In this document: in pieces, positions 1 through 64,000 of the stretch | Layout of the letters: every line of letters starts with the position of its first letter | How positions within the stretch are numbered: position 1 is the stretch's first letter | NCBI GenBank assembly: GCA_014382245.1 | Contig: JACNKC010000057.1 | Coordinates: 174 to 64,173 of the forward strand | Length of the DNA stretch: 64,000 nucleotides | Direction: 5' to 3' | Source: Pseudomonadota bacterium | GTDB taxonomy: Bacteria > Desulfobacterota > Binatia > UBA1149 | Translations under genes and position numbers: made by a program | Notes under the pieces: model-generated | The model's database searches: none | Told to the model about the DNA's origin: nothing | What the model saw: only the letters and a program-made list of their open reading frames with translations

Positions 1-14
1 GCGTTCGGGGGGGG

Positions 15-917
15 TCAAGCCCCGCGGATGAACGAAGAGATCGCTCGCAGCGGCTGCCGAGGGTAGACCTGCCCCTGCTTGGGCGGCATGGAATTGTAAA
101 CGTAATCGAGCTCCAGGTCGGATAGCAGTCGACCCCGGTGCCGCCAGGTACCCCGTACGAGTACGCTCTCCATGTCGAGATTGATGGCAAACACTGACAA
201 TTGCTGACCGGGTCGAGGGGGGCCTGAGCTTGCCCCTGCCGGTGTACCCGACATCAACAGCCGGCCGCTATTGGCGGCGGTGCATGGCAGGGGAAGTGAT
301 AGGCGGGGGTAGCCGTTGTCGGCTATCCAGGATGCGAACTTGAGTGTTCGTGGAGATCGTAGCAGTCGCTGTGCCCAGTTAGACAAGGCCGGGACGCTGC
401 CGGCGTCGCTCACCCGTAGTGTTCGAGCAGCGGCCAGCGCGCCGGCACCAAGCGCCAGGCGCAGCCTGGGCAGCGCGTGGTTCCCGGCGTAGTGAACGAG
501 GTCCAGGTAGTGGACAGTGTGCACGCCGAAGTAGGCGTTGTAGCGAAACATGGGTTTACTGTTGTAAGCGTCGAGGTCGGCGCCCCCGCTTGCCTTCTCC
601 GCCCAGTGCGCCGTACCGCTCCAGCAGCGGCCCCTGCTGTTTACTATCATGAAGGCCGCGCGCGGGTCCGATTGCAGGTGACTCTTGCCCAGCCCCTCGC
701 AGAACTGACCGAACATGAGCCGCGTGGGATCCTTGGCGTTGAGCGAGGTGATGAGCGTCACGTGGGGCAGCCCCTCGGGATCGCGGGTGGCCAGCAGCCC
801 GATTTTGGCGTCGACGCCAAACGCGGCCATGGCGGCTTGGTCCAGGGCGAGAGGGGGAGTAAGCCCGTCGCGGTCGCCGTTACGTGTGGGCACAGTCTTG
901 TTGCTCCTGTTCATCAT
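15..917 (-). CDS. hypothetical protein, possibly PNPOx-like FMN-binding split-barrel protein; last gene of the GRE operon
   Basis: 300-aa ORF. Its start overlaps the activase stop (ATGA at 914-917). Weak resemblance to pyridoxamine-5'-phosphate-oxidase-like flavin-binding proteins (PEGLPHVTLITSL... region). No stronger family call possible by eye. Confidence 0.4.
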   Translation of the reverse strand: MMNRSNKTVPTRNGDRDGLTPPLALDQAAMAAFGVDAKIGLLATRDPEGLPHVTLITSLNAKDPTRLMFGQFCEGLGKSHLQSDPRAAFMIVNSRGRCWSGTAHWAEKASGGADLDAYNSKPMFRYNAYFGVHTVHYLDLVHYAGNHALPRLRLALGAGALAAARTLRVSDAGSVPALSNWAQRLLRSPRTLKFASWIADNGYPRLSLPLPCTAANSGRLLMSGTPAGASSGPPRPGQQLSVFAINLDMESVLVRGTWRHRGRLLSDLELDYVYNSMPPKQGQVYPRQPLRAISSFIRGA

Positions 918-2020
918 CGTGCTGCTGGTGGCCTGGGGGTTCTCGCTCCAGTCTGTTTGCCGCCCGGATCACAGGGTACTTTCACCGGGCCGGTCACAAC
1001 GATCTTGTCGCCGTCCAGGCCGCACGAATGTGCCACCTGCTGCAGGTTTTCGAGCTCCCCGGCTGCCATGGTCTCGACACCTTCGAGCTCCCACCGGTTT
1101 CCCAACCGTCGGTACTTGTCGCCGGCCATGTTGTTGAAAGCGAGCAGCTCCCAGCGAGTGACGACGTCACCCAGCTTGCCGGCGATGAACTCTCCCAGCC
1201 CGCGCAGGTTTTCTTCGTTGGCGGTGAGCCCCGGCACCAGCGGCGTACGAATCCACAGAGAATCCCGCCTTTGCTGCTCCCTGAATCGCTGTGCGAGGGC
1301 CAGCACGTTGCGTAGGATTTCGTGGTTGGAGCGGCCAGTGAAATCCGCGTGGCGCGCAGAATCTATTTCCTTGAGGTCGTAGAGCACCAGGTCGGCGTGT
1401 CGCGTTGACCGCTCCAGTGCCTGCCACGTGCACTGCCCGCAGGTGTCGATCGCGGTGTGAATGCCTCGCTCGCGGCAGAGCCGCAACAGCTCGGAAGTGA
1501 ACGCGGGTCTAAGCGAGGGTTCACCGCCCGAGACGGTAACCCCGCCGCCCGAGCAGCCGTACCAGGCCAGGTCGCGGACGACCTCGTCGAAAACGTCGGC
1601 AGCCGATCTCCGTTGTCCCAGCAGTTCGAGCGCTGCCCAGGGGCAGGCGTCTGTGCACGCGGCGTTGCAGCCGTTGCCAGCGCTGCAAAGGGCGTGATCG
1701 ATGTGGATGGTGCCGCCCGTCGCTGTTAGTGCCCCTTTCAAACAGGCATCCTGGCACGGTGTAAGCGCTGGCCTGGCGTCGCCGTTGCTCCCGGTCGTGT
1801 TCTCCCGGGGTATGCACCCGCTGCACCTGGATTCGTGCCACGCCACGCACGTGGCCGACTCCACGCTCTCGGGGTTATGACACCACGTGCACTCCAGGCT
1901 GCAACCCTTGAGAAACACGGTCGTGCGTATGCCCGGACCGTCCTCGGTGGACATTCGCTGCAGGTTGAGCACCGTGGCCTCCGTGTTGTCACGGGCGGTC
2001 GACTGCCGGGAAACCATCAC
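914..2020 (-). CDS. glycyl-radical enzyme activating protein (radical SAM, PflA/PFL-AE family, ferredoxin-insert subtype)
   Basis: N-terminal CSLECTWCHNPES radical-SAM CxxxCxxC motif. Two extra Cys-rich ferredoxin-like clusters (CSGCIPRE..., CSAGNGCNAACTDACP). GGVTVSGGEP SAM-binding motif. Sits 10 nt downstream of the GRE gene. Confidence 0.85.
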   Translation of the reverse strand: MMVSRQSTARDNTEATVLNLQRMSTEDGPGIRTTVFLKGCSLECTWCHNPESVESATCVAWHESRCSGCIPRENTTGSNGDARPALTPCQDACLKGALTATGGTIHIDHALCSAGNGCNAACTDACPWAALELLGQRRSAADVFDEVVRDLAWYGCSGGGVTVSGGEPSLRPAFTSELLRLCRERGIHTAIDTCGQCTWQALERSTRHADLVLYDLKEIDSARHADFTGRSNHEILRNVLALAQRFREQQRRDSLWIRTPLVPGLTANEENLRGLGEFIAGKLGDVVTRWELLAFNNMAGDKYRRLGNRWELEGVETMAAGELENLQQVAHSCGLDGDKIVVTGPVKVPCDPGGKQTGARTPRPPAAR

Positions 2021-2030
2021 CGGGTCTACG

Positions 2031-4550
2031 CTAGGAATGCGCCTCCCTGGCTATGACTTCGTCCTGCAGTTCGCGGCCTATGCTGGTGAAGTAGGCGTTG
2101 TAGCCGGTGACGCGTACCAGCAGGTGGCGGTACTCGCCGGGGTTGAGCTGGGCGTCGCGCAGGGTGTCGGTGTCGATCACGTTGACCTGCAGGGCAGTGC
2201 CCCCGTTTTCGCAGTAGCCACGAAGAAACCCCTTGAACTTTTCGCGGTGCTCTGCGTCGCGCAGCAGCGATGGACTGAAGCTCATGGTATGGCTGGCGCC
2301 GTTGGGCAACGAGTTGCGGTAGTCCTGCCAATCTCCGTCGCTGCCCCGTCCACCCAGCGCCTGGCCAACCGAGTTGACGTTGGCCGTGGGGCCACTGGTA
2401 TCGGCGCCGTTGGACGGGCAAATGGCGTTGGACAGGAACCTGCCCCGCGGTCTTCCGTCGGCGCTCGCCGCCATGACGTAGCCGCCGTCCACCCAGTAGT
2501 TCCAGCTGAGCATGCCGGGACGAAAGCGCCGGCCGGTGCTGACCGTGCTGTGCTTCCAGGTTTCATCGGTCCACAGGTCCATCACGGCGCAGGCCATGGC
2601 GTCGGCCTCCTGTTGGTCGCGGCCGTACTTGGGCGCGCGCCAGCGGGCCCAGGCCTGCAGGGTCTCGTGCCCGTCCCAGTTGTCGCGCAGGGCCGCGGTC
2701 AGCTCCTCCATCGAGCACAGACCGCGGTCGTAGACCAGGTACTTTATCGCGCACAGCGAGTCCACGGTGGTGGCGAAGGTTACGCCCTCGAGCGTGGTAA
2801 GGTTGATCTCGGCGCCGCCGCGGGTGACGTCGGTGGCCGTTTCGGCGCAGCCGCCCACGAGGCAGGACAAGTAGGGCGTGGGGCTGAAGCGGGCGCGCAG
2901 GCTCTCGGTACGTTCGTAGAGGTCAACGCAACGTTGCACGATGAACTCGTTCTGCCTGCTGTAGGCCGCCCAGAAGTCTTCCCAGCGATCGAACTTCCCG
3001 GCGTCACCCGTGCGCGGGCCGTCTCGGCTGATTTCGCGGGACTCGCCGGTCACGGCGTCCATCGCGGGGGCGAGATCCTCGCCGCCTGTAAGCGCGAGTT
3101 CAACGGCCTTGAGCAGGTTGAGGTTACTGTCAACGGTTCCTGAACGGTCGTTGCCCACCATGGTGTTTTCCAGGCAGCCAACCGGCGCGTACTCGTGGAC
3201 GTTGTCCTCGTTTACGAGGTGCTGGTAGCCGGCCTCGGCGGCTTCGCGCATCATACCGGCCATGGATCTCTCGTCGAAGTTGAGCAGGAAGGGCGATCCG
3301 TGGCTGCGCGAGATCATGTCGACCACGGTGTCGAGCAGGCGGTTGGGAGAACCGCGGTGCAGCCGTACACTCGGCTTGGGCTCCAGTATGGGGCTCATCT
3401 CGTCGATGACCTCGAGGATGGCGTAGGTCAGGTCGTTGGTCGTGTCGACGCCCTCGGCTCCAATGCCCGAAAGCGTTATGAGCTGGCCGAAGCCGGAGGT
3501 GATTCCCTGGTTGCCGCCGATTTTTATCATGGCGTCGTAAGCCGTGTTGGCGTGTACCCAGAAGCAGCGCAGGATTTCTTTGCCGAACTCGCGATCCATT
3601 CCGTTCTCGATCGAGCGGCGCCAGCAGGGGTAGAGGTACTGGTCTACGCGGCCGAAGCTCAGGCCGGGGCCGGGGTAGTTTTCGTCGCTCATCACCAGCA
3701 TGTGGGTGAGCCACAGGGATTGTACTGCCTCCCAGAAGTTACGCGCGGGAAGCCAGGGCACGCGTTCCAGGTTGCGGGCCATGTTCTCGAGCTCCGCCCG
3801 GCGAGCCGGGTCGGCTTCGTCGCGGGCCTCGTCGCGGCAGCACCCGGCGTATTTTCCGGCCAATTCCCCGGGCATGAGAGCAGCAGTCATCATGGCGCGC
3901 AGTTGCGAGCCGGGTTGGCCGTTTTTAGCAGCGTGGTCGAGTGCGTCGTAGCGTTGTTCGAGGTCGCGGTGGATGGCTCCCCAGCCATGCTCGATCACCC
4001 GTGGGTAGTCGGGTAGCAAATGGCCGGAGGTAGCACCCGTGTTGCCGTAGCCGTGCTCGTGGAAATCCTTGATCGCGGCTCTCGTGCCGCGCGGGCCGTT
4101 GACCTCGGCATCGCGTCGACGGGCTTCCTCGCGGTTCCAGCAGCGCGAGGCGAGCAGGTTGAAGCGGGCCCCGGCTATGAGATCACCGGGCAGTATTTCC
4201 CGCGGCAACCTGTTGACCATTATTTCGCGGATCAGCCACGCGCGGCGCTCGGCGAGCCCCCGTTGCCAGAAGTCATCGGGCAGATCGACCCTGCGCGCAG
4301 CCTGCAGGGTGGAAGAGCGGAACGGTTGAAAGAACGCGTAGGTCTCCGGGACGATGTAGTAGGTGGTCTCGTCGTAGACCACGTCCCAGTCGGTACCGGT
4401 TGTCCAGCAACTGAACTCGTTGTTCCACTCGCGGTCTACGCCGCGAAAGTAGTAGTCGCGCAGCCACTGTGCGCGTGGGGACAACGCGCGGGGCGCGGGT
4501 ACAGCGGGTTGCTGTTCGCGGTGATTCGTTGCGTGTGCTGATCCTGCCAT
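2031..4550 (-). CDS. glycyl radical enzyme, PFL2/glycerol-dehydratase-like (eliminase-type) family, substrate unknown
   Basis: 839 aa. C-terminal glycine radical motif RVTGYNAYF. Catalytic Cys loop VGCLENT with Glu at +2, as in GRE dehydratases/lyases/decarboxylases (CutC, HypD, IslA, glycerol dehydratase, HPD) and unlike the PFL CC motif. Adjacent activase. Confidence 0.85.
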   Translation of the reverse strand: MAGSAHATNHREQQPAVPAPRALSPRAQWLRDYYFRGVDREWNNEFSCWTTGTDWDVVYDETTYYIVPETYAFFQPFRSSTLQAARRVDLPDDFWQRGLAERRAWLIREIMVNRLPREILPGDLIAGARFNLLASRCWNREEARRRDAEVNGPRGTRAAIKDFHEHGYGNTGATSGHLLPDYPRVIEHGWGAIHRDLEQRYDALDHAAKNGQPGSQLRAMMTAALMPGELAGKYAGCCRDEARDEADPARRAELENMARNLERVPWLPARNFWEAVQSLWLTHMLVMSDENYPGPGLSFGRVDQYLYPCWRRSIENGMDREFGKEILRCFWVHANTAYDAMIKIGGNQGITSGFGQLITLSGIGAEGVDTTNDLTYAILEVIDEMSPILEPKPSVRLHRGSPNRLLDTVVDMISRSHGSPFLLNFDERSMAGMMREAAEAGYQHLVNEDNVHEYAPVGCLENTMVGNDRSGTVDSNLNLLKAVELALTGGEDLAPAMDAVTGESREISRDGPRTGDAGKFDRWEDFWAAYSRQNEFIVQRCVDLYERTESLRARFSPTPYLSCLVGGCAETATDVTRGGAEINLTTLEGVTFATTVDSLCAIKYLVYDRGLCSMEELTAALRDNWDGHETLQAWARWRAPKYGRDQQEADAMACAVMDLWTDETWKHSTVSTGRRFRPGMLSWNYWVDGGYVMAASADGRPRGRFLSNAICPSNGADTSGPTANVNSVGQALGGRGSDGDWQDYRNSLPNGASHTMSFSPSLLRDAEHREKFKGFLRGYCENGGTALQVNVIDTDTLRDAQLNPGEYRHLLVRVTGYNAYFTSIGRELQDEVIAREAHS

Positions 4551-4566
4551 CGTCGTTGTTTCCTTG

Positions 4567-7479
4567 TCAGGCCGAGGCCATCTCGATCCGTGTCTCGCGG
4601 TCGCTCTGCCCGGGTTGCAGCGAGGCTGGTACCGGTCTCAAGTGATTGTAGCCGCCGGCCAGCTCCACCGGGTTGAGCGGGCTCGGTAGTACGTTGCGGT
4701 AGCCCTTGCCGCCGGGAAACTGGTAGTCCTCCCAGGCGTGGTAGAGGATCACCATGCCCGGGCGCACCGCGTTCGATAGCCGGGCCTTAACGCGGAACTC
4801 GCCCAGGTCGTTGAAGAGGCGCACCGTGTCGCCGTCCTTGATGCCGCGGCTGCGCGCGTCGGGTGCCGCTACGAAGGCGGCCGCTTCTCCGCGCTGCAGT
4901 TGCAGCAGCAGGTCGAGGTTGCGCCAGCCGGCGTGGATGCTCCAGCGGGTGTGGCCGCCGCTGAGCACCAGCGGGTAGTCTCCCCCCGGTCGGGGTACGG
5001 GCAGGTGGGCAGGCAGTTCCTGTCCGAGTTCGAGGTACAAGGGGTGGTCGATGTAAAACTGCACCCTGCGGGTGAGCGTGGGCCAGGGGCCGGGATTGCT
5101 GCGACGCCAACCGCGGTTGACCACCGGTTGGTCGGGCGTCACGTCCGTGGCATTGCCCAGGTTGAAAGGGTGCGTGCCTATTCCGGTTATTCTTTTGAAG
5201 CCATCGTGCCGGAGTTCTTCGAAACCGCCGTCCACGAAGCCGGTCTGTTTTACTATTTCGTGTGCGACCTGCGATTGGGCATGTTCGTCGAAGCGGCCGT
5301 TGAAGGTAAAGCGATGGCCGAAATCATCGAGTCTCTGCTCGTTGCCGTGGCGGTCGCGAAAAGAGGAGACGCCCCGTTCGCGCGCGCGTCGTTCCACCCA
5401 CCGGGCCAGCTCCGCGTGCATGTTCCACTCGGGCTTGCACTCGCCCAGGGGTTCGACGGCCGCCTGGGTGATGTGCAGGTAAGGTGAAAGCAGCGTGAAC
5501 CAGTTGGGTACGTCGTCTTTTTCGTAAGAAGACGCGCCTGGCAGCAGTATGTCGGACTGCAGGCAGGTGGTCGACATGCGCAGGTCGCAGGTGACTACCA
5601 GTTTTATTTTCGGCCAGGCCGTTTCGAGCAGGCGTTGCGCGCTACGCAGGCGCCTCAGTAAATTGCTGCCCGCGACCACGAGCACCCGCGGGGGATCTGC
5701 CGGCGGGCGCTTCTGCCAGTTGTTGTTGTAGGACTCCTCGACGTACTCGTCGATGGGGCGGGGCAGTCGCCTGCCGTGCTCGCCGTCGGTCACCCGGGAC
5801 AAACCGCCGTGGCGTCGCCAGTAAAGCACCGACGATACCACCGACGAATCGTTCATGTAGTCGCGAAAGGCGTCGTATACATAGCGCTCGGTACTGTCGC
5901 CCGCCAGTCGCCGGCCGAGCAGCGCGGGTAGGTGCTTGAGCTTGGCGGCCAGTCCCTCCCACTGGCTGGCGCCGACGGAATCCATGCCCTGCGTCCACAG
6001 GAACGGAGTTGTGTCGAAGCCGGCGCCCGGCTTTCCCACGTGCCCGCCCAGCATGAAAAGCAGCAGTTGCGCCCGCATGATGATGTCGCCGTTGTAGAGC
6101 TTGGGAATAGACGAACCGGCTACGCCGGCCATGGCGCGTGCCCCGGCCACCATATCGGCGAAACGGTGGATGGTTTCAGCCGAGCAGCCGCACAGCTCTG
6201 CCGCTTTTTTGGGCGTGTAGTCCGCGTCGAGTCGCTGGCGCAGGATTTCGAGTACCGGGCGCACGCGGACCGGTCCGTTGTTGGTGCTTACCGTGTAGTT
6301 GCCCTCGAGCGCGGGCGTAACCCCTGCCCAGTCCAGGTCGAAGGGAGCGGGGGAGGGCAGGCCGAGCGAGGGATCCCAGGCGTAGAACTGTTCCTGGCGG
6401 CCGCCTGTGACGAGATCGCTTTCGCGCAGGTAGTGGCCGTCGTCTTTTACCAGCAGTACGAGGTCGGTCTGCGAGCGTACGAAGTCAGCGTCTATGCTGC
6501 CTCGTTCCAATAGTACCTGGCAGGCGGCCAGGGCCAACGCGGCGTCGGTCCCGGGGCGCACGCCTATGAACAGGTCGCTGTGGATGCTCGAGGCCGAGTA
6601 GTCGGTGGCGATGGTGACCACGCGGGTGCCGTTGTAACGGGCCTCGTTGATGAAGTGGGCATTGGGAATCTGCGTGTAAACGGGGTTCGCACCCCAGACC
6701 AGTATGAGATCGGAGTGGAAGAAGTCGTCGGCCGAGCGTGACGATACCGGTGTGCCCATGGTCACCGCTGCGCCGGCCTGCCCGTCGTCGAGCTCGGTGT
6801 TGGTGTCGAGCTCTATGCCGTCGAGCATGTCGACCAGGCGCTGCACGCCCAGCCTCCACGTGGCCGACGCCAGGCTGCCACCGGGCTCAAGGGCCACCGA
6901 GTCGGGACCGGCGAGGGTCACCGCGTCGATGAGCTGGTCGGCGGTCTCGCGGTAGGCTTCGTCCCAGCTGATGCGCTTCCATTTGCCCGAGCCTCTGGGC
7001 CCGACACGTCGCAGCGGGTAGCGCAGGCGGTCGGGCGCGTACATGAGCGCGGAGTAGCAGGCGCCTTTCTGGCAGCCGCGGGGATTGAAGTCGGGTACCT
7101 CGTCGTTTACCGCGGGGTACTCGCCGGCCTGTTCCTCGCGCACGACCACCCCGTCGCGCACGTAGACGTCCCAGGAGCAGTTGCGCTGGTACCAGCAGTT
7201 GACGACGTGCGTACAGCGCACGCGCTTGTCCCAGGCAAGCCGTTGCAGGTAGACGTCCTTCCAGTCGCCGTAGCCCCTTGCTGGAGCGTGGGGCGCGACC
7301 GTACTCGCGGTTGACGTTTCGTATTGGCCGGCATCGCGGTGGCAAGCCGGGACCAGCCCGCCCAGCACGAGGATTGCTGCGCCGCTGCTGCCGCGCCTTA
7401 CGAATTCACGCCTGCTTATTGTTGTTGCCACGCTCGCATCCGTGCCACGTCGGCGCGGGGTGTCGCACACCCCACGCAT
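4567..7479 (-). CDS. Tat-exported molybdopterin oxidoreductase catalytic subunit (DMSO reductase superfamily)
   Basis: 970 aa. Twin-arginine motif SRREFVRRG followed by a hydrophobic stretch ending VPA. N-terminal Cys/His cluster CTHVVNCWYQRNC for an FeS centre. Molybdopterin dinucleotide-binding family length and architecture. An alternative GTG start at 7431 would give MATTISRREFVRRG, a canonical Tat signal. Confidence 0.75.
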   Translation of the reverse strand: MRGVCDTPRRRGTDASVATTISRREFVRRGSSGAAILVLGGLVPACHRDAGQYETSTASTVAPHAPARGYGDWKDVYLQRLAWDKRVRCTHVVNCWYQRNCSWDVYVRDGVVVREEQAGEYPAVNDEVPDFNPRGCQKGACYSALMYAPDRLRYPLRRVGPRGSGKWKRISWDEAYRETADQLIDAVTLAGPDSVALEPGGSLASATWRLGVQRLVDMLDGIELDTNTELDDGQAGAAVTMGTPVSSRSADDFFHSDLILVWGANPVYTQIPNAHFINEARYNGTRVVTIATDYSASSIHSDLFIGVRPGTDAALALAACQVLLERGSIDADFVRSQTDLVLLVKDDGHYLRESDLVTGGRQEQFYAWDPSLGLPSPAPFDLDWAGVTPALEGNYTVSTNNGPVRVRPVLEILRQRLDADYTPKKAAELCGCSAETIHRFADMVAGARAMAGVAGSSIPKLYNGDIIMRAQLLLFMLGGHVGKPGAGFDTTPFLWTQGMDSVGASQWEGLAAKLKHLPALLGRRLAGDSTERYVYDAFRDYMNDSSVVSSVLYWRRHGGLSRVTDGEHGRRLPRPIDEYVEESYNNNWQKRPPADPPRVLVVAGSNLLRRLRSAQRLLETAWPKIKLVVTCDLRMSTTCLQSDILLPGASSYEKDDVPNWFTLLSPYLHITQAAVEPLGECKPEWNMHAELARWVERRARERGVSSFRDRHGNEQRLDDFGHRFTFNGRFDEHAQSQVAHEIVKQTGFVDGGFEELRHDGFKRITGIGTHPFNLGNATDVTPDQPVVNRGWRRSNPGPWPTLTRRVQFYIDHPLYLELGQELPAHLPVPRPGGDYPLVLSGGHTRWSIHAGWRNLDLLLQLQRGEAAAFVAAPDARSRGIKDGDTVRLFNDLGEFRVKARLSNAVRPGMVILYHAWEDYQFPGGKGYRNVLPSPLNPVELAGGYNHLRPVPASLQPGQSDRETRIEMASA

Positions 7480-7600
7480 CTACGTGGCGGGCAAGGGCAA
7501 CAAGGGCAGCGGAGCGGAAGCCAGTATATTCGACCTGGCCGGCTATGACAACGCTGAATGGGTGACAGTCTTCCCCCGCGATATACGGCCCGGCCAGTTG

Positions 7601-8848
7601 TCAGCGCAGGTTGGCCAGGTCGATGCTCTTGGGGAAAATCCCGCGGTTGGCGCGGTCGCGCTCCTCCAATCGCTCAATTTCAGCTTCGGGCAGGCCGGCT
7701 TCGGCCATCAGTTCACGGGCGTGCTCTCCTAGCACTGGAGAGGCTGAGCCCAGCCCGGGCTCCTGCCCGTCGAAGGCCAGCGGCGGTCGCGGCAAGCGGC
7801 AGCTTCCGCCCTCGGGGTGCTCGGCTTCGACCAGGGTGTTGCCGTGTCGGACCTGGGGATCCTCGTGAACGCGGTTCACCGGGTTCACCCGGGCCGAGGG
7901 CACGTCAAGCTCGTCGAGCAAGCGGCACAGCGATTCGGTGTCGCGGTCGGCGAGTACGGCGTCCATCTCCTCGGCCAGCTGCTGCCTGTTGGCCACGCGC
8001 CCCCCGAAATTGGCAAACCTGGGATCGGCGTGCAGCTGGCAGCCAAGCGCCTCGCACAGGGCGGCAAAGTCGCTGTCGACTATCAGTATGGTCGACACGT
8101 GGCCGTCGCTGGTGGCAAACAACGGGAAGTAATCGGCAAGTGCCCCCTGTTCGTTTATCTCGTCGCCCAGCAGGGTGTGCTGCCACATGGCGTCGGGCCA
8201 CAGGAAGTACAGCCCCGCGTCCATCATCGACACGGGCAGGAACTGGCCCCGGCCGGTACGCTCGCGCTGAAGCAGCGCTGCGGTTACGGCCTGGGCGGCC
8301 GTCATGCCCGAAACCTTGTCGAACAGCACTGTGCGCACGTTGGCCGGCCTGTCGCCGCCGCCCTGCGCCCCGGCCATGCCGATGGTGGCCTGTACCAGGG
8401 GATCGTACACGCGGCGGTGGACGTAGGGCCCCGACTGCCCGTAGCCAGTGATAGACCCGTAGACGAGGCGGGGATTGACGGCTGCCAGCGACTCGTAGTC
8501 GACACCCAGCTTTGCCGTGACCCCGGGGCGGTAGTTTTCGATAAGCACGTCGGCGGTTTCTACCAGACGCCGCAGGATGGCCGCGTCGTCTGCCTGCTTG
8601 AGGTCCAGGGCTATCGAGCGCTTGTTGCGGTTGAGCACCGAGAACTGTGCGGCGACCCCGTTCCGGTTGTTGCCCATGAAACGCGCGAGGTCACCGGTAC
8701 CCGGCGGCTCAACCTTGACCACGTCGGCGCCCTGGTCGGCCAGTATCATGCCGGCAAGCGGACCAGACACAGTGGAGGTGAGTTCGATGACGCGGTAGCC
8801 GGCCAGCGGCCCAGCGACGGTACGTTGACCATATCCTTTATTCGCCAT
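7601..8848 (-). CDS. CoA-transferase family III (CaiB/BaiF/Frc-like)
   Basis: Conserved N-terminus MANKGYGQRTVAGPLAGYRVIELTSTVSGPLAGMILADQGADVVKVEPPGTGD typical of family III CoA transferases. The ORF track extends 188 aa further upstream (to 9412) with low-complexity sequence and no homology, so I set the start at the internal ATG at 8848. Confidence 0.8.
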   Translation of the reverse strand: MANKGYGQRTVAGPLAGYRVIELTSTVSGPLAGMILADQGADVVKVEPPGTGDLARFMGNNRNGVAAQFSVLNRNKRSIALDLKQADDAAILRRLVETADVLIENYRPGVTAKLGVDYESLAAVNPRLVYGSITGYGQSGPYVHRRVYDPLVQATIGMAGAQGGGDRPANVRTVLFDKVSGMTAAQAVTAALLQRERTGRGQFLPVSMMDAGLYFLWPDAMWQHTLLGDEINEQGALADYFPLFATSDGHVSTILIVDSDFAALCEALGCQLHADPRFANFGGRVANRQQLAEEMDAVLADRDTESLCRLLDELDVPSARVNPVNRVHEDPQVRHGNTLVEAEHPEGGSCRLPRPPLAFDGQEPGLGSASPVLGEHARELMAEAGLPEAEIERLEERDRANRGIFPKSIDLANLR

Positions 8849-8933
8849 GGGGGTAATATTTTGACTCGCCCACGCTGTGTCCAATCCCGAAAGTGGGTTA
8901 TCGGACGCTTCCCCCTTTTGATAGGGTTCGCGC

Positions 8934-10700
8934 ATGCTCCACGCGATTCCGGGTTGGCGCCAGCATAAGCTGGCTGTTTCGGTGATCTGCGTGGCTCTTA
9001 CCGCCGCTGCTGCTTGCACGCGGACACCGGCTACCACGGTGTTCGTGGCCCGTAGTGTTGTGACCATGGACCCGGCGAATCCACGGGCCGAGGCCGTGGC
9101 GGTGGCCGAGGGAAAGATCCTCGCGGTGGGCAGTCGCGAGGAGCTCTCGCCGCTGGCCGGCTGCAAGGGCTGCGTGATCGACAAGCGCTTTGCCGACGAT
9201 GTGCTGTTGCCCGGCTTCGTGGAGAACCACCTGCACCCCGACATGGCAGCCATGCTGCTGGCGTTACCGATAACGGCACCGTTTGACTGGGAACTGCCGG
9301 GCGGAACGATCAAGGGCATACGCGGCAGGCAGGCTTTTCTCGACAGGTTGCGCGAACTCGATGCCGCTCTTGGCGACGGCTCTCTTGAAGACGGTGGCCA
9401 GCCGCTGATCACCTGGGGCTACCACGATTTCTTTCACGGTGCGGGACTCGACCGAGACGCGCTCGACGCGGTGTCGACCACGCGCGCAGTGGTGGCCTGG
9501 CACCGTTCGTTTCACGAGGTCATAGCCAATTCGGTCGCGCTCGAGTGGATGGGAGTCACCCGCGAGACGGCGGCGCGGCTGCCCGGTGTCGCTTTGCGCG
9601 CAGACGGCGAGCCCACCGGCCGCCTGTCGGAGCTGGGGCTGCTGGTCGCGCTCGGTACGCTGTCCCCGGTGGTGCTGGGCGAAGAGGCCATGGATCGCGG
9701 TCACTCCATCGTGCGGCAGATGATACACCGCGGCGGCATCACCACGGTTGTCGACATGGCCTACGGCATGTTCAGCGACGAGCGCGAGTGGCCGATTCTC
9801 AAGCGCAACCTCGACCGCGACGACGTGCCTTTTCGCACCCGCCTGGTGCCTCTGCCCTTCGCCCTGGGACGCGAGTGGGGCGAGGATCTGTTCGACAGGG
9901 TAGAGGCCCTGCCGCAACGCAACAGTGAGCGCCTGGCCTTCGTGCGGCAGGTCAAGATGATAGGAGACGGCGCGTTCTTTTCCCTGTTGATGCGAATGCA
10001 ACCGCCGGGATACCTGGAGGGGGGAGTGGGCGAGTGGAACACCGAGCCGGGGCGCATGGTCGAGGGTCTCGCGCCCTGGTGGAAAGCGGGCTACCAGCTG
10101 CACGTGCACAGCAACGGCGACGCGGCCCAGGTGGCGGTGCTCGACGCGCTCGATCAGCTGCAGGCCGAGCACCCGCGAGAGGATCACCGCTTTACCTTTC
10201 ATCACTTTGCGCAGGCGCGCCCGAACGAGCTGGATCGCATGGCCGCGGCCGGTGCGTTGGTGTCAGCCAACGTGTACTACAACTACTTCATGGCCGACAT
10301 TTACGCCGAGCGCGGGCTTGGCCTGCCGCGCGCCGAGAAGATCACGCCGCTGGGGTCGCTGGTCAAGCGCGGGGTGAAGGTGTCGCTGCATTCCGACCTG
10401 CCCATGGGGCCGGCGCGCCCGCTGCTCGCGGCCTGGGCCGCTGCCACTCGGCTGACCCATGAAGGCAAGACCCGTGGCGCCGACGAGGCGCTTACCCCGG
10501 GGCAGGCCCTGCTCGCGATCACCAGCGACGCGGCCTACGCGGTGGGTATGGAAGACGAGGTTGGCAGCATACGAGTGGGCCTCAGGGCCGACTTCGTGGC
10601 GTTGCCCGACGATCCGTTGTCGGTGGAGCTAGACGAGTGGCCCAACATTATCCCGGTGGCCACCGTGCTCTCGGGTAAAGTTTACCCGGTCAGGCAATAG
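8934..10700 (+). CDS. amidohydrolase family (amidohydrolase-3 type metal-dependent hydrolase), probable lipoprotein
   Basis: Signal peptide with lipobox-like LTAAAAC. HLHPDMAAM metal-binding motif and VHSNGDAAQ motif typical of amidohydrolase_3 proteins. Divergent from the CoA-transferase gene. Confidence 0.7.
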   Translation: MLHAIPGWRQHKLAVSVICVALTAAAACTRTPATTVFVARSVVTMDPANPRAEAVAVAEGKILAVGSREELSPLAGCKGCVIDKRFADDVLLPGFVENHLHPDMAAMLLALPITAPFDWELPGGTIKGIRGRQAFLDRLRELDAALGDGSLEDGGQPLITWGYHDFFHGAGLDRDALDAVSTTRAVVAWHRSFHEVIANSVALEWMGVTRETAARLPGVALRADGEPTGRLSELGLLVALGTLSPVVLGEEAMDRGHSIVRQMIHRGGITTVVDMAYGMFSDEREWPILKRNLDRDDVPFRTRLVPLPFALGREWGEDLFDRVEALPQRNSERLAFVRQVKMIGDGAFFSLLMRMQPPGYLEGGVGEWNTEPGRMVEGLAPWWKAGYQLHVHSNGDAAQVAVLDALDQLQAEHPREDHRFTFHHFAQARPNELDRMAAAGALVSANVYYNYFMADIYAERGLGLPRAEKITPLGSLVKRGVKVSLHSDLPMGPARPLLAAWAAATRLTHEGKTRGADEALTPGQALLAITSDAAYAVGMEDEVGSIRVGLRADFVALPDDPLSVELDEWPNIIPVATVLSGKVYPVRQ

Positions 10701-11775
10701 CAGCGGCAAGCGCGGCGGCGGCATCGGCCATGGCCTGGCGCGCCCCGCGGCTCACCTGGGTGGTGTTGGCAAAGCCGTGCACTTGGCCTTCGACACGGCA
10801 CAGCGTTACCGGCACTCCGGCCAGTTCGAGTCGCTCGGCGTATGCTTCGCCCTCGTCTCTGAGGGGGTCGAAGCCGGCCGTGGTGACGTAAGCCGGTGGC
10901 AGGCCCGAAAGGTCTTCTGCCAGCAGCGGCGAAGCCGAGGGGTCTTCGACGGCCTGCTGGCGGTCACCCGTGTAGTGGCGGATGTACCACTCCATCTGCG
11001 AGGCGGTCAGAAAAAAACCGTCGGCGAACAAGCGGTACGATTCGCTGCGGGCCGACAGGTCGGTGACCGGGTAGATTGGCAGCTGGAAGGCCGGCGAGGG
11101 TCCGCCGTCGCGCGTGGCGCGCAGCGAAACCGAGGCCGCCAGGTTGCCACCGGCGCTGTCGCCGCCAACCGCCACCCGCGATGCGTTGATGGCCAGGCGC
11201 TCGGCGTTTTCGAGCGCCCAGCGAAACGCCGCCAGGGCGTCGTCGGTCGCCGCCGGAAAGGGATGTTCGGGGGCCAGCCGGTAGTCCACCGATAATACCT
11301 TGACGCCGGCCTTCTCTGCGAGGAATCGGCAGGGCTGGTCATGGCTGTCGATGCTGCCCACCACCCATCCTCCACCGTGGTAGTAGACCAGCAGGCCGCC
11401 GCCATCGGCGCAAGCGTGGGGCACGTAGAGTCGCGCGGCGAGTTCGCCGTCCGCGCCAGCGCAGGAGAGTTCCTCGACGCGTTGCATGGCTATGGGTTCA
11501 CCGCTTGCGACAGCCGCGCCGCTTTCGATGTGCTGCCGTACCTCGGCCACGGTCAGGTCGTCGTATGATGGGTGATCGTCGAACGACATCGCGAGCAGCA
11601 GCAGTTGCACGTCTGCGTCCAGCGTGAGGCCATCCACGCGGGTGGAACTGCCACCGGCGAGCAGGAGCTGCAGGCGTTCGGGCAGAGCCATCATCGATCG
11701 CAGCAACAGGCGTTGGGCTTTTTCAGCGAGGCCGAGCGGGCGTGGTTCCATGGTGGTCATCCTCCGCGGCAACAC
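10690..11775 (-). CDS. alpha/beta hydrolase, HSL-type esterase/lipase (alpha/beta hydrolase fold-3)
   Basis: YYHGGGWVVGS oxyanion-hole motif and GDSAGGNLAA nucleophile elbow (GxSxG). Confidence 0.8.
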   Translation of the reverse strand: MLPRRMTTMEPRPLGLAEKAQRLLLRSMMALPERLQLLLAGGSSTRVDGLTLDADVQLLLLAMSFDDHPSYDDLTVAEVRQHIESGAAVASGEPIAMQRVEELSCAGADGELAARLYVPHACADGGGLLVYYHGGGWVVGSIDSHDQPCRFLAEKAGVKVLSVDYRLAPEHPFPAATDDALAAFRWALENAERLAINASRVAVGGDSAGGNLAASVSLRATRDGGPSPAFQLPIYPVTDLSARSESYRLFADGFFLTASQMEWYIRHYTGDRQQAVEDPSASPLLAEDLSGLPPAYVTTAGFDPLRDEGEAYAERLELAGVPVTLCRVEGQVHGFANTTQVSRGARQAMADAAAALAAAIA

Positions 11776-11852
11776 GATTACGATATCGCGGAGGGCGAGA
11801 CCAGGGCCGGCGGGTAGTTACATATCGGGGACAAGATGATAAAAGGCTTGGG

Positions 11853-12674
11853 GTGGAAGTTCTTCTTACAGGCGCGGCCCTCGGGGCCGAAGTAAGGGGG
11901 CTTGATCTCACCCGCGAATTGACGGGTACAGAGTTAGCAGCGGTGACGGCGGCGCTGGTCGAACACAAGGTGCTGTTTTTTCGCGACCAGCCTCTTGGGC
12001 CGGCCGACCACCACCGCTTTGCGTCATACTTCGGGCCGCTGCAACGCCACCCCGCGTTTCCGCACGTGGACGACTACCCCGAGCTCACCATACTCGAAAG
12101 CGACCGCGCGCGTCCTTCAAAAATAGACAAGTGGCACTGCGACATGACTTACCTCGAGTGCCCACCGCTGGGCAGCGTGCTCAGGGCTACCGTCATTCCT
12201 GACAAGGGCGGCGACACGATGTGGATGAATCTCGAGGCGGCCTGGCAGGCGCTGCCCCTGGACTTGCAGCAAAGGTTGGCCCAAATGCAGGCCGAGCACA
12301 GCTTTGCGCATGGCTACCGAGAGAGCCTGGCCGAACCCGGCGGCAGGGACCGTCTCGCGCGGGCCGTGGCCGACAACCCGCCCGTGCTGCACCCGGTGAT
12401 GCGTCGTCACCCGGTCAGCAAGCGGCCCTGCTTGTTCGTCAACAGCCTGTTCACCACGCGCCTGCTTGGCATGGAAGAACGCGAGAGCGAGCAACTGCTG
12501 GCGCGGCTGTACGCGCACATCGAGAAGCCGGAGTTTCGGTACCGCTTCAGTTGGGAGGTCGACTCGATCGCTTTCTGGGACAACCGAGCCACGCAGCATA
12601 AGCCGGTACAGGATTGGTGGCCGGCGCGGCGTTGTCACCAGCGCATTACCATAGAGGGCGACAGACCGGTGTGA
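11853..12674 (+). CDS. TauD/TfdA family Fe(II)/2-oxoglutarate-dependent dioxygenase (taurine dioxygenase-like)
   Basis: WHCDMTY (HxD iron ligands). N-terminus EVLLTGAALGAEVRGLDL matches the TauD start. I chose the GTG at 11853 preceded by AAAAGG; the ORF track starts at 11742 and would overlap the convergent esterase. Confidence 0.7.
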   Translation: MEVLLTGAALGAEVRGLDLTRELTGTELAAVTAALVEHKVLFFRDQPLGPADHHRFASYFGPLQRHPAFPHVDDYPELTILESDRARPSKIDKWHCDMTYLECPPLGSVLRATVIPDKGGDTMWMNLEAAWQALPLDLQQRLAQMQAEHSFAHGYRESLAEPGGRDRLARAVADNPPVLHPVMRRHPVSKRPCLFVNSLFTTRLLGMEERESEQLLARLYAHIEKPEFRYRFSWEVDSIAFWDNRATQHKPVQDWWPARRCHQRITIEGDRPV

Positions 12675-12676
12675 AG

Positions 12677-13414
12677 TCAGTCGCTGTCGGCGGCGCTGCG
12701 AAAAAACTCTAGCGCCCACCGGGCGATGACCCCGCCGTCGGTGTCCTCGGCCAGCGAAGCCAGTGACCGGTTCCACAGATCATCCGCGTACAACCCGCGC
12801 CTGCTTTCGTACAAGCCCAGCGCGTACTCGGGGCTGAACTCGGGATGGCCCTGGCAACTCATCACGTGCTTGCCGATGCGGTACATCGAAACAGGGCAGG
12901 AGTCACTGGAGCCCACGAGGCTGGCACCGTCAGGCAGGCGCGTCACCTGGTCCCGGTGGCTGTGTATGAGCTGCAGCTTGCCGTGCGTGCCGGCAACGGA
13001 ATCTCCGCCGGCAGCGGCCCAGGGAAACGGCGACTCGATGCGCGTGCTGTGCACACCGAGCGTCCACCCCTGCTCGGCCAGCTCAGCGCGGCCGCCCAGT
13101 GCGCGGGCTACCAACTGGTGGCCAAAGCATACGGCGAACAGCGGTCGGCTCGCTTCGGCCAGCCGTACGACGTAGCTCTCGAGCGGAGCAATCCACTCCA
13201 ATTCGTCGTAAACACTGTGCCGGCCGCCGGTCATCAGGTAGCCATCGCAATCATCGATCGAGTCGGGAAACTCGCCGAGCCGCACATCCCAGCAAGCGAA
13301 TTGCAGAGAGGGATCCACGCCACCGAGCAGGCGGGCGAACATGTCGCTATACTGGCCGTGCGTGGCGGCGAGCGCGGGCTGGACTGAGTCGGTGAGAAGT
13401 ATGCCTATCTTCAT
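12677..13414 (-). CDS. class I glutamine amidotransferase-like protein
   Basis: MKIGILLTD start. CFGHQLVARALGG catalytic Cys motif and a downstream His typical of GATase1. Confidence 0.7.
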   Translation of the reverse strand: MKIGILLTDSVQPALAATHGQYSDMFARLLGGVDPSLQFACWDVRLGEFPDSIDDCDGYLMTGGRHSVYDELEWIAPLESYVVRLAEASRPLFAVCFGHQLVARALGGRAELAEQGWTLGVHSTRIESPFPWAAAGGDSVAGTHGKLQLIHSHRDQVTRLPDGASLVGSSDSCPVSMYRIGKHVMSCQGHPEFSPEYALGLYESRRGLYADDLWNRSLASLAEDTDGGVIARWALEFFRSAADSD

Positions 13415-13426
13415 GGGGGGAACAGT

Positions 13427-14848
13427 TTGAACAGCATAGACGCTACGGTCAACGAAGTCCTTGGTCCCCTGGCCGACGCCATGGCCGCGGTAGTTTTCTA
13501 CGCTGTACCCATAGGCGACGCGCAGGTGCCGCTCATCGTGGCCTGGTTGATAGGCGCGGGCCTGTTTTTCACCTTCTACCTGCGCTTCATCAATTTTCGT
13601 GGCATGGCCGAGGGCCTGCGCATAGTTAGCGGCAAGCGCCGCTCTCCGGGTTCGAGCGGGGAGATCAGTCCCTGGGGAGCGCTTTCGACGGCAGTGTCGG
13701 GCACCGTGGGCATTGGCAACATAGGCGGCGTGGCCGTGGCGATTTCAATGGGTGGCCCCGGGGCCACCTTCTGGCTGCTGGTGGCCGGGCTGCTGGGCAT
13801 GGCCAGCAAGTGTGCCGAGTGCGTGCTGGGGGTACGCTACCGCCAGGTCGACGAGAACGGCCAGGTGTCGGGCGGCCCGATGTACTACCTGCGCGAGGGG
13901 TTCGGCGAGCGCGGCTGGCCGCTGGTGGGCCGAGCCCTGGGTGGGTTCTACGCGGTGGCCATCGTGCAGGGCTGCCTGGGCGCGGGCAACATGTTCCAGA
14001 GCAACCAGGTTTTCGAACAACTGCTGGTCGTGACCGGCGGTGCCGACGGCCCCATGGCCGGGCACTCACTGGAGGTGGGCCTGCTGCTGGCCGTGGCCGT
14101 GGGCCTGGTGCTGGTGGGCGGCATACAATCCATAGCCCGTGTCACCACTCGCCTGGTGCCGTTCATGGCCTTGTTCTACTGCCTGGGCGCGCTGTTGGTC
14201 ATCGGCCTTAACTTCGACAAGGTCCCGGGCGCGTTTGCTTCGATATGGCACGGGGCGTTCTCGCCCGAGGGCATAAGCGGCGGCGTGCTGGGCGTGATGA
14301 TGCTCGGGTTTCGCCGCGCGGCTTTCTCAAACGAGGCTGGACTCGGCTCGGCAGCCATCGCCCACTCGGCGGTAAACACCCACCACCCTGCTACCGAGGG
14401 CCTGGTCGGCTTGCTCGAACCGTTTATCGACACTGTCGTGATCTGCACCATGACGGCGCTGGTTATTCTCACCACGGTGTACGAACCATCGCTGGCGGGC
14501 AGCGGCGTGCAGGGCGTGGCGCTTACGTCGCGTGCTTTTGAGAGCACGCTGTCGTGGGCGCCGGCAGCCGTTGGCCTGGCCGCGCTGCTGTTCGCGTACT
14601 CCACGATGATCGCCTGGGGTTACTACGGGCTCAAGGGTTGGACCTACCTGGTGGGCGACTCGCGCGTGGCCGATCTTTCTTTCAAGCTGGTCTACTGCGC
14701 TTTCGTCGTGCTGGGCTGTGTGCTCGATCTTGACGCCGTGCTTACCATGTCCGACGCGCTGTTGTTCGTAGTGGCAGTGCCTAACGTCATAGGACTGTAC
14801 GTGTTGGCGCCGCGCATACGCGAGAGCCTCGACGACTACTTCTCCTGA
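13427..14848 (+). CDS. alanine/glycine:cation symporter (AGCS family amino-acid carrier)
   Basis: 473 aa polytopic membrane protein. Conserved AGCS N-terminal region (IGDAQVPLIVAWLIGAGLFFT, GPMYYLREGFG). Confidence 0.8.
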   Translation: MNSIDATVNEVLGPLADAMAAVVFYAVPIGDAQVPLIVAWLIGAGLFFTFYLRFINFRGMAEGLRIVSGKRRSPGSSGEISPWGALSTAVSGTVGIGNIGGVAVAISMGGPGATFWLLVAGLLGMASKCAECVLGVRYRQVDENGQVSGGPMYYLREGFGERGWPLVGRALGGFYAVAIVQGCLGAGNMFQSNQVFEQLLVVTGGADGPMAGHSLEVGLLLAVAVGLVLVGGIQSIARVTTRLVPFMALFYCLGALLVIGLNFDKVPGAFASIWHGAFSPEGISGGVLGVMMLGFRRAAFSNEAGLGSAAIAHSAVNTHHPATEGLVGLLEPFIDTVVICTMTALVILTTVYEPSLAGSGVQGVALTSRAFESTLSWAPAAVGLAALLFAYSTMIAWGYYGLKGWTYLVGDSRVADLSFKLVYCAFVVLGCVLDLDAVLTMSDALLFVVAVPNVIGLYVLAPRIRESLDDYFS

Positions 14849-14904
14849 GTGTTGCTGGCGGGTTTGCCTGAGGGTCGCGGGCGGGCTGTGCCCGTCCGCC
14901 GTGG

Positions 14905-16716
14905 CTACTTTGCCTGCAGCGCGAGGTCCTCGATGTCGTTGGTAGAGGCAGCCGACAAGCGGGCGAGCGCAGCCGTGTCGCCAGCCAGTGCTGCGTCGAA
15001 AAAATTGAGCAGCAGGTAGTTGATGATGTCGTGGCCGTGGCGCCAGGGCAGGTGCAGGGGCGAGCATGCGTCGCCGTCACCGGTGAGCAGGTTACCCAGC
15101 GGCCCCGGTATGTCGCAGGCGTGGCTGAAAGCCAGGTGGCCGCCGTCCAGCAGGGTGCCCAGTGCCGTGAAGGGAGCGTTGGCCGGCAGGTTGTCGAAGG
15201 GGCGCTGCTGGTTGTCGGCCAGGGGCGTAGTCTGGTCGAGCGTACCTGCCATCAACATTGTGGGAACGGTGATTCCCGTGAAGAAGGCGTCGTCAAACAT
15301 GAAAGCCGCCGGCGCCAGTGGGGCTATGGCTTTCACCCGCGTGTCGGTGAAGGTTCCGCCGAAGGGGTCAATTTCAAAGCCAGCCACGATGAGCGGCTCG
15401 TCGTAGAAAAAGGCGCCGCCGGCGATCGCCAGGGTCGTGTATCCGCCGAACGAATGGCCGCTCATGCCTATGCGTGTCGCGTCGATGGCGCCTTCGAGAA
15501 AGTCCCCGGGCGTGGCGTTGGCCGCCAGCAGTTCATCGAGCAGGAAGCTGATGTCCACGGGGCGATTGACGGCCGAATCAAAATCAACGACCCCGTTGAG
15601 CAGGTCGGGCAGGGTGTTGCCGTGGTGGTCGGGGGAAGCCACCACGTAGCCGTGGCTGGCGAGGTGGGTGACGAGGTAGATAGACTGGTTGCGCGTACCC
15701 GCGAAGCCGTGCGAGAACACCAGCAAGGGAAAGCTGCCGGTCGCCATGGCCACGTCGCGGTAGGCGGGAGAGGGTGGCATCTGTCCGCCCATCAGCGTGG
15801 TAGCATCCAGTGGTATACCGGCGGTGGCCGCTGCAGTTGAGGGGTAGAACAGTTCCACGGCGACCGGCCTCGCGGACAGTCCATCGACGTCGAGCCGGGA
15901 GACGTCCGCCATCTGCAAGGTGGTGACTCCCACCGGCCACTGGCCGAGCGCAGCCGTGGCATCGAGATCGTTGGGCGGGTAAGTCGCTTGTGCGTAGTGG
16001 CGCCAGCGCGTCAGCAGCGAGTCGACGAAGGCGGCCGTGCGCTCGCCGATGTCGACTCCCGGCGCGCTCACAACAGCGTCGAGATCGTCGCCACAGGACC
16101 GGGAGGCGCGATCTACGGCCCACTGCCTCCGGTCGGCCACGGCCAGGTCCCGCGCAAGCCTGTCGCAGCCACTCCCCGTGTAGTTCACAAGCAGGCAGTC
16201 GCGACCCGTGGTTTGCACCAGGCGGTCGGCCAGTTTACCGGCCACGCGGGCCAGTCGGTTGCGGCAGCGCAGCTGCTTGCGCGAAAGCAGCGAGTCGTCG
16301 ACTGCGCGGATGGTGTCGTCGAGCTCAGTGGCGTAGGTGGTGCAGGTGCGGGGTACCTGCGAGGCCATGTTGACGAGTCCGGGGTATCCCAGTGCCCAGG
16401 CGTCGTCGTCGTCGCAGTTGTCGGTGACGGCACGGCGAGTGCGCAGCAGGATGTTACCCTCGCTGCTCCCCCGCCGCCGGGATCGATTCGCCCGTTTGAG
16501 GCAGCGCTCGGCTTCCCTGCCCGAGCTGCTGACGCAGGTGGCGGTATCGGCGCCAGCGGGCCCCGGGGGCAGCAACAAGGCCGCCGTCAGCAGGGCCACG
16601 GCAATTGCCGTGGCAGGAACGATCGCCGCCTGTTGGTAGTAAGAGCAGGTCATGCTGCAGCCGTTTCGTGCGTGCCAGGGTCGGGCGGTGCGACGCCGGG
16701 CCACGGGCAGGAGCAT
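14905..16716 (-). CDS. secreted alpha/beta hydrolase (lipase / PAF-acetylhydrolase / dienelactone-hydrolase-like) with Cys-rich N-terminal region
   Basis: GMSGHSFGGYTT nucleophile elbow. Hydrophobic N-terminal signal/TM segment. Several Cys pairs in the first 200 aa. The start could be the internal ATG at 16653. Confidence 0.6.
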   Translation of the reverse strand: MLLPVARRRTARPWHARNGCSMTCSYYQQAAIVPATAIAVALLTAALLLPPGPAGADTATCVSSSGREAERCLKRANRSRRRGSSEGNILLRTRRAVTDNCDDDDAWALGYPGLVNMASQVPRTCTTYATELDDTIRAVDDSLLSRKQLRCRNRLARVAGKLADRLVQTTGRDCLLVNYTGSGCDRLARDLAVADRRQWAVDRASRSCGDDLDAVVSAPGVDIGERTAAFVDSLLTRWRHYAQATYPPNDLDATAALGQWPVGVTTLQMADVSRLDVDGLSARPVAVELFYPSTAAATAGIPLDATTLMGGQMPPSPAYRDVAMATGSFPLLVFSHGFAGTRNQSIYLVTHLASHGYVVASPDHHGNTLPDLLNGVVDFDSAVNRPVDISFLLDELLAANATPGDFLEGAIDATRIGMSGHSFGGYTTLAIAGGAFFYDEPLIVAGFEIDPFGGTFTDTRVKAIAPLAPAAFMFDDAFFTGITVPTMLMAGTLDQTTPLADNQQRPFDNLPANAPFTALGTLLDGGHLAFSHACDIPGPLGNLLTGDGDACSPLHLPWRHGHDIINYLLLNFFDAALAGDTAALARLSAASTNDIEDLALQAK

Positions 16717-16869
16717 GACCCACCGGGCGGAGGCTTGTCAAGGTTGTATCGTTAGGTGGTGGGTGGCTTTGTTGCCTTTACCGCCAATGAAGGTGACATT
16801 CTCCTGGCCGGGTATATTCCGGGTACCCGGGTCGCGAGCTCACGTGGCCCGGCGCAACTGGGGGAGCAC

Positions 16870-17865
16870 GTGGAGTATGCAGTAGTAGTCGGGGGAGGGC
16901 AGGTCGAGCAGGAAGGGCACGGCCTGGAGGCCTTTGTTGGGCAGGCCCAGCTGGCCGAGTCGCTGGGTTATACGACCGTCTTCGTGCCCGACCATTATCT
17001 TTTTGAACAGATGGGCGAGCTCAAGACCGAGCAGCCAACCTACGAGTTGTTTGCGCTGCTTGGTGCCATCGCCCAGCGCACGCGCAGCATCAAGCTGGGC
17101 AGCCACGTGGCCTGCACGCTGTTTCGTCACCCGGCCATGCTCGCTCGCCAGTTTGCCCAGCTCGACGAGCTCAGTGGAGGTCGCGTGATTGCCGGCGTGG
17201 GTGCGGGCTGGACGAGGTCCGAGTTCGAGATGTTCGGACTGGACTTTCCGCCGGTGTCCGAGCGCCTGCGTATGATGGACGAGGCGGTGGAGATCATGCA
17301 GGCACTGTGGACCGGCGAGCCCTGCAGTTTTGACGGCGAGCACTATCGCCTGCGCGACGCCGTGGCCAGGCCGACCCCGACGCAACAGCCGCGACCACCG
17401 CTGATGCTGGGCGGCGGTGGCAAGGGCATACTCCGGCGCGCCGGGCGCTGGGCCGACATCCTCCACATGGTGCCCGAGATCGGCAAGGCCGGTACGACCA
17501 CGATGGAGAACGTGTCCGCCTTTCACGACGACGTGGTGGCAGAAAAGCTAGCACTGGTGCGAGAGGAGGCCAAGGATGCCGGCCGGCCGGACGGTGCCGT
17601 GCGCTACGCTACGACGATTTTCGTTTACCAGCCCGCCGACAGTGAGAAGCAGGCCGCCGAGACCGCCGAGGGCGCGGCTGCCATGTTCGGGCTCACGGCC
17701 GAGCAGTTCTGCCGTCACCCGGCCGTGCTCGCGGGAACTACCGATCAGATGGTCGAGGAACTGCAGCGTCGTGAGCGCGTGCACGGATTGTCCATCGTTG
17801 CGCTGGAGGCGACCGGGCTCGACAGTATCCGCAATTTCGCCGAGCGTATAATCGCCAACGGCTAA
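16870..17865 (+). CDS. LLM-class (luciferase-like) flavin/F420-dependent oxidoreductase
   Basis: LGYTTVFVPDHY and the rest of the luciferase-like monooxygenase fold signature. GTG start at 16870 preceded by GGGGAG; the ORF track begins at 16756. Confidence 0.7.
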   Translation: MEYAVVVGGGQVEQEGHGLEAFVGQAQLAESLGYTTVFVPDHYLFEQMGELKTEQPTYELFALLGAIAQRTRSIKLGSHVACTLFRHPAMLARQFAQLDELSGGRVIAGVGAGWTRSEFEMFGLDFPPVSERLRMMDEAVEIMQALWTGEPCSFDGEHYRLRDAVARPTPTQQPRPPLMLGGGGKGILRRAGRWADILHMVPEIGKAGTTTMENVSAFHDDVVAEKLALVREEAKDAGRPDGAVRYATTIFVYQPADSEKQAAETAEGAAAMFGLTAEQFCRHPAVLAGTTDQMVEELQRRERVHGLSIVALEATGLDSIRNFAERIIANG

Positions 17866-17875
17866 CAGGGTGGAC

Positions 17876-18664
17876 TCAGGCCGCCGGCCAGGCCGTGCCA
17901 CCGTCCACCTTTATTACGGCGCCGGTGGTGTAACTCGAAGCGTCGCTGGCCAGGTACAACGCCGCTCCCACGATCTCGTCGGGTCGGCCGCCGCGCTGCA
18001 ACGGTATGTGGGCGGCGGCGCTCTGTTCGAAGGCATCCATGTCCCAGGCCTTGGCTATGTCGGTGAGAAACGGCCCGGGCATGATGCAGTTGACCCTGAC
18101 CGAGGGAGCGTAGGCTCTGGCTAAGCCCAGGCTGAGCGCGTTGAGCCCGGCCTTGGCCGTGGCGTAGGGTAGCTCGTTGGGCGTGGGCTGCACCGCGGCG
18201 ATGCTGCTCACGTTGATAATAGACCCACCGTCGCCCGCCGCCATGCGCTCGCCCACGAGCGCCGACAGCCTGAAGGGCCCCTTGAGGTTTACTCCTATGA
18301 CCTTGTCGAAGAGTTCTTCGCTGACCTCGGCGAGCGAAGGGTACAGCGGCGACATGCCGGCGTTGTTTACCAGCACGTCCACGCGGCCGAAGTGCTTGTA
18401 GGCCGTGTCGACCAGCTCCTGGCACTGCTGCCAGTGGCCGGCGTGAAAGCCTACCCCCAGCGCGTGTCGACCGGTGAGCTCGGTGAGCTGCGTGGCCAGC
18501 TCCTCGCATGCCTTCTCCTTGCGGCTGGCGACCACCACCTCGGCGCCCGCGCGGGCGAAAGCCATCGCCATCTCCCTGCCCATGCCGCGGCTGCCGCCGG
18601 TGACCAGAGCCACGCGGCCCTCGAGATTGAAGAGATCGTTTGCCTGCGAGTCGTTTCTTTTCAC
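17876..18664 (-). CDS. SDR family oxidoreductase (3-oxoacyl-ACP reductase-like)
   Basis: GRVALVTGGSRGMG Rossmann motif. YxxxK present. GTG start at 18664 preceded by AGGAAAAATC. The 17862..18716 ORF in another frame is rejected. Confidence 0.8.
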   Translation of the reverse strand: MKRNDSQANDLFNLEGRVALVTGGSRGMGREMAMAFARAGAEVVVASRKEKACEELATQLTELTGRHALGVGFHAGHWQQCQELVDTAYKHFGRVDVLVNNAGMSPLYPSLAEVSEELFDKVIGVNLKGPFRLSALVGERMAAGDGGSIINVSSIAAVQPTPNELPYATAKAGLNALSLGLARAYAPSVRVNCIMPGPFLTDIAKAWDMDAFEQSAAAHIPLQRGGRPDEIVGAALYLASDASSYTTGAVIKVDGGTAWPAA

Positions 18665-18792
18665 GATTTTTCCTGTTTTCACGGGTGGAGTGACTGTCTT
18701 TCTGCCTGATGTGCAAGGCTGATACGAGGCATTTGCCGTTGCCTTTCGGTCGGCAGCGAGCAGCACGGCCGCAGGCGCGCTACAATGGCCCG

Positions 18793-19005
18793 ATGAACAA
18801 TGTCATCAACGGTCGTCGTGCTGCCTGGATGTGGGTCGTCTTGCTGCTCGGCTGTTTCATGAGCTCCGGCTGCCTGCTGACCAAGATCGTTTCGGTGCCA
18901 CTGCGGGTCGTCGGTGCGGTGGTTTCCATAGTCCCGATCGCGGGCAACCAGGCCCACGACGCCATCGACGCCACGGCCGACACCCTCGACGAACTGCCGT
19001 TTTGA
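18793..19005 (+). CDS. small hypothetical membrane protein/lipoprotein (70 aa)
   Basis: ORF MNNVINGRRAAWMWVVLLLGCFMSSGCLL... with one hydrophobic segment. Lies in a 340-bp intergenic gap. Its stop abuts the TTG start of the next gene. No homology evidence. Confidence 0.25.
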   Translation: MNNVINGRRAAWMWVVLLLGCFMSSGCLLTKIVSVPLRVVGAVVSIVPIAGNQAHDAIDATADTLDELPF

Positions 19006-20148
19006 TTGCCGCGGGGTACCTGGGTGGCTGATGATTACGAAGCGGTGATGGCGGCCGCGGTGGGCCCGCTGCTTGCCAGTCTTGACGGCTTCGAGCAGCT
19101 GCAGCGCCGGCTGCATCCGCCCGAGCTGCCCGCCCTGCGCGCAGCCATGAAACCGGTGGGACAGCGCCTGGCCTCGGGGCTTGACGGCATTGCGGCTGCC
19201 AGCCCGCCCGAGGCCTTGCGCGGCTTTAATGACCAGCTGTTGGCCGGTGGCCGATCGCTTGCCGAGGCCTTCGATCTTTTCTGCTCAGAGGCGGCGGCCG
19301 AGCAGGCCATCATGCAGGTGCTCGCGTCGATGGGTGCCTTCACCCGTTCGCTCGAACAACTCTACCCACTGCGCACCTTCCCGCCGCTCGGGCGATTCTT
19401 TGTCGAACAGGAGTTTCACGATCGCCTCGACGAGCTTGATCCCGAGTCGCGCGAGGGCGTGGCCACGGGGGTGCACCTGGGCGGTGACGCCAACGATCGC
19501 AAGGCCCGCGGTGGCTTCGCGCTCTACGTTCCCGAGTGGTGGGACGGCAGCGCCGAGATGCCGCTCGTGGTAGCCCTGCACGGAGGCTCGGGCGACGGGC
19601 GCGGTTTCATGTGGAGCTGGCTGAGAGAGGCCCGCGGCCGTGGGTTTTTTCTGCTCGCCCCCACCGCCCAGGGCTCGACCTGGTCGATGATGGGCGAAGA
19701 CATCGACGGCCCGGCCCTGCGGGCCATGGTAGAGCTGGTCGCCGAGCGCTGGCCGGTAAAGCGCTCGAGTATCCTGCTCACCGGCCTGTCCGACGGTGCG
19801 ACTTACTCGCTGCTCACCGGCCTTGCCGAAGACTCACCCTTTACCGCGTTTGCTCCGATGTCGGGGGTACTGCACCCCGGAAATCTCGAGCGAGGCAACA
19901 TGCAGCGCGCCGCGGGCAGGCGTATTTATCTCGTGCATGGCGCCTTGGACTGGATGTTCCCGGTGGAAACAGCGCGCTGGGCGGCCGGGCAGCTGGGCGA
20001 TGCCGGCGCCGAGCTGGTGTACCGCGAAATAGAGGACCTGTCGCATACCTATGCCCGCGACGAAAACGACCGTATACTGGATTGGTTCGATGCTTCGCTG
20101 GCCCTGCCCGGCGACGGCGAGAAGAACAAGGGAGGAAACGAAACATGA
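19006..20148 (+). CDS. alpha/beta hydrolase, phospholipase/carboxylesterase or PHB-depolymerase-type esterase
   Basis: PLVVALHGGSGDGRGF and LTGLSDGATYS (GxSxG-like) motifs. Start codon uncertain (TTG 19006, GTG 19024 or ATG 19048). Confidence 0.65.
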   Translation: MPRGTWVADDYEAVMAAAVGPLLASLDGFEQLQRRLHPPELPALRAAMKPVGQRLASGLDGIAAASPPEALRGFNDQLLAGGRSLAEAFDLFCSEAAAEQAIMQVLASMGAFTRSLEQLYPLRTFPPLGRFFVEQEFHDRLDELDPESREGVATGVHLGGDANDRKARGGFALYVPEWWDGSAEMPLVVALHGGSGDGRGFMWSWLREARGRGFFLLAPTAQGSTWSMMGEDIDGPALRAMVELVAERWPVKRSSILLTGLSDGATYSLLTGLAEDSPFTAFAPMSGVLHPGNLERGNMQRAAGRRIYLVHGALDWMFPVETARWAAGQLGDAGAELVYREIEDLSHTYARDENDRILDWFDASLALPGDGEKNKGGNET

Positions 20149-20534
20149 CTATCGATCTATGGATGCTGGTTTACTGTTGTACCCTGGCGCTGCTTAGCCC
20201 CGCGTTGTACCTGGTCGGACGTTTCGGAGCGGCCGGTGGCATGGAGTGGCTGCTGGGCAACCGCGACAGCTCGCTCGGTGTGCCAGCGTGGACCGACCGT
20301 GCCGTGCGTGCCCACTACAACCTCATCGAGAGCCTGGTACCGTTTGCCGCTCTCGTGCTGGTGGCCCACACGGCGGGCCTGGCCAACGAGACCACGGCCC
20401 TGGGCGCCACGGTGTTTTTCTGGGCCCGCGTTCTTTACGTGCCAGTGTATACGGCCGGCCTTCGGCCCTGGCGCACGCTGGTCTGGTTCGTGGGCCTGGG
20501 CGGGCAGATCATGATACTGGGCGAGTTGCTCTGA
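20145..20534 (+). CDS. MAPEG-family membrane protein (glutathione-transferase-like)
   Basis: 129-aa, 4-TM protein MTIDLWMLVYCCTLALL...RAVRAHYNLIESLVPFA typical of bacterial MAPEG. GGAGGAAAC RBS. ATGA overlap with the esterase stop. Confidence 0.6.
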   Translation: MTIDLWMLVYCCTLALLSPALYLVGRFGAAGGMEWLLGNRDSSLGVPAWTDRAVRAHYNLIESLVPFAALVLVAHTAGLANETTALGATVFFWARVLYVPVYTAGLRPWRTLVWFVGLGGQIMILGELL

Positions 20535-20544
20535 AGCGTAGCGA

Positions 20545-20922
20545 TCAGTCGCGCCAGGCCAGCAGTTGCAGCATGGATCTGCCAGTGACGCGCAGGGTGC
20601 CGAAGACATAAACCAGGCCGATCATGCCGTCGAAGACCACCAGCCCGTAGAGCTCCTCGCCCGCCAATCCAGCGGGTACCGCGTAAAGGACCGCGGCGGC
20701 GGCCGACAGTCTGACCAGGCCTTGCCAGACGATGACCGGCGCGCGTCCAGCTATGTCTTTTGACGCCCACACCAGGCATGCCGCAGCCATCATCAAGAAC
20801 ATGCCCAGTGTCAACAGCGGTACGAAGTGCTGGGGCACCGGGTCGGAGACTGCCCCGTACCAGGTACCCAGCCCCACCAGGTAGTCCAGGGCACCGGTGA
20901 TAAGAACAAATTTCTGCAACAT
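20545..20922 (-). CDS. hypothetical small integral membrane protein
   Basis: 125 aa with about four hydrophobic helices. Convergent with the MAPEG gene. Confidence 0.45.
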   Translation of the reverse strand: MLQKFVLITGALDYLVGLGTWYGAVSDPVPQHFVPLLTLGMFLMMAAACLVWASKDIAGRAPVIVWQGLVRLSAAAAVLYAVPAGLAGEELYGLVVFDGMIGLVYVFGTLRVTGRSMLQLLAWRD

Positions 20923-20981
20923 GCTTGTCTCTCCTTTATTTCGGTTCGTGGTCCTTTCCGCCCCTTGCCTCGCGCAGGGGA

Positions 20982-22244
20982 TCAGTCCTCACCCGCGGCC
21001 TCGGCGTCAAATTCAATGTACATCTCTTTTACGCCCGAGATGAAATTGGACACCAGCTGACGGTGCTCGCCCAGCAGGCGGGGGTTGCGCAGGCGCGGTA
21101 TCATTTCTTCGAACATAACGGTCAGCTCCTTGCGCGCCAGGTGTGAGCCCAGGCAGAAGTGCTGGCCTATGCCGAAGGTGCGGTGCTCGCTTTTGAGCTC
21201 GGGCATACGCTGCGCGCGGGTCACGTCGAAGGCTTCCGAATCGGGTCCGAACACCGACTGCTCGTGGTTGGCCGAAGGGTAATACATGCGCAGGATGTCG
21301 CCTTTTTTTACCTGCTTGTCGCCCACGGTGACGTCGCGGGTGGCGGTGCGCTGCATGTAGTTGAAGGACGGATGATAGCGCAGGATTTCTTCTACCGCGC
21401 CTGGTATCAGCGAGGGGTCGTCTACCAGCAGTTGCAGTTGCTCGGGGTGCTCGATGAGCAGGCGCATGCCCTGGCTGGTGGCCGTTCTCGTGGTCTCGAT
21501 TCCGCCGGCGATCAGTATCAGGAAGAAGGCGCAAAACTCGAATTCGTCGAGGGCCTCGCCTTCGACCACGCCGTTGAGCAGGGCGTCGAGCACGGTGCCC
21601 TCCCTGGGATTGGTCTTGTGCTCGGCGGCCAGGCCCATGGCGATTTCGAACAGGCGCGCTGCAGCCAACTGGCCGTCTTCCGAGCTCACGTTGAGCTCGG
21701 GGTCGTCCATGCCGATCATCACGTCCACCAGGTCCGAGAATTCCTTGCGTTTTTCTGAGGGCATTTCCATGAGTGCGCAGATGACGAACAAGGGCATCTC
21801 GGCAGCCACCTCCGAGGCGAACTCGCAGCGTCCCCTCGCCGCGATCTTGTCGATGATCTCGCGGGCGCGTTCTCGCATCATGGGCTCGAGCGCATCGACA
21901 GCGCGCAAGGTGAAGGCGTTGCGTACAACCTTGCGGTACTGGTTGTGGTCGGGGGGATCCATGTTGATGATCAGCCGCCGCATGATTTCCTGCTCTGCCG
22001 GGTCGTCGCCGGCGGGATGCGGGTGCGCCATGTTTATCGACGACGAGAACAGGCCGGGGTTCTTGGAGACAAAATCTATCTCCTCTCGCCTGGTGAGCGC
22101 CCAGAACTCGCCCGAGTGCTCGGTCGCATCCTGCCTTGAGACCGGGCACTGGCTCCTGAGCGTGGCCAGGTCTTCAAACGGTATGCCGTGGCTCATGCGC
22201 TCGGGGTCCATGAGGTTGAACTGGTAGGGGCATTCGTCGTTCAT
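20982..22244 (-). CDS. cytochrome P450
   Basis: Heme-binding loop FGIGQHFCLGSHLARKEL (FxxGxxxCxG). ExxR motif (EILRYHP). Confidence 0.9.
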   Translation of the reverse strand: MNDECPYQFNLMDPERMSHGIPFEDLATLRSQCPVSRQDATEHSGEFWALTRREEIDFVSKNPGLFSSSINMAHPHPAGDDPAEQEIMRRLIINMDPPDHNQYRKVVRNAFTLRAVDALEPMMRERAREIIDKIAARGRCEFASEVAAEMPLFVICALMEMPSEKRKEFSDLVDVMIGMDDPELNVSSEDGQLAAARLFEIAMGLAAEHKTNPREGTVLDALLNGVVEGEALDEFEFCAFFLILIAGGIETTRTATSQGMRLLIEHPEQLQLLVDDPSLIPGAVEEILRYHPSFNYMQRTATRDVTVGDKQVKKGDILRMYYPSANHEQSVFGPDSEAFDVTRAQRMPELKSEHRTFGIGQHFCLGSHLARKELTVMFEEMIPRLRNPRLLGEHRQLVSNFISGVKEMYIEFDAEAAGED

Positions 22245-22324
22245 GTTATCTCCAGGGGGGTATCAGACGCCTCCCCCTTTTAGCGGGGCGGGGTTGGCTT
22301 GGCCAGCCCCGCGGTGCAGGGTGG

Positions 22325-23569
22325 TTGGCCATGGCTGACCTGCTTTTCACCAACGCGACCGTGCTCGACCTGGTCGCGGGCGAGCCGCGGCCAGGAATGA
22401 CCGTGCGCTGCGAGGGCGAACGCATAGTCGAGCTGACTGAGAGGGGCGCCCGGGCTGCCGGCGGCGACCTGCGCAGTATCGACTGCCGCGGTCGCACGCT
22501 GATGCCCGGTCTCATCGACGCCCACGTGCACGCGTCCATCACCACGCTCGACCTTTCCTCCATGCAGAACAAGCCGGCCACCCTGGTGGCTCACGAGGCC
22601 GCTGCGGTGTTGGGCGGTATGCTTGACCGTGGTTTTACCACCGTGCGCGACGCCGGCGGCAGCGACTGGGGCCTGGCCCAGGCCGTGGACAAGGGGCTGG
22701 TAAGGGGCCCGAGGATTTTTTACTCGGGCAGGGTGCTCAGCCAGACCGGCGGCCATGGCGATTTCCGTCCACGCACCGATGACGTGCCCGTCTGCGCGTG
22801 CAGCATTTATTCCGGCGGTTTTTCGCACGTGGCAGATGGCGTAACGGCGGTGAGAAAAGCGGCGCGCGAGGAGCTGCGGCGTGGCGCTACGCAGGTCAAG
22901 ATCATGGCCTCTGGCGGTGTGGCTTCGCCTACCGACCCGGTGTGGAACGTCCAGTACTCGCCCGAGGAAATGCGCGCCATAGTCGAGGAGGCCCGGGGCT
23001 GGCGCACTTATGCCATGGCCCACGCCTACACGCCCGAGGCTGTGACCCGGGCCGTTCAAGCCGGCGTGCGCACCATTGAGCACGGCAACCTGATAGACGC
23101 TGACACGGCGAGGTTGATGGCCGAACACGGTGCCTTCCTGGTTCCCACGCTGGTCATCTACCACGCGGCTGCCGAGACGGGTAGGCAGTTCGGTTTTCCC
23201 GAGACGAGTATGCGTAAGCTCGACGACGTGCTGCAAGCCGGTACGCGTTCATTGGAGCTCGCCCGCGAAGCTGGTGTAGAGATGGGCTTTGGCACCGACC
23301 TGCTGGGCGAAGTACACGACCAGCAGCTGCGCGAGTTCAGCTTGCGCGCCGAGGTGCTGCCGCCGATCGAAGTGCTGAGGTCGGCCACCACGGTGAACGC
23401 CCGTATACTCGACCGCGAGGGCGAGCTGGGAGTAGTGGCCGAGGGGGCGCTGGCTGACTTGCTGCTGGTGGACGGCAACCCGCTCGATGACCTGTCGTTG
23501 TTCGCCGACCCGTCCCGCGTACCGCTGGTAGTAAAGGCAGGGCAGGTGGCCGTGGAGAGGGACGCCTGA
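22325..23569 (+). CDS. amidohydrolase family metal-dependent hydrolase
   Basis: LMPGLIDAHVHA metal-binding motif and the rest of the TIM-barrel amidohydrolase signature. Divergent from the P450 gene. Confidence 0.8.
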   Translation: MAMADLLFTNATVLDLVAGEPRPGMTVRCEGERIVELTERGARAAGGDLRSIDCRGRTLMPGLIDAHVHASITTLDLSSMQNKPATLVAHEAAAVLGGMLDRGFTTVRDAGGSDWGLAQAVDKGLVRGPRIFYSGRVLSQTGGHGDFRPRTDDVPVCACSIYSGGFSHVADGVTAVRKAAREELRRGATQVKIMASGGVASPTDPVWNVQYSPEEMRAIVEEARGWRTYAMAHAYTPEAVTRAVQAGVRTIEHGNLIDADTARLMAEHGAFLVPTLVIYHAAAETGRQFGFPETSMRKLDDVLQAGTRSLELAREAGVEMGFGTDLLGEVHDQQLREFSLRAEVLPPIEVLRSATTVNARILDREGELGVVAEGALADLLLVDGNPLDDLSLFADPSRVPLVVKAGQVAVERDA

Positions 23570-24669
23570 TGGGCACCGCGCCGAGGGGCTGCCGGCTGAC
23601 GACGGAAGGCGGTCTACCACTGCTGGTCGAGCCCGAACTGCCGGGGGCTGGCGAATTGGGCAAAAGCGAAGCCGCCGGTGGCGGCGTAGCTACGGCCGTG
23701 GGTCTGGCCGCTTGGCTCAGCGAGAACAGCGACTGGGTGCAGGCGCGCCTGCTGGAGCACGGCGCGCTGTTATTCCGTGGCTTTCGGGTTACCGCCGCAC
23801 CCGACTTTGAGTCCGTGGCGCGCGCGTTAGAGCCCGAACTTGGCACCGAGTATCTCGGCACTTCGCCACGCGAGCCGCTTCAGGGTAGCCGCTACGTGTT
23901 TTCGGCAAGTGAGCTGCCCTCGCATTATCCCATCGCCCAGCACGCCGAGATGAGCTTCGTGGCCAGGCCACCGCGACGCTTGTTTTTTTGTTGCTTCCAG
24001 GAGCCCGCCGATGGCAGTGGTGAAACCCCGGTCACGGATTTGCGCAGGGTCTGGAGTGAGCTCGACGCTGATCTCAAGCGGCGGCTGCTGGCCGGCGGCC
24101 TGCGCATAGTGCGCAACTACTGCGGCCCGGCGGCGAAATCGCGCAGCCCGTTCCAACTCAAGGGCTGGCACGAGATGTTTGGCACCACCGATCGAGGGGC
24201 GGTGGAGACAAAGTGCCGCCTGGAGGGCTTCGAAGTGAGCTGGCTCGAGGGCGACGCGCTGCGCCTGGTCCACACCCAGTCGCTTGTGCGCGACCATTCC
24301 GACACCGGCGAAACCGCGTGGCACAATCACCTGCAGGTCTTTCATCTATCCTCGGCCGCCGGTGAATACCGACGTATTTTCGCCTTGCGACCCACGTTGC
24401 GTAACTTTGCGGTCTGGCAGTTGGCGCGTTTGCTTACCTTGCTGCAGCGCCTGACACGCAGCAGTGAAGAGCAGGCTATGCACTGCACACGTCTCGATGG
24501 TGGTGAGATTGCGACCGCCGACGTGGAGGCGGTGCGCGACGCCATCTGGCGCAACATGGTGGTGACGCCGTGGCGACTTGGCGACGTCCTGGTGATCGAC
24601 AACCAGTCTACGGCGCACGGTAGGTTGCCTTACCGAGGCCGTCGCGAAATCGCCGTGGCCTGGGCTTGA
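23569..24669 (+). CDS. TauD/TfdA-family (SyrP-like, clavaminate-synthase-fold) dioxygenase
   Basis: WVQARLLEHGALLFRGF...HYPIAQHAEMSF pattern resembling SyrP/TauD-family proteins. TGATG overlap with the upstream amidohydrolase gene. Confidence 0.55.
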   Translation: MGTAPRGCRLTTEGGLPLLVEPELPGAGELGKSEAAGGGVATAVGLAAWLSENSDWVQARLLEHGALLFRGFRVTAAPDFESVARALEPELGTEYLGTSPREPLQGSRYVFSASELPSHYPIAQHAEMSFVARPPRRLFFCCFQEPADGSGETPVTDLRRVWSELDADLKRRLLAGGLRIVRNYCGPAAKSRSPFQLKGWHEMFGTTDRGAVETKCRLEGFEVSWLEGDALRLVHTQSLVRDHSDTGETAWHNHLQVFHLSSAAGEYRRIFALRPTLRNFAVWQLARLLTLLQRLTRSSEEQAMHCTRLDGGEIATADVEAVRDAIWRNMVVTPWRLGDVLVIDNQSTAHGRLPYRGRREIAVAWA

Positions 24670-24675
24670 CAGCAG

Positions 24676-25872
24676 TCAGGCGCCCTGGGCCGGCAGGGGC
24701 GTGTAACCGGCCTCGCGTATCGCTTCGCGGACCGTTTGCTCGTTGACATCACCCCATACGCTGGCACCGCCCGGCTCGAGCACGACGACCGCCGATTTGA
24801 CGCCCGGTGTCGCCAGCAGCGCTGTCTCCAGCCGCGTGCGGCAGTTGTTGCAGGTCATGCCTTCGACGGCCAGCTCGAGGTCGGCCGTCCTGCGCGAGGT
24901 CATGGCCCGGGTAAGCGCCGTGCGCAGTTCGCCCAGGGCAAAGCACGCGAGCGTGGCCGTGAGCAACAACGCTGAGCCCAGCTCCCACCAGGCCGGTCCG
25001 TTGCCGTGGTGGGGCAAGGCGCCGGTTCCCACGGGAAGCAGCGAGTCGAACAGCAGGCCGGCTGCAATGGATCCGACAACGATGGTACTCAGGTACACGC
25101 CCAGCGTGCGCCCACCCAGTGCGCGGTAGACGGCACCGATGGTGGCCACGTTGGTAGCCGGGCCAGCCATGAGAAACACCAGCGCGCTACCGGCCGGCAG
25201 GCCACCGGCAACCAGGGCCGCGGCTATGGGCACCGAGCCGGTCGCGCACACGTACAGCGGAACCGACACGGCCAGCACCGCCAGCATAGAGGCCATGCTG
25301 CCCAGCCCGGCCAGTGAGCCCGGCGGTACCCAGGTCGAGATTGCGGCCGACGCCAGCACGCCCACCGCGATCCAGCGCCATATGGTGCGAAGGATACTGA
25401 TCGAGTGTGACGCCATTCCCCGCAGGCTGCGCTCGACCTGTTCGTCGGGCGACTGTTGTTCGTCGCCTTGTACGGCTCCCGGCGAAACCGAGCCCGCCAG
25501 GTAACCGCCGGCTATGCCCGTGACCGCGGCCGCCGCTATTTTGAACAGGGCAAAGGGCCAGCCGAGGAACGACGCGCTCACCAGGGCCGAGTCAACACCG
25601 GTCTGCGGCGTGCTTATCAGGAATCCAACCGTGGCACCGCGATCGGCGCCGTCGCGACGTAAGCCCAGCGCGGCGGGGATGACCCCGCAGGAACAAAGCG
25701 GCAGCGGCACGCCCAGCGCGACGGCCTTGAGAACGCCCAGCCGCCCGCCCAGCTCGCGGTGTACGAAGCCGGCCGGGAGCGCGACGTGCAGCAGGCCGGC
25801 CACGACGGCGCCCAGCAGCAGCCAGGGTGCCAGCGAGAGCATCACGCCCCAGGCCTCGACCAGGAAAACCAT
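24676..25872 (-). CDS. DUF318-type permease fused to a C-terminal heavy-metal-associated (HMA) domain
   Basis: PLCSCGVIPAALG motif characteristic of DUF318 permeases. C-terminal GMTCNNCRTRLE...VKSAVVVLE HMA fold with a CxxC metal site. TGATG coupling to the upstream repressor gene. Confidence 0.7.
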   Translation of the reverse strand: MVFLVEAWGVMLSLAPWLLLGAVVAGLLHVALPAGFVHRELGGRLGVLKAVALGVPLPLCSCGVIPAALGLRRDGADRGATVGFLISTPQTGVDSALVSASFLGWPFALFKIAAAAVTGIAGGYLAGSVSPGAVQGDEQQSPDEQVERSLRGMASHSISILRTIWRWIAVGVLASAAISTWVPPGSLAGLGSMASMLAVLAVSVPLYVCATGSVPIAAALVAGGLPAGSALVFLMAGPATNVATIGAVYRALGGRTLGVYLSTIVVGSIAAGLLFDSLLPVGTGALPHHGNGPAWWELGSALLLTATLACFALGELRTALTRAMTSRRTADLELAVEGMTCNNCRTRLETALLATPGVKSAVVVLEPGGASVWGDVNEQTVREAIREAGYTPLPAQGA

Positions 25873-26159
25873 CAGCGCGCCCCTATGCGGCTGTAGCGCG
25901 AAAACACTTCCATCAGCTCGTCGACCTTGGCCGCGCGGTCGTCGGAACTGCCGCTTTCAAACGCGTGGCTGACGCAGGTCTCGATGTGGTTCGACAGTAT
26001 CATCTCGCCTGCGCGCCCGAGCGCGCCCTGGGCGGCCGCGACCTGGGTGAGCACGTCCACGCAGTAGGTGTCCTGCTCCACCATGCGCCGCAGGGCCGCC
26101 ACCTGCCCCTCGGCCCGGTTGAGCCGGGTCAGAACCTTCTTACGGGTCTCATCGTCCAT
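25872..26159 (-). CDS. CsoR/RcnR/FrmR-family metal-sensing transcriptional repressor (CsoR-like C-H-C fingerprint)
   Basis: DUF156-type helical protein. Putative sensing residues C33, H58 and C62 (95-aa numbering) match the x-C-H-C Cu(I)-CsoR pattern. I prefer the ATG at 26159 so that the operator palindrome is upstream; the ORF track starts at 26222. Confidence 0.7.
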   Translation of the reverse strand: MDDETRKKVLTRLNRAEGQVAALRRMVEQDTYCVDVLTQVAAAQGALGRAGEMILSNHIETCVSHAFESGSSDDRAAKVDELMEVFSRYSRIGAR

Positions 26160-26166
26160 GCCGTGA

Positions 26167-26187
26167 ATATACCCCCAGGGGGTATAT
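26167..26187. promoter_or_regulatory. perfect inverted repeat ATATACCCCC-A-GGGGGTATAT, candidate CsoR-family operator
   Basis: 10-1-10 perfect palindrome with a G/C tract flanked by AT-rich arms. Lies 8 nt upstream of the repressor start codon, in the divergent intergenic region. Confidence 0.7.
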
Positions 26188-26251
26188 AGGTCAAGGGCTT
26201 GTTTCAGTGCTCGCATTGGCACGTGTCTCCCCTTTAGGTAACTAAGACCCC

Positions 26252-27829
26252 GTGGGCTGGGACAAGGAAACCGAGGGGATACGCGCGCGCCGCGAGGCCG
26301 CGCTGGCCATGGGTGGCGCCGAGGCCGTTGACCGTCAGCACGGCAAGGGCCGCCTGACGGTGCGCGAGCGTATTGACGTGCTGGTCGACGAGGGGAGCTT
26401 TGCCGAGCAGGGCCCGATGGCCGGTCACTCCGAGATCGACGACGAGGGACGCCTGGTCGAATTCACGCCGGGCAACTACGTGCTGGGCATGGCGCGCCTG
26501 GACGGTCGGCCCTGCGTGGTAGGGGGTGAGGATTTCACGCTCAAGGGCGGATCGCCCACGCCGGCCGGCCTGCGCAAGAGCGTCTACGCCGAGCAACTGG
26601 CCGTGCAGTACCGGGTGCCCCTGGTGCGCCTGCTCGAGGGTGGCGGCGGCAGCGTGGCCGGAACACGTGGCGGCAAGAACGCGGGCAAGGGTGGCGGCGG
26701 AGCCCACGCCGGCGATCCGGTTTACGTTACGCCCAGGTTCATGTCCTTTGCCGAGGCCATGGCGGCGGTGCCCGTGGTGTCGGTGGCACTGGGGCCGGTG
26801 GCGGGTTTCCCGGCTGCGCGCCTGGTGTCATCTCATTTCTCGATAATGGTGCGCGACACCTCGCAGGTGCTCATCGCCGGGCCGGCCGTCGTGGAGCGCG
26901 CGCTGGGCGAGAAGAAAACCAAGGAAGAACTCGGCGGCGCGGCCGTGCACATGCACAGCGGCGTGGTGGACAACCGGGCCGACGACGAAGCGGGTGCGCT
27001 GGCGCAGGTAAGGCGCTTTCTTTCCTACCTGCCCACCAACGTCTGGGAGCCGGCGCCCCGGGTGGCCCGCGACGACGATCCCGCCCGCGCCGAAAGCGAA
27101 CTCAACTCGATCATCCCGCGCGACCGTCGCAAGGCCTTCGACATCAGGCGGGTGTTGGAACTGGTATTTGACGCGGGCAGTTTCTTCGAGATGTCGGCCG
27201 GCTACGGGCCTTCGCAGGTCACCGGCCTGGCGCGGCTGGACGGACAGGCGGTGGGCGTGTGGGCCAACGACTGCCGCTTCTGGGCCGGCGCGATGGACGC
27301 CGACGGGGCGCAGAAGGCCAGGCGTTTCATTGACCTCTGTGACAGCTTTCACCTGCCTATTATCAGCCTGGTCGACGAACCCGGTTTCATGATTGGTACC
27401 GGGTCAGAGGCGGCCGGCACCATACGCTACGGCGCGCAGACCATATTTGCGGCCAACCAGTCATCGGTACCCTGGGCGGCGGTTCACCTGCGCAAGGCCT
27501 TCGGCGTGGCGGCCGCGGCCCATTTCGGCCCGGAGTCGTACGTGCTGACGTGGCCCTCGGCCGAAAGCGGTGCGCTGCCCGTCGAGGGTGGCGTGGCGGT
27601 GGCCTTCGGACGCGAGATAGCCGCCGCTGATGATCCCGACGCCCTTCGCAGCGAGCTGGAGGAACAGTTCGCCGCCTCGCGCACGCCGTTTCCCCGCGCC
27701 GAGTCTTTCGGAGTACACGATCTCATCGAGCCCGCCGAAACCCGCAGTCGCCTGTGCCGCTGGGTGGAGTGGATACAGCCACGCCTGGCCACGCTGGTGG
27801 GGCCCACCAGCCATTCGGTTCGACCCTAG
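26252..27829 (+). CDS. acyl-CoA carboxylase carboxyltransferase subunit (propionyl-CoA carboxylase beta chain-like)
   Basis: N-terminus EAALAMGGAEAVDRQHGKGRLTVRERIDVLVD typical of PccB/AccD5. Two carboxyltransferase domains. GTG start. Confidence 0.85.
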   Translation: MGWDKETEGIRARREAALAMGGAEAVDRQHGKGRLTVRERIDVLVDEGSFAEQGPMAGHSEIDDEGRLVEFTPGNYVLGMARLDGRPCVVGGEDFTLKGGSPTPAGLRKSVYAEQLAVQYRVPLVRLLEGGGGSVAGTRGGKNAGKGGGGAHAGDPVYVTPRFMSFAEAMAAVPVVSVALGPVAGFPAARLVSSHFSIMVRDTSQVLIAGPAVVERALGEKKTKEELGGAAVHMHSGVVDNRADDEAGALAQVRRFLSYLPTNVWEPAPRVARDDDPARAESELNSIIPRDRRKAFDIRRVLELVFDAGSFFEMSAGYGPSQVTGLARLDGQAVGVWANDCRFWAGAMDADGAQKARRFIDLCDSFHLPIISLVDEPGFMIGTGSEAAGTIRYGAQTIFAANQSSVPWAAVHLRKAFGVAAAAHFGPESYVLTWPSAESGALPVEGGVAVAFGREIAAADDPDALRSELEEQFAASRTPFPRAESFGVHDLIEPAETRSRLCRWVEWIQPRLATLVGPTSHSVRP

Positions 27830-28854
27830 GGAATCAGCGCCAGGCGGATGGGCGAGTTTCGGCGAGAGTCGAGGTCGGCGAAGGCCGAGGCGGCGTCCTC
27901 GAGCGGGTAGCGTTCGGTTATCGATCGCGAAAGATCCAGCGTGCCCGCCGCCGCCATCTCTACCACGCGGTCAAGTTCGGTACGGGTGTAGCCCATCGAG
28001 CCGGTGATCGAGATCTCCTTGCCTATGAACGAGACCAGCGGTGGCAGGCGAGGGCGGTCGATGCCCACGCCGCCGAGCACCACGCGGCCGCTTCTTGCCA
28101 CGCAACGCAAGGCCAGCGAAACGGTGGCTTCGCCGCCTACGAATTCGATCACGCAGGCCGGTCCCTCGCCGCCCGCTGCCCTGCGAACCTGCCGATGGGC
28201 GTCGTCGGCGCGACCGTCCACGCAGACATTGGCACCGGCAGCGCGCGCTTTTTCCAGCGCGCCTTCGCTGGCGTCGATCGCTACCACGGTGCCTGCTCCC
28301 AGTATGCGAGCGAGCAACAAAACGTGGTAGCCAACGCCGCCGCAGCCTATTACGGCCAGGCTCTCGCCAGGCTGCAAGGCGCCGCGCGTAGCAACGGCGT
28401 GGTAGGCAGTGGCCACCGCGTCGGCCAGTATGGCCCCGTGTTCAAAGGGGAGGGTGTCGGGCAGCGGCAGCGTGCAGGAGGCCGAAGCGACTACGCGCTG
28501 AGCAAAAGTACCGTCGCGTGCCATGCCGAAAATCTGCGCGCTCGCGCACAGGCCCAGGTGCCCGTCAAGGCAGGGACCGCACTCGCCGCAGGTCTCGCTG
28601 GGCAACAACAACACGCGGTCGCCCACCGTGCGGTCGGTAACCCCGTCGCCGACCGCGGACACGACGCCGGCACCCTCGTGTCCCATGACTACCGGAAGGC
28701 CAGGCAGCGGTAAACGGCCGTGCACGGCGTGCAGGTCGGTGCCACACACGCCGGCGGCTTTTATATCTACGAGCACTTCGCCCGGGCCAGCGACGGGCTC
28801 GTCTACTTCTTCTACTTCGACCCTGTTTTCCGGGTGCAGTCTTACCGCTTTCAT
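27826..28854 (-). CDS. zinc-dependent alcohol dehydrogenase (MDR family)
   Basis: GHEGAGVV zinc site, CGxCxxC structural zinc motif, GCGGVGYHVLLLARILGAG NAD-binding motif. Confidence 0.85.
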   Translation of the reverse strand: MKAVRLHPENRVEVEEVDEPVAGPGEVLVDIKAAGVCGTDLHAVHGRLPLPGLPVVMGHEGAGVVSAVGDGVTDRTVGDRVLLLPSETCGECGPCLDGHLGLCASAQIFGMARDGTFAQRVVASASCTLPLPDTLPFEHGAILADAVATAYHAVATRGALQPGESLAVIGCGGVGYHVLLLARILGAGTVVAIDASEGALEKARAAGANVCVDGRADDAHRQVRRAAGGEGPACVIEFVGGEATVSLALRCVARSGRVVLGGVGIDRPRLPPLVSFIGKEISITGSMGYTRTELDRVVEMAAAGTLDLSRSITERYPLEDAASAFADLDSRRNSPIRLALIP

Positions 28855-28877
28855 GTTCCTGTCTCCGCTGCCTGTTT

Positions 28878-30455
28878 TTACTCGGCGCCGTGTACGCCGC
28901 CTTCGGCGTTCTTCCAGTGGGGCTCGCGCAGGGCACGGCGCATGATCTTGCCGACCGGTGTCCTGGGAAGTTCGTCCATGATGTCGATTGCCTTGGGTAC
29001 CTTGAATCGCGCGAGACGCTCCTTGCAGAAGGCCAGAAGCTCTGCCTCGCTGGCGCTGGCCCCGGGCCTCAGCGAAACGGCAGCACGTATGGCCTCACCC
29101 CACTTGGGGTCCGGTATCGCGAAGACCGCGCAGTCGGCTACCGCGGGGTGCTCGGCGAGCTCACTCTCTACTTCGGCGGGGTATACGTTGAAGCCACCGG
29201 TTATGATCTTGTCTTCCTTGCGGTCGTCCAGGTAAAGGTAGCCACGTTGGTCGGTGTGTCCGAGGTCACCGGTGTAAAGCCAGCCGTTGCGGAGGCGGGC
29301 CTCGTCGAGTTCCGGGCGTTTCCAGAAACCCGGTGTCGTCCACGGCGCACTTACGCAGATCTCGCCGGTTTCGCCCACTTCCGCTTCCGCACCCGACTCG
29401 TCAACCACGCGCACCTGCGCGAAGGCCGGCCGCTCGCGTCCCACCGACCTGAGCCACTCGCCTTCCTGTTCGAGTGCCGCCGCGTGCTCGTCGGGGCCCA
29501 TGAAGGTGTTGAGTGCGTAGGCTTCGGTTTGTCCGAAGCCGGTGTAGAGCACGGGCCCCACGCGTTCGAAGGCGCGCTTGACCAGCGCCGGTGCCGCCGG
29601 CGCAGCGGCGTATACTATCGCCCGCAGGCTCGAAAGGTCGGCCTGCTCGGCGCCCGGGTGGTCGAGCAGCATGCGCAGCAGGGTGGGAATGATGAGCACC
29701 ATCGTTACCCGGTGTTTCTCGATGGCGGCTATCATCTCTTCGAGGTCGGGGGTGGGCAGGATGACCAGGGTAGCGCCACCCATCCAGCAGGTGTCCATGG
29801 CGCGGCCGCCGAAGTGGCTCAGGGCCAGCTGTCCGAGCAAGCGGTCGTCGGGGTTGACGTCGAAGCTGGTCTGCCAGGAACTCATGGCCGCGGCCACGCT
29901 TCCGTAACTGTGGGTCACTCCCTTGGGGTGGCCGGTGGTGCCCGAGGTATACAGTATCTGCGCGAGCGACGTTGCCGGGCGGTCCAGCGAGGGACGTTCG
30001 AAGGTTTCCTTGTTGGCCAGGGCCGACAGGTCGTGATCGGCCGCAGTGCTGGCGCCCGCGGTCGCATCGCCGGCCACCGATAGAACCGACGCTCCCCCGG
30101 CGGCCGCCCGTGCCCGCTCCACCCCCCTGGCCGACAGGCCGACCACGAAACTGGCCTCGGAGTCGTTGACCATGAAAGAGTGCTCGCTTTCGGTGAGCGC
30201 GCCCAGCAGCGGGACGATAGCTCCACCTGCGCGCGCGATGGCGATCACCGTCCGCACGTACTCTATCGTGTTCTCCTGCACCAGTGCCACGCGCTGGCCG
30301 GGTTCGAGCCCCAGGCCGATCAGTGCGCGCGAAAGTTGGGTGGCGCGTTCGTCGAGCTCGCGGTAGTCCACGCGGCGGTCGCCGTCGATGACGGCGGTTT
30401 GCTCGGGCCAGCTTCGCGCGGCGCGGGCTGGGTAATGGGAGTAGGGCGCTATCAC
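28878..30455 (-). CDS. AMP-dependent acyl-CoA synthetase/ligase
   Basis: LYTSGTTGHPKGV AMP-binding motif. GTG start overlapping the upstream stop (GTGA). Confidence 0.85.
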   Translation of the reverse strand: MIAPYSHYPARAARSWPEQTAVIDGDRRVDYRELDERATQLSRALIGLGLEPGQRVALVQENTIEYVRTVIAIARAGGAIVPLLGALTESEHSFMVNDSEASFVVGLSARGVERARAAAGGASVLSVAGDATAGASTAADHDLSALANKETFERPSLDRPATSLAQILYTSGTTGHPKGVTHSYGSVAAAMSSWQTSFDVNPDDRLLGQLALSHFGGRAMDTCWMGGATLVILPTPDLEEMIAAIEKHRVTMVLIIPTLLRMLLDHPGAEQADLSSLRAIVYAAAPAAPALVKRAFERVGPVLYTGFGQTEAYALNTFMGPDEHAAALEQEGEWLRSVGRERPAFAQVRVVDESGAEAEVGETGEICVSAPWTTPGFWKRPELDEARLRNGWLYTGDLGHTDQRGYLYLDDRKEDKIITGGFNVYPAEVESELAEHPAVADCAVFAIPDPKWGEAIRAAVSLRPGASASEAELLAFCKERLARFKVPKAIDIMDELPRTPVGKIMRRALREPHWKNAEGGVHGAE

Positions 30456-31336
30456 TTGTTCCTGCCGCCTCCCTTGCCGCGGCCCGTAGGAGCAGCGCCA
30501 CCGGGCAGCTCCCTGTCGGCCGGGCCCGTGTAACTCGCGCCCAGTTCGGGCGTGATGATGCGCAGTGGCACGCCGTCGCGTATTTCTTCGACCACGTGGG
30601 CGAGCAGCGCCATGCCGTAACTGAGTGCGCCCAGGCCACCGGTCATCAGCGGATCAAAGCCGAGGTCTGACAGTACGGCGCCCAGCGCACCGGCAAGGTT
30701 TATGGGGATGAGCCTGCCCTTGCGCCGTGCCATTTCTTCTTCCACCGCGTCGAGCAGTTGCCCGTGCTCGTTCCAACCACCCAGCTCGCCCGCCAGCCGC
30801 CTGAGGGCCAGGACCCTGGGCTCGCCTTGCTTGTGCACGGGATGGCCCAGTCCGGGTACAGCGCCTCGGCGTTCGATCCAGGTGTCGATCAACTGCGCCG
30901 CGGCAGCCGCCGGTTCGAGCTCCAGGGCTACGCCTTCGATGAGCATCTCGGCGGGTTCCTGGGGTGAGCCGGTGACTGATCCACTGGCCAGCATGCCGCT
31001 CGCCAGCGCCGGTACGGGCGAATCGGGGGTGGCCGAGGCCGTGTAGCGAGCCGCGCAGGCCGCCGAGTTTATGAACTGCTGGTCCATGCCGCTGCGCAGC
31101 ACGAGGTCGAACAGGGCGGTTTCGCGTTCGTCGGCCAGCTCACCCCTGAGCAGCAGCCACGCGCTCTCGGTGTAAGACAGCCGCTCGATGAGTTCTTCTA
31201 TGCGGTAACCCCTCACTCGTATGTTGCCCTGCTCGGCACGGCTGATCGAAGTGCTCCAGTAGTCGCTCCAGTCGCCCGATGCCACGTACTGGCCGACGTG
31301 TCGTTTTGGTTTTTTGCCGCTTTTACCGTTGCCCAT
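30452..31336 (-). CDS. citrate-synthase-family protein (short form, citryl-CoA lyase-like)
   Basis: PGLGHPVHKQGEPR matches the citrate synthase signature G-x-G-H-x-V-x-K-x2-[DE]-P-R. Length 294 aa as in the citryl-CoA lyase subfamily. GGGAGAG RBS. Confidence 0.55.
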   Translation of the reverse strand: MGNGKSGKKPKRHVGQYVASGDWSDYWSTSISRAEQGNIRVRGYRIEELIERLSYTESAWLLLRGELADERETALFDLVLRSGMDQQFINSAACAARYTASATPDSPVPALASGMLASGSVTGSPQEPAEMLIEGVALELEPAAAAAQLIDTWIERRGAVPGLGHPVHKQGEPRVLALRRLAGELGGWNEHGQLLDAVEEEMARRKGRLIPINLAGALGAVLSDLGFDPLMTGGLGALSYGMALLAHVVEEIRDGVPLRIITPELGASYTGPADRELPGGAAPTGRGKGGGRNK

Positions 31337-31357
31337 GTTGGTCTCTCCCGCTGCCGG

Positions 31358-32149
31358 TTATCTGCCCTTGAAAACGGGTTTACGTTTATCGAGAAAAGCC
31401 CGCGGTCCTTCCTGCGCGTCTTCGCTCTGCCGCACGGGTTCGGCCAGCAGTTGCTCCAGGCGCAGGCCTTCTTCCAGGGGAAGGTCGAGCCCACGCAACA
31501 CCGCCGCCCGCGCGGCCTGTACGGCCAACGGCGCGTTGGCGGCTACGAGTCCGGCCAGCTCGGTGGCCTGTTCGAGCAGGTCGGCGGCATCCACCACGCG
31601 GCTCACCAGTCCTACCCGCAGCGCTTCTTCGGCGTCCAGGCGTCGCCCGCTCATGATCATGTCCAGGGCGACCGACGGTCCTACCAGCCGCGGCAGGCGC
31701 TGGGTGCCGCCGGCGCCTGGTATGAGCCCGTGCGTGACCTCGGGCAGGCCGAAGCTGGCCGTGTCGGCGGCCAGGCGAATGTCGCAGGACAACGCGAGCT
31801 CGAGCCCACCGGCCAGGCAGGCCCCGTTTATCGCGGCGATGATGGGTTTCTCGATTCGCATGTTACGCGTCAGTCCGCCCAAGCCGGGCTGTTGCTCTGA
31901 GCGGCGCAGTCGTTCGGTCGGGCCCAGGTTCCGGTAGAACTCGCCCACGCCCCTCATGTCGGCGCCCGAGCAGAAGGCCTTGTCGCCGGCCCCCGTGAGC
32001 ACGGCTACGCGCAGGTCCGGGTCGTCGTTGAAGCGTCGCCAGGTAGCCACCAGCTCGTCGCTGGCATCGAAGTCGAGCGCGTTGCGCACTTCGGGGCGGT
32101 CGATCGTGACAAGCGCCACGCCGCCTGTTGTTTCAAAGAGTATGCTCAT
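31358..32149 (-). CDS. enoyl-CoA hydratase/isomerase (crotonase family)
   Basis: Crotonase fold motifs (ALVTIDRPEVRNAL, GAGDKAFCSGADM). ATGA overlap with the upstream DUF35 gene. Confidence 0.85.
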   Translation of the reverse strand: MSILFETTGGVALVTIDRPEVRNALDFDASDELVATWRRFNDDPDLRVAVLTGAGDKAFCSGADMRGVGEFYRNLGPTERLRRSEQQPGLGGLTRNMRIEKPIIAAINGACLAGGLELALSCDIRLAADTASFGLPEVTHGLIPGAGGTQRLPRLVGPSVALDMIMSGRRLDAEEALRVGLVSRVVDAADLLEQATELAGLVAANAPLAVQAARAAVLRGLDLPLEEGLRLEQLLAEPVRQSEDAQEGPRAFLDKRKPVFKGR

Positions 32150-32607
32150 GTCTTTTTCCCCGTGCTGGCCTCGCTTGTGCCGGTGGTTCCTCCGCTGGTC
32201 GGTTCGAAGCGGGGAATTTTCCGGTCGCCCGCCTGTTCAAACACCAGCTGCACTCTCATGCCGGTGCGCACTGCGTCGGAATCGAGCCCCGTTACGTTCG
32301 ATACCATGCGCGGGCCCTCGTCCAACTCTATGACCGCCACGACGTAGGGCGGTGGTATCGCGGGGTGGTAGCCGTGGCGGTAGACGGTGTACGTCACGAC
32401 CTGTCCGCGGCCGCTCGCCGCGTGCTGGTCGATATAGCTTGACCAGCAGCGCGGACAGCAGGGGCCGGGGGGCAGGAAGTAGTGCCCGCAGTCGCGGCAG
32501 TGCGTCATCATCAGCGATCCGTGTTGGCAGGCTTCCCAGAACGACGCCGTCAGTTGGTCATCTGCGGGCGCGGGGTGCGCGGTTTTCGTGGCTGCCTTTT
32601 CCTCCAT
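32146..32607 (-). CDS. DUF35 OB-fold / Zn-ribbon protein (thiolase partner, ChsH2-C/BbsA-like)
   Basis: CRDCGHYFLPPGPCCPRCWS zinc ribbon followed by an OB-fold. Translationally coupled (1-nt overlap) to the upstream thiolase gene. Confidence 0.75.
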   Translation of the reverse strand: MEEKAATKTAHPAPADDQLTASFWEACQHGSLMMTHCRDCGHYFLPPGPCCPRCWSSYIDQHAASGRGQVVTYTVYRHGYHPAIPPPYVVAVIELDEGPRMVSNVTGLDSDAVRTGMRVQLVFEQAGDRKIPRFEPTSGGTTGTSEASTGKKT

Positions 32608-33746
32608 CAGCGATCTGCTCCCAGCAGAAGTCCGGTGTGTGTGTTCATGCCGAGTCCGTGGCCCGAAACCAGGGCCACGCTCGCGTCAGCTACCTGTCGC
32701 TCACCGGCCTCGCCTCGCAACTGCCGCACGGCCTCGATTACGTGCATCATGCCGCCGCCGTAGCACTCGGCCAGCAGGCCGCCGCTGGTATTCACCGGCA
32801 GGCGGCCGCCGGGAGCGATGCCGCCGTTTTCTACGAACGAACCTGCCTCGCCGCGTGCGCAGAACCCGTAGTCTTCCAACTGCATGAGCAGAACTATGCT
32901 GAAGCAGTCGTACAACAGCGCGAGGTCGACGTCCGACGGCTCGAGGCCCGCCCGCTCGAACAAGCGTGGCGCAGAGCGCGCGGCGGGCAGTTGGTCAAAG
33001 TGCGTGCCATTGCCCATGGTCTGAAGGCTGTGGGCCTGGGCCTGCGAAAGCACGCGCACGGTACTTCGTTCGAGTCGCGCGGCGCGTTCGGCCGACAGCA
33101 CGAGCACGGCGGCCGCACCGTCAGACACCATGCAACAGTCCAACGCCCGCAGCGGTTCGGCCACCGGCTTGCTAGCCAGGTAATCGTCCATGCTGAGCAA
33201 CTCCCTCTTCAGGGCATGGGGCGTGAGCGCTGCGTGGGCGCGTGCGGCCAGCACCACTTCGCCCAGCTGTTCGGGCCGGGTACCGTAGTTATGCGCGTGG
33301 CGGCGCGCGGCCAACGCGTGCATTCCCACTGCACCGAAAAACCCGAAAACCGCGTCGTCGCCGCGGCCGTAGCCGAAGGCGGCGGGCTGCGACAGTGGGC
33401 TGTCTCCATACACGCACAGGCAGGCCGAGCACAGGCCGGCCTCAACGGCCAGCACCGCGCGGCCCACTATGCCCACGCTACCGGCTCCGCCCAGGATCTC
33501 GGAGCCGGCGTAGTCCGGGTCCAGCCCGAGCTGGGCCCCGAGGCGCAAAAAATGCGGAGTTATCCCGTCCAGTATTCCCTGCGCGGGCCCCGGATCGGTA
33601 AGCAGGCCGTCAACGTCGCCGGGCTCCAGCCCGGCATCGGCCACCGCCGCCCTCGCCGCGGTGGTTTCGAGCTGCCACGGTGTGAGGCCGGGCAGGCGGC
33701 CGAATTCGCTGTGCCCCACGCCTGCTATGACCGCGCCTCTGCTCAA
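32607..33746 (-). CDS. SCP-x/Ltp-type thiolase-like protein (nonspecific lipid-transfer-protein thiolase family)
   Basis: RGAVIAGVGHSEFGR N-terminus and thiolase fold motifs. I place the start at a TTG overlapping the ACAD stop (TTGA); the ORF-track start at 33896 would overlap the ACAD gene by 150 nt. Confidence 0.7.
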   Translation of the reverse strand: MSRGAVIAGVGHSEFGRLPGLTPWQLETTAARAAVADAGLEPGDVDGLLTDPGPAQGILDGITPHFLRLGAQLGLDPDYAGSEILGGAGSVGIVGRAVLAVEAGLCSACLCVYGDSPLSQPAAFGYGRGDDAVFGFFGAVGMHALAARRHAHNYGTRPEQLGEVVLAARAHAALTPHALKRELLSMDDYLASKPVAEPLRALDCCMVSDGAAAVLVLSAERAARLERSTVRVLSQAQAHSLQTMGNGTHFDQLPAARSAPRLFERAGLEPSDVDLALLYDCFSIVLLMQLEDYGFCARGEAGSFVENGGIAPGGRLPVNTSGGLLAECYGGGMMHVIEAVRQLRGEAGERQVADASVALVSGHGLGMNTHTGLLLGADR

Positions 33747-34900
33747 GCGACCCCCGCCGGCATGCGTCGCTTGGCAATTATTTCGCGCATGATCTCGCTC
33801 GTGCCCGCTCCCACTCCCCAGTTCTGAACGCCGCGGGCGCAGCGGGCCACGTAGTTTTCTTTCATGAAGCCGTAGCCACCGTGGGCCTGGGCGCATTCGA
33901 GCACGAGGTCGCGCGTGAGTTCAGCGCCGTAAAGCTTGGCCATGCTCACGGTGGTTTCTCCCTGCGGATCTCCCTCGCAGAGTTCTTCGGCGGCGCGGTA
34001 ACTGAGCAGCTCGGAGGCTTCGAGTCGGGTCATGAGATCGGCCATGCGGTGGCGCCACACCTGCATCGAGGCCAGCGGACGACCGAAGGCCTTGCGCTGG
34101 GCCATGTAGTCAAGCGTTTCTTCGAGTACGTCACGGCACAGCGAGTTCATCATTGCCGACAGCACCAGGCGTTCCCCCTGGAAGGCCTGCATGATGTAGC
34201 CGAAGCCCGCGCCTTCTTCGCCCACGAGGTAGCGCCGCGGAACGCGCACGTTGTCGAAGAACAGCTCGGCGGTGTCGCCCGAGTGCAGGTCCACTTTTTC
34301 CAGCGGGCTGCCGACCTGGTAGCCCGGCGAGTCGGTGGGGCACACCAGTATGCTCACTCCGCGCGGGCCCGGGCCGCCGGTGCGCACGGCGAGGGTAACG
34401 AAGTCGGCGCGTACGCCGTTGGATATGAAGATCTTCGATCCGTTTATGATGTAGTCGTCGCCGTCGGCGACCGCAGAGGTAGTGAGGGCCGCCACGTCAG
34501 AGCCGCCGCCGGGCTCGGAAACGCCCAGCGCAGCTATTTTTTCGCCCTTGATGGCGGGCAGGAGCCACTGGTCGCGCAGCTGGTCGCTGCCGTGCGCGTG
34601 GATTATCCCCGTGGCCATTTCGCACTGCACGAGCAGGCCCACCACGCTACCCATGTCGCGGCCACGGGCCAGTTCTTCGACCAGGATCACCGTGTACCAG
34701 TAGTCCAGTTCGCTGCCGCCCCAGCGCGCGGAGTAGCGCACTCCGAGCAATCCCAGGTCGCCGGCCTTGCGAATCAGCTCGTCTGGAAAACGGCCTTGCT
34801 GTTGCCACTGCTCGGCGTTGGGCAGGATCTCGTCGCGCGTGAATCGTCGCACCGTTTGCCTGAATGCCTCGTGTTCTTCGGTCCACCGGGGAAAACTCAT
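33743..34900 (-). CDS. acyl-CoA dehydrogenase
   Basis: Full-length ACAD fold with the usual FAD/substrate motifs (GGSDVAAL-like loop, C-terminal helical domain). Confidence 0.9.
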   Translation of the reverse strand: MSFPRWTEEHEAFRQTVRRFTRDEILPNAEQWQQQGRFPDELIRKAGDLGLLGVRYSARWGGSELDYWYTVILVEELARGRDMGSVVGLLVQCEMATGIIHAHGSDQLRDQWLLPAIKGEKIAALGVSEPGGGSDVAALTTSAVADGDDYIINGSKIFISNGVRADFVTLAVRTGGPGPRGVSILVCPTDSPGYQVGSPLEKVDLHSGDTAELFFDNVRVPRRYLVGEEGAGFGYIMQAFQGERLVLSAMMNSLCRDVLEETLDYMAQRKAFGRPLASMQVWRHRMADLMTRLEASELLSYRAAEELCEGDPQGETTVSMAKLYGAELTRDLVLECAQAHGGYGFMKENYVARCARGVQNWGVGAGTSEIMREIIAKRRMPAGVA

Positions 34901-34930
34901 CGTTTGTTCCTCTTGTCCGGGTTGGCTCGC

Positions 34931-35569
34931 CTAGCGCGCTGCCTTGCCGGGTAGCAATATGCCGCGGGCGAAAACGTCGTCCATGAGTGGCAGCATTTCA
35001 TCGAGATCGTAGTCGTGGGTGTCGAGCATCTCGCGTTCAACCAGCACACGGCCGAGGTGGAACATCAGGTAGGCCACCCGCTCGGGGTCAACGCGACGCA
35101 GAACCTTCTGCCTGATGCCTTCTTCGATCACTCGCTGCAACAGGCCGATGATGCGCGATTCCTGGTCACGGGTAAACGCGTGTGCCGCGGTTTCGAGGGT
35201 CATCTCGGGGTCGCCGGCCAGTGCGTGACCGAGTACGTTGTCGCGGCGGTAGTTCTGCCTGGTGAGTTCTACTACGGTGCGCATTTTTTTGCGTGCGCTG
35301 TTTCCGCCGGCGTTGCCGCTCACAATTTTCTCGGCCTTCGCGATGAAGAACTCGGCGTCGCGCTCAAGCAGGCTGATGTAAAGGTCTTCCTTGTTGCGGA
35401 AGTGTGCGTAGAGGGTAGTGCGCGAGCAGCCGGCCTCGCGGGCGATCTCGTCCATGGTGGTCTTGCGCGGCCCGAAGCGCAGAAACCGCCGGTTAGCCGC
35501 TTCGAGTATCGCTTGGCGTGCGCCGGCGGTGTCCGCGCCGGTCCTGCTGCCCGTTCCTGTCGTCGCCAT
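34931..35569 (-). CDS. TetR/AcrR family transcriptional regulator
   Basis: N-terminal HTH (RKTTMDEIAREAGCSRTTLYAHFRNKEDL). Confidence 0.8.
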   Translation of the reverse strand: MATTGTGSRTGADTAGARQAILEAANRRFLRFGPRKTTMDEIAREAGCSRTTLYAHFRNKEDLYISLLERDAEFFIAKAEKIVSGNAGGNSARKKMRTVVELTRQNYRRDNVLGHALAGDPEMTLETAAHAFTRDQESRIIGLLQRVIEEGIRQKVLRRVDPERVAYLMFHLGRVLVEREMLDTHDYDLDEMLPLMDDVFARGILLPGKAAR

Positions 35570-35678
35570 GCCAGCAACTTAACATTTGACGTTTGTTTGT
35601 CAAGTTGTTAGGGTAGCGTCCGGCTGGAGGCGGTTGGCCACAAGCACCGCCGCAGTGAACGGGGAGAAGAACAACGAC

Positions 35679-36533
35679 ATGGCAGAAAAAGCAGGAGCAA
35701 TTGACGCGTGGGCAACACTGATGCTGCCGGGCAGGTTTGACCGCTGGCCCGAGGAGTTCAAGCACATCTTCCGCCGTTACAGCAGCATAGACCTGTTCGA
35801 AAAGGGTATGACCCCCGAGCAGATGATAGAGCACATGGACGCTGCCGGTGTCGATAAGGTTATGTTCTCGGCCTTTGGCTACGGCGACCTCGAGTTGTTG
35901 AGCAACCAGGAGGTGGCCGAGATATGCGCGAAGTATCCGGATCGCTTCGTAGGCGTGGGCACGGTGGACCCGCGCGGTAAGCCGATGGACGTGGCCCGCG
36001 AAGTTGAAAAACTTGGACGCGAGTACGGCATGAAGGGTGTTCGCCTGGAACCCTACGCCTACGGTGACGGTATGACCGGCGCGCCGCCGAACGGCAAGAT
36101 GTACTGGCCCGTGTACATGAAGTGCGTGGAGCTGGACATGGCCGTGTGCATGCAGGTAGGCCACACCGGCCCGCTGCTGCCATCGGAGGCCGGGCGTCCG
36201 ATCTACATCGACGAGATCGCGCTGTCGTTTCCCGAATTGACCATCGTTGGCTGTCACCTGGGCCAACCGTGGCACGAGGAGATGATGATACTGGCGTGGA
36301 AGCACCCCAACGTTTATGTCGAGACCAGCGCGCGCACGCCCAAGCACTGGCCGCCGTCTTTCGTTGACTTCGTCAAGGGCTGGGGCCGCGACAAGGTGTT
36401 GTGGGCCACCGATTACCCGCTGCTGACCTTTGAGCGCACGCTCAAGGAACTACGCGATCTTGGAATCGACGACGAGATCTACAACAAGGTGGTGCGCGAA
36501 AACTGCGTGCGCGCTTTCAAGCTGGACAAGTGA
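35679..36533 (+). CDS. amidohydrolase-2 family (ACMSD-like TIM-barrel metal-dependent hydrolase)
   Basis: Amidohydrolase_2 length and pattern. ATG at 35679 preceded by GGGGAGAAG; the ORF track starts at 35586. Confidence 0.65.
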   Translation: MAEKAGAIDAWATLMLPGRFDRWPEEFKHIFRRYSSIDLFEKGMTPEQMIEHMDAAGVDKVMFSAFGYGDLELLSNQEVAEICAKYPDRFVGVGTVDPRGKPMDVAREVEKLGREYGMKGVRLEPYAYGDGMTGAPPNGKMYWPVYMKCVELDMAVCMQVGHTGPLLPSEAGRPIYIDEIALSFPELTIVGCHLGQPWHEEMMILAWKHPNVYVETSARTPKHWPPSFVDFVKGWGRDKVLWATDYPLLTFERTLKELRDLGIDDEIYNKVVRENCVRAFKLDK

Positions 36534-36579
36534 GCAGGGCCCCGCGGAAGAAGAGAGCTTGAGCGTGGACGCGGCGGCG

Positions 36580-37014
36580 ATGGGAGCCAACCTGGAGCGT
36601 ATTCCCTTTACGCTGGAGATGGGCCTGGTCATAGAGCGACTGCAGGACGGCGAAACGCACATGCTGCTGCCGGCTGGACGGGGCAATCACAACCTGGTGG
36701 GCACGGTACACGCCGGGGCGGTGTTCACCTTTGCAGAAACCGTGGCCGGCGTAGCTGCCGGTGCCGACACGCTCGAGCACGGGTTTCCCTTCGTGCGCAG
36801 CGCCCGGGTGCGCTACCTGAGACCGGGTGACGGCGAGTTGCACGGGCACGCGAGCGTGGAGGCCGAAGACGTAGCGCGGGTGCTGGCCGAGTTGAGCGAG
36901 TACGGTCGTTCGAGACTCAGCGTGTCAGTCAAGATCGAAGACACCGAAGGGCGGCTGGTGGCCGAGCTCGACGTCGACTACGCCTTCAGACCGATAGCGG
37001 GGGAGAAAAAATGA
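36580..37014 (+). CDS. hotdog-fold thioesterase (PaaI/DUF4442-like)
   Basis: NLVGTVHAGAVFTFAETVAG motif typical of PaaI-type thioesterases. An alternative GTG start lies at 36565. Confidence 0.55.
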   Translation: MGANLERIPFTLEMGLVIERLQDGETHMLLPAGRGNHNLVGTVHAGAVFTFAETVAGVAAGADTLEHGFPFVRSARVRYLRPGDGELHGHASVEAEDVARVLAELSEYGRSRLSVSVKIEDTEGRLVAELDVDYAFRPIAGEKK

Positions 37015-37793
37015 ACGAACTACTGAGAAGCGAAATCAACGACGGCGTGGTGACCATAACGCTGACGCAACCCGGCAACATGAACGCGCTCAGCCTGGGC
37101 ATGCTCGACGTCCTGATGGAGGCCCTCGACCGGGCCGCCGCCGATGACAGCGTGAGAGTGGTCGTGCTTGCCGCCGAGGGCAAGGTGTTTTGTGCGGGTG
37201 CCGATCGGGCCGAGATGATAGAGCGCGAACCCGCCGAGTGGGAACCCATCGTGGATCGTTATCTCGATCCCGTGCGCGCGATAGCGGGCATGGACAAGCC
37301 GGTGGTGGCGCGCCTGCACGGCGACACGGTCGGGGGCGGATTCGGACTGGCGATGGCCTGCGACTTCAGGGTGGCCGTGGAGGGCATACGGCTGGGCGCG
37401 CCGTTTGTTCGCATTGGACTGGCCGGTTGTGACATGTCGGCCGGGTATTTTCTTCCACGCTTGATCGGCCTGGGCGCGGCCACCGAGATGATGATGACCG
37501 GCCGCCTGGTCAAGGCCGAAGAGGCCCTGGCCATGGGCCTGGTTCACCGCGCGGTCGCGGTTGACCAGCTGGACGATGAACTGGCCGAGCTCGTGGGGCG
37601 GCTGAGGAACGGGCCGCCGATAGCGTTGGCGTTTACCAAGCGCGCGATCAGGCGTTCGCTGGATCGCGACATGAATTCGGAGTTCGACTACGAGGTATTT
37701 GCCCAGGTGCAGTGCATACAGACCGAGGATCATCGCGAGGGGGTGAAGGCGTTTTTCGACGAGAAGCGCGCGCCGATTTTTCGTGGAAAGTAG
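37011..37793 (+). CDS. enoyl-CoA hydratase/isomerase (crotonase family)
   Basis: Crotonase fold (GKVFCAGAD oxyanion motif). ATGA overlap with the upstream thioesterase gene. Confidence 0.85.
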   Translation: MNELLRSEINDGVVTITLTQPGNMNALSLGMLDVLMEALDRAAADDSVRVVVLAAEGKVFCAGADRAEMIEREPAEWEPIVDRYLDPVRAIAGMDKPVVARLHGDTVGGGFGLAMACDFRVAVEGIRLGAPFVRIGLAGCDMSAGYFLPRLIGLGAATEMMMTGRLVKAEEALAMGLVHRAVAVDQLDDELAELVGRLRNGPPIALAFTKRAIRRSLDRDMNSEFDYEVFAQVQCIQTEDHREGVKAFFDEKRAPIFRGK

Positions 37794-37816
37794 CAGGCAG
37801 GACGGGAGCAGGGTTC

Positions 37817-38965
37817 ATGGCTGAAGCAGATTTTTACTTGAGCGAGGAGCAACGGTCGTTGCAGTCGACCTTGCGCGACTTTGTCGCTGCCGAGGTGGAG
37901 CCGCTCGCCCAGGGGGCCGACGATGACGAGCGCTTTCCGGTGCAGGTGTTGCGCAAACTGGGTGGGCTTGGCTATCTCGGACTGCGTTTCCCCGTTGAGG
38001 TGGGCGGGGCGGGGGGTAGCAACCTCGACTACGCGGTCATGTGCGAGGAGATGGCGCGCGGCTCGGCCGGTATAGCGCTGGGAGTGTACGTCCACACGGC
38101 GCTGGCCTGTTCGGCCTTGACGGAGTTCGCGTCCGATGATTTGCGCGAACGCTGGCTCGCCCCGGCACTGCGCGGCGAGGCCATCGGCGGCTGGGCTTTT
38201 GCCGAGGCCGGGGCCGGGTCTGACGCCGCGTCGATTACTACCAGCGCCGCCGTCGATGGCGATGACTACGTTCTCAACGGCGCCAAGATGTACATCACCA
38301 ATGGCACCATAGCCGACTTCCTGGTGGTGGTCGCCTCCACGACGCCGGGGCAGGGGCTCAAGGGTCTGTCGTTGTTTCTCGTGGAGGCCGACCGTCCCGG
38401 TTTCAAGGTCGCTCGCCCCTTGTCCAAGCTTGGGGTTCGGGCTTCGGAGATGGCCGAGCTTGTTTTCGAAGACTGCCGGGTGCCGCGTGAAAACCTGCTG
38501 GGAAGAGAGGACAAGGGTTTCCTCGACGCGCTCAGGGTGCTGGTGTTCGGTCGCATAGCGTCGGCGGCTTTCGCCGTAGGGATCTCTCGTGCGGCGTTGG
38601 AGGCCACGGTCGAGCATGTGCGCGAGCGGCGGCAGTTCGGTGTGTCGGTCGGTAGCTTCCAGGCGGTGCGCTTCGGGGTCGCCGACATGGCCATGCAGAT
38701 AGAGGCGGCCCGCCTGCTTTGTCACCGGGCAGCCATCGCTGCCGACCGGGGTTTGCCTCACGGCCGTGAAGCGTCGATGGCCAAGCTTTTTGCCACCGAG
38801 ACATGCACGCGCGTGGTCGAGCGAGCGTTGCATTACCACGGGGCAACGGGATTCATGTCGGACTCCCCGGTGCAGCGTTACTACCGCGACTGCAAAGTGT
38901 TCGAATTCGGCGAAGGCTCAAGCGAACTGCAGCGCGAGATGATCGCGCGCGAGCTGGGTCTCTGA
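37817..38965 (+). CDS. acyl-CoA dehydrogenase
   Basis: MAEADFYLSEEQRSLQ typical ACAD start. The rest of the ACAD fold follows, including a catalytic Glu near the C-terminus (EFGEGSSE). The ORF track starts at 37712. Confidence 0.9.
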   Translation: MAEADFYLSEEQRSLQSTLRDFVAAEVEPLAQGADDDERFPVQVLRKLGGLGYLGLRFPVEVGGAGGSNLDYAVMCEEMARGSAGIALGVYVHTALACSALTEFASDDLRERWLAPALRGEAIGGWAFAEAGAGSDAASITTSAAVDGDDYVLNGAKMYITNGTIADFLVVVASTTPGQGLKGLSLFLVEADRPGFKVARPLSKLGVRASEMAELVFEDCRVPRENLLGREDKGFLDALRVLVFGRIASAAFAVGISRAALEATVEHVRERRQFGVSVGSFQAVRFGVADMAMQIEAARLLCHRAAIAADRGLPHGREASMAKLFATETCTRVVERALHYHGATGFMSDSPVQRYYRDCKVFEFGEGSSELQREMIARELGL

Positions 38966-39014
38966 GCCGAGGGGGAGTATCCCCCTCGGGCTTTCTTTCT
39001 GATAGAGGGGAAGC

Positions 39015-39992
39015 ATGAACGTGGAATACGGAACCTTCGTACCGCAGGGCTGGCGCATGGAGATGCAGCATCTCCAGGGCGGCCAATCCCAGTGGAATGT
39101 CTTGACCGCGAGCGCGCGCGCGCTTGAAGACGCTGGCTACGACTCGTTGTGGTTGTACGACCACTTTCACACCGTGCCGCGTCCGGCCATGGAGCCGACC
39201 TTCGAGTGCTGGAGTACGATGGCCGCTCTGTCGCAGGTGACAAGCCGAGTGCGCCTGGGCCAGCTGGTGACCTGCAGCGCCTATCGCAACCCGGCTTACC
39301 TCGCCAAGCTGGCCAGCTGCGTTGACGTGATGAGCGGCGGCAGGGTCGACCTTGGAATAGGCGCCGGCTGGAAGACCGAGGAGTTCGAAGCCTACCAGTA
39401 CCCGTTTGCCGGCATACGCGAGCGCCTCGACCGCATGGCCGACACGGCGCGTATCTGCCGCGCGATGTTCACGGACGAGAAAGCCACCGTAGAGGGAGTG
39501 TACCACCGGGTGACCGACGCCATCAACGAGCCAAAGCCCGTGCAGGCCGGGGGGCCCCCGATCTGGATAGGCACGCAGGGCGAAAAAGTCGGCCTGCGCA
39601 TGGTGGCCGAAGTGGCCGACGGCTGGAACCATAACCGTGGGCCCGACGAGTACGAGCGCAAGCGCGAGATCCTTGCAGGGCATTGTCGCGACCGCGGCCG
39701 CGACCCCGACAGCGTGCGCATATCAGTGGAGAACACCTGCGTGATCTACGAGAGCGAAGCCGAGCTACGTGATTTTGCCGCTCGCTGGTGGCCGCACTAC
39801 AACGAGAAACAACTCACCAGGTTCCTGGCCAACTGCTGGACCGGGAGGGCCGAGGATATCGCGGCCGAGATAAGGTTTTTTACCGAGCGGGGAGCGTCGC
39901 TGGTGATCTGCTGGTTCCAGGACCTCTGTGACGCCGGCAATGAGGATTCGCAGGCGCAGCGATTTATGCGCGAGGTCGTGCCGCTGGTCTGA
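39015..39992 (+). CDS. LLM-class F420/flavin-dependent oxidoreductase
   Basis: Luciferase-like monooxygenase family pattern (MNVEYGTFVPQGW start, TIM barrel). Confidence 0.75.
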   Translation: MNVEYGTFVPQGWRMEMQHLQGGQSQWNVLTASARALEDAGYDSLWLYDHFHTVPRPAMEPTFECWSTMAALSQVTSRVRLGQLVTCSAYRNPAYLAKLASCVDVMSGGRVDLGIGAGWKTEEFEAYQYPFAGIRERLDRMADTARICRAMFTDEKATVEGVYHRVTDAINEPKPVQAGGPPIWIGTQGEKVGLRMVAEVADGWNHNRGPDEYERKREILAGHCRDRGRDPDSVRISVENTCVIYESEAELRDFAARWWPHYNEKQLTRFLANCWTGRAEDIAAEIRFFTERGASLVICWFQDLCDAGNEDSQAQRFMREVVPLV

Positions 39993-40094
39993 GCGACAGG
40001 GCTGGCCATACGAGTTTGCCGTGCCTGCACCTGGGGTACAGCCCGCCACCCGTCACGGTCAAATGAAGGGTGGCGGGCCTGCGGTTTGCATGCT

Positions 40095-43000
40095 TCAGCT
40101 CCCGGCCGGCTCGCACACGAACTTCAGTGAATCGGAATCCCGTGTGCCTCGTCCGTTCGTGCCTGGGGTTGAGATCGCCTGCACTTTCAGCTTACCCTTG
40201 CCGGCCCGCGTACCGTCGTTCCTCAGCGGAACCTGAAATTCTACCAGGTCACTGCAGTCACCCTCGACAGTGACCGGCGAGGAGTAGGTTATTTCAGATC
40301 CTGCTCTTCCGCCCAGCGTTGCCTGTCCAGCTGGATCCAGGGACGCTATGGCGTCACGGAGCGCGGTGCCGTTGGCTGCGTCGTGGGGCTTGCGACTGTC
40401 AGGCCTGGGCTTTTTAACCCGTAGCGAATCCACGCCGCTCACCGAGCATGCTAGATCGCCGGTCTTGGGGTCTACGAGGCGAGAGTCATCAAGATTCAGG
40501 CAGGCCGCAAGGCGGAAGACACATACTCCGTTGGCCTGGCCATCTCCGTCGCACACCGGATCACCGTCGCGGCAGGTCTGTTCCGGGTTTATGTAACCTC
40601 TTCTATCGAAGAAGGGGCGGTTGAGGGGGTTGCGTATAGACCACTCCAGCACGCAGTTCTTTTTTGCTGATCCCTTGCCGGGCACGAGGTCACCCGCGGT
40701 TTCGCCCATGTACATGTCGCTGAACTTGCATGTCTCGAACGGCCACACTCCTGTCCCCGATACGGAGGCTGGATCAACGGGGTCAGCATTGTTGTCGTCG
40801 CAGCAGAGCGGCACCGGCGTATCCGGGTCGGCTACACAATCGGCCGTTCTCAGTGAGCAACCGCTTCCAGTGTAGTTGTGTTTACACTTCTTGGTCGCAG
40901 CGGGGAGCATGGGAGTGCTGTTCCGCTTGAGCACCAGGTTCTGCTCCTGCAGGCTCGAGCTGCTCGAGCAGGTACCACCGGCGGGGCAGTTGTCTGGGTT
41001 TTTCTTGCTGCACGGTAGGCCGTCCATGGTGCCGCCCGAGCAGGTGCCCTTGTCTACGAAGCCGTCGTTGATACGATCATCCCAGCACATGCTAACGGTT
41101 ATCGCCGACGCGAACTGGGTGACGCCGGGGGCGGTCGTGTCTTCGGGGGTCAGAATTGCCCGCATGCCAACACCCGCTCCCGCCTCTACCTTGAACTTGT
41201 CACTGCCCGAGCTGTGATCGAAGCCGGTAATGGAAAAACTGGTGTCGGTGGCAATGGCACCAGCTGGTACATCAATGGTAACGCAGCCGTCAGTCGTGGT
41301 GAGCGTGCCTCCGGCAACACCGATGTTCACGCCACCGGACCTAGCCACGGTGCAGTTCTGGTCAGAAAAAGCAGGGCAGTCGTCGCATACATCGCCACCG
41401 TCGCAGCAGCCCTCCTTGCCGACGGGGACCACGCCCGAGCAGCCACCCGAAACCCAGAAAGCGGGGTCGGTACAGTCGTAGTCAGCCTGGTCCGGGTTGT
41501 ACTCGGCGGCGCAGTTGTCATCGGGGTCGCACACGCCGTCGGCGTCTGGATCGGTGCTGTCGCAGGTGTCGGTGGCTTCTTCGCAGTTGTAACAGGTACC
41601 CAGGGCCAGGCAGGGGTCGCCGCCGCTGGTGCAGGCCGCGGCCTGGCAGGTCTCAATGCCCGTGCAGTAAAGCCCGTCGTCCGAGCAGGCCGTTCCGTTG
41701 GCCAGGGCCGGATGCGCGCAGGCGCCCGCGCCATCGCACTGGTCGTCGGTGCATTCGTTGCCGTCGTTCGTGCAGGCTGTTCCCGCACTCACGTCGCAGC
41801 TGTTGGCCGCCTCGTCGCAACTGTCGGCGCACTCGGCGCCACCGACGCAGGGGTCGCCGCCGCTGGTGCAGGCCGCGGCCTGGCAGGTCTCAGCGCCCGT
41901 GCAGTAAAGCCCGTCGTCGGTGCAGGCAGTGTCGTTGGCCACGGCCGGATGCGCGCAGGCGCCCGTGCCGTCGCACACGTCGTCGGTGCATTCGTTGCCG
42001 TCGCTCGTGCAGGCTGTATTCGCCGCCACCGCGCAGCTGTTAGCCGCTTCGTTGCAACTGTCGTCGCATTCGGCGCCACCCACGCAGGGGTCGCCGCCGC
42101 TGGTGCAGGCTCCAGCCTGGCAGGATTCTGAACCAGTACAGTAAAGTCCGTCGTCGGTGCAGACAGTGTCGTTGGCCACCGGCGTGAACACGCAGGCGCC
42201 CAGCGCGCAGGAGTCCGAGGTGCACTCGTTGCCGTCATTGCACACCAGGGTCAGGCAGGGGTCGGGGGCAGGTTCTTTTATTACGTGAGTGGTGCCGTTG
42301 GGGTCGCCTATTCCCGAGCCGCCAACCGATAGATCCAGGGTGCCGTCGCCATCGAGGTCGCCGAGGTCTACGCCCCAGCCGAGATTGCCGTCGTTGACCT
42401 TGCCGTACCAGACCGCCGGTGCGGTGTTTATCGAGGTGTTCAGTCCACTGTAAGTGCCGCCCGAGAGTACAAATACGCCGCCGTTCTGGGCCATTCCGCC
42501 TCCGGAATACAAGGGCGCCCCGATGTAGAGTTCGAGCTTGCCGTCGGCGTCGTAGTCGGCGGCAGCCAGGTCGGTGCCCAGGCGGTCAAACACCGCGTCG
42601 CCGTCTCCTATGCAGCTGTCGGCGCTGGTGTAGGGCGAGGGGTAGTCCACCGGGTAGACCGCGGGCGAAGCCCCTATGGGTCCGTACTTGATGTACACGC
42701 GCGATTCCACCGCCACCCCGTCGCTGGGAGACCCGACCACGAGGTCGTCGATGCCATCGGTGTTGACGTCGGCCACGTCAAGGCCCTGGCCGAACCAGGC
42801 GTCGTCTTTCTTCATGTCGATGCAGGCCGAAGCGACGCAGGAACAGGAGCCGCCACAGGCCGGCGCGCCGTCCATGATGCTCAAGGGCTGGGAGACTGGA
42901 TTGTTGATGGGGCCGTTGGCGCAGAAATTGAACTCGACCACGGCCGCGGTTCCAAGCAGGTATACGCGTCCCGCCCGGGCGAACCCGTGGCGGTGTATGG

Positions 43001-43733
43001 GTGCGCCGACCACGAGATCGACCAGTCCGTCGTTGTCTATGTCGCCGGCTGCCGGGTAGCCGAACATTTCGAGTTGCGCGCCACCGCTCATTATCGAGTA
43101 GCCGTTGCCCCCGGTGTACAGGCGCCAGTTGTCGGCAAATATTTCCTGTCCCCACACGAGTCCCGCCGACTTGTGCAGCACGTGGATGGCACCGCCATCA
43201 ACCTTTACTCCACCCGCTAGGCCGGCCACCGGATCGGCCAGTGGGTCACCGATGATGAGGTCGTTCTGCCCGTCGCAGTCGATGTCGGCAATCTCAAGGC
43301 CCAGGCCGAAACCGCCGCTGCCCGTCAAGGCCGTGGGTGCGTTGATGCGGAAGGCGTTGGGGGCGACGGCGCCGGCTTTGCAAAGCACGCTCACGTCTTC
43401 GGGCGCTGCTCCCATGGCGATGGCCCCGCGTACAAGGCACACGTGGTCGCTGCCGGGCACGCCTATGGCGATGTCGTCAATGCCGTCAGCGTCAAGATCG
43501 CCCACGGCCACGCCGCGGCCCGAATCGGTGGCCAGCGCAGCACCGCCGAGGTAATCGTGGCCGCTCACGGCCTGGGCCGAGACCTCGGCCGGTACCGCCC
43601 AGGCCTGCTGGGCTGTAAGCGTGATGGTGAGCACTGCCAGCGCGAGCAAGGAAAAACCTCGCACTGCGACGCAAGCGCTGCCTGTGCACCCGGGAGCGCT
43701 GCGGTGAATCGACGAATGGTATTCAGTGGTCAT
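40095..43733 (-). CDS. large secreted FG-GAP (integrin-alpha beta-propeller) protein with tandem Cys-rich repeats and a TSP type-3-like Ca-binding motif
   Basis: Signal peptide. At least six FG-GAP repeats (GDLDADGIDDIAIG, IADIDCDGQNDLIIG, AGDIDNDGLVDLVVG, ...). About 3.3 copies of a 79-aa Cys-rich repeat (TACTDDGLYCTGAETCQAAACTSGGDPCVGGAEC...). DADGVCDPDDNCAAEYNPDQADYD TSP3-like motif. Cys-rich C-terminal domain. GGGGGGACAG RBS. Confidence 0.75.
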   Translation of the reverse strand: MTTEYHSSIHRSAPGCTGSACVAVRGFSLLALAVLTITLTAQQAWAVPAEVSAQAVSGHDYLGGAALATDSGRGVAVGDLDADGIDDIAIGVPGSDHVCLVRGAIAMGAAPEDVSVLCKAGAVAPNAFRINAPTALTGSGGFGLGLEIADIDCDGQNDLIIGDPLADPVAGLAGGVKVDGGAIHVLHKSAGLVWGQEIFADNWRLYTGGNGYSIMSGGAQLEMFGYPAAGDIDNDGLVDLVVGAPIHRHGFARAGRVYLLGTAAVVEFNFCANGPINNPVSQPLSIMDGAPACGGSCSCVASACIDMKKDDAWFGQGLDVADVNTDGIDDLVVGSPSDGVAVESRVYIKYGPIGASPAVYPVDYPSPYTSADSCIGDGDAVFDRLGTDLAAADYDADGKLELYIGAPLYSGGGMAQNGGVFVLSGGTYSGLNTSINTAPAVWYGKVNDGNLGWGVDLGDLDGDGTLDLSVGGSGIGDPNGTTHVIKEPAPDPCLTLVCNDGNECTSDSCALGACVFTPVANDTVCTDDGLYCTGSESCQAGACTSGGDPCVGGAECDDSCNEAANSCAVAANTACTSDGNECTDDVCDGTGACAHPAVANDTACTDDGLYCTGAETCQAAACTSGGDPCVGGAECADSCDEAANSCDVSAGTACTNDGNECTDDQCDGAGACAHPALANGTACSDDGLYCTGIETCQAAACTSGGDPCLALGTCYNCEEATDTCDSTDPDADGVCDPDDNCAAEYNPDQADYDCTDPAFWVSGGCSGVVPVGKEGCCDGGDVCDDCPAFSDQNCTVARSGGVNIGVAGGTLTTTDGCVTIDVPAGAIATDTSFSITGFDHSSGSDKFKVEAGAGVGMRAILTPEDTTAPGVTQFASAITVSMCWDDRINDGFVDKGTCSGGTMDGLPCSKKNPDNCPAGGTCSSSSSLQEQNLVLKRNSTPMLPAATKKCKHNYTGSGCSLRTADCVADPDTPVPLCCDDNNADPVDPASVSGTGVWPFETCKFSDMYMGETAGDLVPGKGSAKKNCVLEWSIRNPLNRPFFDRRGYINPEQTCRDGDPVCDGDGQANGVCVFRLAACLNLDDSRLVDPKTGDLACSVSGVDSLRVKKPRPDSRKPHDAANGTALRDAIASLDPAGQATLGGRAGSEITYSSPVTVEGDCSDLVEFQVPLRNDGTRAGKGKLKVQAISTPGTNGRGTRDSDSLKFVCEPAGS
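41560..42290. repeat. about 3 copies of a 237-bp near-identical tandem repeat inside the FG-GAP protein gene
   Basis: The motif GCAGGGGTCGCCGCCGCTGGTGCAGGC recurs at 41610, 41847 and 42084 (period 237 bp = 79 codons) with long near-identical flanks. Confidence 0.8.
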
Positions 43734-44252
43734 GTTATCTGTCCCCCCGGCAGGATCCCCTGTAAGGCTCCGGCCGCCGTAATCCTTATTCCTTCAACGA
43801 TGCAATCCCTGTGCCGCATCCGACACAAGCGCTGCGAGGCGCTATTACCCGCTGCGCGTCCTTGCTCCGGCGCTGCAGCCGCTAAGCTGGGTTTTCACCT
43901 GCCGTAGCATCCGGCTGCTTGCTGCCAAGCCTGGTTTGCAGTGGGCGTGGGAGGGCCGGCTGGAGATTCTCCCGCTTCGGCCCTCGTAGACCCCGCTCAT
44001 TGTCCAACTGAGCGGCAGCAACCGGCACTTGTCAACGGGCGCCGGTTCGTGGAGGGCGAATGAGATGGGCAGCGGGTGGCAAAGGGGAGTCTTTTTCGAT
44101 GACCACAAGGCGTTGGCTGTGTATCAGCCGCATAGTCTCGACCCCTGCACAAGGGGGTGAAAGTGGCGCGGTTGACGGGCAACGGCTGAGCGTATAACCA
44201 CTTGGCGGACGGTTGCGGCTCAACGGCTGCGGCGGGCAGAGAGCCTGAGAAG

Positions 44253-45104
44253 ATGAACTACAGGGGAAAGGTGGCGGTGGTTACGGGCGCTTCGTCGGGA
44301 ATAGGCTACCAGGCGGCCCTGGCACTGGCCGAGCGTGGTTGCACCGTGGTGGGTGTCGCGCGCCGGCAGGCCGAACTCGAGGAACTCACCAGCCGCTGCC
44401 GGCGGCACGCGTCGGATTCCACCTTCATGGTCGGCGATCTCGGTGAGCGCGCCTTCGCCGAGCACGTGGTAAACGACAGCGCTCGGCGCTTCGGTCGCCT
44501 CGACATCCTGGTCAACAACGCGGGCATTCCCATTCACAAGCATATCTACGACGTGACTCCCGACGACGTGGAGAGAGTGATGCGTGTTAACTTCATGTCG
44601 AGCGTGTGGACCACGCTGGCGGCGATTCCCCACATGCTGCTGCTGGGCGAGGCGTGGATAGTAAACGTGTCTTCGTTTGCCGCCCAGGTCGCGCCGCCGC
44701 GCGAGACTGCCTACACGGCTTCGAAGGCGGCAATGGATGGTTTTACCGAGGGGCTATGGACCGACCTCGCGGGGTCGGGCATACACGCGGGCCTGGTCAT
44801 CCCGGGGCCCATCGACACCGAGATCTGGGACAAGGACGACAGTCCCAGTGCCTACAGCGGCAACCTGCACCCGCCGTCGATAGTGGTGGACGCCATCCTC
44901 GAGTGCATAGAGAACAAGCTGCGCGAGGTGGTCGCTCCGCGCTACAGTCCGCAGTTGCTCGCCGCCCGCTGGATGAGGTTTCTCACCCCGTCGCTCATGC
45001 TCAAGGGCATGAGCTGGATGGAGCCGGTACCCGAAGAGGTCGTGTCGCGCGCCCGCGCCGCGGCCCGGCGAAAGCGCGACGGTGAAGGGGGGGGCATGGG
45101 ATGA
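44253..45104 (+). CDS. SDR family oxidoreductase
   Basis: GKVAVVTGASSGIG Rossmann motif. YTASKAAMDG catalytic YxxxK. The ORF track starts at 44202. Confidence 0.8.
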   Translation: MNYRGKVAVVTGASSGIGYQAALALAERGCTVVGVARRQAELEELTSRCRRHASDSTFMVGDLGERAFAEHVVNDSARRFGRLDILVNNAGIPIHKHIYDVTPDDVERVMRVNFMSSVWTTLAAIPHMLLLGEAWIVNVSSFAAQVAPPRETAYTASKAAMDGFTEGLWTDLAGSGIHAGLVIPGPIDTEIWDKDDSPSAYSGNLHPPSIVVDAILECIENKLREVVAPRYSPQLLAARWMRFLTPSLMLKGMSWMEPVPEEVVSRARAAARRKRDGEGGGMG

Positions 45105-45769
45105 GCCTTCTGCCGACGCCGCTCAGCGAGGGACTGTACGAATACCTGTGCGCACATCGCAGCGGGCACGACACCGGGCACCGCTCGCTGCTCGAAGAGC
45201 TCGCCGAGGAGACCCTGGGCATGGGCGACATCTCGATGATGCAGATAGCGCCCGACCAGGGAGCCCTGTTGACCATGCTCGTGAGCTTGATGGGTGCCCG
45301 CAAGGCGGTCGAGGTGGGTACCTTTACCGGCTACAGCGCGATTTGTATTGCCAGCGGGCTCGCGCCGGGGGGCAGCCTGCTGTGCTGCGACGTCAGCGAG
45401 GAGTGGACCTCGATGGCGCGACGCTATTTCACGCGCGCCGGGTTGGACGACACCATAGAGCTGTGCATCGCCCCTGCCGCCGAAACCCTGCGCGCGCTGT
45501 CCGAGCATGACGACATCGACTTTGCCTTCATCGATGCCGACAAGACCGGCTACCGCGACTACTACGAGCAGTTGCTCCCGCGCATGCGCGCGGGAGGGTT
45601 GATCGTGTTCGACAACGTGTTGTGGCTGGGGCAGGTGGTGCGCGAAGATGATCAATCCGAGAGCACGGTGGCCATGCGTCGTCTCAACGACGCCGTGGTC
45701 GCCGACCCGCGCGTTGAAGCAGTGATGATAAGCGTGGGCGACGGCCTGCTGCTGGCGCGCAAGCTCTGA
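45101..45769 (+). CDS. class I SAM-dependent O-methyltransferase (caffeoyl-CoA OMT-like, family 3)
   Basis: VEVGTFTGYSAICIA SAM-binding motif and FIDADK motif typical of OMT family 3. ATGA overlap with the upstream SDR gene. Confidence 0.8.
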   Translation: MSLLPTPLSEGLYEYLCAHRSGHDTGHRSLLEELAEETLGMGDISMMQIAPDQGALLTMLVSLMGARKAVEVGTFTGYSAICIASGLAPGGSLLCCDVSEEWTSMARRYFTRAGLDDTIELCIAPAAETLRALSEHDDIDFAFIDADKTGYRDYYEQLLPRMRAGGLIVFDNVLWLGQVVREDDQSESTVAMRRLNDAVVADPRVEAVMISVGDGLLLARKL

Positions 45770-45774
45770 CCGGC

Positions 45775-48000
45775 TCAGCCGCCCGCCGGCGTAAGGAATA
45801 TCGGCGATGACCAGGCGCGGTGGGCGGCCGGCTCCAGGCAGTCGTCGTCGTAGTCGCTGCGGTAGTCGCCGTAGCAGGGGTCGGGCTTGCAGTCGCCCTG
45901 CTCGTCGAATTCGCAACGCGATCCGCCGGCGTTCACCGTGGGCGTGGGCTCTTCGATGGCGCGCGCGTAGTAGAGCGCCTCTCGTTCGCTGCCCAGGAAC
46001 TCGGGGTCGTCGAACTCCACCGTGCAGCCGTCGGCGTCGGCCGGGCAGTCAAAACTGCGCCAGGGGTCGTCGATGAGGTCAGCCACGTCTTCGTCCGGCG
46101 ATTCCTGCGGCCTGATGCGCACCACGTCTATGCGGGTTATCTGCCGGCGTTTTTCGCCCGGGTTGTAGCACTCGCCGCGGCAGAGGTAGGCCAGTCGCTC
46201 GGGTGACAGGCCCGACAGCGATTCTTCGGGGCAGCCCTCGGTCTGCTCAAAGCTGCCGGCCGCGCGTACGCGCAGGCGCGGGTTGTTGGCCAGCTCAAGC
46301 TCACTGCCCATGGGCAGCACCTCGCCGTCGGGGCCGTTGAGGAGGTCAAACCAGAGCAGTATGCGCGGGCCGCTGGTGCCGTAGATTTCGCGGCGTGCCA
46401 TCGAGTCCCAGATCGCTCCGCGATCACGCGCCGGGGAGTGCACCGCCACCAGTCCACCGGTCATGAAGAACGACGCCTGTCGCTCGAAGTCGACTATCTG
46501 TGTGCGCATGGCGGCGGGGTCGCCCGGTGTGACCTGTCGGGACCGGTTTCCCTGCGGCTCGAGGTAGCTGGGCATCAAGCGCTCGGCCCAGGTCTCGTCG
46601 CGGGCACCGGCGGCCTCGGTGTTGGCCTGCCGGTCAAATTCCTTGAAGCCGGTACCGGGGCGGGCGGTGTGGTTGTCGCTCGACGCCATGAAGCCGAAGC
46701 GAAATCGTCGTGGGTCCTTGTCTTCTTCCTCGAAGTTCGAGATCGCCAAGATGTACTGCACCGAGTTGCCCGGCCGGTACGCCATCGAGGGCAGGAAACA
46801 GTCGCTGCATTCGTCGCAGTTGCCCCACTCGACCAGCGGCGCCCACGGGATTGTCAGTCGCCCCGACGGGCTCGCGGCCAGGTAGTTGGCGCGGGCCTCG
46901 ACTATCTTCTCGCGGCACTCATCTGAATCCCGGTCATCGCAGAGATTGCCGATGATCTCACCCGCGCGCCAGCAGCAGGCCTCGAAGCCGGGTTCGGGCG
47001 CTGGGCAGGCATCGGCTCCCTGCTGTTCGAGATCCACGGCCCGCCAGCTGCGGTACTCTTCGCTGTTGCCGTGGCCCGAGAACACCTCGACCAGGGTCTG
47101 TCGTTCGGGATCGTGCATGGCGCCGGCCAGCTGCTTGTCCCAGGTTCCGCCCGGTGGCGAGTAGAGGCCCCAGGTGGTTCCGTGCGGTATGACGATCGAC
47201 TCGTGGCCCCACTGGGCGAGCTTTTCGTAGAGCACGTCGGGTGAGGCCGCTTCTTCCGAGCAGTCCAGGGGTAACTCGCGGGTGTCAACGCCGTCAGCGC
47301 AGATGGGAGTCTCGCCGATTTCTTCCTGGAAGGTGTTGGCGTTGAGGTAGCGCTGGGCGTTCTGCCAGTCGGCCACCACGGGGAACCAGCGCTGGAGGAA
47401 GGTCTGGCGGGTGCGCATGCCCTGTCCGGCCATGCCGCCGGCGTGTATGGGCCGCGCGGGGATCTTGTCGTCGTCGAGGTCGCGCAGGATGACGTTCTTG
47501 TGCCCGTAGTGGCTGTCGGGGGTCATTCCGATCTGCGTCCACTCCCAGCCGAGGTAGGCTACCACGTCGGGGTTGTCGGGGTCACCGGCCAGCTCGTTGC
47601 ACTGGCGAATGGTGTCGGTGGTTTCCTTCCAACGCAGGGGAGTTATGGCCTCTGCGTGGTCGTTGATGCTCCAGAAGTCGAGGTTGGAGCAGTAGCGCGC
47701 AAAGTCGCAGGCGTCGGCCACCGGGTGTGCGCCTTCGCCCTGGAGGATGGGCAGGCTCATCATGAAAGCGTCGGCCGAAAAGGTGGAGTGTACGTGCAGG
47801 TCGCCGAACAGGATCTGCTTGTCTGTTGCACCGGCTTTCGCACGGTTGGCCAGGACATCGGCGGTCGCCGCCTGGCGGGCCGTCTTGTCGGCTGCCATGG
47901 AGTCGGGCTGGCCCGCGCCTTCTATGTTGCCCGGGCCCTCGTGTTGCCCGCAGGCGGCAAGCAACAGGGCGCAGGCAATGGCTGTGTAGAATTTGTTCAT
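45775..48000 (-). CDS. DUF3604-like lipoprotein (PHP-like metal-dependent phosphoesterase fold suspected)
   Basis: Lipobox LLAAC after MNKFYTAIACA. FGDLHVHSTFSADA motif as seen at the N-terminus of DUF3604 proteins. I chose the internal ATG at 48000; the ORF track extends a further 113 Arg-rich codons. Confidence 0.5.
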   Translation of the reverse strand: MNKFYTAIACALLLAACGQHEGPGNIEGAGQPDSMAADKTARQAATADVLANRAKAGATDKQILFGDLHVHSTFSADAFMMSLPILQGEGAHPVADACDFARYCSNLDFWSINDHAEAITPLRWKETTDTIRQCNELAGDPDNPDVVAYLGWEWTQIGMTPDSHYGHKNVILRDLDDDKIPARPIHAGGMAGQGMRTRQTFLQRWFPVVADWQNAQRYLNANTFQEEIGETPICADGVDTRELPLDCSEEAASPDVLYEKLAQWGHESIVIPHGTTWGLYSPPGGTWDKQLAGAMHDPERQTLVEVFSGHGNSEEYRSWRAVDLEQQGADACPAPEPGFEACCWRAGEIIGNLCDDRDSDECREKIVEARANYLAASPSGRLTIPWAPLVEWGNCDECSDCFLPSMAYRPGNSVQYILAISNFEEEDKDPRRFRFGFMASSDNHTARPGTGFKEFDRQANTEAAGARDETWAERLMPSYLEPQGNRSRQVTPGDPAAMRTQIVDFERQASFFMTGGLVAVHSPARDRGAIWDSMARREIYGTSGPRILLWFDLLNGPDGEVLPMGSELELANNPRLRVRAAGSFEQTEGCPEESLSGLSPERLAYLCRGECYNPGEKRRQITRIDVVRIRPQESPDEDVADLIDDPWRSFDCPADADGCTVEFDDPEFLGSEREALYYARAIEEPTPTVNAGGSRCEFDEQGDCKPDPCYGDYRSDYDDDCLEPAAHRAWSSPIFLTPAGG

Positions 48001-48095
48001 CGGCAAGGTAACCCCCTGTGGTTTCGCGGAGCGTGATTTCGCGCAGCGTGAGCCTGCGGAATCTAGCCGTGGCGCCGCGCTGAAAAAAGCGCGCG

Positions 48096-48386
48096 TTACA
48101 GCGCCTGGGGACGGGCTTGCGCCCAGGACTGGAGTTTCTTGATCTGCTCGAGGTCGCCATCCTTGCTGGCTATGCCCTCGTTGCGGGCGTCGTGTATGCA
48201 GTCGACCGGGCACAGCGGCACGCAGAGGTCGCAGTCTATGCACTCCTCCGCGACGATGGCGAAACGGCCCAGGAAATCGCCTGCTACTTCGTAGACCGCG
48301 TCCACCTTGCCGGGGCAGGCGTGATCGCAAGCCCCGCAACCAATGCAGGTGTCGTCTACGTAATAGTGTCCGTGTCGGCGGGCCAT
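48096..48386 (-). CDS. 2[4Fe-4S] ferredoxin
   Basis: CIGCGACDHACP and CIDCDLCVPLCP cluster motifs. 96 aa from the ATG at 48386. Confidence 0.8.
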   Translation of the reverse strand: MARRHGHYYVDDTCIGCGACDHACPGKVDAVYEVAGDFLGRFAIVAEECIDCDLCVPLCPVDCIHDARNEGIASKDGDLEQIKKLQSWAQARPQAL

Positions 48387-48396
48387 GCCAGGCGGC

Positions 48397-48900
48397 TCAG
48401 GAGGTGGGAAAGCTGGTCGTGAAGGCCGCCGAGGCGTTGAAGAATTCCTGCAGGCTCTGGTTGAAACGAAAGTACATGTCGCGACGCAGCGGATCATCCG
48501 AGAGCAGGTGCAGGGGAGTGCCCATGTGGCTCAGCCGGTTGAGCGTCTGGTCCAGTGCCGGGCGACCGTTGCCCGCCGCGATGCTTTCTATCATTGCCTG
48601 CCAGGTCTCGAGCTCAGCCTCCAGCGTGAAGTCGGCGCGGTTGGAGTCTGTTTCGCCGGTAACGCGTACGTCGGTGGCCTCGAACTCGTCGAAGGTCACC
48701 TGCACGGCCAGCGCTCGGGTGCCGGTCACCGAGAAGCCGGCCACGCAATCCACGTAGCCGAGTTTTTCCTGCCGCGCGCGGTTGTCGTTCATCAGCGCAG
48801 CCAGGCGCTCGAACCACGCGAGCGAGGGGAACTCCAGGGGCTCGGCGTTCTTTCCTTGTACCGCGCTTTCTTCCTGCGCGTCGGCCACTACTGTAACCAC
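48397..48900 (-). CDS. hypothetical protein, possibly SCP2-like lipid-binding domain
   Basis: 167 aa. Overlaps the stop of the upstream diiron gene. Weak SCP2-like pattern in the C-terminal half. The start may be the GTG at 48888. Confidence 0.4.
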   Translation of the reverse strand: MVTVVADAQEESAVQGKNAEPLEFPSLAWFERLAALMNDNRARQEKLGYVDCVAGFSVTGTRALAVQVTFDEFEATDVRVTGETDSNRADFTLEAELETWQAMIESIAAGNGRPALDQTLNRLSHMGTPLHLLSDDPLRRDMYFRFNQSLQEFFNASAAFTTSFPTS

Positions 48901-50078
48901 GGGGCCTGCGTGGGGATACCGCAGCGTTCACTGCGATCAAAGCCGGCACGCCGGCAGCGGCCCAGGTACTCCTCTATGAAATTGCCCCACAGGGCTCCCG
49001 CCTGCTCCAGCCCCTGCTCTATGCGGTTGACTCCCCCTCCCAGTAGTATGGCCAGGGGCTCTATCAGTGCAGCCTCGGTAAACGCCGTCAGTATCACCAT
49101 CTCGCCAACGTCGGCAAAACGGTGCATGTCTTCGAGCGCCGCGTCGCGATCGGGCACGTTGTCGAGGTGGTTCTTGAGCTCCATGACGCCATAGCTCACG
49201 TGGCGGGCTTCGTCCTGCAGGCAGAGGCGAAAGATTTCCTTGTCCACGTGTGTCTTGGCTATCATTTCGCCCGAGCGGAAGATTGACAGTACCAGGCCTT
49301 CGCCGAGCAGGTTCAGCAGGAAGGTGCCCATGGTGTGCGACGGCGCTTCCATGATGGCCTTCAAGGCCCACTCGAAGCCCGGCGACGCGTGCAGCAGGCC
49401 GCCGCCGGCGATGGCGCGCTTGCGAAACACCTCCTGGTGACGGGCCTCGTCCATCAACTGGGTGGCGAGAAAACTCTTCACCTCGAGAAAGTCCTGGGGG
49501 ATGCGGTACAACCACTTGGCCGGAAAGTCACCGGCCACGAACTCGACCTCGGTAAGAAAGGTACACAACTGGCAGGTGGCCTTCTCGAGGTCCTCGGGCA
49601 GGGATTTGAGTTCATCCCAGGGTATGTCGCGGGTAGCGTTCCACTGCCTGGCCTTGGCTTCTTCGTAAAGCGTGATGACGTTCTCGGCCCATAGTTCGTT
49701 GCGATCAACGACGTCGTAGGCTGACAGTACCGGCATACGTTGGGCGTAGGGGTCGCGCACCGAACCACGCGGGGCGAAGTTGAGCCACTCGGCTTTCTCG
49801 GGCATCTGCCCGTAGGGCTCCACCCGGTTTGTGTCGGCGTAGGTCATGCCGCGCGACGACGGCTTGGCGCGTCGTCCCCAGTTGGCCTTGTCGGTCTCCA
49901 TCCAGTGCAGCGAGAACCTGCCGGCCTGCAGGCGCTCACCGTTGTCATTCAGTATCTCGGCCCAGGTGGTCATCTGCTGCCCGAAGGCCAGCTCGTAAGA
50001 TTCCAGGCTTTCTTCGGGCACGGCGTGTTCGGGGGGCAGGGGGCTGAGGTCAGTGGGACTGGCGGCTGGCTTGCTCAT
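48888..50078 (-). CDS. ferritin-like diiron-carboxylate oxygenase (putative hydroxylase/desaturase-type)
   Basis: Two E-x-x-H iron-ligand motifs embedded in DEARH (QLMDEARHQEVF and LQDEARHVSYGV) about 90 aa apart, as in diiron oxygenases. The ATG at 50078 is preferred over the TTG at 50117. Confidence 0.55.
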   Translation of the reverse strand: MSKPAASPTDLSPLPPEHAVPEESLESYELAFGQQMTTWAEILNDNGERLQAGRFSLHWMETDKANWGRRAKPSSRGMTYADTNRVEPYGQMPEKAEWLNFAPRGSVRDPYAQRMPVLSAYDVVDRNELWAENVITLYEEAKARQWNATRDIPWDELKSLPEDLEKATCQLCTFLTEVEFVAGDFPAKWLYRIPQDFLEVKSFLATQLMDEARHQEVFRKRAIAGGGLLHASPGFEWALKAIMEAPSHTMGTFLLNLLGEGLVLSIFRSGEMIAKTHVDKEIFRLCLQDEARHVSYGVMELKNHLDNVPDRDAALEDMHRFADVGEMVILTAFTEAALIEPLAILLGGGVNRIEQGLEQAGALWGNFIEEYLGRCRRAGFDRSERCGIPTQAPWLQ

Positions 50079-50150
50079 GGCGGCTTCGCTTACAACAACT
50101 ATTGACAAATCACTCAATAGCGCTAAGAGTGTAGCTCACTGGAAGCTGTC

Positions 50151-50768
50151 GTGTCAAGGAACACAACTAGCAATAAAAAAAAACGCCGCCGGCTTTCGCC
50201 CGAACAGCGCAGTGAAGAGCTCATAGAGGCGGCCGTGGCGGTGTTCGCCCGCCTGGGATTGGGGCGGGCGGGCCACGCCCAGGTGGCCGAAGAGGCGGGT
50301 TGCGCGGTGTCGACGGTGTTCGTGTACTTTCCGAGCCGCGAAAGCCTGGTCGACGCGGTGATCGCCGAGGTGGCCGGCTTTCTCCTGGAGATGGCCGAGA
50401 GCGTCCACGGCTCCGGTGGCCCGGCGCCGGAGGTCGTGCGCCGTCATGCTCGCGCGTTCGTAGAAGGCGTCAATCGCCGTCCCGACGTGGCGCGGGTGTG
50501 GCTCGACTACAGCACGGCCGTGGGCGAGGACACCTGGCCGCGCTACCTCGAGCTGCAGGAAAAGATCGTGGCCATCATGCGTGACACCATTGAGCGCGGG
50601 CAGGGCGAGGGCAGCGTCGCAGCCGACGTTGACGCTGACGACGACGCCAGGCTGGTGGTAGGCTCGGCCCACATGCTCGCGCAGATGAAGTTCGCCGGCC
50701 GGCCGGACGACCAGGTTGAACATTTTCTCAACACGCTGGTGGGCCTGACCATGCGACCGCCGGCGTAG
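50151..50768 (+). CDS. TetR/AcrR family transcriptional regulator
   Basis: HTH motif (AQVAEEAGCAVSTVFVYFPSRESL). GTG start with GGAAG RBS. Confidence 0.8.
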   Translation: MSRNTTSNKKKRRRLSPEQRSEELIEAAVAVFARLGLGRAGHAQVAEEAGCAVSTVFVYFPSRESLVDAVIAEVAGFLLEMAESVHGSGGPAPEVVRRHARAFVEGVNRRPDVARVWLDYSTAVGEDTWPRYLELQEKIVAIMRDTIERGQGEGSVAADVDADDDARLVVGSAHMLAQMKFAGRPDDQVEHFLNTLVGLTMRPPA

Positions 50769-50834
50769 CTTGACCGATGGCCCCCACGGGAGTGCAGGTG
50801 TCATCGGCGCTTGCACTGGGCGCGGGGGGACAGG

Positions 50835-51614
50835 ATGCTGGCCGCCATGCTGGCTCAGGGTAGTGCTGCCGCTGAACTTGCCGGCCGCGTGGCGGTCGTC
50901 ACCGGGGCCTCGCGCGGAATTGGCGAAGCCGTTGCCCGTTGTCTTGTTGATGCCGGCGCCAGGGTAGCCTTGCTGGCCCGAGGACGTGAGCGACTCGAGC
51001 GCGTCGCCGCCGGGCTGGGCGCGCAGGCGCTGGCCGTACCGACCGATGTTGCCGATGCGGACAGCGTGCGCGCTGCTTTTGTTACCGTAGCGCGTGAGTT
51101 CGGCCGGCTGGACCTGCTGGTCAACAACGCTGCCATCGGCCGCCTGCACTCTATCGAAGAGGCCTCCGACGCGGATCTGCGTGAGACCGTCTACACCAAC
51201 CTCGGCGGCCCGCTGTTGTGCAGCCGCGAGGCCGTGCCTCTCATGAAGAAATCGGGTGGAGGGCAGATCGTCAACATAGGCTCGGAGGCGGTGCTCAATC
51301 CTTTTCCGTTGTTGTCGACCTACACCGCCACCAAGGCCGGCCTGGAGTTGTTTAACCGTGGGCTGCGGGCCGAGTTACGCGGCGACAACATCCGGGTGAC
51401 CCTGCTAAGGTCGGGGGCGACCAGCGGCGGCTTCATGGAAGACTGGGATCCCGACGAAGCCGCGCGCGCGATCGGGCTGTGGGACGAGCAAGGCTACCTC
51501 GCCTTCGCGGGCGCGCCCATGCAGCCCTCGACCGTGGCCGAGTCGCTGTTGCACGCCGTCACCCGCCCGGCAGGCGCGAGCGTGGATACCCTCGAACTCA
51601 GGTCGGCTGGCTGA
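50835..51614 (+). CDS. SDR family oxidoreductase
   Basis: GRVAVVTGASRGIG Rossmann motif. YTATKAGLE catalytic YxxxK. Confidence 0.8.
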   Translation: MLAAMLAQGSAAAELAGRVAVVTGASRGIGEAVARCLVDAGARVALLARGRERLERVAAGLGAQALAVPTDVADADSVRAAFVTVAREFGRLDLLVNNAAIGRLHSIEEASDADLRETVYTNLGGPLLCSREAVPLMKKSGGGQIVNIGSEAVLNPFPLLSTYTATKAGLELFNRGLRAELRGDNIRVTLLRSGATSGGFMEDWDPDEAARAIGLWDEQGYLAFAGAPMQPSTVAESLLHAVTRPAGASVDTLELRSAG

Positions 51615-51617
51615 CGG

Positions 51618-52250
51618 TCAGTGGGTGGCCTTGAGGCCGCCGAGCAGCAGGTCAAGCCAGCGGTCGAGCAGGGGGCCGTCCAGGGGCTCCTTGAACACGC
51701 CCTTGTTGGTGGCCATCTGTATGACACCGTTCAGGCCCGCCCAGAACAGCGCCGTAGTTTCCCTGATGTCGAGGTCGCGAAGCAGTCCCTGGTCGACGCC
51801 GTCGGCGATCACCCTGGCAACAGTGCCCATGGCGTGCCTCGTTCCGGTGTAGGCTCGCTCAACCAGTGCCTGCTCTTCTTCGTTCGCAGGCGCGAGCGTC
51901 TGGCTCTGAAGGCAGTGGATGATGGCCTGGGCCTCCGGGTGCGCCTCGATGAAACGGCAGTAGGTGAGCGAGATGCGCTGCAGTCTCTGCAGCGGGTCTC
52001 CGTTGCCTGACGATACGCTCTCGAGTTCGGGCAGGATCAACTCTATCGCGCGCACCAGTACCGCCAGGTAGAGGATCTCCTTGCTGGAGAAGTAGTAGTA
52101 GAGCGTGGCTATGTTGAGCTCGCTGCGATCGGCGATGTCCTGCATGGAGGTGGTGTTGTAGTCCCTGTCGGTGAACAGCTCGGTGGCGGCGCTGACGATG
52201 GCGTATTTTCGCGCTTCGCGCTCGCGACTCCTTCTTTCCTGTATTCCCAT
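51618..52250 (-). CDS. TetR/AcrR family transcriptional regulator
   Basis: HTH motif (TTSMQDIADRSELNIATLYYYFSSKE). Confidence 0.8.
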   Translation of the reverse strand: MGIQERRSREREARKYAIVSAATELFTDRDYNTTSMQDIADRSELNIATLYYYFSSKEILYLAVLVRAIELILPELESVSSGNGDPLQRLQRISLTYCRFIEAHPEAQAIIHCLQSQTLAPANEEEQALVERAYTGTRHAMGTVARVIADGVDQGLLRDLDIRETTALFWAGLNGVIQMATNKGVFKEPLDGPLLDRWLDLLLGGLKATH

Positions 52251-52310
52251 TGCTGCTGTTCCCCCGGGTGGGGGTGGCCGTCACCGTGGCGATAGACCTC
52301 CCACCGGGGC

Positions 52311-52396
52311 CAAGTCTATCAAGTGTCAATTGAAGTGCAAGTCTGACTTGACAAAGGGGGTAGGGAGGGGTTATTTATGATTCAAGTGAGACTTGA
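52311..52396. promoter_or_regulatory. cluster of short palindromes built on CAAGT/ACTTG half-sites; candidate operator array for the divergent TetR
   Basis: CAAGTC-T-GACTTG (52338-52350), TCAAGT-GAG-ACTTGA (52382-52396) and TCAATTGA (52325-52332) read directly from the sequence. Located between the TetR start (52250) and the acylase start (52495). Confidence 0.5.
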
Positions 52397-52494
52397 GAAG
52401 CCGTGGCGGTGCCCGTGGGGCCGTCACCGACCGGCACCGCGACGCGCCGGCCGAAATTGGCTATGCTACTGAAAACACTGGAGGAAAGGGCATC

Positions 52495-54705
52495 ATGGCG
52501 AGAACAGGTAAACAAGGAGTGGTGGCTCTGCTGTCGGAATTGCTGCTTGCCGGAAGCGCGCAGGCCTGGCAGGCCGAAATCGCCAGGGATCGCTACGGGG
52601 TGCCCTACATTATCGCCGATACCATGGCCGATGCCGCCTTCGGCGACGGCTACGCCCAGGCGGCCGACCGGGGCAAGGAGGCCTTCGAGCTCATACTGGC
52701 GGCTACCGGCACCAGCGCGGCCAGCCTGGGCGCTGGAAACACCTCCAGTGCGTGCCCCGAGGGCAAGAACGTCTGCAACGACATGCAGGCACGGCTGACC
52801 GGGGTCTATCGCACGGCCTACGCCCAGTGGACCGCCATACCCGCCGAGGTTCAGGAGATCGCGTCGGCCTTTGCGGCAGGTGCCAATCTCTGGGGTCTCG
52901 AGAACGCCGGTGAGCTTCCACCCGGCGCCCGTCCGCTGACCGGCCAGGACATAATAGCCTACGCCCAGTACACCGGCGTGGCCCGCCAGTTGCTGCAGGC
53001 CACAAAAGAGAAAGCCCAGGAAGGCCAGGACACCGAGTGCGGTGAGGGCTCAAACGGCGTCGTGCTGGCCAACTCGCTCACGGGCAACAAGGGCGTGATC
53101 CTGCAGGTGGATCCGCACACGCCCTGGTCGGGCTTCAACCGCTGGTACGAGAAGGCCTACGTTACACCGGACACCGTTATTCACGGGGGAGGCCCCACTG
53201 GCCTGCCCTTGTTCCTGTTTGCCACCTCGGATCGCGTGGGATGGGCGCTGACCCGTAACTCGGGTGACCGGGGCGACTGTTTCTATGTAACCCCGGACCC
53301 CGCCGACCCCTTGCGTTACATGTACGATGGCGCGTCGCTGCCGCTTTCGAGCGTAACTGAAACCATCGAGGTAAAGGATTCGTCGTCGGTTCAGTTCGAG
53401 GTGCTGTCAACGCAGCACGGACCGATATTCGCCAAGGAGGGGGGGCTCTACTACGCGGCCGCCATGAGCATGGAAAACCGCACGGGAGTGTTGGGGCAGA
53501 TGCTGGCCATGGCCGGGGCCGACAGCGCAACGGAACTGGATGCCGCGTTTTCGATGATGGAGATCGATGGCGCCCAGGCAATGTACGGTGACGTCGATGG
53601 CAACATCGGCTACGCCTGGCTCAATCGCTTGCGCGATCGCGACGACTCTTACTACTGGGAGTACTGCGTGGATGGCAGCATATCGGCCACTGCCCTGGGT
53701 GCCGTGCTCGACTTCGCCAGCCTTCCCGGTTCCACCAACGACCCGGGCGGTTACTACCAGGCGTGCAACCAGCCCGACTGGCTGGTCAACGGCGGAGCCT
53801 GGGGGATAGACCCATGGAGCTATCCCGGTTGGCTGCGCGGCAGGGATTTTGTCCGCGACTATCTCGGCGCGAGAGCGCAGCGCGTGGTGGACCTCATACA
53901 GTCCAGGCAGCGGCACTCGCATGGCCGCGCGCGCAAGAGTTCGCTGGACACCGCGCTGCTGGGCGCGGTGTGGATGATTCCGGTGCTGGAACGGGCAATG
54001 GCACAGTACGGTGACGGCGGAGATCCGCTGGTGCAGAACGCATTTTCGGAGCTATTGCGCTTCAAGCGCAAACCGCGGGCCACGGCCAGGTCACGTGGCT
54101 ATGCCCTGTGGCACGAATGGAACGGCTACTGGGTGCAGGACGCGGTGCTCGGCAGCGCACCACCCGCCTCGCCCGAGGTTTCGCGCATACGCGAATTCTA
54201 CGACCTGCCCGATCATCCCGAAACCGTGAGCGATCTCGACCTGCAGCGAGCCCACCAGGCCTTTCTCGACGCTGTCGCCCACCTGAACAGTTACTACCTG
54301 GCCGGGCACTACGATTCGCCGCTGCCGCGCTGGGGAGACATTAACTTCATACAGTTGGCCGACGGGTCGAAGTACGGCTTCGGCGGCTCCGACGGCGAGT
54401 TGCAGGGTATATGGCAGGGTAGCCACGGCGGTGGTTCCTGCGGGGCCTTTCCTAATCCCTCTGCCGATGGCACCTGGACCATTAACGCCGGGTCGGACTT
54501 CATGATGTCGTCGCAACTGCGCACCCTGCCCAGGCTGCCGAAGGTCTACACGCTTGTCCCCTACGGAGTGAGCAACGACCCGGCCTCGCCTCATTTTGCC
54601 GACCAGACGCGGCGCTACGTGAAGGGCAAGTACAAGAAGGTGCCTTTCGGCGAGAAAGATGTCCGTCGCAAGGCCAAGTCGATAGTGACCGTGAGCGGCA
54701 GCTGA
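52495..54705 (+). CDS. penicillin acylase family Ntn-hydrolase (PvdQ/QuiP-like acyl-homoserine-lactone acylase candidate), secreted
   Basis: Signal peptide (AGSAQA). Alpha-subunit start QAWQAEIARDRYGVPYIIADT. Internal GEGSNGVVLA with a Ser-Asn candidate beta-subunit N-terminal nucleophile. GGAGGAAAGGG RBS. Confidence 0.8.
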   Translation: MARTGKQGVVALLSELLLAGSAQAWQAEIARDRYGVPYIIADTMADAAFGDGYAQAADRGKEAFELILAATGTSAASLGAGNTSSACPEGKNVCNDMQARLTGVYRTAYAQWTAIPAEVQEIASAFAAGANLWGLENAGELPPGARPLTGQDIIAYAQYTGVARQLLQATKEKAQEGQDTECGEGSNGVVLANSLTGNKGVILQVDPHTPWSGFNRWYEKAYVTPDTVIHGGGPTGLPLFLFATSDRVGWALTRNSGDRGDCFYVTPDPADPLRYMYDGASLPLSSVTETIEVKDSSSVQFEVLSTQHGPIFAKEGGLYYAAAMSMENRTGVLGQMLAMAGADSATELDAAFSMMEIDGAQAMYGDVDGNIGYAWLNRLRDRDDSYYWEYCVDGSISATALGAVLDFASLPGSTNDPGGYYQACNQPDWLVNGGAWGIDPWSYPGWLRGRDFVRDYLGARAQRVVDLIQSRQRHSHGRARKSSLDTALLGAVWMIPVLERAMAQYGDGGDPLVQNAFSELLRFKRKPRATARSRGYALWHEWNGYWVQDAVLGSAPPASPEVSRIREFYDLPDHPETVSDLDLQRAHQAFLDAVAHLNSYYLAGHYDSPLPRWGDINFIQLADGSKYGFGGSDGELQGIWQGSHGGGSCGAFPNPSADGTWTINAGSDFMMSSQLRTLPRLPKVYTLVPYGVSNDPASPHFADQTRRYVKGKYKKVPFGEKDVRRKAKSIVTVSGS

Positions 54706-54775
54706 ACCCGGCGTTGTTGCTGCATCGTTTCTGCCGTACGACTGTCGGCATGAATGGTGGCATGGAGCAGCGGCG

Positions 54776-55270
54776 ATGAAGCGTAGCCAGCAGGAAGTAG
54801 ACGCCCTACTCGCCGAGCTGGAGCAGGCCCACGGGTTGGGCGGCATTAATCCTGACCGGGGCCAGCTGCTCGAACTGTTGTCAGACGACAGCGACAGGGC
54901 AGACGGGACGAGACCGCTGCTGTACGTCAACCTGCTTCGCTTCTACGACCACGCTCGCTATCCCGCCGGCCATGAACTGGCCGAGGCGGGCATGAGCGGT
55001 GAGCAGGCCTACACCCTGTATGGCATCGCCGCCCTGGCCGAGGTCGAGAAACGCGGAGGCTGTCTTCCCCTATGGGGCACTGCCGAGCAGCTCGTCATCG
55101 GCGAGACCGACCACTGGGACCAGGTGGCTGTCATGCAGTACCCCGACCGCGAGGCTTTCATCGACATGATACGCGACCCCGACTACCAGGCATCGCTGGT
55201 ACATCGCAGGGCCGGACTGGAAAAGACCGTGGTCATCATCACCCGTTCCCTGTTACACGGCGCCGCCTGA
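54776..55270 (+). CDS. DUF1330-like domain protein (hypothetical)
   Basis: C-terminal VAVMQYPDREAFIDMIRDPDYQASL resembles the DUF1330 consensus (F.S.E.A..W..SPEYQ). Confidence 0.4.
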   Translation: MKRSQQEVDALLAELEQAHGLGGINPDRGQLLELLSDDSDRADGTRPLLYVNLLRFYDHARYPAGHELAEAGMSGEQAYTLYGIAALAEVEKRGGCLPLWGTAEQLVIGETDHWDQVAVMQYPDREAFIDMIRDPDYQASLVHRRAGLEKTVVIITRSLLHGAA

Positions 55271-55454
55271 CCGCGGAGGGCGCCCGCTTGCTGCGTTCCG
55301 GATACGGGAACGTCACCCCTGCTTGTCGATGTTGCGAACCGCTGTGCTGCTTTCCCGGTTCTGCTCACAAACCTTGTTATTCTGGAGGCCTGGGTAACGG
55401 CAAGCGCACAGAAAGCTATTGACAGCAGTACTCCTGCGGGCTTAGCTTAAGCCG

Positions 55455-56636
55455 TTGGGAAACTACCTGGACAACCTTGCCCTGTCGGCCCGGTCTGCCG
55501 CCAACACCCTCAGCGACACCTGGAAGGGTTACCGCGAAAGCGACCTGCGCCTGCGGGTCCCGCGGCCCGGCCCGTCGTTGGGCGCGATGGCGGAAGCCGC
55601 CCTCGACAGGGGATTTGCGCTGGCCGCCAACCTGGCGGCGGGGCGTAACCTTGAAGAACGAATCTCCAAGGGCTTCGCCCAGCTGGCAGACGCCGAGCAG
55701 TTGTTTGAGCAACGAGGTTGGCTGGCCGACCCGTCCGGCTACCATCGCGACCCGCCGCCGGTCGAAGAAGTATCACTGGGACGCGCCGTGTCTCAGCAGG
55801 GGCTCCGGCGGTTGCAGTACCAGCAGCTGAGTTACCCCAGCCTCTACGAGCCCTGGCCGAGCGAGCCGGGCCGCGAGCGCTGGCAGGCGCTGGAGCCCAA
55901 CCGTCGCTTTCACGCTTACGTGCTTCGCTACCCGGGCCCGCCGCGCCCGTGGCTGGTGTGTGTTCACGGCTTCGGCATGGGAGGACCGGCCACCGCGTTC
56001 ACCGGTTTCAACGCGCGCAAACTTCACAGCGAGCTCGGCTTGAATCTCGCGTTTCCCGTTTTGCCGCTGCACGGTCCACGCGCACCCGGCAGGGCCAGCG
56101 GTCGTGAACTGCTGGCCGCCGATTTCATGTCGATGGTCTACTGCTTCGCGCAGGCTGCCTGGGATCTGCGGCGACTGGTCGGTTGGCTCAAGAGCGAAGA
56201 CGGCCAGCCGGTGGGCTTGTACGGACTGTCGCTCGGCTCGCTCACTGCTTCACTCAGCAGCGGGCTGGAGTCGGCCGACTGCGTGATTGCCGGCATACCC
56301 GCCGTCGATTTTGCCGGCCTCGTGCGTGACAACGAGATCCCTATACCTGGCCGCAAGCCGCTCGCCAGCGAGCAGGGCTACCAGCGACTCGCGCGGGTGA
56401 CGAGCGTGGTCAACCCGCTGAGTTTCGCTCCGCAGGTGGCCAGGGACAAGCGTTTTATTTTTGCCGGCCTGGCCGACCGCCTGGCCCGGCCTTACCAGGC
56501 CGACGCGCTGTGGCGGCACTGGGGACGACCGCCGGTGCACTGGTTCGACGGTGCCCACGTTACCTACCTCATGAAGTCCAGCGTTCAACGCTTCGTGGAG
56601 TCGTCGCTGGCCACTGCCGGCCTGACCTGGCACTGA
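55455..56636 (+). CDS. alpha/beta hydrolase
   Basis: YGLSLGS nucleophile elbow and VCVHGFGMGGP-type motif. TTG start in the ORF track; the true start is uncertain. Confidence 0.55.
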   Translation: MGNYLDNLALSARSAANTLSDTWKGYRESDLRLRVPRPGPSLGAMAEAALDRGFALAANLAAGRNLEERISKGFAQLADAEQLFEQRGWLADPSGYHRDPPPVEEVSLGRAVSQQGLRRLQYQQLSYPSLYEPWPSEPGRERWQALEPNRRFHAYVLRYPGPPRPWLVCVHGFGMGGPATAFTGFNARKLHSELGLNLAFPVLPLHGPRAPGRASGRELLAADFMSMVYCFAQAAWDLRRLVGWLKSEDGQPVGLYGLSLGSLTASLSSGLESADCVIAGIPAVDFAGLVRDNEIPIPGRKPLASEQGYQRLARVTSVVNPLSFAPQVARDKRFIFAGLADRLARPYQADALWRHWGRPPVHWFDGAHVTYLMKSSVQRFVESSLATAGLTWH

Positions 56637-56735
56637 CACTCCCGCTTTCTCCCCAGCTTTTGTTTCTTCTCGCCGACGCGTGTAGCGACGGTCACTGGCG
56701 CGTTGATTTTTCGTGGCGTGCCGCGGGGACCTGCT

Positions 56736-57602
56736 ATGAATTATAAAACCGAAACCCTGGTGTCGGGCCTGGCCTTTGCCGAAGGCCCACGGTGGAAGGA
56801 CGGCCGCCTCTACTATTCTGACATGCACCGTTGCGTGGTGGAGTCGGTGGACGAAAGCGGTTCTGTCGAACTGGTGTGCCGGGTGGAGCAGTCGCCCTCG
56901 GGCTTAGGCTGGTTGCCCGACGACGGTGCGGCCGACGCGGGTCGCATGCTGGTGGTTTCCATGCGCGACCGGCGCTTGCTGCGCCTGGACCCCGACGGCC
57001 TGGTCGAGGTGGCCGACCTGTCGGGCCTGGCCACCTGGCACTGCAACGACATGGTGGTCGATGAGCAGGGGCGCGCCTACGTGGGCAACTTCGGCTCGGA
57101 CATCTACGGTGACGATCCCACGCCCAGCGATGCGCTCCTGCTCATGGTAGAACGAGACGGCGCCGTCAGTGTAGCCGCCGACAAGATGAAATTTCCCAAC
57201 GGTGCCGTGATCACGCCCGACGGTAGTACCTTGATCATCTGCGAAACCTTTGCCGGCTGCTTGACGGCCTTCGACATAGCCGCCGATGGGTCGCTGTCGG
57301 GCCGCCGCAGCTGGGCCGAACTGGAGGGCGTGGCCCCCGACGGGTGTTGCCTGGACGCCGAGGGCGCCATCTGGGTGGCCACGGTATTCGGAAACCAGCT
57401 GTTGCGCGTGCACGAAGGGGGCCGCATCAGCGACCGCGTGGAGCTGGCCAGCGAATCGTTTGCCTGCATGCTGGGCGGTGAAGACGGGCGCACGTTGTTT
57501 ATCTGCGCGGCCCCGACCTCGGAACCCGAAGAAGCGCTTGAGCAGCTGGGTGGCAGCATTGAGCTGGTGCGCGTTGAGGTGCCCCGCGCGGGACGGCCGT
57601 AA
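56736..57602 (+). CDS. SMP-30/gluconolactonase/LRE-like family protein (six-bladed beta-propeller lactonase)
   Basis: MNYKTETLVSGLAFAEGPRWKDGRLYYSDM N-terminus typical of the family. GGGGA RBS. Confidence 0.8.
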   Translation: MNYKTETLVSGLAFAEGPRWKDGRLYYSDMHRCVVESVDESGSVELVCRVEQSPSGLGWLPDDGAADAGRMLVVSMRDRRLLRLDPDGLVEVADLSGLATWHCNDMVVDEQGRAYVGNFGSDIYGDDPTPSDALLLMVERDGAVSVAADKMKFPNGAVITPDGSTLIICETFAGCLTAFDIAADGSLSGRRSWAELEGVAPDGCCLDAEGAIWVATVFGNQLLRVHEGGRISDRVELASESFACMLGGEDGRTLFICAAPTSEPEEALEQLGGSIELVRVEVPRAGRP

Positions 57603-57609
57603 AACCACG

Positions 57610-58569
57610 GTGGCATTGTTGTTGAAAGAGACGGTCGCGGTTGCCCTTTGCCTGCTGTTGGCGGGTTGCAGCCTGGGCACGGGCTGGCGCAGTGCCCACC
57701 ACCGCGATCATCCACTGGTGGGCAGTTGCTGGTCGGTGGACGCTGCCAAGGTGGTTGACTGCGGAGAGGTGAAGGAGGCTGCGCGAGGCGCACGGCTCGT
57801 GTTGCTCGGCGAGCAACACGATAACCCCGATCACCATCGCCTGCAGGCCGCGGTGCTTCGCGGGTTGGTGGACGCCGGTCGCCACCCGGCGCTGCTGCTC
57901 GAGATGCTCGGCCCCGCAGTGGCCGAGCAGGCCTGGGCCGCCTGTCGAGACCGAGGGCGGCGAGGCTGCACGGCGGCGGGGCTGAGGCGGGCGTTGGACT
58001 GGGACTCGAGTGGCTGGCCGGACTGGCAACTGTATCGCCCGATTTTTAACGTGGCGCTGGAGCGAGACCTGCAACTGGTCGGCGTAGGGATAAGCCGGGG
58101 CGAGGCCCGCGGGCTTTCGGCGCCGGTGGATACTCCGCTCGATGACAAGGCCGTTGCCGAACTCAGGCGCGAGATTATCGAATCGCACTGCGGCTACGCC
58201 AGTGGCCACATGGTCGACGCCATGCTCAATGTTCAGCAGTCGCGTGACTCGCGCATGGCCGGCGCGCTGGCCGACGCGCTGGCCGACGAAAACGGAGCTG
58301 GAGAAGACGGCGCGGTGTTGATCGCGGGCCTGGGGCACACCCGGCTCGACCGCGGCGTGGCCTGGCATCTTCCCGCGGGTACCCGCGAAGGGCTGTTCTC
58401 GGTCGCTTTCGTAGAGGTGACCATAGGCGAGCAGCACCCGGCCGACTACGCTGAGCACTTTGACGGCCGCCTGCCCTTTGACTACCTGTGGTTTACCCCC
58501 CGAGCCGATGATCTCGATCCCTGCGAGCGCTTCGAGCAGCAGTTGAAGGCCATGGGTAAACAGCCTTGA
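57610..58569 (+). CDS. ChaN-like (haem-binding uptake, Tiki superfamily) lipoprotein
   Basis: Lipobox LLLAGCS. LVLLGEQHDNPDHHRLQ signature of the ChaN/Cofac_haem_bdg family. GTG start chosen after the upstream stop; the ORF-track start at 57286 overlaps the previous gene. Confidence 0.6.
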   Translation: MALLLKETVAVALCLLLAGCSLGTGWRSAHHRDHPLVGSCWSVDAAKVVDCGEVKEAARGARLVLLGEQHDNPDHHRLQAAVLRGLVDAGRHPALLLEMLGPAVAEQAWAACRDRGRRGCTAAGLRRALDWDSSGWPDWQLYRPIFNVALERDLQLVGVGISRGEARGLSAPVDTPLDDKAVAELRREIIESHCGYASGHMVDAMLNVQQSRDSRMAGALADALADENGAGEDGAVLIAGLGHTRLDRGVAWHLPAGTREGLFSVAFVEVTIGEQHPADYAEHFDGRLPFDYLWFTPRADDLDPCERFEQQLKAMGKQP

Positions 58570-59459
58570 GCGATTCTCCCGGCGCGGTGCTGGTGGCCGG
58601 CTGTGGGCGCGTGGGGTCGCGCGTAGCAGGGCTGCTGGCCGACGGCGGGCGACAGGTGTACGCGCTCAGCCGCAAGCCCGCTGTCATGCCCGATAACGTA
58701 AGGCCGCTTATCGCTGATCTCACGGATGCGGCCTCGCTGTCGGGCTTGTTGGAGAGCGCGATACCGGTCGGCGTCGACCTCGTTGTTTTTACGGCCTCGC
58801 CTGATCGCGGCGACGAGCAGGCCTACCGCGCGGTGTATCTCGACGGGCTGGCCACGCTGCTGGCGACCCCGGCCTGCTCGGACTTGCGCCGCCTGGTTTT
58901 GGCTTCGAGTACCGCTGTATACGCGCAGGATGATGGCGGCTGGGTAGACGAACACGACGATACCAGGCCGCTGCGTTTCAACGGCGCGGTCATACTCGAA
59001 GCCGAGCAACTGGCCCGCACCCGAACGCGGGCCGAAGTGGTGGTGGCCAGGCTGGGGGGCATCTACGGCCCCGGCCCGGGCGCGTTCCTGCGCTCGGTCG
59101 CCGCGGGCGAGCTGCGTCTGCCTGACCGCCCGGCGTTTACCAACCGCGTGCAGGTAGGTGATGCCGCTCGCGCGCTGGTACACCTGGTTGGCCTCGCCCA
59201 ACCCGCGCCCGTGTACAACGTGGTCGACGACACACCGGCTACTCGCCACGAGGTCGCCGCGTGGGCGGCGGTGGAGCTGGGCCACGAGCTGGACGCGGCA
59301 GCTGTTTTATCGGCGGTGAGCGCGGGCACCGGCGGCAAGCGTTGCAGCAACGCGCTGCTGCGCGCCAGCGGATTCGACTTCCTATACCCCGGTTACCGTG
59401 AGGGCTACGTAAGGCGGTTGGCCGAACTGGCGGTGGGTGGAAAGGGCAACGGCGGTTGA
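58566..59459 (+). CDS. NAD(P)-dependent epimerase/dehydratase-like (extended SDR, Rossmann-fold) protein
   Basis: VLVAGCGRVGSRVAGLL glycine-rich NAD-binding motif. TTG start overlapping the upstream stop (TTGA). Confidence 0.6.
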   Translation: MSDSPGAVLVAGCGRVGSRVAGLLADGGRQVYALSRKPAVMPDNVRPLIADLTDAASLSGLLESAIPVGVDLVVFTASPDRGDEQAYRAVYLDGLATLLATPACSDLRRLVLASSTAVYAQDDGGWVDEHDDTRPLRFNGAVILEAEQLARTRTRAEVVVARLGGIYGPGPGAFLRSVAAGELRLPDRPAFTNRVQVGDAARALVHLVGLAQPAPVYNVVDDTPATRHEVAAWAAVELGHELDAAAVLSAVSAGTGGKRCSNALLRASGFDFLYPGYREGYVRRLAELAVGGKGNGG

Positions 59460-59499
59460 CGATTCGGCAAGGGCCGGGGGCCTGCCCCCCCGGTCAGGG

Positions 59500-59509
59500 C
59501 CCCCCCCCC
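59500..59509. repeat. homopolymeric C10 tract within a GC-rich hairpin-capable segment
   Basis: GGGCCGGGGGCCTGCCCCCCCGGTCAGGGCCCCCCCCCCG at 59471-59510. Intergenic, between the epimerase-like gene and the beta-helix protein gene. Confidence 0.6.
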
Positions 59510-59669
59510 GAACGGGTATAAATCATTCATGTTACCCGGTAGATGCAGTGCTATCCCTTGACGGGGACGGGAGCGCAGTGGTTTACTTGAGCCTGCTGCC
59601 CGCCGCTGAGCGTGGCCGCAAGGGGGACTTTATCATGAATCATTTCTGCGGGCCGGCCTGGCCCTTCCT

Positions 59670-60704
59670 GTGCTGTACTTGTTTTCCGTGTGCGCGCTGA
59701 TCCTGCCGTCGTCGGCCGGTGCCAACCCCGCTTGTGGCGATACGCTGACAAGCGGGGTCACGACGATGGATGCCGCCCTTGTCTGCACCGACACCGGCGA
59801 TGGAACCGCGGCGCTTACACTTACCGGCTCGGCAACGCTTGATATGAACGGCTTCTATATCGTCTGCGGTGACCATGCAGACGACCTTACCGCGGTCCTG
59901 ATGGACGGCGTGTTTTTGAACGGAACCAAGAACACGCTGGCCAACGGCGCGATACGCAACTGCCAGGACGGCGTTGAGCTGGGCGGCGGGGGCGGCCACA
60001 CGGTCAGCATGGTGCACGCCACCGAGGGCTGGGACGACGGTTTTGACGTCAAGTCCGACGGCAACAAGCTCAGCCAGGTCACGTCCTGGGGCAACGACGA
60101 TGCCGGGGTTGTGCTGGTCGGGAACAAGAACCAGGTCACTAATTCTGTCGCTCGTTCAAACGATATCGATGGATTCGATATCGAGGGCGACGGAAACAAG
60201 CTGAAGTTCGTGACCTCCTACGGCAACCTCGACGATGGCTTCTGGATAGATGGTAACAAGAACTCGCTTTCTAATATTTCGGCTGCCGACAACGGCGACG
60301 AAGGTATTGATATCTCCAACACCGCTGACGGTAACAAGATCAAGTCAGCCCACACGGTCTCCAGCGGCGACAACGGCATCGAGCTCGAGGGCAACAAGAA
60401 CAAGTTGTCGGGCGTGGTGATCCTCGGACCCCCCGATGACGGTGTCGATCTGTGGGGCACTGCAACCGGCAATAAGCTATCGAAGGTGTTTGTCGCGGAG
60501 CCCTCCGGTGAAGGGATTGAGCTGGACACGGCGGGCAACTCTGTGCAGAAGTCGACCTCGGTCATGAGTCCCTCCACCGATGCCTACGACGAGGCGTCCG
60601 ATATCGCAGGTTCCTGTGTGAACAGCTGGAAGGGAAACCACTTCGCGAATGGGTGGCCCGCGGAGTGCGTGGGCAGCGTGTTGAACACGCCGCCGCTACC
60701 CTGA
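59670..60704 (+). CDS. secreted right-handed parallel beta-helix repeat protein
   Basis: Signal peptide MLYLFSVCALILPSSAGA. About 10 tandem 22-aa repeats of the form GNKNxLSxV...DDGxDI.G, typical of beta-helix (NosD/pectate-lyase-like) folds. GTG start. Confidence 0.6.
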   Translation: MLYLFSVCALILPSSAGANPACGDTLTSGVTTMDAALVCTDTGDGTAALTLTGSATLDMNGFYIVCGDHADDLTAVLMDGVFLNGTKNTLANGAIRNCQDGVELGGGGGHTVSMVHATEGWDDGFDVKSDGNKLSQVTSWGNDDAGVVLVGNKNQVTNSVARSNDIDGFDIEGDGNKLKFVTSYGNLDDGFWIDGNKNSLSNISAADNGDEGIDISNTADGNKIKSAHTVSSGDNGIELEGNKNKLSGVVILGPPDDGVDLWGTATGNKLSKVFVAEPSGEGIELDTAGNSVQKSTSVMSPSTDAYDEASDIAGSCVNSWKGNHFANGWPAECVGSVLNTPPLP

Positions 60705-60865
60705 GGGCCGAGCGTTTCGCCACTGAAGCGGGTCCGGTCGCGCAAGCAAGCGCGTCCGGACCTGTCTACAGGAAGGGAAAGCGGTTACTGATCCGGATGG
60801 ACGAATTGGTATCGTCGTTCGGCTGAGTTTTTGCTGGGCGGTTGCTTTCGGCTACCCTGTGGCGC

Positions 60866-61837
60866 ATGAAAATCGGCAGGGGGTCGAGATGTCTGTGCCT
60901 GGTGGCAGCGTTTTTGTTTTCGCTGTTGGTACTGCTGCCTGCGCAGGCTGTTGCCGGTGAAACCGTTCCGCTCGACGCGGCCGAGCGCGAGCGCCTGGGC
61001 GGCAGCTTTCTTGAGCTGCCTGACGGCTGGGTGCACTACCAGGTCAGCGGAGAAGAGAACGCTGACACGGTAATCCTCGTGCACGGGTTTTCTGTACCGT
61101 CTTTCGTCTGGCGCGGCGTCCTGCCTTACCTGCTCGATGCCGGCCTCCGGGTGGTCGTCTATGACAACTACGGCCGAGGCTTTTCTGATCGCCCCGGGCC
61201 GCCGTATAACATTGAGCTTTTCGATCGGCAGCTCGATGGCGTCATCAATGGACTCACGGCCGAGAGTGCGCGCGTGGCCCTGGTGGGCTATTCGATGGGT
61301 GGCGCCATCGTCACCGAGTATGCCGCGCGCAGGCCCGAGCGCGTGGCGGCCCTGGCGCTTATCGCTCCGGCTGGCTACCCGGTGGGCTTGCCGCTGGCGG
61401 CCAGGTTGACGCGCCTGCCGCTGGTGGGGGAGTGGTTGTTTTCGGTTTTCGCTCCGAGGGTGCTCAGTTCAAGGGTAGAGCAGATGGCGGCCCTGCCGGG
61501 TGCGCCCCGCGATTTCGTAGAGCGTTACAACGAGCAGCTCCGCTACCCGGGATACGTTGAGGCGCTGGCTTCCACGCTGGTCGAGTACCCGTTGAGCGAC
61601 CTGCGCGACAGCTACCGAGCGCTGGGCGCGAGCGGGCTGCCGGTTATGGCGCTGTGGGGCGACTCCGACAAGGTGGTGCCCTATTCGAGCTCAAAACTCC
61701 TGGCCGAAGACCTGCCGGGTCTCGAACTCAACACCATCGAGGGTGGTGCCCACGCCATAACCTTTACCCGCCCGCACGTGGTCGGCCCCCACCTTGTCTC
61801 GTTCTTTCGCAAGGGCGAGTGGCCCCTTTTGCGTTAA
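60866..61837 (+). CDS. secreted alpha/beta hydrolase
   Basis: Signal peptide (LLPAQAVA). ILVHGFSVPSFVW and GYSMGGAIV (GxSxG) motifs. Confidence 0.7.
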   Translation: MKIGRGSRCLCLVAAFLFSLLVLLPAQAVAGETVPLDAAERERLGGSFLELPDGWVHYQVSGEENADTVILVHGFSVPSFVWRGVLPYLLDAGLRVVVYDNYGRGFSDRPGPPYNIELFDRQLDGVINGLTAESARVALVGYSMGGAIVTEYAARRPERVAALALIAPAGYPVGLPLAARLTRLPLVGEWLFSVFAPRVLSSRVEQMAALPGAPRDFVERYNEQLRYPGYVEALASTLVEYPLSDLRDSYRALGASGLPVMALWGDSDKVVPYSSSKLLAEDLPGLELNTIEGGAHAITFTRPHVVGPHLVSFFRKGEWPLLR

Positions 61838-61868
61838 AGGTAGCAGGGCTGCCTCTTGCTGCTTAGAG

Positions 61869-61917
61869 TAGGCAACAATGTTGCCTATTGACAACGATAT
61901 GGCTCATCGGCTATAAG
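61869..61917 (+). promoter_or_regulatory. perfect palindrome TAGGCAACA-A-TGTTGCCTA followed by a near-consensus sigma70 promoter (TTGACA-N18-TATAAG)
   Basis: Palindrome at 61869-61887. TTGACA at 61888-61893 and TATAAG at 61912-61917, about 35 nt upstream of the XRE-cupin regulator start. Confidence 0.6.
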
Positions 61918-61951
61918 CAACTCCGGTAGCCGGCGGGGTCGGGGGCGAGCG

Positions 61952-62566
61952 ATGGCCGTAGCAGAAAAGTCCAATGAAAAAACCGGTAGCGGGCACGAGA
62001 TTTCGGTGCGCCGGGCTGCCGACAAGTTCAGGCGCACCCGCGAGCAGGCGGGCCTGTCGGTGCGGCAACTGGCCGACAAGGCCGGCCTGTCACCGAGTAC
62101 GGTGCTCAAGCTGGAGCGCCACGAGCTCACCCCGTCCATAGCCGTGTGCATGCGCCTGGCCGGCGCTCTCAATCGTAAAATTTCGTACTTCGTAGAGGAC
62201 GAAGATCCCCGCGACGAAGTGCGTTATATCCCCGCCGGTTCGGGGCGTTGCAGCGGAGTGGGGATGCCGGTGGTCACCACGGTGCTGGCCGAGCCCCTGG
62301 TCAACCCGCGCATGGAATCGTTCCTGCTTGTCATAGAGGTGGGTGGCGATAGCGGGTCCGAGGGGCACATCACCTACCGTGGCGAAGAAATTGTCTACTG
62401 CTTGAAAGGGCGCGTGAGTTTCAGCATACGCGGTGAAGACTACGTGGTTGCCCCGGGCGACACGCTGCACTTCAAAGGCGACATACCTCACCGCTGGGCC
62501 AACGTGGGTCGTGGGCGCGCCGAGCTGCTGATGACCTGTGCCTTTGGCGACCAGGGCGGGGAGTAG
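61952..62566 (+). CDS. XRE-family HTH transcriptional regulator with C-terminal cupin domain
   Basis: HTH (LSVRQLADKAGLSPSTVLKLERHEL). Cupin beta-barrel motifs (GEEIVYCLKGRV...GDTLHFKGDIPHRWANVG). Confidence 0.8.
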   Translation: MAVAEKSNEKTGSGHEISVRRAADKFRRTREQAGLSVRQLADKAGLSPSTVLKLERHELTPSIAVCMRLAGALNRKISYFVEDEDPRDEVRYIPAGSGRCSGVGMPVVTTVLAEPLVNPRMESFLLVIEVGGDSGSEGHITYRGEEIVYCLKGRVSFSIRGEDYVVAPGDTLHFKGDIPHRWANVGRGRAELLMTCAFGDQGGE

Positions 62567-62577
62567 CGGGTAGGGTG

Positions 62578-64000
62578 ATGGTCGGAGATTCGAAAACAGA
62601 TTACCAGGCCGCGCTCGCCGCCACCGCGCGACCGGATCGCGATTGGCGCATGCTGCTTGGCGGGCAGCTGCGGGCAGCGTCCGGCGGTGCGACGATAGCC
62701 ACGATCAACCCTGCCACCGAGATGCAGCTGGCGGAGATACCCAGCGCCACTGCCGGCGACGTCGACGCGGCGGTCAAGGCGGCGCGCACCGCGTTCGACG
62801 AGACCGATTGGTCGTGCAATGCGGTGGCACGAAAGCTTGTCCTGCTCGAGCTGTCACGACTTGCCGGGCGTGACCGGGAGATTTTTGCTGCGCTCGACAC
62901 GCTCGACACCGGGCTCGCCACCCTGGTCTCGACTGGCGTGACATCCAAGGCCCTGCTGCGCAACCTCGAGTATTACTCGGGCTGGGCAGACAAGGTCTAC
63001 GGCGAGGTCGTTCCCGTGCCTTCGCAGCACACGCTGGACTACGCCCTGCGCGAACCGCTGGGAGTGGTGGCGGGTATCTACGCGTGGAACACGGCGTCGC
63101 TTTTTCTCGGCAGCAAGATCGGTCCGGCACTCGCGGCCGGCAACACGGTCGTGATCAAGCCGTCTGAGCTGGGCTCGCTGTCGGCCCTGCACCTGGCCAC
63201 CCTCTGCGAGGAGGCCGGCGTGCCACCCGGAGTGATCAATATCGTGAGCGGTGGCCCGGAGGCGGGGCGCGCGCTGGTGTCCCACCCCGGAGTGGACAAG
63301 ATCAGTTTTACCGGCGGCAGTGCCACCGGCGCCGCCGTGCAGGCCGCGGCCGCCGCCAACATAACCCCGTTGCATCTCGAGCTCGGTGGCAAGTCACCCC
63401 ACGTTGTTTTTGCAGACGCCGACCTCGGTCGTGCCATCGGTGGGCTGGTGAGCGGAGCGTTCATGCTTTCGGGGCAGGCCTGTGCGGCGGGCACACGCGT
63501 GCTGGCGGAGGCTTCGGTCTACGAGCAGGTGGTCGACGGCCTGGCGGCGGCGGTGGAAGGCATGCATACCGGTGACCCCGCCGACCCGGCTACCTTTCTC
63601 GGTCCGCTCATCAGTGCCGAACAGCGGCAGCGTGCCAATTCGTTTGTTGCCGACGCGGCCTCGCAGGGAGCGCGCCTGGTGGCCAGCGGTCACTCGGAAC
63701 ACGAACGCGGTTACTACGTGGCCCCCGTCGTGTTCGCCGACGTTGAGCCAGGTTCCAGCCTGTGGCGTGAAGAAGTGTTCGGGCCGGTGCTCGCGGTGAC
63801 CCGCTTTGAAGGCGAGCGCGAGGCGCTGTGCCTGGCCAACGACAGCGACTACGGCCTGGCCGCCGGCGCCTGGACGGCCGACCTTGGCCGCGCGCACCGC
63901 TTTGCCGCTGGCGTGAGAGCGGGCACGGTGTGGATCAACAGCTACGGCAGCATTCCGCACACCGCTCCCTTCGGCGGCCGGGGTCGTTCCGGTTACGGGC
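62578..64000 (+). CDS. aldehyde dehydrogenase family protein (3' end beyond window)
   Basis: Open frame to the window edge; no closed ORF is listed in the track. Classic ALDH motifs translated from the sequence (IATINPATE, VIKPSELGSLSALHLA, FTGGSATG, ELGGKSP, and the catalytic Cys region GQACAAGTR). Confidence 0.85.
   Translation, partial: MVGDSKTDYQAALAATARPDRDWRMLLGGQLRAASGGATIATINPATEMQLAEIPSATAGDVDAAVKAARTAFDETDWSCNAVARKLVLLELSRLAGRDREIFAALDTLDTGLATLVSTGVTSKALLRNLEYYSGWADKVYGEVVPVPSQHTLDYALREPLGVVAGIYAWNTASLFLGSKIGPALAAGNTVVIKPSELGSLSALHLATLCEEAGVPPGVINIVSGGPEAGRALVSHPGVDKISFTGGSATGAAVQAAAAANITPLHLELGGKSPHVVFADADLGRAIGGLVSGAFMLSGQACAAGTRVLAEASVYEQVVDGLAAAVEGMHTGDPADPATFLGPLISAEQRQRANSFVADAASQGARLVASGHSEHERGYYVAPVVFADVEPGSSLWREEVFGPVLAVTRFEGEREALCLANDSDYGLAAGAWTADLGRAHRFAAGVRAGTVWINSYGSIPHTAPFGGRGRSGYG

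Follow-up and report, generated by a model that had tools for sequence, protein, structure and literature searches.

A glycyl radical enzyme (GRE) encoded in a 64,000-nucleotide stretch of a Pseudomonadota genome (contig JACNKC010000057.1; hereafter the window) appears to belong to a family that is large, branches deeply and has so far escaped characterisation. From its motifs and its accompanying activase, the gene is predicted to encode a functional, oxygen-sensitive GRE of the C-x-E class. The residues predicted to line its active site appear particular to the family and unlike those of any characterised GRE, and its substrate, as judged from sequence, likewise differs from those of the characterised enzymes. 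Across the family the order [FadR-type regulator]-GRE-activase-tandem split-barrel protein is conserved. We tentatively propose that the enzyme is a radical C-O-cleaving eliminase or isomerase converting a small hydroxylated metabolite to a carbonyl compound, a reading that is plausible but still short of probable.

The enzyme, its motifs and its family

Pfam detects the PFL-like domain (PF02901, E=3.7e-109) and the Gly_radical domain (PF01228, E=4.1e-21) far above chance. The barrel, a glycine radical domain with RVxG[YF], a catalytic Cys and a radical-SAM activase together place the protein in the PFL-like GRE superfamily, and all parts for GRE catalysis are present, namely Gly816 in RVxG, Cys459 and Glu461 at +2. 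The coordinates are collected in Table 1. Translation of the minus strand at 3150-3200 gives VHEYAPVGCLENTMVGN, which contains VGCLENT with one Cys and no neighbouring second Cys, as the first-pass annotation had read it. The C-terminal glycyl motif HLLVRVTGYNAYFTS (2082-2126, minus strand) holds Gly816, which aligns to Gly763 of glycerol dehydratase (GD), HypD Gly765 and IslA Gly805.

Table 1. Features of the GRE locus in the window.
Feature	Position	Strand	Basis or remark
EbdA-like molybdoenzyme alpha subunit, type II DMSO-reductase family, twin-arginine signal	4567..7479	(-)	17 nt upstream of GRE
GRE, 839 aa	2031..4550	(-)	intact ORF, ATG start
GRE layout: PFL-like barrel and C-terminal glycyl radical domain	2031..4550	(-)	Pfam
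His177, beta1 'common site' residue, motif ATSGHLL	4020..4022	(-)	translation and alignment
Cys loop VGCLENT, residues 457-463	3162..3182	(-)	translation and ungapped alignment
Catalytic Cys459	3174-3176	(-)	
Glu461	3168-3170	(-)	
Glycyl radical motif RVTGYNAYF	2088..2114	(-)	
Gly816	2103-2105	(-)	
Radical-SAM activating enzyme (activase), 368 aa, Cys-rich ferredoxin-like insert	914..2020	(-)	TIGR02494
Partner, 300 aa, two tandem split beta-barrels (PNPOx / FMN-binding / HupZ-like)	15..917	(-)	Pfam, AF2, Foldseek
Partner signature loop PMFRYNAYFG	525..554	(-)	translation; most conserved partner segment

The motifs are nearly constant within the family: VGCLENT occurs in 195 of 201 sequences, GC[LIVM]EN in 200 and GYNAYF in 198. 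In the family alignment (A1), which has a mean column identity of 78%, His177 is invariant, as is an extra Cys711 at a position occupied by Ser in other GREs. The family is found in at least 589 species genomes, at 64-74% identity across many phyla (64-72% for the best 80), and its hosts come from sediment, soil and wastewater lineages. A sister clade extends to Asgard archaea and Bacillota. Neither the clade nor the partner is described in the GRE literature that our incomplete coverage retrieved, a June 2026 review included.

Class placement and active-site lining

HMMER alignments to the solved HypD, IslA and CutC pair vgclentmvg with sgcvetgcfg, sgcieirmpn and mgcvepqksg, respectively, leaving the Cys and Glu columns ungapped. 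In agreement, MAFFT equates C459/E461 with C433/E435 of GD, C441/E443 of YbiW, C434/E436 of HypD and C468/E470 of IslA. The alignment to solved eliminases that the first-pass annotation had proposed as a check thus bears out its placement of the Glu, in five characterised C-x-E enzymes (HypD, IslA, CutC, GD and YbiW). Its exclusion of the PFL type also holds: the sequence reads V-G-C-L-E, where the PFL/TdcE loop has adjacent Cys-Cys (C418/C419; PMC12338860), and the PFL profile TIGR01255 scores 71 bits against a cutoff of 994. The same is true of the X-succinate synthases, since PDB searches return TutD and MasD at E=1e-42 and 1e-41, compared with 1e-77 to 1e-67 for the nearest solved relatives (HypD, IslA, CutC, PFL2 and GD), and no small ORF families are conserved beside the GRE in 84 loci. 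Weaker matches were AAD (8e-56), HPAD (9e-33) and PFL (5e-10), and identity to any solved GRE is about 30% at most.

Among NCBIfam profiles, the PFL2/GD subfamily scores highest (TIGR01774, 378 bits, cutoff 678), followed by HypD (NF043068, 346, cutoff 1100), HpsG (340, cutoff 1000), HpfG (316), CutC (TIGR04394, 279, cutoff 1050), PRK09983 (236, cutoff 1109), IAD (209, cutoff 1100) and HPAD (162, cutoff 1150). No equivalog cutoff is reached in this profile comparison, all being missed about three-fold or more, those of the GRE decarboxylases (HPAD, IAD, PAD, AAD) included, in line with the earlier statement that specificity is unassigned. Foldseek searches with an AF2 model of the GRE, built from A1 with a mean pLDDT of 72, gave HypD, propanediol dehydratase (PD) and GD as top matches. 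The model was used for this global fold match alone: pLDDT falls below 50 at residues 458-472 (Cys loop), 683-744 and 807-839 (Gly domain), and because the Cys loop, beta8 and the Gly domain are precisely the poorly modelled parts, no active-site geometry was derived and residue equivalences come from sequence alignment.

The ungapped C459-L-E461 corresponds to the C-x-E motif of GRE 1,2-eliminases and isomerases as defined in PMC13450708, a review that agrees with the first-pass annotation in assigning the motif to dehydratases, CutC, C-S lyases and HPAD. The predicted 'elimination or decarboxylation' fits the similarity to eliminases but proves too narrow, as it leaves out the GRE isomerases YbiW, PflD and HplG, which carry C-x-E too (PMC13450708); hence the motif by itself cannot settle the chemistry. 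Nor does Glu universally serve as the general base, as had been stated, since in HypD it holds the leaving hydroxyl in place, and for HPAD a role in reprotonating the Cys has been proposed. The small polar substrate suggested earlier is an inference.

Further information comes from the beta1 column, where His177 corresponds to GD His164, YbiW His165 and HypD His160, grouping the GRE with the C-O-cleaving dehydratases (GD, PD, HypD), while CutC has Asp and IslA Gln at this position. For GD, the proposal is that His164 protonates the departing hydroxyl (PMC13450708), and the H160Q exchange in HypD abolished activity. The combination of C-x-E and a beta1 His is a correlate, not proof, of C-O cleavage, and the site is documented for only a handful of enzymes. 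The remaining predicted lining comprises Pro295-Gly296, Thr351, Gln356, Asn462, Thr472-Val473-Asp474, Asn476, Arg677, Gly679, Leu681 and Trp683.

HypD from C. difficile (PDB 6VXC/6VXE) is the best match in both sequence (E=2e-77) and structure, and shares C-x-E, the glycyl motif, the beta1 His and the activase subfamily. However, identity is only about 23-30%, HypD systems are without a split-barrel partner, and several HypD residues are replaced (Asp278 by Pro295, Ser334 by Thr351, Thr645 by Trp683, Arg156 by Ala173, with Asp339/Phe340 falling in a gap region), of which Asp278, Asp339/Phe340 and Thr645 are essential in HypD. GD of C. butyricum (DhaB1, PDB 1R8W/1R9D) retains His164, Cys433, Glu435 and Gly763 as His177, Cys459, Glu461 and Gly816, and GD and PD systems resemble ours in having the activase directly downstream and, at some family loci, an adjoining Fe-alcohol dehydrogenase (Fe-ADH). 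In contrast, identity to GD is about 28%, and the GD positions that we take to be key from its structure are not kept: His281/Ser282 correspond to Pro295/Gly296, Tyr339 to a gap, Tyr640 to Leu681 and Asp447 to Val473. A GD-like Asp at Asp474 was considered and rejected, as the anchors Gly440/Gly466 and Asn452/Asn478 span equal lengths, so that Asp447 pairs with Val473 and Asp474 lies one residue off. GD and PD systems differ also in their regulator (PocR/AraC rather than FadR-type), in the microcompartment genes that our family is without, and in the extra partner here.

The isomerases YbiW and PflD, which cleave a C-O bond in anhydro-sugar phosphates, share C-x-E and the beta1 His (YbiW His165), and their chemistry, in which C-O heterolysis follows formation of a ketyl radical, would be compatible. 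Yet identity is about 27%, PRK09983 stays far below its cutoff, and family loci lack the surroundings typical of YbiW, with an activase gene upstream and a sugar phosphatase. The sulfite-lyases IslA, IseG and HpsG and the choline lyase CutC have C-x-E, E values of 1e-75 to 1e-71 and the activase subfamily in common with our GRE, but the IslA sulfonate triad Arg189/Gln193/Arg678 is replaced by Ala173/His177/Gly679 and CutC Asp216 by His177, which separates the GRE from both the C-S lyases and CutC. Archaeoglobus fulgidus PFL2 (PDB 2F3O, E=7e-73), whose function is debated, gives the top Foldseek identity (26%) and is likewise an environmental, non-gut GRE, but forms a separate clade. In Pelobacter carbinolicus a GRE has been put forward as an ethanediol dehydratase (PMC3543383); compared by gene layout, which differs, it is no more than a lead.

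A conserved module with a split-barrel partner

In 62 of 63 species loci the gene right after the GRE, in the same orientation, is the activase (277 bits against the TIGR02494 cutoff of 174), and the partner follows both in 58 of 59. At one locus (L095, near P0246) no partner lies nearby and the activase is on the opposite strand. An FadR/FCD-type GntR regulator, nearest to NanR, FadR, PdhR, GlcC and LldR, which are carboxylate or acyl-CoA sensors, is present in 38 of 67 loci. The GRE-activase-partner triad recurs in the sister clade, at loci of one Asgard archaeon and one Bacillota MAG.

The partner matches PNPOx_N in Pfam (E=4.9e-7), its AF2 model (pLDDT 84.5) contains two barrels, and the top Foldseek matches are HupZ, the D. 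vulgaris FMN-binding protein and F420/FMN split-barrel proteins. As modelled, it most likely binds flavin; possible roles are as an electron donor to the activase or as a protein acting on, or together with, the GRE. In its signature loop P122, Y126, N127, Y129 and G131 are invariant even at 21-25% overall identity, while residues 125-128 have pLDDT <50 and the loop is predicted to be disordered. Its YNAYF recurs in the glycyl loop of the GRE, a coincidence reached in 0.2% of shuffles but noticed post hoc, and in the partner Arg or Lys takes the place of the radical Gly. Characterised GREs are not accompanied by a split-barrel protein of this kind (2026 review, PMC13450708). Being foreign to known GRE eliminases, the partner hints that the chemistry may differ.

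Clustering of 1,099 ORFs from 86 loci (species-genome loci, metagenome loci and the window) revealed nothing conserved beyond regulator, GRE, activase and partner, neither a transporter nor a downstream enzyme. The other neighbours are lineage-restricted and include glycerol, sulfatase, beta-oxidation, ornithine aminotransferase/P5C and GMC oxidoreductase genes. In Syntrophaceae, GlpK stands just upstream of the GRE, in some cases together with GlpA, and at one locus (L004) the stop codon of the gene for G3P dehydrogenase overlaps the GRE start. A sulfatase, with or without anSME, adjoins the cassette in two unrelated lineages. Aldehyde-handling enzymes, an Fe-ADH and an aldehyde:ferredoxin oxidoreductase (AOR), are found in four loci each, and scattered downstream neighbours are an SfMCT-type lactate carrier (MFS) and a glyoxylate/hydroxypyruvate-reductase-like dehydrogenase. 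As these neighbours are lineage-bound and mutually inconsistent, we reject any specific substrate call, and genes outside the four-gene core may be without significance. Rfam searches, at the gathering threshold over 13 loci (118 kb) and at E<=1 over window positions 1-12000, detected no riboswitch, the matches being a tRNA and a chance match.

Within the window itself, the molybdoenzyme gene upstream of the GRE (TIGR03479 797 bits, below cutoff; EbdA 552 bits) is preceded by a promoter-like site at 7551-7523 (minus strand), and no terminator-like minus-strand site lies between it and the GRE. The two genes are probably co-transcribed in this genome. As pathway partners, the molybdoenzyme and a CoA-transferase upstream were rejected, for they stand beside the GRE in no other species locus.

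Candidate reactions

For a C-O-cleaving eliminase or isomerase, the following mechanism can be envisaged. The activase would generate the Gly816 radical, which in turn would give a thiyl radical at Cys459. This thiyl would abstract hydrogen from a carbon that carries a hydroxyl group in a small, oxygenated substrate, with the hydroxyl proton passing to Glu461 to yield a ketyl-type radical. Next, the neighbouring C-O bond would break, with His177, which corresponds to GD His164 and HypD His160, aiding departure of the oxygen leaving group. Finally, the product radical would regain hydrogen from Cys459 and depart as an aldehyde or ketone, the net reaction being a dehydration or a YbiW-like isomerisation. 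The regulator type and the scattered neighbours point weakly to a small hydroxy-acid or polyol converted to an aldehyde.

The same ketyl-radical beta-elimination could instead expel an amine, thiolate/sulfite or phosphorus/phosphate group, for example from ethanolamine-, thioether- or phosphoester-type 2-substituted alcohols, making the enzyme a heteroatom lyase of new specificity. C-x-E is common to CutC and the C-S lyases (PMC13450708), HpsG ranks third among the NCBIfam models, the sulfatase neighbours would be compatible, and a cassette lacking downstream genes would suit a product, acetaldehyde for instance, that central metabolism takes up directly. We nevertheless consider such a lyase unlikely, as the leaving-group residues of IslA and CutC are not kept, the CutC and HpsG scores fall well below their cutoffs, and the beta1 column holds His, the residue of the C-O enzymes. 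More doubtful is a three-component GRE system, in which the partner is catalytically required and the chemistry lies outside known classes, either because the partner donates electrons for a net reduction or because its PMFRYNxYxG loop controls radical installation or protection. Linkage of the partner as tight as that of the activase, its retention in the sister clade in both Bacteria and Archaea, the absence of a comparable partner from characterised systems and the family-specific Cys711 speak for this, as does the most conserved partner segment being a predicted flexible loop with the YNAYF of the glycyl loop. To the same low degree we entertain a variant, a hitherto unrecognised system extending from Binatia and Desulfobacterota to Asgard archaea, in which this loop mimics the family-specific RVTGYNAYF and engages the activase or the GRE; its substrate would be a ubiquitous cellular metabolite, which would account for the lack of conserved transporter and downstream genes. 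However, flavin binding and physical contact are predictions, the shared 5-mer was seen post hoc, the radical Gly is matched by Arg or Lys, the L095 locus departs from the arrangement, and the partner could be a mere flavodoxin-like reductant for the activase.

Two further readings are highly unlikely. The enzyme would be an arylacetate-type or other radical decarboxylase, also a C-x-E class, if the Cys503-x-Glu505 of HPAD and the catalytic Glu502 of IAD were the relevant precedents; the hydrophobic/aromatic beta8 residues Leu681 and Trp683 and the common upstream regulator of carboxylate-sensing type would suit such a function. Against this, IAD and HPAD score well below the 316-378 bits of the eliminase models, AAD and HPAD are far weaker PDB matches than HypD, and neither an HPAD-type small-subunit gene nor conserved aromatic-acid genes occur nearby. 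The chance is just as slender that the enzyme is a functional orthologue of the B12-independent glycerol/1,2-propanediol dehydratase, a conventional diol dehydratase that happens to occur in uncommon hosts. The retained His/Cys/Glu, GD and PD among the top structural matches, GlpK/GlpA in Syntrophaceae, the adjoining Fe-ADH (DhaT family type) and a gene order mirroring C. butyricum dhaB1-dhaB2-dhaT agree with it, but the low identity and subfamily score, the loss of the five GD positions, the FadR-type regulator, the missing microcompartment genes and a partner that GD and PD systems are without all contradict it.

Through GREs, anaerobic metabolism gains reactions that are otherwise difficult, and newly assigned clades have opened pathways from choline to TMA, of hydroxyproline, from isethionate to sulfide and of anhydro-sugar glycolysis. 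The C-x-E loop from which this analysis started was read correctly yet is ordinary, and what gives it value is the family and module to which it led: the new element here appears to be a large, conserved GRE clade with a split-barrel partner and a distinctive active-site lining. A new type of accessory protein for GREs could emerge once the partner is understood, and assigning the substrate of the family would probably bring to light an anaerobic reaction of wide occurrence.

The C-x-E loop and the nearest enzyme class

The glycyl radical enzyme (GRE) is encoded by an intact ORF with an ATG start, with Pfam matches to the PFL-like (E=3.7e-109) and glycine-radical (E=4.1e-21) domains. Translation of 3150-3200 on the minus strand gives VHEYAPVGCLENTMVGN, and the C-terminus, containing Gly816, reads HLLVRVTGYNAYFTS. 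In HMMER alignments the Cys and Glu columns of the catalytic loop pair gap-free with solved HypD, IslA and CutC. Using a MAFFT set to which C. butyricum B12-independent glycerol dehydratase (GD, taken from a megaplasmid record), E. coli YbiW and K. pneumoniae CutC were added, C459/E461/G816 correspond to C433/E435/G763 of GD, C441/E443/G786 of YbiW, C434/E436/G765 of HypD and C468/E470/G805 of IslA. Because the Glu occupies the equivalent column in HypD, IslA, CutC, GD and YbiW without gaps, and the PFL/TdcE pattern is absent, with a single Cys in VGCLENT, the C-x-E loop reported in the first-pass annotation is confirmed.

The accompanying interpretation, an eliminase or decarboxylase with the Glu as general base, is supported with refinements. 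According to a June 2026 review (PMC13450708), C-x-E is kept by all C-O eliminases, CutC and the C-S lyases, with the Glu hydrogen-bonding the substrate. HPAD has the motif as Cys503/Glu505, and the newer isomerase class (HplG, YbiW, PflD) retains it as well. Dehydratases, lyases and decarboxylases were thus correctly named, while these isomerases were missing; since they also keep C-x-E, the motif alone cannot tell eliminase, isomerase and decarboxylase apart. The role of the Glu likewise differs among GREs, as it positions the leaving hydroxyl in HypD and is proposed to reprotonate the Cys in HPAD.

The GRE belongs to none of the characterised families. It scores below every curated NCBIfam cutoff, the TIGR01774 subfamily cutoff (678) among them, with the highest bit scores for PFL2/GD (378), HypD (346), HpsG (340), HpfG (316) and CutC (279), followed by IAD (209), HPAD (162) and PFL (71). 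The best PDB sequence matches are HypD (2e-77) and IslA (9e-75), then CutC, A. fulgidus PFL2 and GD (3e-67); BSS (2e-42), MASS (3e-41), HPAD (9e-33) and PFL (5e-10) are weaker. At about 22-30% identity, the protein lies at much the same distance from every eliminase and isomerase. The global fold of an AF2 model (mean pLDDT 72, poor at the active-site loops) best matches HypD, propanediol dehydratase and GD, with TM about 0.67-0.72.

Coordinates of the features discussed (window positions unless a locus is named)
Feature	Position	Strand	Remark
GRE	2031-4550	-	839 aa
GRE Cys loop VGCLENT	3162-3182	-	residues 457-463; sole Cys is Cys459, Glu461 at +2
GRE segment NAICPSNGAD	about 2416-2445	-	contains Cys711
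GRE glycyl loop RVTGYNAYF	2088-2114	-	radical Gly is Gly816
Partner	15-917	-	weak Pfam PNPOx_N match
Partner loop PMFRYN(A/S/T)YFG	525-554	-	residues 122-131; most conserved segment of the partner
Clade B partners	L096 11322-12113; L097 11535-12551		loop motif retained
EbdA-like type II DMSO-reductase alpha subunit	4567-7479	-	970 aa; twin-arginine signal; 17 nt 5' of GRE start
Promoter-like site	7551-7523		5' of the molybdoenzyme gene
Family III CoA-transferase	7601-9412	-	5' of the molybdoenzyme gene; translation probably starts close to residue 195 of this ORF as listed
TauD-family Fe(II)/2-oxoglutarate dioxygenase	11742-12674	+

Active-site residues

Active-site equivalences were assigned by sequence alignment only. 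The common site on beta1, formed by Gln193 in IslA, Asp216 in CutC and His160 in HypD (PMC8473560), is His164 in GD and His177 in the window GRE, where it is invariant in the family. GD His164 is the proposed proton donor to the departing C2 hydroxyl, and HypD H160Q is inactive. As the counterpart of these two histidines, His177 favours C-O cleavage, which we tentatively infer for the window GRE. Up to hydrogen abstraction by a thiyl radical, the mechanism would follow from what is known of GREs in general.

Most specificity residues of IslA, GD and HypD differ in the window GRE. Arg189/Gln193/Arg678 of IslA are replaced by Ala173/His177/Gly679; GD His281/Ser282 by Pro295/Gly296 and Tyr640/Ser642 by Leu681/Trp683, with GD Tyr339 falling in a gap; and HypD Asp278, Thr645 and Tyr450 by Pro295, Trp683 and Asn476, respectively. 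GD Asp447 is not taken as conserved: the ungapped alignment pairs it with Val473, Asp474 lying one residue on. At a separate position, the conserved G-x-S-P-x-x-G-x-D segment of the five reference GREs, Cys711 is invariant in the family where GD, YbiW, CutC, HypD and IslA have Ser. This residue gives the family a second conserved Cys close to the core of the barrel and may be relevant to redox or radical chemistry.

A widespread family with a split-barrel partner

At E<=1e-20, 3,767 relatives were detected in a large protein database; besides a 100% self-match, the best 120 of these clusters are 67-74% identical, about 835-856 aa long and carry absent or generic names. Scanning one genome per species, at least 589 genomes encode a relative with an exact VGCLENTM or MLSWNYW. 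The best 80 of these are all MAGs (64-72% identity), from Binatia, Myxococcota, Syntrophaceae, Desulfobacterales, Thermodesulfobacteriota, Anaerolineae, Spirochaetota/Leptospirales, Bacteroidales, Gemmatimonadota, Thermoanaerobaculia and one Clostridiaceae. The identical protein is on record from a 'Proteobacteria bacterium' MAG. The signatures ENYPGPG, GNQGIT(S/A)G(F/Y)GQ, GCLENT..GNDRSGTVD, FRPGMLSWNYW, NAICPSNGAD and GYNAYF are found in 166-199 of 201 sequences.

In a wider, exhaustive search of 50%-identity representatives, the family of the window GRE (clade A) appears at 63% identity. Its specific N-terminal region of about 170 residues is common to a few relatives at 32-49% identity; all others are at most 36% identical and align only from near residue 170. 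P0246 and P0248 (41-44% identity) keep all catalytic and signature motifs, and P0246 stands for a second large clade (clade B), whose proteins are about 790-800 aa long and come from Asgard (Jordarchaeales, Freyarchaeota), Nezhaarchaeales, Abyssubacteria, Bacillota and Dehalococcoidia, among others; RVTGYNAYF is found in 103 of 120 clade B sequences. Five further proteins (32-49% identity) share the N-terminal region: Phe replaces the catalytic Cys in P0242, P0260 lacks a glycyl domain and reads GCPGN, and P0244, P0247 and P0252 have neither a C-x-E loop nor a glycyl radical domain. The five appear to be pseudo-GREs with decayed catalytic parts.

Calling and clustering 1,099 ORFs from 86 loci, with verification by tblastn on 73 species loci, revealed a conserved module. 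The radical-SAM activating enzyme (activase, 914-2020 in the window) lies directly 3' of the GRE on the same strand in 62 of the 63 loci with room, and a partner of about 285 aa follows in 58 of 59, the exception (L018) having it further downstream. In 38 of 67 loci the gene directly 5' of the GRE encodes a GntR regulator with FadR_C/FCD domains (Pfam); the window locus is without it. No further conserved neighbours were found among the 86 clustered loci. Clade B has the triad too, in MAGs of a Jordarchaeales archaeon (L096) and of a Bacillota bacterium (L097). One locus near P0246 (L095) does not have it: the activase there is on the opposite strand, and the partner is not found close by. Separately, a CrtI/carotenoid-isomerase-like FAD oxidoreductase (about 500 aa) lies beside the cassette in six loci of three phyla (L015, L030, L034, L036, L042, L053), and in L053, ordered GRE, FAD protein, partner, it occupies the usual activase slot.

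The partner has no NCBIfam match. Its AF2 model (pLDDT 84.5) consists of two tandem split beta-barrels, each matching HupZ, the Desulfovibrio FMN-binding protein and F420/FMN split-barrel reductases in Foldseek; because of this model and these matches, the partner probably binds flavin (or tetrapyrrole). The conserved loop is predicted flexible or disordered (pLDDT <50 at residues 125-128), and Pro122, Tyr126, Asn127, Tyr129 and Gly131 are invariant, including in the archaeal and Bacillota partners (21-25% overall identity). YNAYF is common to this loop and the GRE glycyl loop, where RVTGYNAYF is specific to the family, all five aligned reference GREs having GYS. The partner loop may imitate the glycyl loop, or the two may be alike by chance: a 5-mer is shared with the 18-residue glycyl loop in only 0.2% of shuffled partner sequences in a post hoc test, and at the position of the radical Gly the aligned partner has Arg or Lys. 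We regard possible mimicry as a lead, not a finding.

Gene neighbourhood and substrate

In the window, the EbdA-like gene is without adjacent beta or gamma subunit genes. The only promoter-like site is 5' of this gene and no terminator-like site was found on the minus strand between it and the GRE, and the two apparently form one transcription unit. The layout is limited to contigs with the identical GRE protein; as it is missing from other species, it is treated as local. It is odd to find a molybdoenzyme of periplasmic type paired with a GRE, a cytoplasmic enzyme, and this genome is the only one in which the two were seen together. For the CoA-transferase, the highest-scoring NCBIfam model is succinate-glutarate CoA-transferase, with a score below cutoff; the gene is not conserved next to the GRE elsewhere. 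Also nearby is the TauD-family gene, and just past the partner the parent contig (L092 17009-22520) holds an alternative-complex-III-like cluster of multihaem cytochromes, NrfD, a 4Fe-4S protein and a molybdopterin protein.

Substrate clues from neighbours are weak and mutually inconsistent. Aldehyde-handling genes recur, with Fe-alcohol dehydrogenase and aldehyde:ferredoxin oxidoreductase in four loci each. In Syntrophaceae, glycerol kinase (equivalog-level match) is immediately 5' of the GRE, and in L004 a glycerol-3-phosphate dehydrogenase gene follows the kinase, its stop overlapping the GRE start; downstream are an SfMCT-type L-lactate MFS carrier (448 bits, cutoff 320) and a glyoxylate/hydroxypyruvate-reductase-like dehydrogenase. 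Three Desulfobacterales loci share a long same-strand array of CrtI-like FAD protein, FNR-like protein, ECH, ACAD, regulator, GRE, activase, partner, membrane protein, sulfatase, AOR, SCP2 and Fe-ADH. Other loci have ornithine aminotransferase, P5C dehydrogenase, GMC oxidoreductases and a GltS-type symporter. The regulator is nearest to NanR, FadR, PdhR, GlcC and LldR, sensors of carboxylates or acyl-CoA; Rfam models found no riboswitch in 13 loci (118 kb) or in window 1-12000. Together, these clues make an aldehyde or ketone product plausible, from a small hydroxylated, possibly carboxylated, metabolite; they single out no particular substrate.

A formylglycine-type sulfatase (SGSH_C domain) lies beside the cassette in two unrelated lineages, Binatia-like L091 and, 3' of the partner, Desulfobacterales L034, L042 and L083. 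In L091 (13486-17201), the sulfatase and an equivalog-level anaerobic sulfatase maturase adjoin the partner. The substrate may derive from a sulfate ester, or the adjacency may be chance.

In conclusion, the window GRE is a member of a large uncharacterised C-x-E family, of which no description was found in the searchable literature, including the June 2026 review (PMC13450708). The host is probably facultative or microaerophilic, not a strict fermenter. By alignment, the predicted His-Cys-Glu set is like that of C-O-cleaving dehydratases and isomerases, combined with a putative substrate pocket that is unique. The obligate split-barrel partner is new for GRE systems.

Follow-up and report, generated by a model that had tools for sequence, protein, structure and literature searches.

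CsoR-type repressors are selective for Cu(I) in vivo, with Ag(I) acting as a mimic, and a tyrosine and a glutamate in the second shell of their metal site have an allosteric role. Two related sensors, FrmR and RcnR, require an N-terminal proline or histidine. The DNA-contact motif of CsoR has been defined as RLxR plus a glutamine, and the TAC-N9-GTA rule for CsoR operators has been established by experiment, the operator consensus in S. lividans being ATATACCCCTNAGGGGTATAT (PMC3902906).

Permeases of the SO_0444 family have been linked to metal stress in several bacteria. For example, SO_0444 itself is needed for growth under CuCl2 or ZnSO4 stress, as demonstrated with complementation, and has a ZntR-like regulator of the MerR type as its partner (PMC3219624). 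Similarly, a homolog plays an important part in Shewanella loihica when zinc is in excess, and a Nitratiruptor member of the family is strongly induced by copper and cadmium. The signature metal motif of the family is CSC, sometimes replaced by USC (Sec-Ser-Cys) (bioRxiv 10.1101/2022.07.06.499078). The evidence on family function is from fitness and transcriptome data, and our literature search found no transport assay. In addition, the putative permease Rv2963 of M. tuberculosis is directly repressed by the CsoR paralog RicR via a palindromic motif, and its disruption produced no clear copper phenotype (PMC3944814). The same search found no link between CsoR and DUF318, or between Rv2963 and COG0701, YraQ or ArsP.

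Here, a csoR gene and a gene for a permease fused to an HMA domain were analysed within a 64-kb window (the whole stretch of DNA under study), together with related loci from other genomes. It is probable that the two genes form a self-contained, autoregulated copper-detoxification unit, in which a secondary Cu(I) exporter is placed under CsoR.

The csoR gene, its operator and its promoter

The repressor gene occupies positions 25872–26159 of the minus strand, stop codon included, and encodes a putative Cu(I) sensor of 95 amino acids. Its product matches PF02583, an all-helical domain, over residues 6–87 (E = 2.6e-29; 101.9 bits against a cut-off of 22.8), and its closest PDB structures are the CsoRs 4m1p, 4adz and 2hh7. 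Cys33 (26061–26063), His58 (25986–25988) and Cys62 (25974–25976) align with the ligands of all three structures, giving the x-Cys-His-Cys pattern in the W-X-Y-Z fingerprint, and their spacing of 25 and 4 residues is identical to that of C36/H61/C65 in the M. tuberculosis protein. Second-shell residues are represented by Tyr32, directly before Cys33, and by Glu81, which aligns with Glu81 of M. tuberculosis CsoR (where the pair is Tyr35 and Glu81), and the DNA-contact residues by RLNR (residues 12–15, helix 1) and Gln39 within LTQV (helix 2). The ligand, RLxR and Gln residues are also conserved in the csoR genes of related loci across phyla, as are the counterparts of Tyr32 and Glu81 in most relatives. 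The FrmR and RcnR models match the repressor too, more weakly yet significantly, and its N-terminus (MDDETRKK) contains no His or Pro ligand. These residues identify the repressor as a CsoR-type x-C-H-C sensor and as neither an RcnR nor an FrmR. The Cys-His-Cys assignment of an earlier sequence-only reading was therefore confirmed by PDB alignment, and residue mapping gave the CsoR fingerprint, not the RcnR or FrmR type that would have counted against that reading.

The start codon is the sole correction to the features described by that reading. A GTG well upstream opens the mechanical open reading frame (25872–26222), but translation in fact begins with the ATG at 26159, since the PDB CsoRs align from residues 2–8 of the 95-residue version, since a GTG start at 26222 would enclose both the palindromic operator and the promoter in coding sequence, and since neither the N-terminal extension nor the sequence 5' of the −35 hexamer is conserved in the relative L002; the GTG was rejected.

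Directly upstream of this ATG, at a distance of 7 nt, lies the perfect palindrome claimed by the sequence-only reading (ATATACCCCCAGGGGGTATAT; 26167–26187, no strand), which consists of two 10-nt arms of 100% complementarity separated by 1 nt. It contains TAC-CCCCTGGGG-GTA, in keeping with the TAC-N9-GTA rule, and agrees with the published S. lividans consensus (PMC3902906). The palindrome is unique in the window, even allowing three mismatches, and dinucleotide-preserving shuffles gave a match in none of 100 controls. Twelve inverted repeats were listed in 500 bp, all imperfect except this one, and its AT-rich arms are conspicuous against DNA of roughly 68% G+C.

A consensus scan placed the palindrome within a sigma-70-like promoter on the minus strand, formed by the −35 hexamer TTGACC (26189–26194) and the −10 hexamer TATATT (26166–26171) at a spacing of 17 nt (10 of 12 consensus matches, versus 0.2 expected in shuffles). 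The palindrome occupies the spacer between the hexamers and overlaps the −10. TTGAC(C/A) is kept in the relatives L001 and L002, with divergent sequence farther 5', and both share the arrangement of −10 and ATG. Because the −10 ends only 7 nt before the ATG, the csoR mRNA is probably leaderless or nearly so; no purine-rich Shine-Dalgarno sequence was found in the 7-nt spacer (TCACGGC) between the two.

Conservation was assessed in 80 genomes with a permease-HMA gene, with the operator box scanned for over 653 kb. In 23 of these genomes, from several phyla, csoR lies directly 5' of the permease-HMA gene, and the box precedes csoR in 22 of the 23 loci, the remaining locus being truncated where its contig stops; no box occurs at any of the 57 loci that lack csoR. 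Overall, 34 of the 35 boxes found are at csoR promoters. The 17-nt consensus from 34 boxes of related loci, ATACCCCC-N-GGGGGTAT, is identical to the palindrome in the window, and across loci the arms of the box are fixed while the central base varies. Together with the S. lividans consensus and the TAC-N9-GTA core, this distribution supports the operator type of the CsoR/RcnR family named by the sequence-only reading, and on sequence evidence the palindrome is the CsoR operator. Two irregularities among the relatives were set aside. A second box in L012, 1.6 kb 5' of the permease gene, lies within an amidohydrolase reading frame and is probably a chance occurrence, and an apparent recombination in L001 (a csoR 58% identical beside a permease 96% identical) is explained by consecutive N positions that mask part of the stored sequence. 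Regulators at the 57 loci without csoR are heterogeneous, with only a divergent DtxR-family gene recurring (seven acidobacterial loci). An AraC regulator lies beside a related permease-HMA gene on plasmid pAT2, and most related permease-HMA genes have no regulator nearby.

The permease and its HMA domain

The TGATG coupling claimed for the two genes is present on the minus strand, where the csoR stop codon (TGA, 25872–25874) and the permease ATG (25870–25872) share base 25872. A Shine-Dalgarno-like AGGGG (25880–25884, minus strand) falls within the 3'-terminal part of csoR, with 7 nt between it and the start codon of the permease, and this element together with the overlap suggests that permease translation is coupled to that of csoR. 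The operon ends with the permease stop codon (24676–24678, minus strand), and a convergent TauD-family gene ends at 24669. Downstream of the related loci no third operon gene is conserved, and there is no conserved neighbourhood, the genes 5' and 3' varying from locus to locus. In the window, the neighbours are metabolic (P450, amidohydrolase, TauD, carboxyltransferase, ADH and acyl-CoA synthetase), no compositional anomaly indicative of horizontal transfer was seen, and neither the operon nor its neighbourhood contains P1B-ATPase or RND/MFP/OMF genes.

The permease gene (24676–25872, minus strand) encodes 398 amino acids with matches to PF03773 and PF00403. Its membrane domain (residues 1–325; 24898–25872, minus strand) is of the PF03773/ArsP_1 family (also known as DUF318 or UPF0718) and SO_0444-like, and the PF03773 match is full-length (residues 12–275, profile positions 14–292 of 294; E = 9e-39, 133.8 bits). 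The Cys-Ser-Cys motif of the SO_0444 family is present as PLC60-S-C62-G, invariant in 121 sequences (Cys60-Ser-Cys62 at 25687–25695), and Cys209 (25246–25248), His29, His156 and the motifs STPQTG and AGPATN are likewise invariant. An AF2 model gave a high-confidence fold of two repeats, each composed of a hairpin and a broken helix, with CSC or YVC at the hairpin tips and the helix breaks at STPQTG or AGPATN.

Against NCBIfam NF033936 (SO_0444 family Cu/Zn efflux transporter), an equivalog model of length 351, the permease scores 281.6 bits in two stretches (E = 8.9e-84), just below the curated cut-off of 300 bits, whereas 14 of 51 close homologs of the same architecture attain about 300 bits; with the SaoE model the score is far lower, at 120.8 bits. 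A RefSeq fusion protein with the same architecture and 37% identity is already named SO_0444 family, and the fusion is present in all of the best 120 of more than 7,800 database matches. By sequence, the permease lies on the margin of SO_0444, a family already named (TC 2.A.119). As SO_0444 responds to zinc as well as copper and has a ZntR-like MerR partner, the permease core is not copper-specific. The permease is predicted to be, most likely, a secondary copper exporter that is derepressed by Cu(I) and autoregulated.

The C-terminal HMA domain with a CxxC site, also noted by the sequence-only reading, is found at residues 332–393 (24694–24879, minus strand) and matches PF00403 over residues 334–391 (E = 1.5e-12). 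It has the ferredoxin-like beta-alpha-beta-beta-alpha-beta fold with a GMxCxxC loop, and its metal site is GMTC341NNC344 (24841–24852), in which C341 and C344 are invariant among relatives. The PDB matches of the domain are CopZ and the metal-binding domains of CopA/ATP7B, and its top NCBIfam scores are to CopZ-type models. The domain is predicted to be cytoplasmic because an Arg-rich linker follows the last transmembrane helix and because of the distribution of K/R residues, 16 of 17 of which lie on one side when both hairpins are treated as non-crossing. Assessed by the A, P and N domains that define an ATPase of the P1B type, the permease belongs to neither the P1B-ATPases nor the CusCBA systems; it is unrelated to both, as the sequence-only reading had stated, and only its HMA part resembles CopA/ATP7B.

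Proposed mechanism and rival explanations

At low copper, CsoR would sit on the palindrome ATATACCCCC-N-GGGGGTATAT and keep its own promoter off, possibly as two tetramers per site by analogy with S. lividans. As the palindrome fills the spacer between the −35 and −10 hexamers and overlaps the −10, RNA polymerase would be excluded. When cytoplasmic Cu(I) rises, it would occupy a trigonal site made up of Cys33, His58 and Cys62' where the two subunits of the dimer meet, and a network involving Tyr32 and Glu81 would relay the change so that CsoR leaves the DNA. The csoR-permease transcript, probably leaderless, would then be made, with the TGATG overlap coupling permease translation to that of csoR. 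The permease would act as a secondary exporter of the ArsP/SO_0444 family, not driven by ATP, for which Cu(I) would be the substrate as well as the inducer. Its tethered HMA domain may capture Cu(I) in the cytoplasm on the CxxC motif, in the manner of CopZ or the N-terminal domains of CopA, and pass it to, or gate its access to, a thiolate site in the middle of the membrane. From the predicted fold, this site would comprise Cys60-Ser-Cys62 and Cys209, placed respectively at the tips of one helical hairpin and of its inverted-repeat counterpart, and the metal would finally be released to the periplasm.

With the same regulatory design, the permease could instead have another thiophilic species as its physiological substrate, whether Ag(I), Zn(II), Cd(II), Hg(II) or an organometal or organoarsenical, with copper at most a co-inducer; the protection against zinc afforded by SO_0444 and its S. 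loihica homolog, the induction of the Nitratiruptor member by cadmium besides copper, the connection of ArsP, with which the family was founded, and of the related SaoE with the export of organoarsenicals or organometals, the silver induction of a Haloferax COG0701 permease and the occurrence of GMTCxxC HMA motifs in MerP and MerA would all fit. However, the sensor has the full Cu(I) ligand set of CsoR plus its allosteric residues, conserved in linked csoR genes across phyla, such sensors are selective for Cu(I) in vivo with Ag(I) as a mimic, and the HMA domain scores highest with CopZ-type models, which makes a different substrate unlikely. Transport in the opposite direction, with the permease importing copper or redistributing it for cuproenzyme maturation, appears highly improbable: induction by high Cu(I) would be counterproductive for an importer, loss of SO_0444 causes a copper and zinc sensitivity that is complemented, and the predicted cytoplasmic HMA domain sits where the donor domain of an exporter would, although direction in this permease family is itself inferred. 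Export is favoured because a gene repressed by CsoR is turned on by excess Cu(I); of the 'efflux or uptake' left open by the sequence-only reading, efflux is therefore clearly preferred to uptake.

The sensor might also respond to a non-metal signal, either a persulfide, as CstR does, or an aldehyde, as FrmR does, with the permease exporting a sulfur or organic compound. CstR and FrmR both belong to the CsoR family, the FrmR and RcnR models give the weaker but significant matches described above, and in vitro, CsoR proteins of the dithiol type are able to react with persulfides (PMC8643695). This explanation is scarcely credible given an operator of CsoR type and a partner permease with both a metal-binding HMA domain and the CSC metal motif. 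Moreover, the repressor has the His58 ligand, whereas CstR has no His ligand to our knowledge, and MDDETRKK does not supply the N-terminal Pro or His needed by FrmR and RcnR. Finally, inverted repeats are common in G/C-rich genomes, and the palindrome could in principle have arisen by chance or be a structural element such as a hairpin or terminator, with no protein binding to it. The probability of this is close to nil, since the shuffled controls and AT-rich arms speak against it and since a box with fixed arms and a variable central base, inside a promoter, is conserved across phyla only with csoR; the contrast between 22 of 23 csoR loci and 0 of 57 loci without csoR effectively refutes it.

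Wider distribution and comparison with known systems

The favoured reading, a Cu(I) exporter under CsoR control, makes the gene pair a real and tidy but essentially ordinary assembly of known kinds of parts. The sequence-only reading had called the unit unusual, which was overstated, as the SO_0444 family is named and has genetic evidence, and the HMA fusion is widespread and automatically annotated. The main practical value is in annotation: the two genes can confidently be called a copper efflux module regulated by csoR, while relatives in the poorly known UBP10/Binatia-like lineage are labelled 'permease' or 'hypothetical protein'. In addition, recurrence of the module across several phyla provides independent regulatory evidence for Cu(I) handling by the HMA-fused branch of the SO_0444 family. 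A more tentative suggestion, to which we give somewhat less than even weight, is that HMA-fused SO_0444-type permeases constitute a widespread class of secondary Cu(I) exporters with an elevator-like fold, a three-cysteine site and a tethered chaperone, which replace CopZ plus CopA without ATP where they are paired with csoR. As part of this joint reading, there may be thousands of them, spread over Myxococcota, Planctomycetota, Acidobacteriota, Binatia and other phyla, and their fold may be akin to that of ArsB, AbgT and DASS transporters and not to the TOG superfamily of TCDB. With one repressor, one 21-bp site and one transporter, the system is compact, and could be useful for studying copper export by a membrane protein that is not an ATPase, and the contribution of a tethered metallochaperone domain to a secondary transporter.

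Among described permeases, SO_0444 shares with the present one the PF03773 core, the invariant CSC and an extra C-terminal transmembrane helix, but is associated with a ZntR-like MerR activator instead of a CsoR repressor, and the C-terminal HMA domain lies outside the NF033936 family model, judging from the model length. ArsP of Campylobacter jejuni (methylarsenite efflux) and SaoE are of the same Pfam and TCDB family and have in common a vicinal cysteine pair of the CSC type as the presumed soft metal or metalloid site. In contrast, they occur in connection with arsenic or organometals and, to the extent covered here, have neither an HMA fusion nor CsoR control. Rv2963, a putative member of PF03773 and putative homolog of the window permease, offers the closest precedent in the literature for control of a permease by a repressor of the CsoR family; unlike the csoR-linked fusion described here, it lies apart from its regulator gene ricR, and no HMA domain has been reported for it.

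The repressor resembles the CsoRs of M. tuberculosis (2HH7), S. lividans (4ADZ), Geobacillus (4M1P) and B. subtilis in its Pfam family and autoregulation, in its Cys-His-Cys ligands and their spacing, in the Tyr/Glu second shell and in RLxR plus Gln. Similarly, its operator shares with type-2 CsoR operators the TAC-N9-GTA dyad, the C/G tracts and the AT-rich flanks, and is nearly identical to the 21-nt Streptomyces consensus. In CopZ/CopA, which are often CsoR-controlled like the permease here, a cytoplasmic GMTCxxC ferredoxin-like domain likewise serves an exporter with transmembrane cysteines. The differences from known CsoR operons are in the host, an uncultured lineage of UBP10/Binatia-like MAGs, in the operator, a perfect palindrome over the −10 of a probably leaderless promoter, and in the partner of csoR, which is a secondary permease with a fused HMA domain in place of the CopZ/CopA P1B-ATPase pair.

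The csoR-permease operon and its repressor

On the minus strand of the window, the 95-aa repressor gene csoR (ATG at 26159, TGA at 25874-25872; Pfam PF02583 'metal-sensitive transcriptional repressor', E 2.6e-29) is followed by the gene for a 398-aa permease (25872..24676), with base 25872 common to the csoR stop and the permease ATG in a TGATG overlap, and an AGGGG motif inside csoR, 7 nt before the permease ATG. The permease combines a PF03773 membrane domain (ArsP_1, formerly DUF318; residues 12-275) with a C-terminal PF00403 HMA domain (residues 334-391) bearing the CxxC site GMTC341NNC344 (Pfam). The coupling, the architecture and the other features described in the sequence-only reading were all confirmed, save for its repressor start at 26222, a GTG that opens the mechanical ORF and was rejected in favour of the ATG at 26159.

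Judged from alignments, the repressor is a genuine CsoR. Among solved structures, those closest to it belong to Cu(I)-sensing CsoRs (Geobacillus 4m1p, S. lividans 4adz and M. tuberculosis 2hh7), and FrmR structures rank last among the matches. Cys33, His58 and Cys62 align with the copper ligands of those CsoRs (M. tuberculosis C36/H61/C65, with identical spacings of 25 and 4) and Tyr32 and Glu81 with the second-shell Tyr35 and Glu81, bearing out the proposed Cys-His-Cys spacing of CsoR rather than RcnR or FrmR type. RcnR, InrS and FrmR use an N-terminal His or Pro, and as the N-terminus here (MDDETRKK) contains neither, the W-X-Y-Z fingerprint maps to x-C-H-C, not to the FrmR or RcnR type. The repressor also contains RLxR (R12-L-N-R15) and the helix-2 Gln (Q39), both of which were required for operator binding in mutagenesis of S. 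lividans CsoR (PMC3902906).

A candidate operator conserved across csoR loci

The csoR ATG is preceded, at a distance of 7 nt, by the palindrome ATATACCCCCAGGGGGTATAT (26167-26187) of the sequence-only reading, with perfect 10-nt arms and one central base. Allowing up to three mismatches gives no other match in the 64-kb window, which has no second CsoR box, and 0/100 dinucleotide-preserving shuffles match it. A consensus scan placed one sigma-70-like promoter in the region (versus 0.2 expected by chance), with the -35 TTGACC (26194-26189) and the -10 TATATT (26171-26166) on the minus strand, separated by a 17-nt spacer that the palindrome fills while also overlapping the -10. Because the -10 ends 7 nt from the ATG and the intervening TCACGGC lacks a Shine-Dalgarno, the csoR mRNA is probably leaderless. 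Two close relatives with permease identities of 96% and 95% (MAGs labelled UBP10 UBA1149 and Candidatus Binatia) keep the -35, both arms of the palindrome, the -10 and its spacing from the ATG, and the central base varies (T, C, G) across these and the window; at the related locus L002, all sequence before the -35 is unrelated. At L001, the closest relative (a UBA1149 contig), the tblastn identity of csoR (58%) is misleadingly low owing to a masked N run (3717-3848) in the gene.

The window site, TAC-CCCCTGGGG-GTA, matches the experimentally defined Streptomyces CsoR operator consensus, ATATACCCCTNAGGGGTATAT, and has the same ATA/TAT extensions; CsoR operators have in common a 5'-TAC-N9-GTA-3' dyad flanking G-tracts (PMC3902906). 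Among 80 genomic loci encoding permease relatives of 48-96% identity (653 kb in total; Myxococcota, Planctomycetota, Acidobacteriota, Binatia-like and others), a csoR homolog ends immediately upstream of the permease gene in 23. The loose pattern TACC[CT]-N3-9-[AG]GGTA occurred 35 times in these 653 kb, 34 of them just upstream of csoR, and the consensus derived from the loci, ATACCCCC-N-GGGGGTAT, in which any central base is allowed, is identical to the window site. All linked csoR genes encode C-H-C, and nearly all the RLxR, Gln, Tyr and Glu. Together with the Streptomyces match, the presence of a box before csoR in 22/23 csoR loci (the sequence of the 23rd ends 43 nt upstream) versus 0/57 loci without csoR provides strong comparative evidence that the palindrome is the operator of CsoR, as proposed. 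Two tandem boxes, 22-35 bp apart and with the permease start 300-440 nt downstream, are found at 13/22 csoR promoters (L008, L009, L011, L014, L022, L027, L034, L038, L040, L041, L052, L058 and others), with a single box in the window and its closest relatives; in the lineages that have them, the tandem boxes may point to repression that is cooperative or graded.

Permease family, fold and genomic context

Profile matches show that the permease is no orphan but lies on the margin of a Cu/Zn efflux family that already has a name and is partly characterised. It scored 281.6 bits (E 8.9e-84) against NCBIfam NF033936, 'SO_0444 family Cu/Zn efflux transporter', a little short of the curated cut-off of 300 bits, with the SaoE model far behind (120.8 bits) and CopZ-type models matching the HMA part; about 300 bits was attained by 14/51 close homologs with the same architecture. 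A protein of Aureibacter tunicatorum pAT2, WP_309942522.1 (37% identical, PF03773 plus C-terminal HMA), already carries the SO_0444 family name in RefSeq; a search of 72,556 plasmids (E <= 1e-20) gave no other match. Its gene on this Bacteroidota megaplasmid (L081; NZ_AP025307.1 211324-212586) lies directly downstream of an AraC-family regulator, not one of the CsoR, MerR or ArsR metal-sensor type. Both domains were present in 120/120 best of >7,800 matches (E <= 1e-10), many labelled 'YraQ (UPF0718 family)/copper chaperone CopZ' by JGI. The HMA fusion is thus plentiful, and automatic annotation already covers it; the interpretation in the sequence-only reading is supported, but not its claim of unusualness.

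The evidence for function in this family is genetic, and no transport assay for any member was found in the literature. Shewanella oneidensis needs SO_0444 to grow in CuCl2 or ZnSO4, as shown with complementation, and the gene is predicted to be under a ZntR-like regulator (PMC3219624); a Shewanella loihica homolog is important under zinc stress, and in Nitratiruptor a family member ranks with the genes that Cu and Cd induce most strongly (PMC10092412). In TCDB, the family is classed alongside ArsP (2.A.119).

In alignments of 51-121 homologs, invariant permease residues include His29, PLC60-S-C62-G, STPQTG (87-92), His156, Y-V-C209-A-T-G-S-V-P, AGPATN (236-241) and HMA Cys341 and Cys344. A confident AlphaFold2 model on the alignment (pLDDT 88, pTM 0.84) predicts two repeats, each a helix-turn-helix with a Cys-bearing tip (46-73; 192-222) then a broken helix (78-103; 227-252), followed by a ninth helix (295-325) and a beta-alpha-beta-beta-alpha-beta HMA domain, which points to ArsB/AbgT/DASS-like hairpin transporters. 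Lys111 (25540-25542), within a transmembrane helix, is invariant and a possible coupling residue; His288-His289 (25007-25012), in a predicted periplasmic loop before the last helix, are 61% and 45% conserved, often HxH in homologs, and possible release-site residues.

The neighbourhood (20982-30455) is purely metabolic, comprising a convergent TauD-family dioxygenase, a divergent carboxyltransferase, an amidohydrolase, a P450, a Zn alcohol dehydrogenase and an acyl-CoA synthetase, with no other metal-homeostasis genes in the 64-kb window and no compositional anomaly at the module. The TauD-family stop (24669) and permease stop (24676-24678) are 6 nt apart, and as a scan found no intrinsic terminator between these convergent genes, transcription of each may run on into the other. 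Since flanking genes differ among genomes and no third gene is conserved across related loci, the csoR-box-permease unit behaves as a portable two-gene cassette. In seven Acidobacteriota loci without csoR (Thermoanaerobaculia, Holophagales, 'Multivorans'; L059, L060, L071, L074, L077, L078, L079), a divergently transcribed DtxR-family regulator (347-358 aa, PF02742 plus FeoA-like domain; ~2819-3895, minus strand, locus coordinates) starts ~130 nt upstream of the permease-HMA gene, a hint that transporters of this family may there be controlled by another metal, Fe or Mn.

Metal, direction of transport and known systems

Excess Cu(I) lifts repression by CsoR, so the permease would be made when copper is high, which fits an exporter rather than an importer; of the efflux or uptake originally suggested, efflux is thus favoured. 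The HMA domain would capture cytoplasmic Cu(I) and may deliver it to, or gate, a Cys60/Cys62/Cys209 membrane thiolate site, from which Cu(I) would be released outside; as the permease lacks an ATPase, an ion gradient would be the driving force. The sensor has the full copper ligand set, which is kept at every occurrence of the module and favours Cu(I), with Ag(I) a likely mimic. Two caveats are that the permease core is not copper-specific, also handling zinc in Shewanella, and that relatives are paired with other regulators (DtxR-family in the seven acidobacterial loci, AraC on pAT2).

The only published putative permease under CsoR-family control is, to our knowledge, Rv2963, which presumably belongs to PF03773. 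For this member of the RicR regulon of M. tuberculosis, a robust copper phenotype was not seen (PMC3944814). Repressor and operator are both of the textbook CsoR kind; a literature search returned no paper describing csoR paired with this permease branch, and the recurrence of that pairing across several little-studied phyla is new, though minor.

Follow-up and report, generated by a model that had tools for sequence, protein, structure and literature searches.

Results

Gene content and organization of the locus

The window analyzed here is a stretch of 64,000 nucleotides of contig JACNKC010000057.1, in which the following genes and features lie between positions 26252 and 39992.

26252-27829, plus strand: carboxyltransferase, PccB-like (Pfam)
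27826-28854, minus strand: Zn-dependent medium-chain alcohol dehydrogenase (Zn-ADH), last in the minus-strand operon (Pfam ADH_N and ADH_zinc_N)
28878-30455, minus strand: AMP-forming acyl-CoA synthetase, ACS (Pfam AMP-binding and AMP-binding_C)
30452-31336, minus strand: short citrate-synthase-like (CS-like), citryl-CoA lyase (CCL)-like protein (Pfam Citrate_synt, C-terminal part)
31358-32149, minus strand: crotonase ECH1, canonical enoyl-CoA hydratase (Pfam ECH_1)
32146-32607, minus strand: stand-alone DUF35 protein (Pfam zf-ChsH2 and OB_ChsH2_C)
32607-33746, minus strand: SCP2-type thiolase-fold protein (Pfam)
33743-34900, minus strand: acyl-CoA dehydrogenase ACAD1 (three Pfam ACAD domains)
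34931-35569, minus strand: TetR-family regulator, first in the minus-strand operon (Pfam TetR_N)
35580-35610, no strand: candidate TetR operator palindrome, an inverted repeat in the divergent promoter region
35679-36533, plus strand: amidohydrolase-2 family protein (AH2), first in the plus-strand operon (Pfam Amidohydro_2)
36559-37014, plus strand: DUF4442/YiiD_C hotdog-fold protein, putative acyl-CoA thioesterase (Pfam DUF4442, YiiD_C and 4HBT)
37011-37793, plus strand: crotonase-fold protein ECH2 (Pfam ECH_1)
37817-38965, plus strand: acyl-CoA dehydrogenase ACAD2 (Pfam ACAD domains)
38967-38989, plus strand: terminator-like hairpin (10-bp stem with 8 G-C pairs, T-rich tail)
39015-39992, plus strand: LLM oxidoreductase (Pfam)

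All of the genes and start/stop overlaps described in an earlier sequence-only reading proved to be real, and each of its domain calls is backed by Pfam. Read from the sequence, the junctions are TTGA between ACAD1 and the thiolase-fold gene, TGATG between the latter and the DUF35 gene, ATGA between DUF35 and ECH1, and GTGA where the GTG start of ACS lies over the CS-like stop; an additional ATGA joins the hotdog stop to the ECH2 start. The thiolase-fold gene starts at the TTG at 33746, the upstream ATG of the longest open reading frame being a wrong start; the AH2 start ATG at 35679 is preceded by GGGGAGAAG, and the hotdog start codon is uncertain (36559, 36565 or 36580). In orthologous loci a 4-nt overlap was inferred for the CS-like and ACS genes (46 of 54), for ACAD1 and the thiolase-fold gene (19 of 19), and for DUF35 and ECH1 (20 of 22), and the gene overlaps of the cluster are regarded as not due to chance.

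The two divergent operons had been read as separate. On the basis of synteny in more than 60 loci and a shared operator, we consider them to be a single conserved and co-regulated unit that comprises 12 genes (27826-38989). Neither the carboxyltransferase, previously described as lying upstream, nor the LLM oxidoreductase, previously placed in the plus-strand set, is present in the three related loci L007 (Binatia), L008 (Rubrivivax) and L009 (a gammaproteobacterial MAG), all of which carry the same gene set, as do 63 genome loci that likewise lack the two genes; the LLM gene, moreover, lies behind the hairpin at 38967-38989 that ends the plus-strand operon. Both are thus judged to be strain-specific neighbors outside the unit. 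The span had been credited with several LLM oxidoreductases; one is genuine by Pfam and it is the only one there, a paralogue with 28% identity being located at 16756-17865. A weak motif test found no biotin-carboxylase/BCCP signature in any plausible gene across the whole window.

The candidate operator upstream of tetR is an imperfect palindrome, TAACATTTGAC-N9-GTCAAGTTGTTA (35580-35610). Among 13 type A loci the tetR/amidohydrolase spacer contains one conserved block only, with the consensus TAACAnnTTGAC...GTCAAnTGTTA, and tetR itself is kept at the same position in type A loci with 57-65% identity. The core TTGAC-N8-GTCAA has one further copy in the window, intragenic at 42763, against 0.14 matches expected by chance. 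The cluster is most likely TetR-regulated through this shared operator-like palindrome, as predicted from the sequence.

Distribution of the cluster

More than 60 loci contain the cluster, nearly all of them in MAGs (62 of the 63 genome loci are labeled MAG or uncultured), from hosts labeled Binatia/Myxococcota, Alpha-, Beta- and Gammaproteobacteria and Chloroflexi; there was no cultured model organism among the loci compared. Of all the genes, AH2 has the widest conservation; the hotdog gene was found in roughly half of the loci, and a Liv-type ABC transporter adjoins the cluster in about 15. Type B loci have the thiolase-fold, DUF35 and CS-like genes side by side, and the Chloroflexi loci have CS-like, ECH2, ACAD2 and ADH genes with no aldolase/DUF35 pair nearby. 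The CS-like, DUF35 and AH2 genes retain 45-78% identity across phyla, which argues for specific functions.

Five sister clusters (L073, L074 and L076-L078) carry orthologues of ACAD1, ECH1 and AH2. ACAD2 and ECH2 orthologues occur in four of them, the hotdog gene in at least four, and the ADH in three; Zn-ADH orthologues are also found in type A and type B loci. In each of the five, the gene immediately preceding AH2 encodes a beta-keto-acid cleavage enzyme (BKACE); none has a CS-like gene, and L074 encodes a CoA-transferase in addition.

The thiolase-fold protein and its DUF35 partner

The best PDB matches of the thiolase-fold protein are 4u4e and the TcLtp2 aldolase 6ok1 (phmmer E 1.8e-56). 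Its nucleophile position is occupied by Ala88 within a G-G-A that is invariant in all 54 orthologues, there being no nucleophilic Cys, so that thiolysis by this protein is impossible and the thiolytic role implied by its earlier designation as an SCP-x thiolase has to be abandoned. Y279-D-C281-F is invariant across the orthologues, and Tyr329, aligned with TcLtp2 Tyr344, is kept in 53 of 54. As this is the catalytic set of the Sal/Ltp2 steroid aldolases, whose residue roles have been described (PMC12329534), we predict that the protein is not a thiolase but a retro-aldolase of the Sal/Ltp2 type acting on beta-hydroxyacyl-CoA. Its 153-aa partner combines a rubredoxin-like Zn ribbon with an OB fold, and the C4 zinc ligands C37, C40, C51 and C54 are invariant in 56 of 56 sequences. 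The proposed resemblance of the pair to retro-aldol systems of the Ltp2-ChsH2 type is therefore upheld by both the catalytic residues and the DUF35 partner.

With Ltp2-ChsH2 of Thermomonospora curvata (6ok1) and Sal-Shy of Comamonas testosteroni it shares an SCP2-thiolase fold lacking the nucleophilic Cys, the Tyr of a Y-D-x-[FY] motif as base, and an obligatory-looking DUF35 Zn-ribbon partner encoded alongside. Unlike either aldolase, the window protein unites the catalytic residues of both, namely the Cys of Y-D-C-x as in Sal and the second Tyr as in Ltp2. In those systems, moreover, DUF35 is the C-terminal domain of a MaoC hydratase, whereas here it is a free protein, the hydratase is a crotonase, and the steroid gene context is absent. 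The pairing of a thiolase-fold protein with a DUF35 subunit is also common to the benzoylsuccinyl-CoA thiolase BbsAB (7pxp, E 2.7e-27), which differs in that thiolysis is not possible in the window protein. The comparison with kstR/kstR2 regulons and bbs operons suggested by the sequence-only reading revealed no orthology: NCBIfam scores were 31 bits against a cut-off of 250 for BbsA and 97.5 against 750 for BbsB, and equivalents of BbsEF, BbsCD and BbsG in matching order are absent from the cluster.

The citrate-synthase-like protein

The CS-like gene lies directly upstream of ACS in 54 of 54 loci. The protein has the short architecture (about 260-290 aa) of the citryl-CoA lyase 6hxp and of the ACLY CS-homology module, and it keeps the histidine of G-x-G-H-P-x-H-K, the A-H-x-x-E-E helix and the C-terminal Arg of CCL/ACLY; H165, H168, H247, E250, E251 and R259 are invariant among its orthologues. 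Its coupling to an adjacent acyl-CoA-forming ligase has parallels in the CCS/CCL pair and in ACLY, with its ASH-CSH fusion. A true citryl-CoA lyase or citrate synthase, through which the cluster would supply or consume citrate, citryl-CoA or intermediates of the malyl-CoA type (a reverse-TCA-like step being one example), would agree with the closest solved relative of the protein being the CCL of Hydrogenobacter thermophilus (6hxp, E 5e-35), with the NCBIfam "citryl-CoA lyase" subfamilies being its top matches, and with the label "citrate synthase" given to its relatives in public sources. We nevertheless hold this to be very improbable. All of the NCBIfam scores fall under their cut-offs (181.8 vs 212), and all 64 orthologues carry N213-L-A215-G in place of the N-V-D-G of citrate synthase and CCL, with Ala for the catalytic Asp, and T122 in place of the oxaloacetate-binding His, whereas sister clades of the same small family retain N-[VI]-D-G. 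Furthermore, the partner ligase is AMP-forming and not a succinyl-CoA-synthetase homologue of the ADP-forming kind, no citryl-CoA synthetase was seen among the surrounding genes that were examined, and the context is acyl-CoA catabolism, unlike that of CCL/ACLY. ACLY D1026A, the equivalent Asp-to-Ala change, is inactive (PMC10115795). Since a residue essential in citrate synthase and ACLY is missing, the CS-like protein may be non-catalytic. The earlier description of a citrate-synthase/citryl-CoA-lyase-like enzyme unusual in this setting therefore stands as to the setting, but the protein lacks the active site that defines either enzyme.

The remaining enzymes

ECH1 has the catalytic pair E117 and E137 in 52 of 52 sequences, its best PDB matches being short-chain hydratases and a 3-hydroxypropionyl-CoA dehydratase. 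ECH2, earlier taken for a second enoyl-CoA hydratase, has G112 and F132 at both hydratase Glu positions and an invariant D141 (49 of 49). Its best PDB matches are 6slb, 6sl9 and 3hrx, which we take to be Thermus thermophilus PaaG, with the E. coli 1,2-epoxyphenylacetyl-CoA isomerase (4fzw_C) ranking lower; by these residues it would not be a hydratase and resembles the isomerase PaaG.

The two acyl-CoA dehydrogenases are 38% identical. In ACAD1 the catalytic Glu is at the IVD/LCAD position (E243 in G-E-R-L-V, invariant) with G-A-G at the MCAD Glu position (50 of 50), and the best PDB matches are 2pg0, 3oib, 3r7k and human LCAD 8w0t; ACAD2 has the MCAD-type E366 (G-E-G) in all 41 residue-bearing sequences and G245 at the IVD-type position. 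Across 49 aligned sequences of Zn-ADH, no variation occurs at the predicted catalytic Zn ligands (C37, H59 and D145), the four structural-Zn Cys (89, 92, 95 and 103) or the NAD-type D194. The best PDB matches of ACS are FadD8, a feruloyl-CoA synthetase and FadD13, and for that reason its specificity is left uncalled. AH2, best matched by the uncharacterized BB4693 (3irs), has D9, W11 and T13 invariant in 43 orthologues, in whose alignment no HxH motif was found; H162, H193, H199, H209 and D245 are also invariant.

Discussion

We lean, by a modest degree, toward the view that 27826-38989 is one TetR-regulated catabolic cluster of two divergent, translationally coupled operons, by which a carboxylic acid with a branched or alicyclic beta-carbon would be degraded via CoA thioesters, with C-C bonds cut without thiolysis. 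Degradation of a branched or ring-containing acid, with the place of the normal thiolase taken by a hydrolase, an aldolase and an unusual relative of citrate synthase, is probable. Previously a branched, cyclic or aromatic-substituted acyl-CoA had been suggested as the substrate, and a bulky or branched one is indeed probable. We infer the individual steps as follows, their order and the division of labor among the three candidate C-C-cleaving proteins being guesses. The acid would be activated by ACS, desaturated as a bulky or 3-substituted acyl-CoA by ACAD1 and hydrated by ECH1, after which the thiolase-fold/DUF35 aldolase would split the beta-hydroxyacyl-CoA into acetyl- or propionyl-CoA and a ketone or aldehyde. 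AH2 may cleave a C-C bond of a beta-dicarbonyl intermediate hydrolytically, possibly opening a ring, for which SRAH and CouO are precedents. Zn-ADH would supply or remove a carbonyl, or alternatively act on a free alcohol instead of a CoA ester, and ACAD2 with the isomerase-like ECH2 would reposition an unsaturation. The CS-like protein could act with ACS, either cleaving beta-hydroxyacyl-CoA as a lyase or assisting as a partner in acyl-CoA handling, and in this would correspond to BKACE in the sister clusters.

By orthology, none of the characterized pathways matches the whole set. A routine beta-oxidation cluster for fatty or branched-chain acids (fad-like), its unusual members being misannotated paralogues, would account for the ACS, the two ACADs, the two crotonase-fold proteins with ECH1 as canonical hydratase, the thiolase-fold protein and TetR, but we consider it most unlikely: neither of the usual kinds of 3-hydroxyacyl-CoA dehydrogenase (HADH or SDR) is encoded in the cluster, the thiolase-fold nucleophile is replaced by Ala in every orthologue, both glutamates are missing in ECH2, and the conservation of the CS-like, DUF35 and AH2 proteins across phyla points to specific functions. 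The earlier opinion that this is not a standard fad regulon is thereby supported. There is equally little probability that the cluster is biosynthetic, with the thiolase-fold/DUF35 pair and the CS-like protein condensing units to a branched acyl-CoA in the manner of the archaeal thiolase/HMG-CoA synthase/DUF35 complex or PhlABC. DUF35 does scaffold such condensing complexes (PMC12329534 cites thiolase/HMGCS and PhlABC), citrate synthases catalyze condensations, and the three genes are neighbors in type B loci. Against this, the condensing Cys is missing, and a TetR repressor together with ACS, two ACADs and a neighboring ABC system for solute uptake is what one typically finds in catabolic loci. 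Among the genes examined, none was noticed that would serve tailoring or export, and the enzyme occupying this place in the sister clusters, BKACE, is degradative in the phloroglucinol pathway (PMC10470551).

Steroid or bile-acid degradation, either as side-chain removal (Ltp2-ChsH1/H2 or Sal-Shy) or as an oxygen-independent ring module (2,3-seco), is unlikely, though less so than these. It draws on the Sal/Ltp2 catalytic residues and DUF35 partner, on the presence of the cluster in Halieaceae, Burkholderiales and Rhodobacteraceae MAGs, and on the 2,3-seco ring-A route of Sterolibacterium denitrificans, in which a cyclic 1,3-diketone is opened by the amidohydrolase-2 enzyme SRAH and a CoA ligase, an ACAD, a second hydrolase, an enoyl-CoA hydratase and an acetyl-CoA-releasing aldolase act after it (PMC11780191), the same enzyme logic as here when matched by description. 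The functional analogy is a loose one, however, since AH2 has a mass of about 32 kDa against about 40 kDa for SRAH and does not have the HxH metal motif. The MaoC-type hydratase (ChsH1/H2 or Shy) is absent, and AtcABC/1-TDH (the molybdenum 1-TDH gene of the 2,3-seco route included), Ksh, KstD and Hsa genes were not found among the called genes in the inspected 10-kb flanks. NCBIfam steroid equivalogs scored far under their cut-offs (EchA19 272.9 vs 400, CasG 246.7 vs 750, FadD3 family 320 vs 657), and the hosts, different and much broader, include Binatia, Chloroflexi, Nanopelagicales and Nitrospirae, which are outside the steroid degraders listed in a single steroid paper.

Two further systems bear on the catabolic role that we favor. 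CouO of Rhodococcus jostii RHA1, likened to AH2 by description, is an amidohydrolase-superfamily protein catalyzing the final deacetylating C-C cleavage in a CoA-dependent, beta-oxidative hydroxycinnamate side-chain pathway, but the cou cluster is devoid of the DUF35, aldolase and CS-like genes. Phloroglucinol degradation proceeds by a ring-opening hydrolase, then a dehydrogenase, then a BKACE enzyme (PMC10470551), the anaerobic pathway comprising DPGC, 3-hydroxy-5-oxohexanoate dehydrogenase and a BKACE-family triacetate lyase. That pathway has no ACADs, crotonases or DUF35 proteins, its hydrolase belongs to the "cyclase" family and not to amidohydrolase 2, and BKACE is absent from the window itself; the sister clusters nonetheless pair a candidate ring-opening-type hydrolase with BKACE in the same way, three of them also with Zn-ADH.

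Gene content and conservation of the cluster

In this analysis, we show that the two divergent operons at 27826-38989 form a single unit, the same gene set recurring across loci, and are not the two operons plus accessories that a sequence-only reading had described. The domain names given in that reading are all backed by Pfam, and the gene overlaps it claimed were confirmed by reading the junctions directly in the sequence. On the minus strand, which carries TetR, ACAD1, a thiolase-fold protein (THL), DUF35, the crotonase ECH1, a citrate-synthase-like (CS-like) protein (CCL in gene orders), an acyl-CoA synthetase (ACS) and a Zn-ADH, TTGA contains the ACAD1 stop and the TTG start of the thiolase-fold gene at 33746, TGATG joins the thiolase-fold and DUF35 genes, ATGA joins DUF35 and ECH1, and GTGA joins the CS-like gene and ACS; short gaps lie between TetR and ACAD1 (30 nt), ECH1 and the CS-like gene (21 nt), and ACS and ADH (23 nt). 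On the plus strand, which carries the amidohydrolase-2 gene AH2, a hotdog gene (DUF4442), the second crotonase ECH2 and ACAD2, the hotdog and ECH2 genes overlap at ATGA. Read in the opposite orientation, the window is matched by a metagenome contig of 64.4 kb (ENA ERZ24794647 NODE_3074). GC content is uniform (61-68%) throughout the window, with no compositional break at the cluster and no island signature, and tRNA and Rfam scans of the window found no element. None of the cluster proteins could be placed at NCBIfam equivalog level.

Relatives of the CS-like protein with 68-78% identity occur in hundreds of metagenomic contigs, and a Binatia genome of 4.77 Mb, a Rubrivivax MAG and a gammaproteobacterial MAG carry all twelve gene families, though arranged differently. 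A locus scan that took one genome per species yielded 63 loci, all but one (62/63; the exception is 'Rhizobiaceae bacterium' CAJPFN01, L055) labelled MAG or uncultured, from Binatia, UTPRO1, Myxococcota-labelled lineages, Hyphomonadaceae, Parvularculaceae, Rhodobacteraceae, Burkholderiaceae, several Gammaproteobacteria and Chloroflexi; their sources include anammox and wastewater reactors and marine, hydrothermal and groundwater samples. When the proteins of the window were mapped onto the loci, the three architectures listed below emerged.

Architectures of the cluster among the 63 loci
Type A (window): ACAD2-ECH2-(hotdog)-AH2 <- -> TetR-ACAD1-THL-DUF35-ECH1-CCL-ACS-ADH
Type B (Proteobacteria): ADH-(TetR)-ACAD2-ECH2-(hotdog)-AH2-ECH1-ACAD1 <- -> THL-DUF35-CCL-ACS
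Type C (Chloroflexi), a reduced set: CCL, ECH2, ACAD2, ADH

The core proteins are 45-78% identical across phyla. The observation itself is solid and the conservation striking; together with the spread, this degree of identity points to what may be a common natural substrate. A tblastn search of 72,556 plasmids returned no orthologous cluster, only distant 'citryl-CoA lyase' relatives with 30-35% identity. An all-vs-all clustering of stop-to-stop ORFs for additional conserved neighbours confirmed the known core alone, the signal being swamped by antisense shadow ORFs, which are typical of high-GC DNA; a greedy gene caller proved unreliable too.

In about 15 loci from Proteobacteria the cluster has a Liv-type ABC uptake system beside it, and an acid substrate would fit with its presence. 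This transporter lies at 15185-19839 of the Rubrivivax locus (L008) and in about 14 other type B loci (Burkholderiaceae, Rhodobacteraceae, Rhizobiaceae); the binding proteins (Peripla_BP_6) of different loci share 74-89% identity, and a fused AMP-binding protein is included. A PF04116 gene (fatty-acid hydroxylase/sterol desaturase family) follows ADH in the Binatia locus (L007, 13456-14139), and related sequences, 35-82% identical, are present in a further 11 loci, of type A and from Hyphomonadaceae/Parvularculaceae. The window has no PF04116 gene.

The thiolase-fold protein and its DUF35 partner

The thiolase/DUF35 pair had been read as performing a retro-aldol or thiolytic step, and the residues support the former and speak against the latter. 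The best solved relatives of the thiolase-fold protein are 4u4e and the steroid aldolase TcLtp2 (6ok1). The nucleophilic Cys of true SCP2-type thiolases (C-x-S/T-G, N-terminal domain) is missing, its position being taken by Ala88 in a G-G-A motif invariant in 54/54 orthologues, and in place of H-D-C-F and the G-H-P oxyanion His there are Y279-D-C281-F and E-[GAC]-Y-G-G. Y279, D280, C281 and F282 are invariant in the 54 sequences, and Tyr329, which aligns with TcLtp2 Tyr344, is kept in 53/54, so that the Tyr of Y-D-[CH]-[FY] and the Cys or second Tyr that mark Sal/Ltp2 aldolases are present. In those enzymes the catalytic base is the Tyr of Y-D-H-F (Ltp2) or Y-D-C-Y (Sal), the part of catalytic acid is played by Tyr344 in Ltp2 and by the Cys of the motif in Sal, and Sal, with Gly at the place of the nucleophile, is incapable of thiolysis (PMC12329534). 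The thiolase-fold protein of the window thus carries both residue sets. Moreover, the DUF35 gene adjoins and overlaps the thiolase-fold gene, as expected of a partner, and its C4 zinc ribbon (C37, C40, C51, C54) is invariant. Judged by these residues, the protein is predicted to be of aldolase type, with thiolysis ruled out, and it would add to the thiolase-fold aldolase/DUF35 family a member from outside steroid degradation.

Pfam domain calls found no HADH or SDR 3-hydroxyacyl-CoA dehydrogenase gene within 27826-38989, and the lack of a conventional enzyme of this kind may be explained by the predicted aldolase-type cleavage replacing thiolysis.

The citrate-synthase-like protein and its coupled ligase

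The homology to citrate synthase and citryl-CoA lyase was borne out, the closest solved structure being the Hydrogenobacter citryl-CoA lyase 6hxp (E 5e-35), but not identity with either enzyme. Profile-aligned with 6hxp and with citrate synthases, the protein has I-P-I-N-L-A-G-A opposite N-V-D-G/F, so that the catalytic Asp is replaced by Ala215, and G-S-V-T-G-S-P-Q-E opposite G-x-x-H-G-G-A-x-E, so that the oxaloacetate-binding His is replaced by Thr122; neither of these defining residues of citryl-CoA lyases and citrate synthases is therefore retained. Ala215 and Thr122 are invariant in 64/64 orthologues, including the 55%-identical Chloroflexi proteins. The thioester-polarising His (G-x-G-H) and the C-terminal Arg are kept as H165 and R259, both invariant, as are H168, H247, E250 and E251. 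The protein also remains below the NCBIfam curated cut-offs, its best model being NF004869 (181.8 vs 212 bits). The Asp aligned with Ala215 is the one that we take, from the N-V-D motif, to be D375 of pig citrate synthase, D362 of the E. coli enzyme and D1026 of ACLY. ACLY D1026A is inactive, and whether D1026 acts as a general base or as an allosteric element is still debated (PMC10115795). By the defining active-site test, the CS-like protein is not a citryl-CoA lyase, and its strong conservation argues for a specific ligand-binding or catalytic role. The AlphaFold2 model, built on a shallow 10-sequence alignment, was poor (pLDDT 55.6).

A family survey covering 1.84 billion representative proteins found that, within its branch, N-L-A-G is confined to the clade of the window protein (P0055, P0121); in the nearest sister clusters N-[VI]-D-G persists together with a T...SPQ loop, and canonical CCLs have H-G-G-A plus N-V-D-G. 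In a second, more distant clade of short CS-homology proteins (P0177, P0184, P0194, P0197 and others) the Asp is also gone (N-[AV]-[TAVSG]-G), with F, Y or L at the position of the oxaloacetate His. The existence of two Asp-less clades implies that the catalytic Asp was lost more than once in the family. The cluster defines a clade of CS-homology proteins barred from the textbook mechanism, which is distinct and mechanistically puzzling. Public labels for the relatives read 'citrate synthase', and citryl-CoA lyase is the name borne by the NCBIfam models nearest to them; surveys that go by homology could thus miscount these proteins as TCA or reverse-TCA markers.

The CS-like gene lies directly upstream of ACS in 54/54 loci, with an inferred 4-nt overlap in 46, a coupling that recalls the CCS/CCL pair and the ligase-CSH fusion of ACLY. 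[quoted passage not shown]

The remaining enzymes

Both crotonases had been named enoyl-CoA hydratases, which holds for ECH1 and not for ECH2. ECH1 keeps the two hydratase Glu residues, E117 and E137, in 52/52 sequences; ECH2 has G/C112 and F132 at these positions, with an invariant D141; it is probably no hydratase but an isomerase or a different kind of crotonase. Among solved structures it comes closest to 6slb, 6sl9 and 3hrx, which we take to be Thermus thermophilus PaaG. ACAD1, whose best matches include human LCAD, has its catalytic Glu (E243) at the IVD/LCAD position, an arrangement accommodating branched or bulky substrates, and G-A-G at the MCAD position, and ACAD2 is of the MCAD type (E366). 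ADH has both zinc sites and the NAD-type Asp. AH2 scores well above the Pfam PF04909 gathering threshold (135.4 vs 26.4 bits) and finds its closest match in BB4693 (3irs), an uncharacterised protein. It keeps the later H162, H193 and D245 and lacks the N-terminal HxH (or ExH), having instead I-D9-A-W11-A-T, invariant in 43 orthologues; this stretch is presumably strand 1, where HxH/ExH would be expected in this family.

Sister clusters bearing BKACE

Orthologues of AH2 with 62-66% identity reach further taxa, and we looked at five such sister contexts, which belong to Nanopelagicales, Nitrospirae, Acidimicrobiia, Thermoanaerobaculia and an unassigned contig. Every one of them contains orthologues of ACAD1 (44-49%), ECH1 (59-61%) and AH2; four also have ECH2 (59-64%) and ACAD2 (50-58%), three show ADH (42-49%), and at least four have a hotdog gene (DUF4442/4HBT). 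None of the five has a CS-like gene, and in each a BKACE gene (PF05853, 284 bits) lies directly upstream of AH2, accompanied by another thiolase-like set, which lacks the Cys, and by two DUF35 genes (in L074, a single gene of double length). It follows from this comparison that the conserved core consists of ACAD1, ECH1, ACAD2, ECH2 and AH2, usually with ADH and hotdog, and that the module for C-C cleavage and activation is exchangeable. The cluster, in these two interchangeable versions, occurs in MAGs recovered from reactors (wastewater, anammox), the marine water column, aquifers below the seafloor, hydrothermal sediments and groundwater.

The sister clusters (L073, L074, L076, L077, L078) encode a thiolase-like protein about 345 aa long with little or no Pfam match, and also a thiolase-like protein lacking the Cys, which in L073 and L074, the two checked, has Y-E-P-V where the window has Y-D-C-F. 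A further locus from Chloroflexi (L075) is a reduced variant with ADH, ACAD1, AH2, ECH2, ACAD2 and a family III CoA-transferase; neither a BKACE nor a CS-like gene is in view on its contig.

A proposed pathway and its relation to known systems

The amidohydrolase-2 enzyme SRAH opens a cyclic 1,3-diketone hydrolytically; after it come a CoA ligase and an ACAD, then a hydrolase that releases acetate, an enoyl-CoA hydratase and an aldolase that releases acetyl-CoA (PMC11780191). CouO, of the amidohydrolase superfamily, carries out the final deacetylation of a beta-oxidative pathway (PMC4737184), and in phloroglucinol degradation a hydrolase opens the ring, after which a hydroxy-acid dehydrogenase and then a BKACE enzyme take over (PMC10470551). 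On the strength of these precedents, the function we infer for the cluster is the oxygen-independent, non-thiolytic breakdown of a branched or alicyclic acid. The acid would be activated by ACS, desaturated by ACAD1 and hydrated by ECH1, with retro-aldol cleavage by the thiolase-fold/DUF35 pair; AH2 would cleave a beta-dicarbonyl hydrolytically, ADH may make or remove the carbonyl, ACAD2 and ECH2 may reposition a double bond, and the CS-like/ACS pair would cover the step done elsewhere by BKACE.

The set is not a standard fad regulon, since it combines the lack of an HADH/SDR dehydrogenase with a non-thiolytic thiolase-fold protein. The comparison with kstR/kstR2 regulons and bbs operons, proposed in the sequence-only reading, showed orthology to neither. 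The window proteins reach 31.1 bits against a cut-off of 250 for BbsA and 97.5 against 750 for BbsB, and the bbs operon has BbsEF, BbsG, BbsH and BbsCD, whereas the window cluster has no family-III CoA-transferase or SDR pair. Scores for the steroid enzymes EchA19, FadD3, CasG and IpdE2 are all below cut-off, and the inspected flanks of the Binatia, Rubrivivax and gammaproteobacterial loci contain no steroid-core genes. The literature library that was searched yielded no description of the cluster, which is best filed, as a new version, with the aldolytic/hydrolytic acyl-CoA catabolic clusters of steroid and aromatic side-chain degradation.

Regulation

An imperfect palindrome, TAACATTTGAC-N9-GTCAAGTTGTTA, lies at 35580-35610, in the 109 nt that separate tetR from the amidohydrolase gene. 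It is the sole alignable spacer block in 13 type A loci (consensus TAACAnnTTGAC...GTCAAnTGTTA), and its core occurs once more in the window, within a gene (0.14 expected by chance). We infer that it is a candidate TetR operator that would govern both operons. A conserved operator and its TetR regulator offer an experimental handle on the inducer, and hence on the substrate.

Neighbouring genes

The PccB/MmdA-like carboxyltransferase (26252-27829, plus strand) converges on the ADH gene, their 3' ends overlapping by 4 nt (27826-27829). It had been described as lacking a biotin-carboxylase partner, in keeping with a motif search, a weak test, in which no plausible gene within the window showed a biotin-carboxylase or BCCP motif. 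In the orthologous loci mapped, the carboxyltransferase and the LLM oxidoreductase (39015-39992, plus strand) were found only in contigs of the window's own strain, so that neither can be retained as an associate of the set. An Atu/Liu-like terpenoid pathway by way of the carboxyltransferase was rejected because the gene is missing from all orthologous loci and the window yielded no partner motif. An F420/LLM step was likewise dismissed, the LLM gene being strain-specific and located beyond a terminator-like hairpin (38967-38989, after ACAD2; 10-bp, G+C-rich, T-rich tail). The LLM protein passes TIGR03560, an F420-dependent subfamily (248 vs cut-off 231 bits), the sole curated pass among it and the cluster proteins. 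A paralogue, 28% identical, lies 21 kb upstream (16756-17865, plus strand) and is not part of the conserved cluster.

Farther out, the minus strand encodes a 1212-aa protein with FG-GAP repeat matches only and no NCBIfam family (40095-43733) and two adjoining ORFs of about 410 aa each without a Pfam match at E <= 1e-5 (48888-51374). On the other side, a short way upstream, a cytochrome P450, an Amidohydro_1 protein and a TauD/TfdA-family dioxygenase (20982-24669) are kept in same-strain contigs only. At 24676-26222 on the minus strand, a predicted permease that ends in a heavy-metal-associated domain (ArsP_1 + HMA) is preceded upstream by a CsoR-like repressor of the metal-sensing kind (PF02583), and this pair adjoins the carboxyltransferase.
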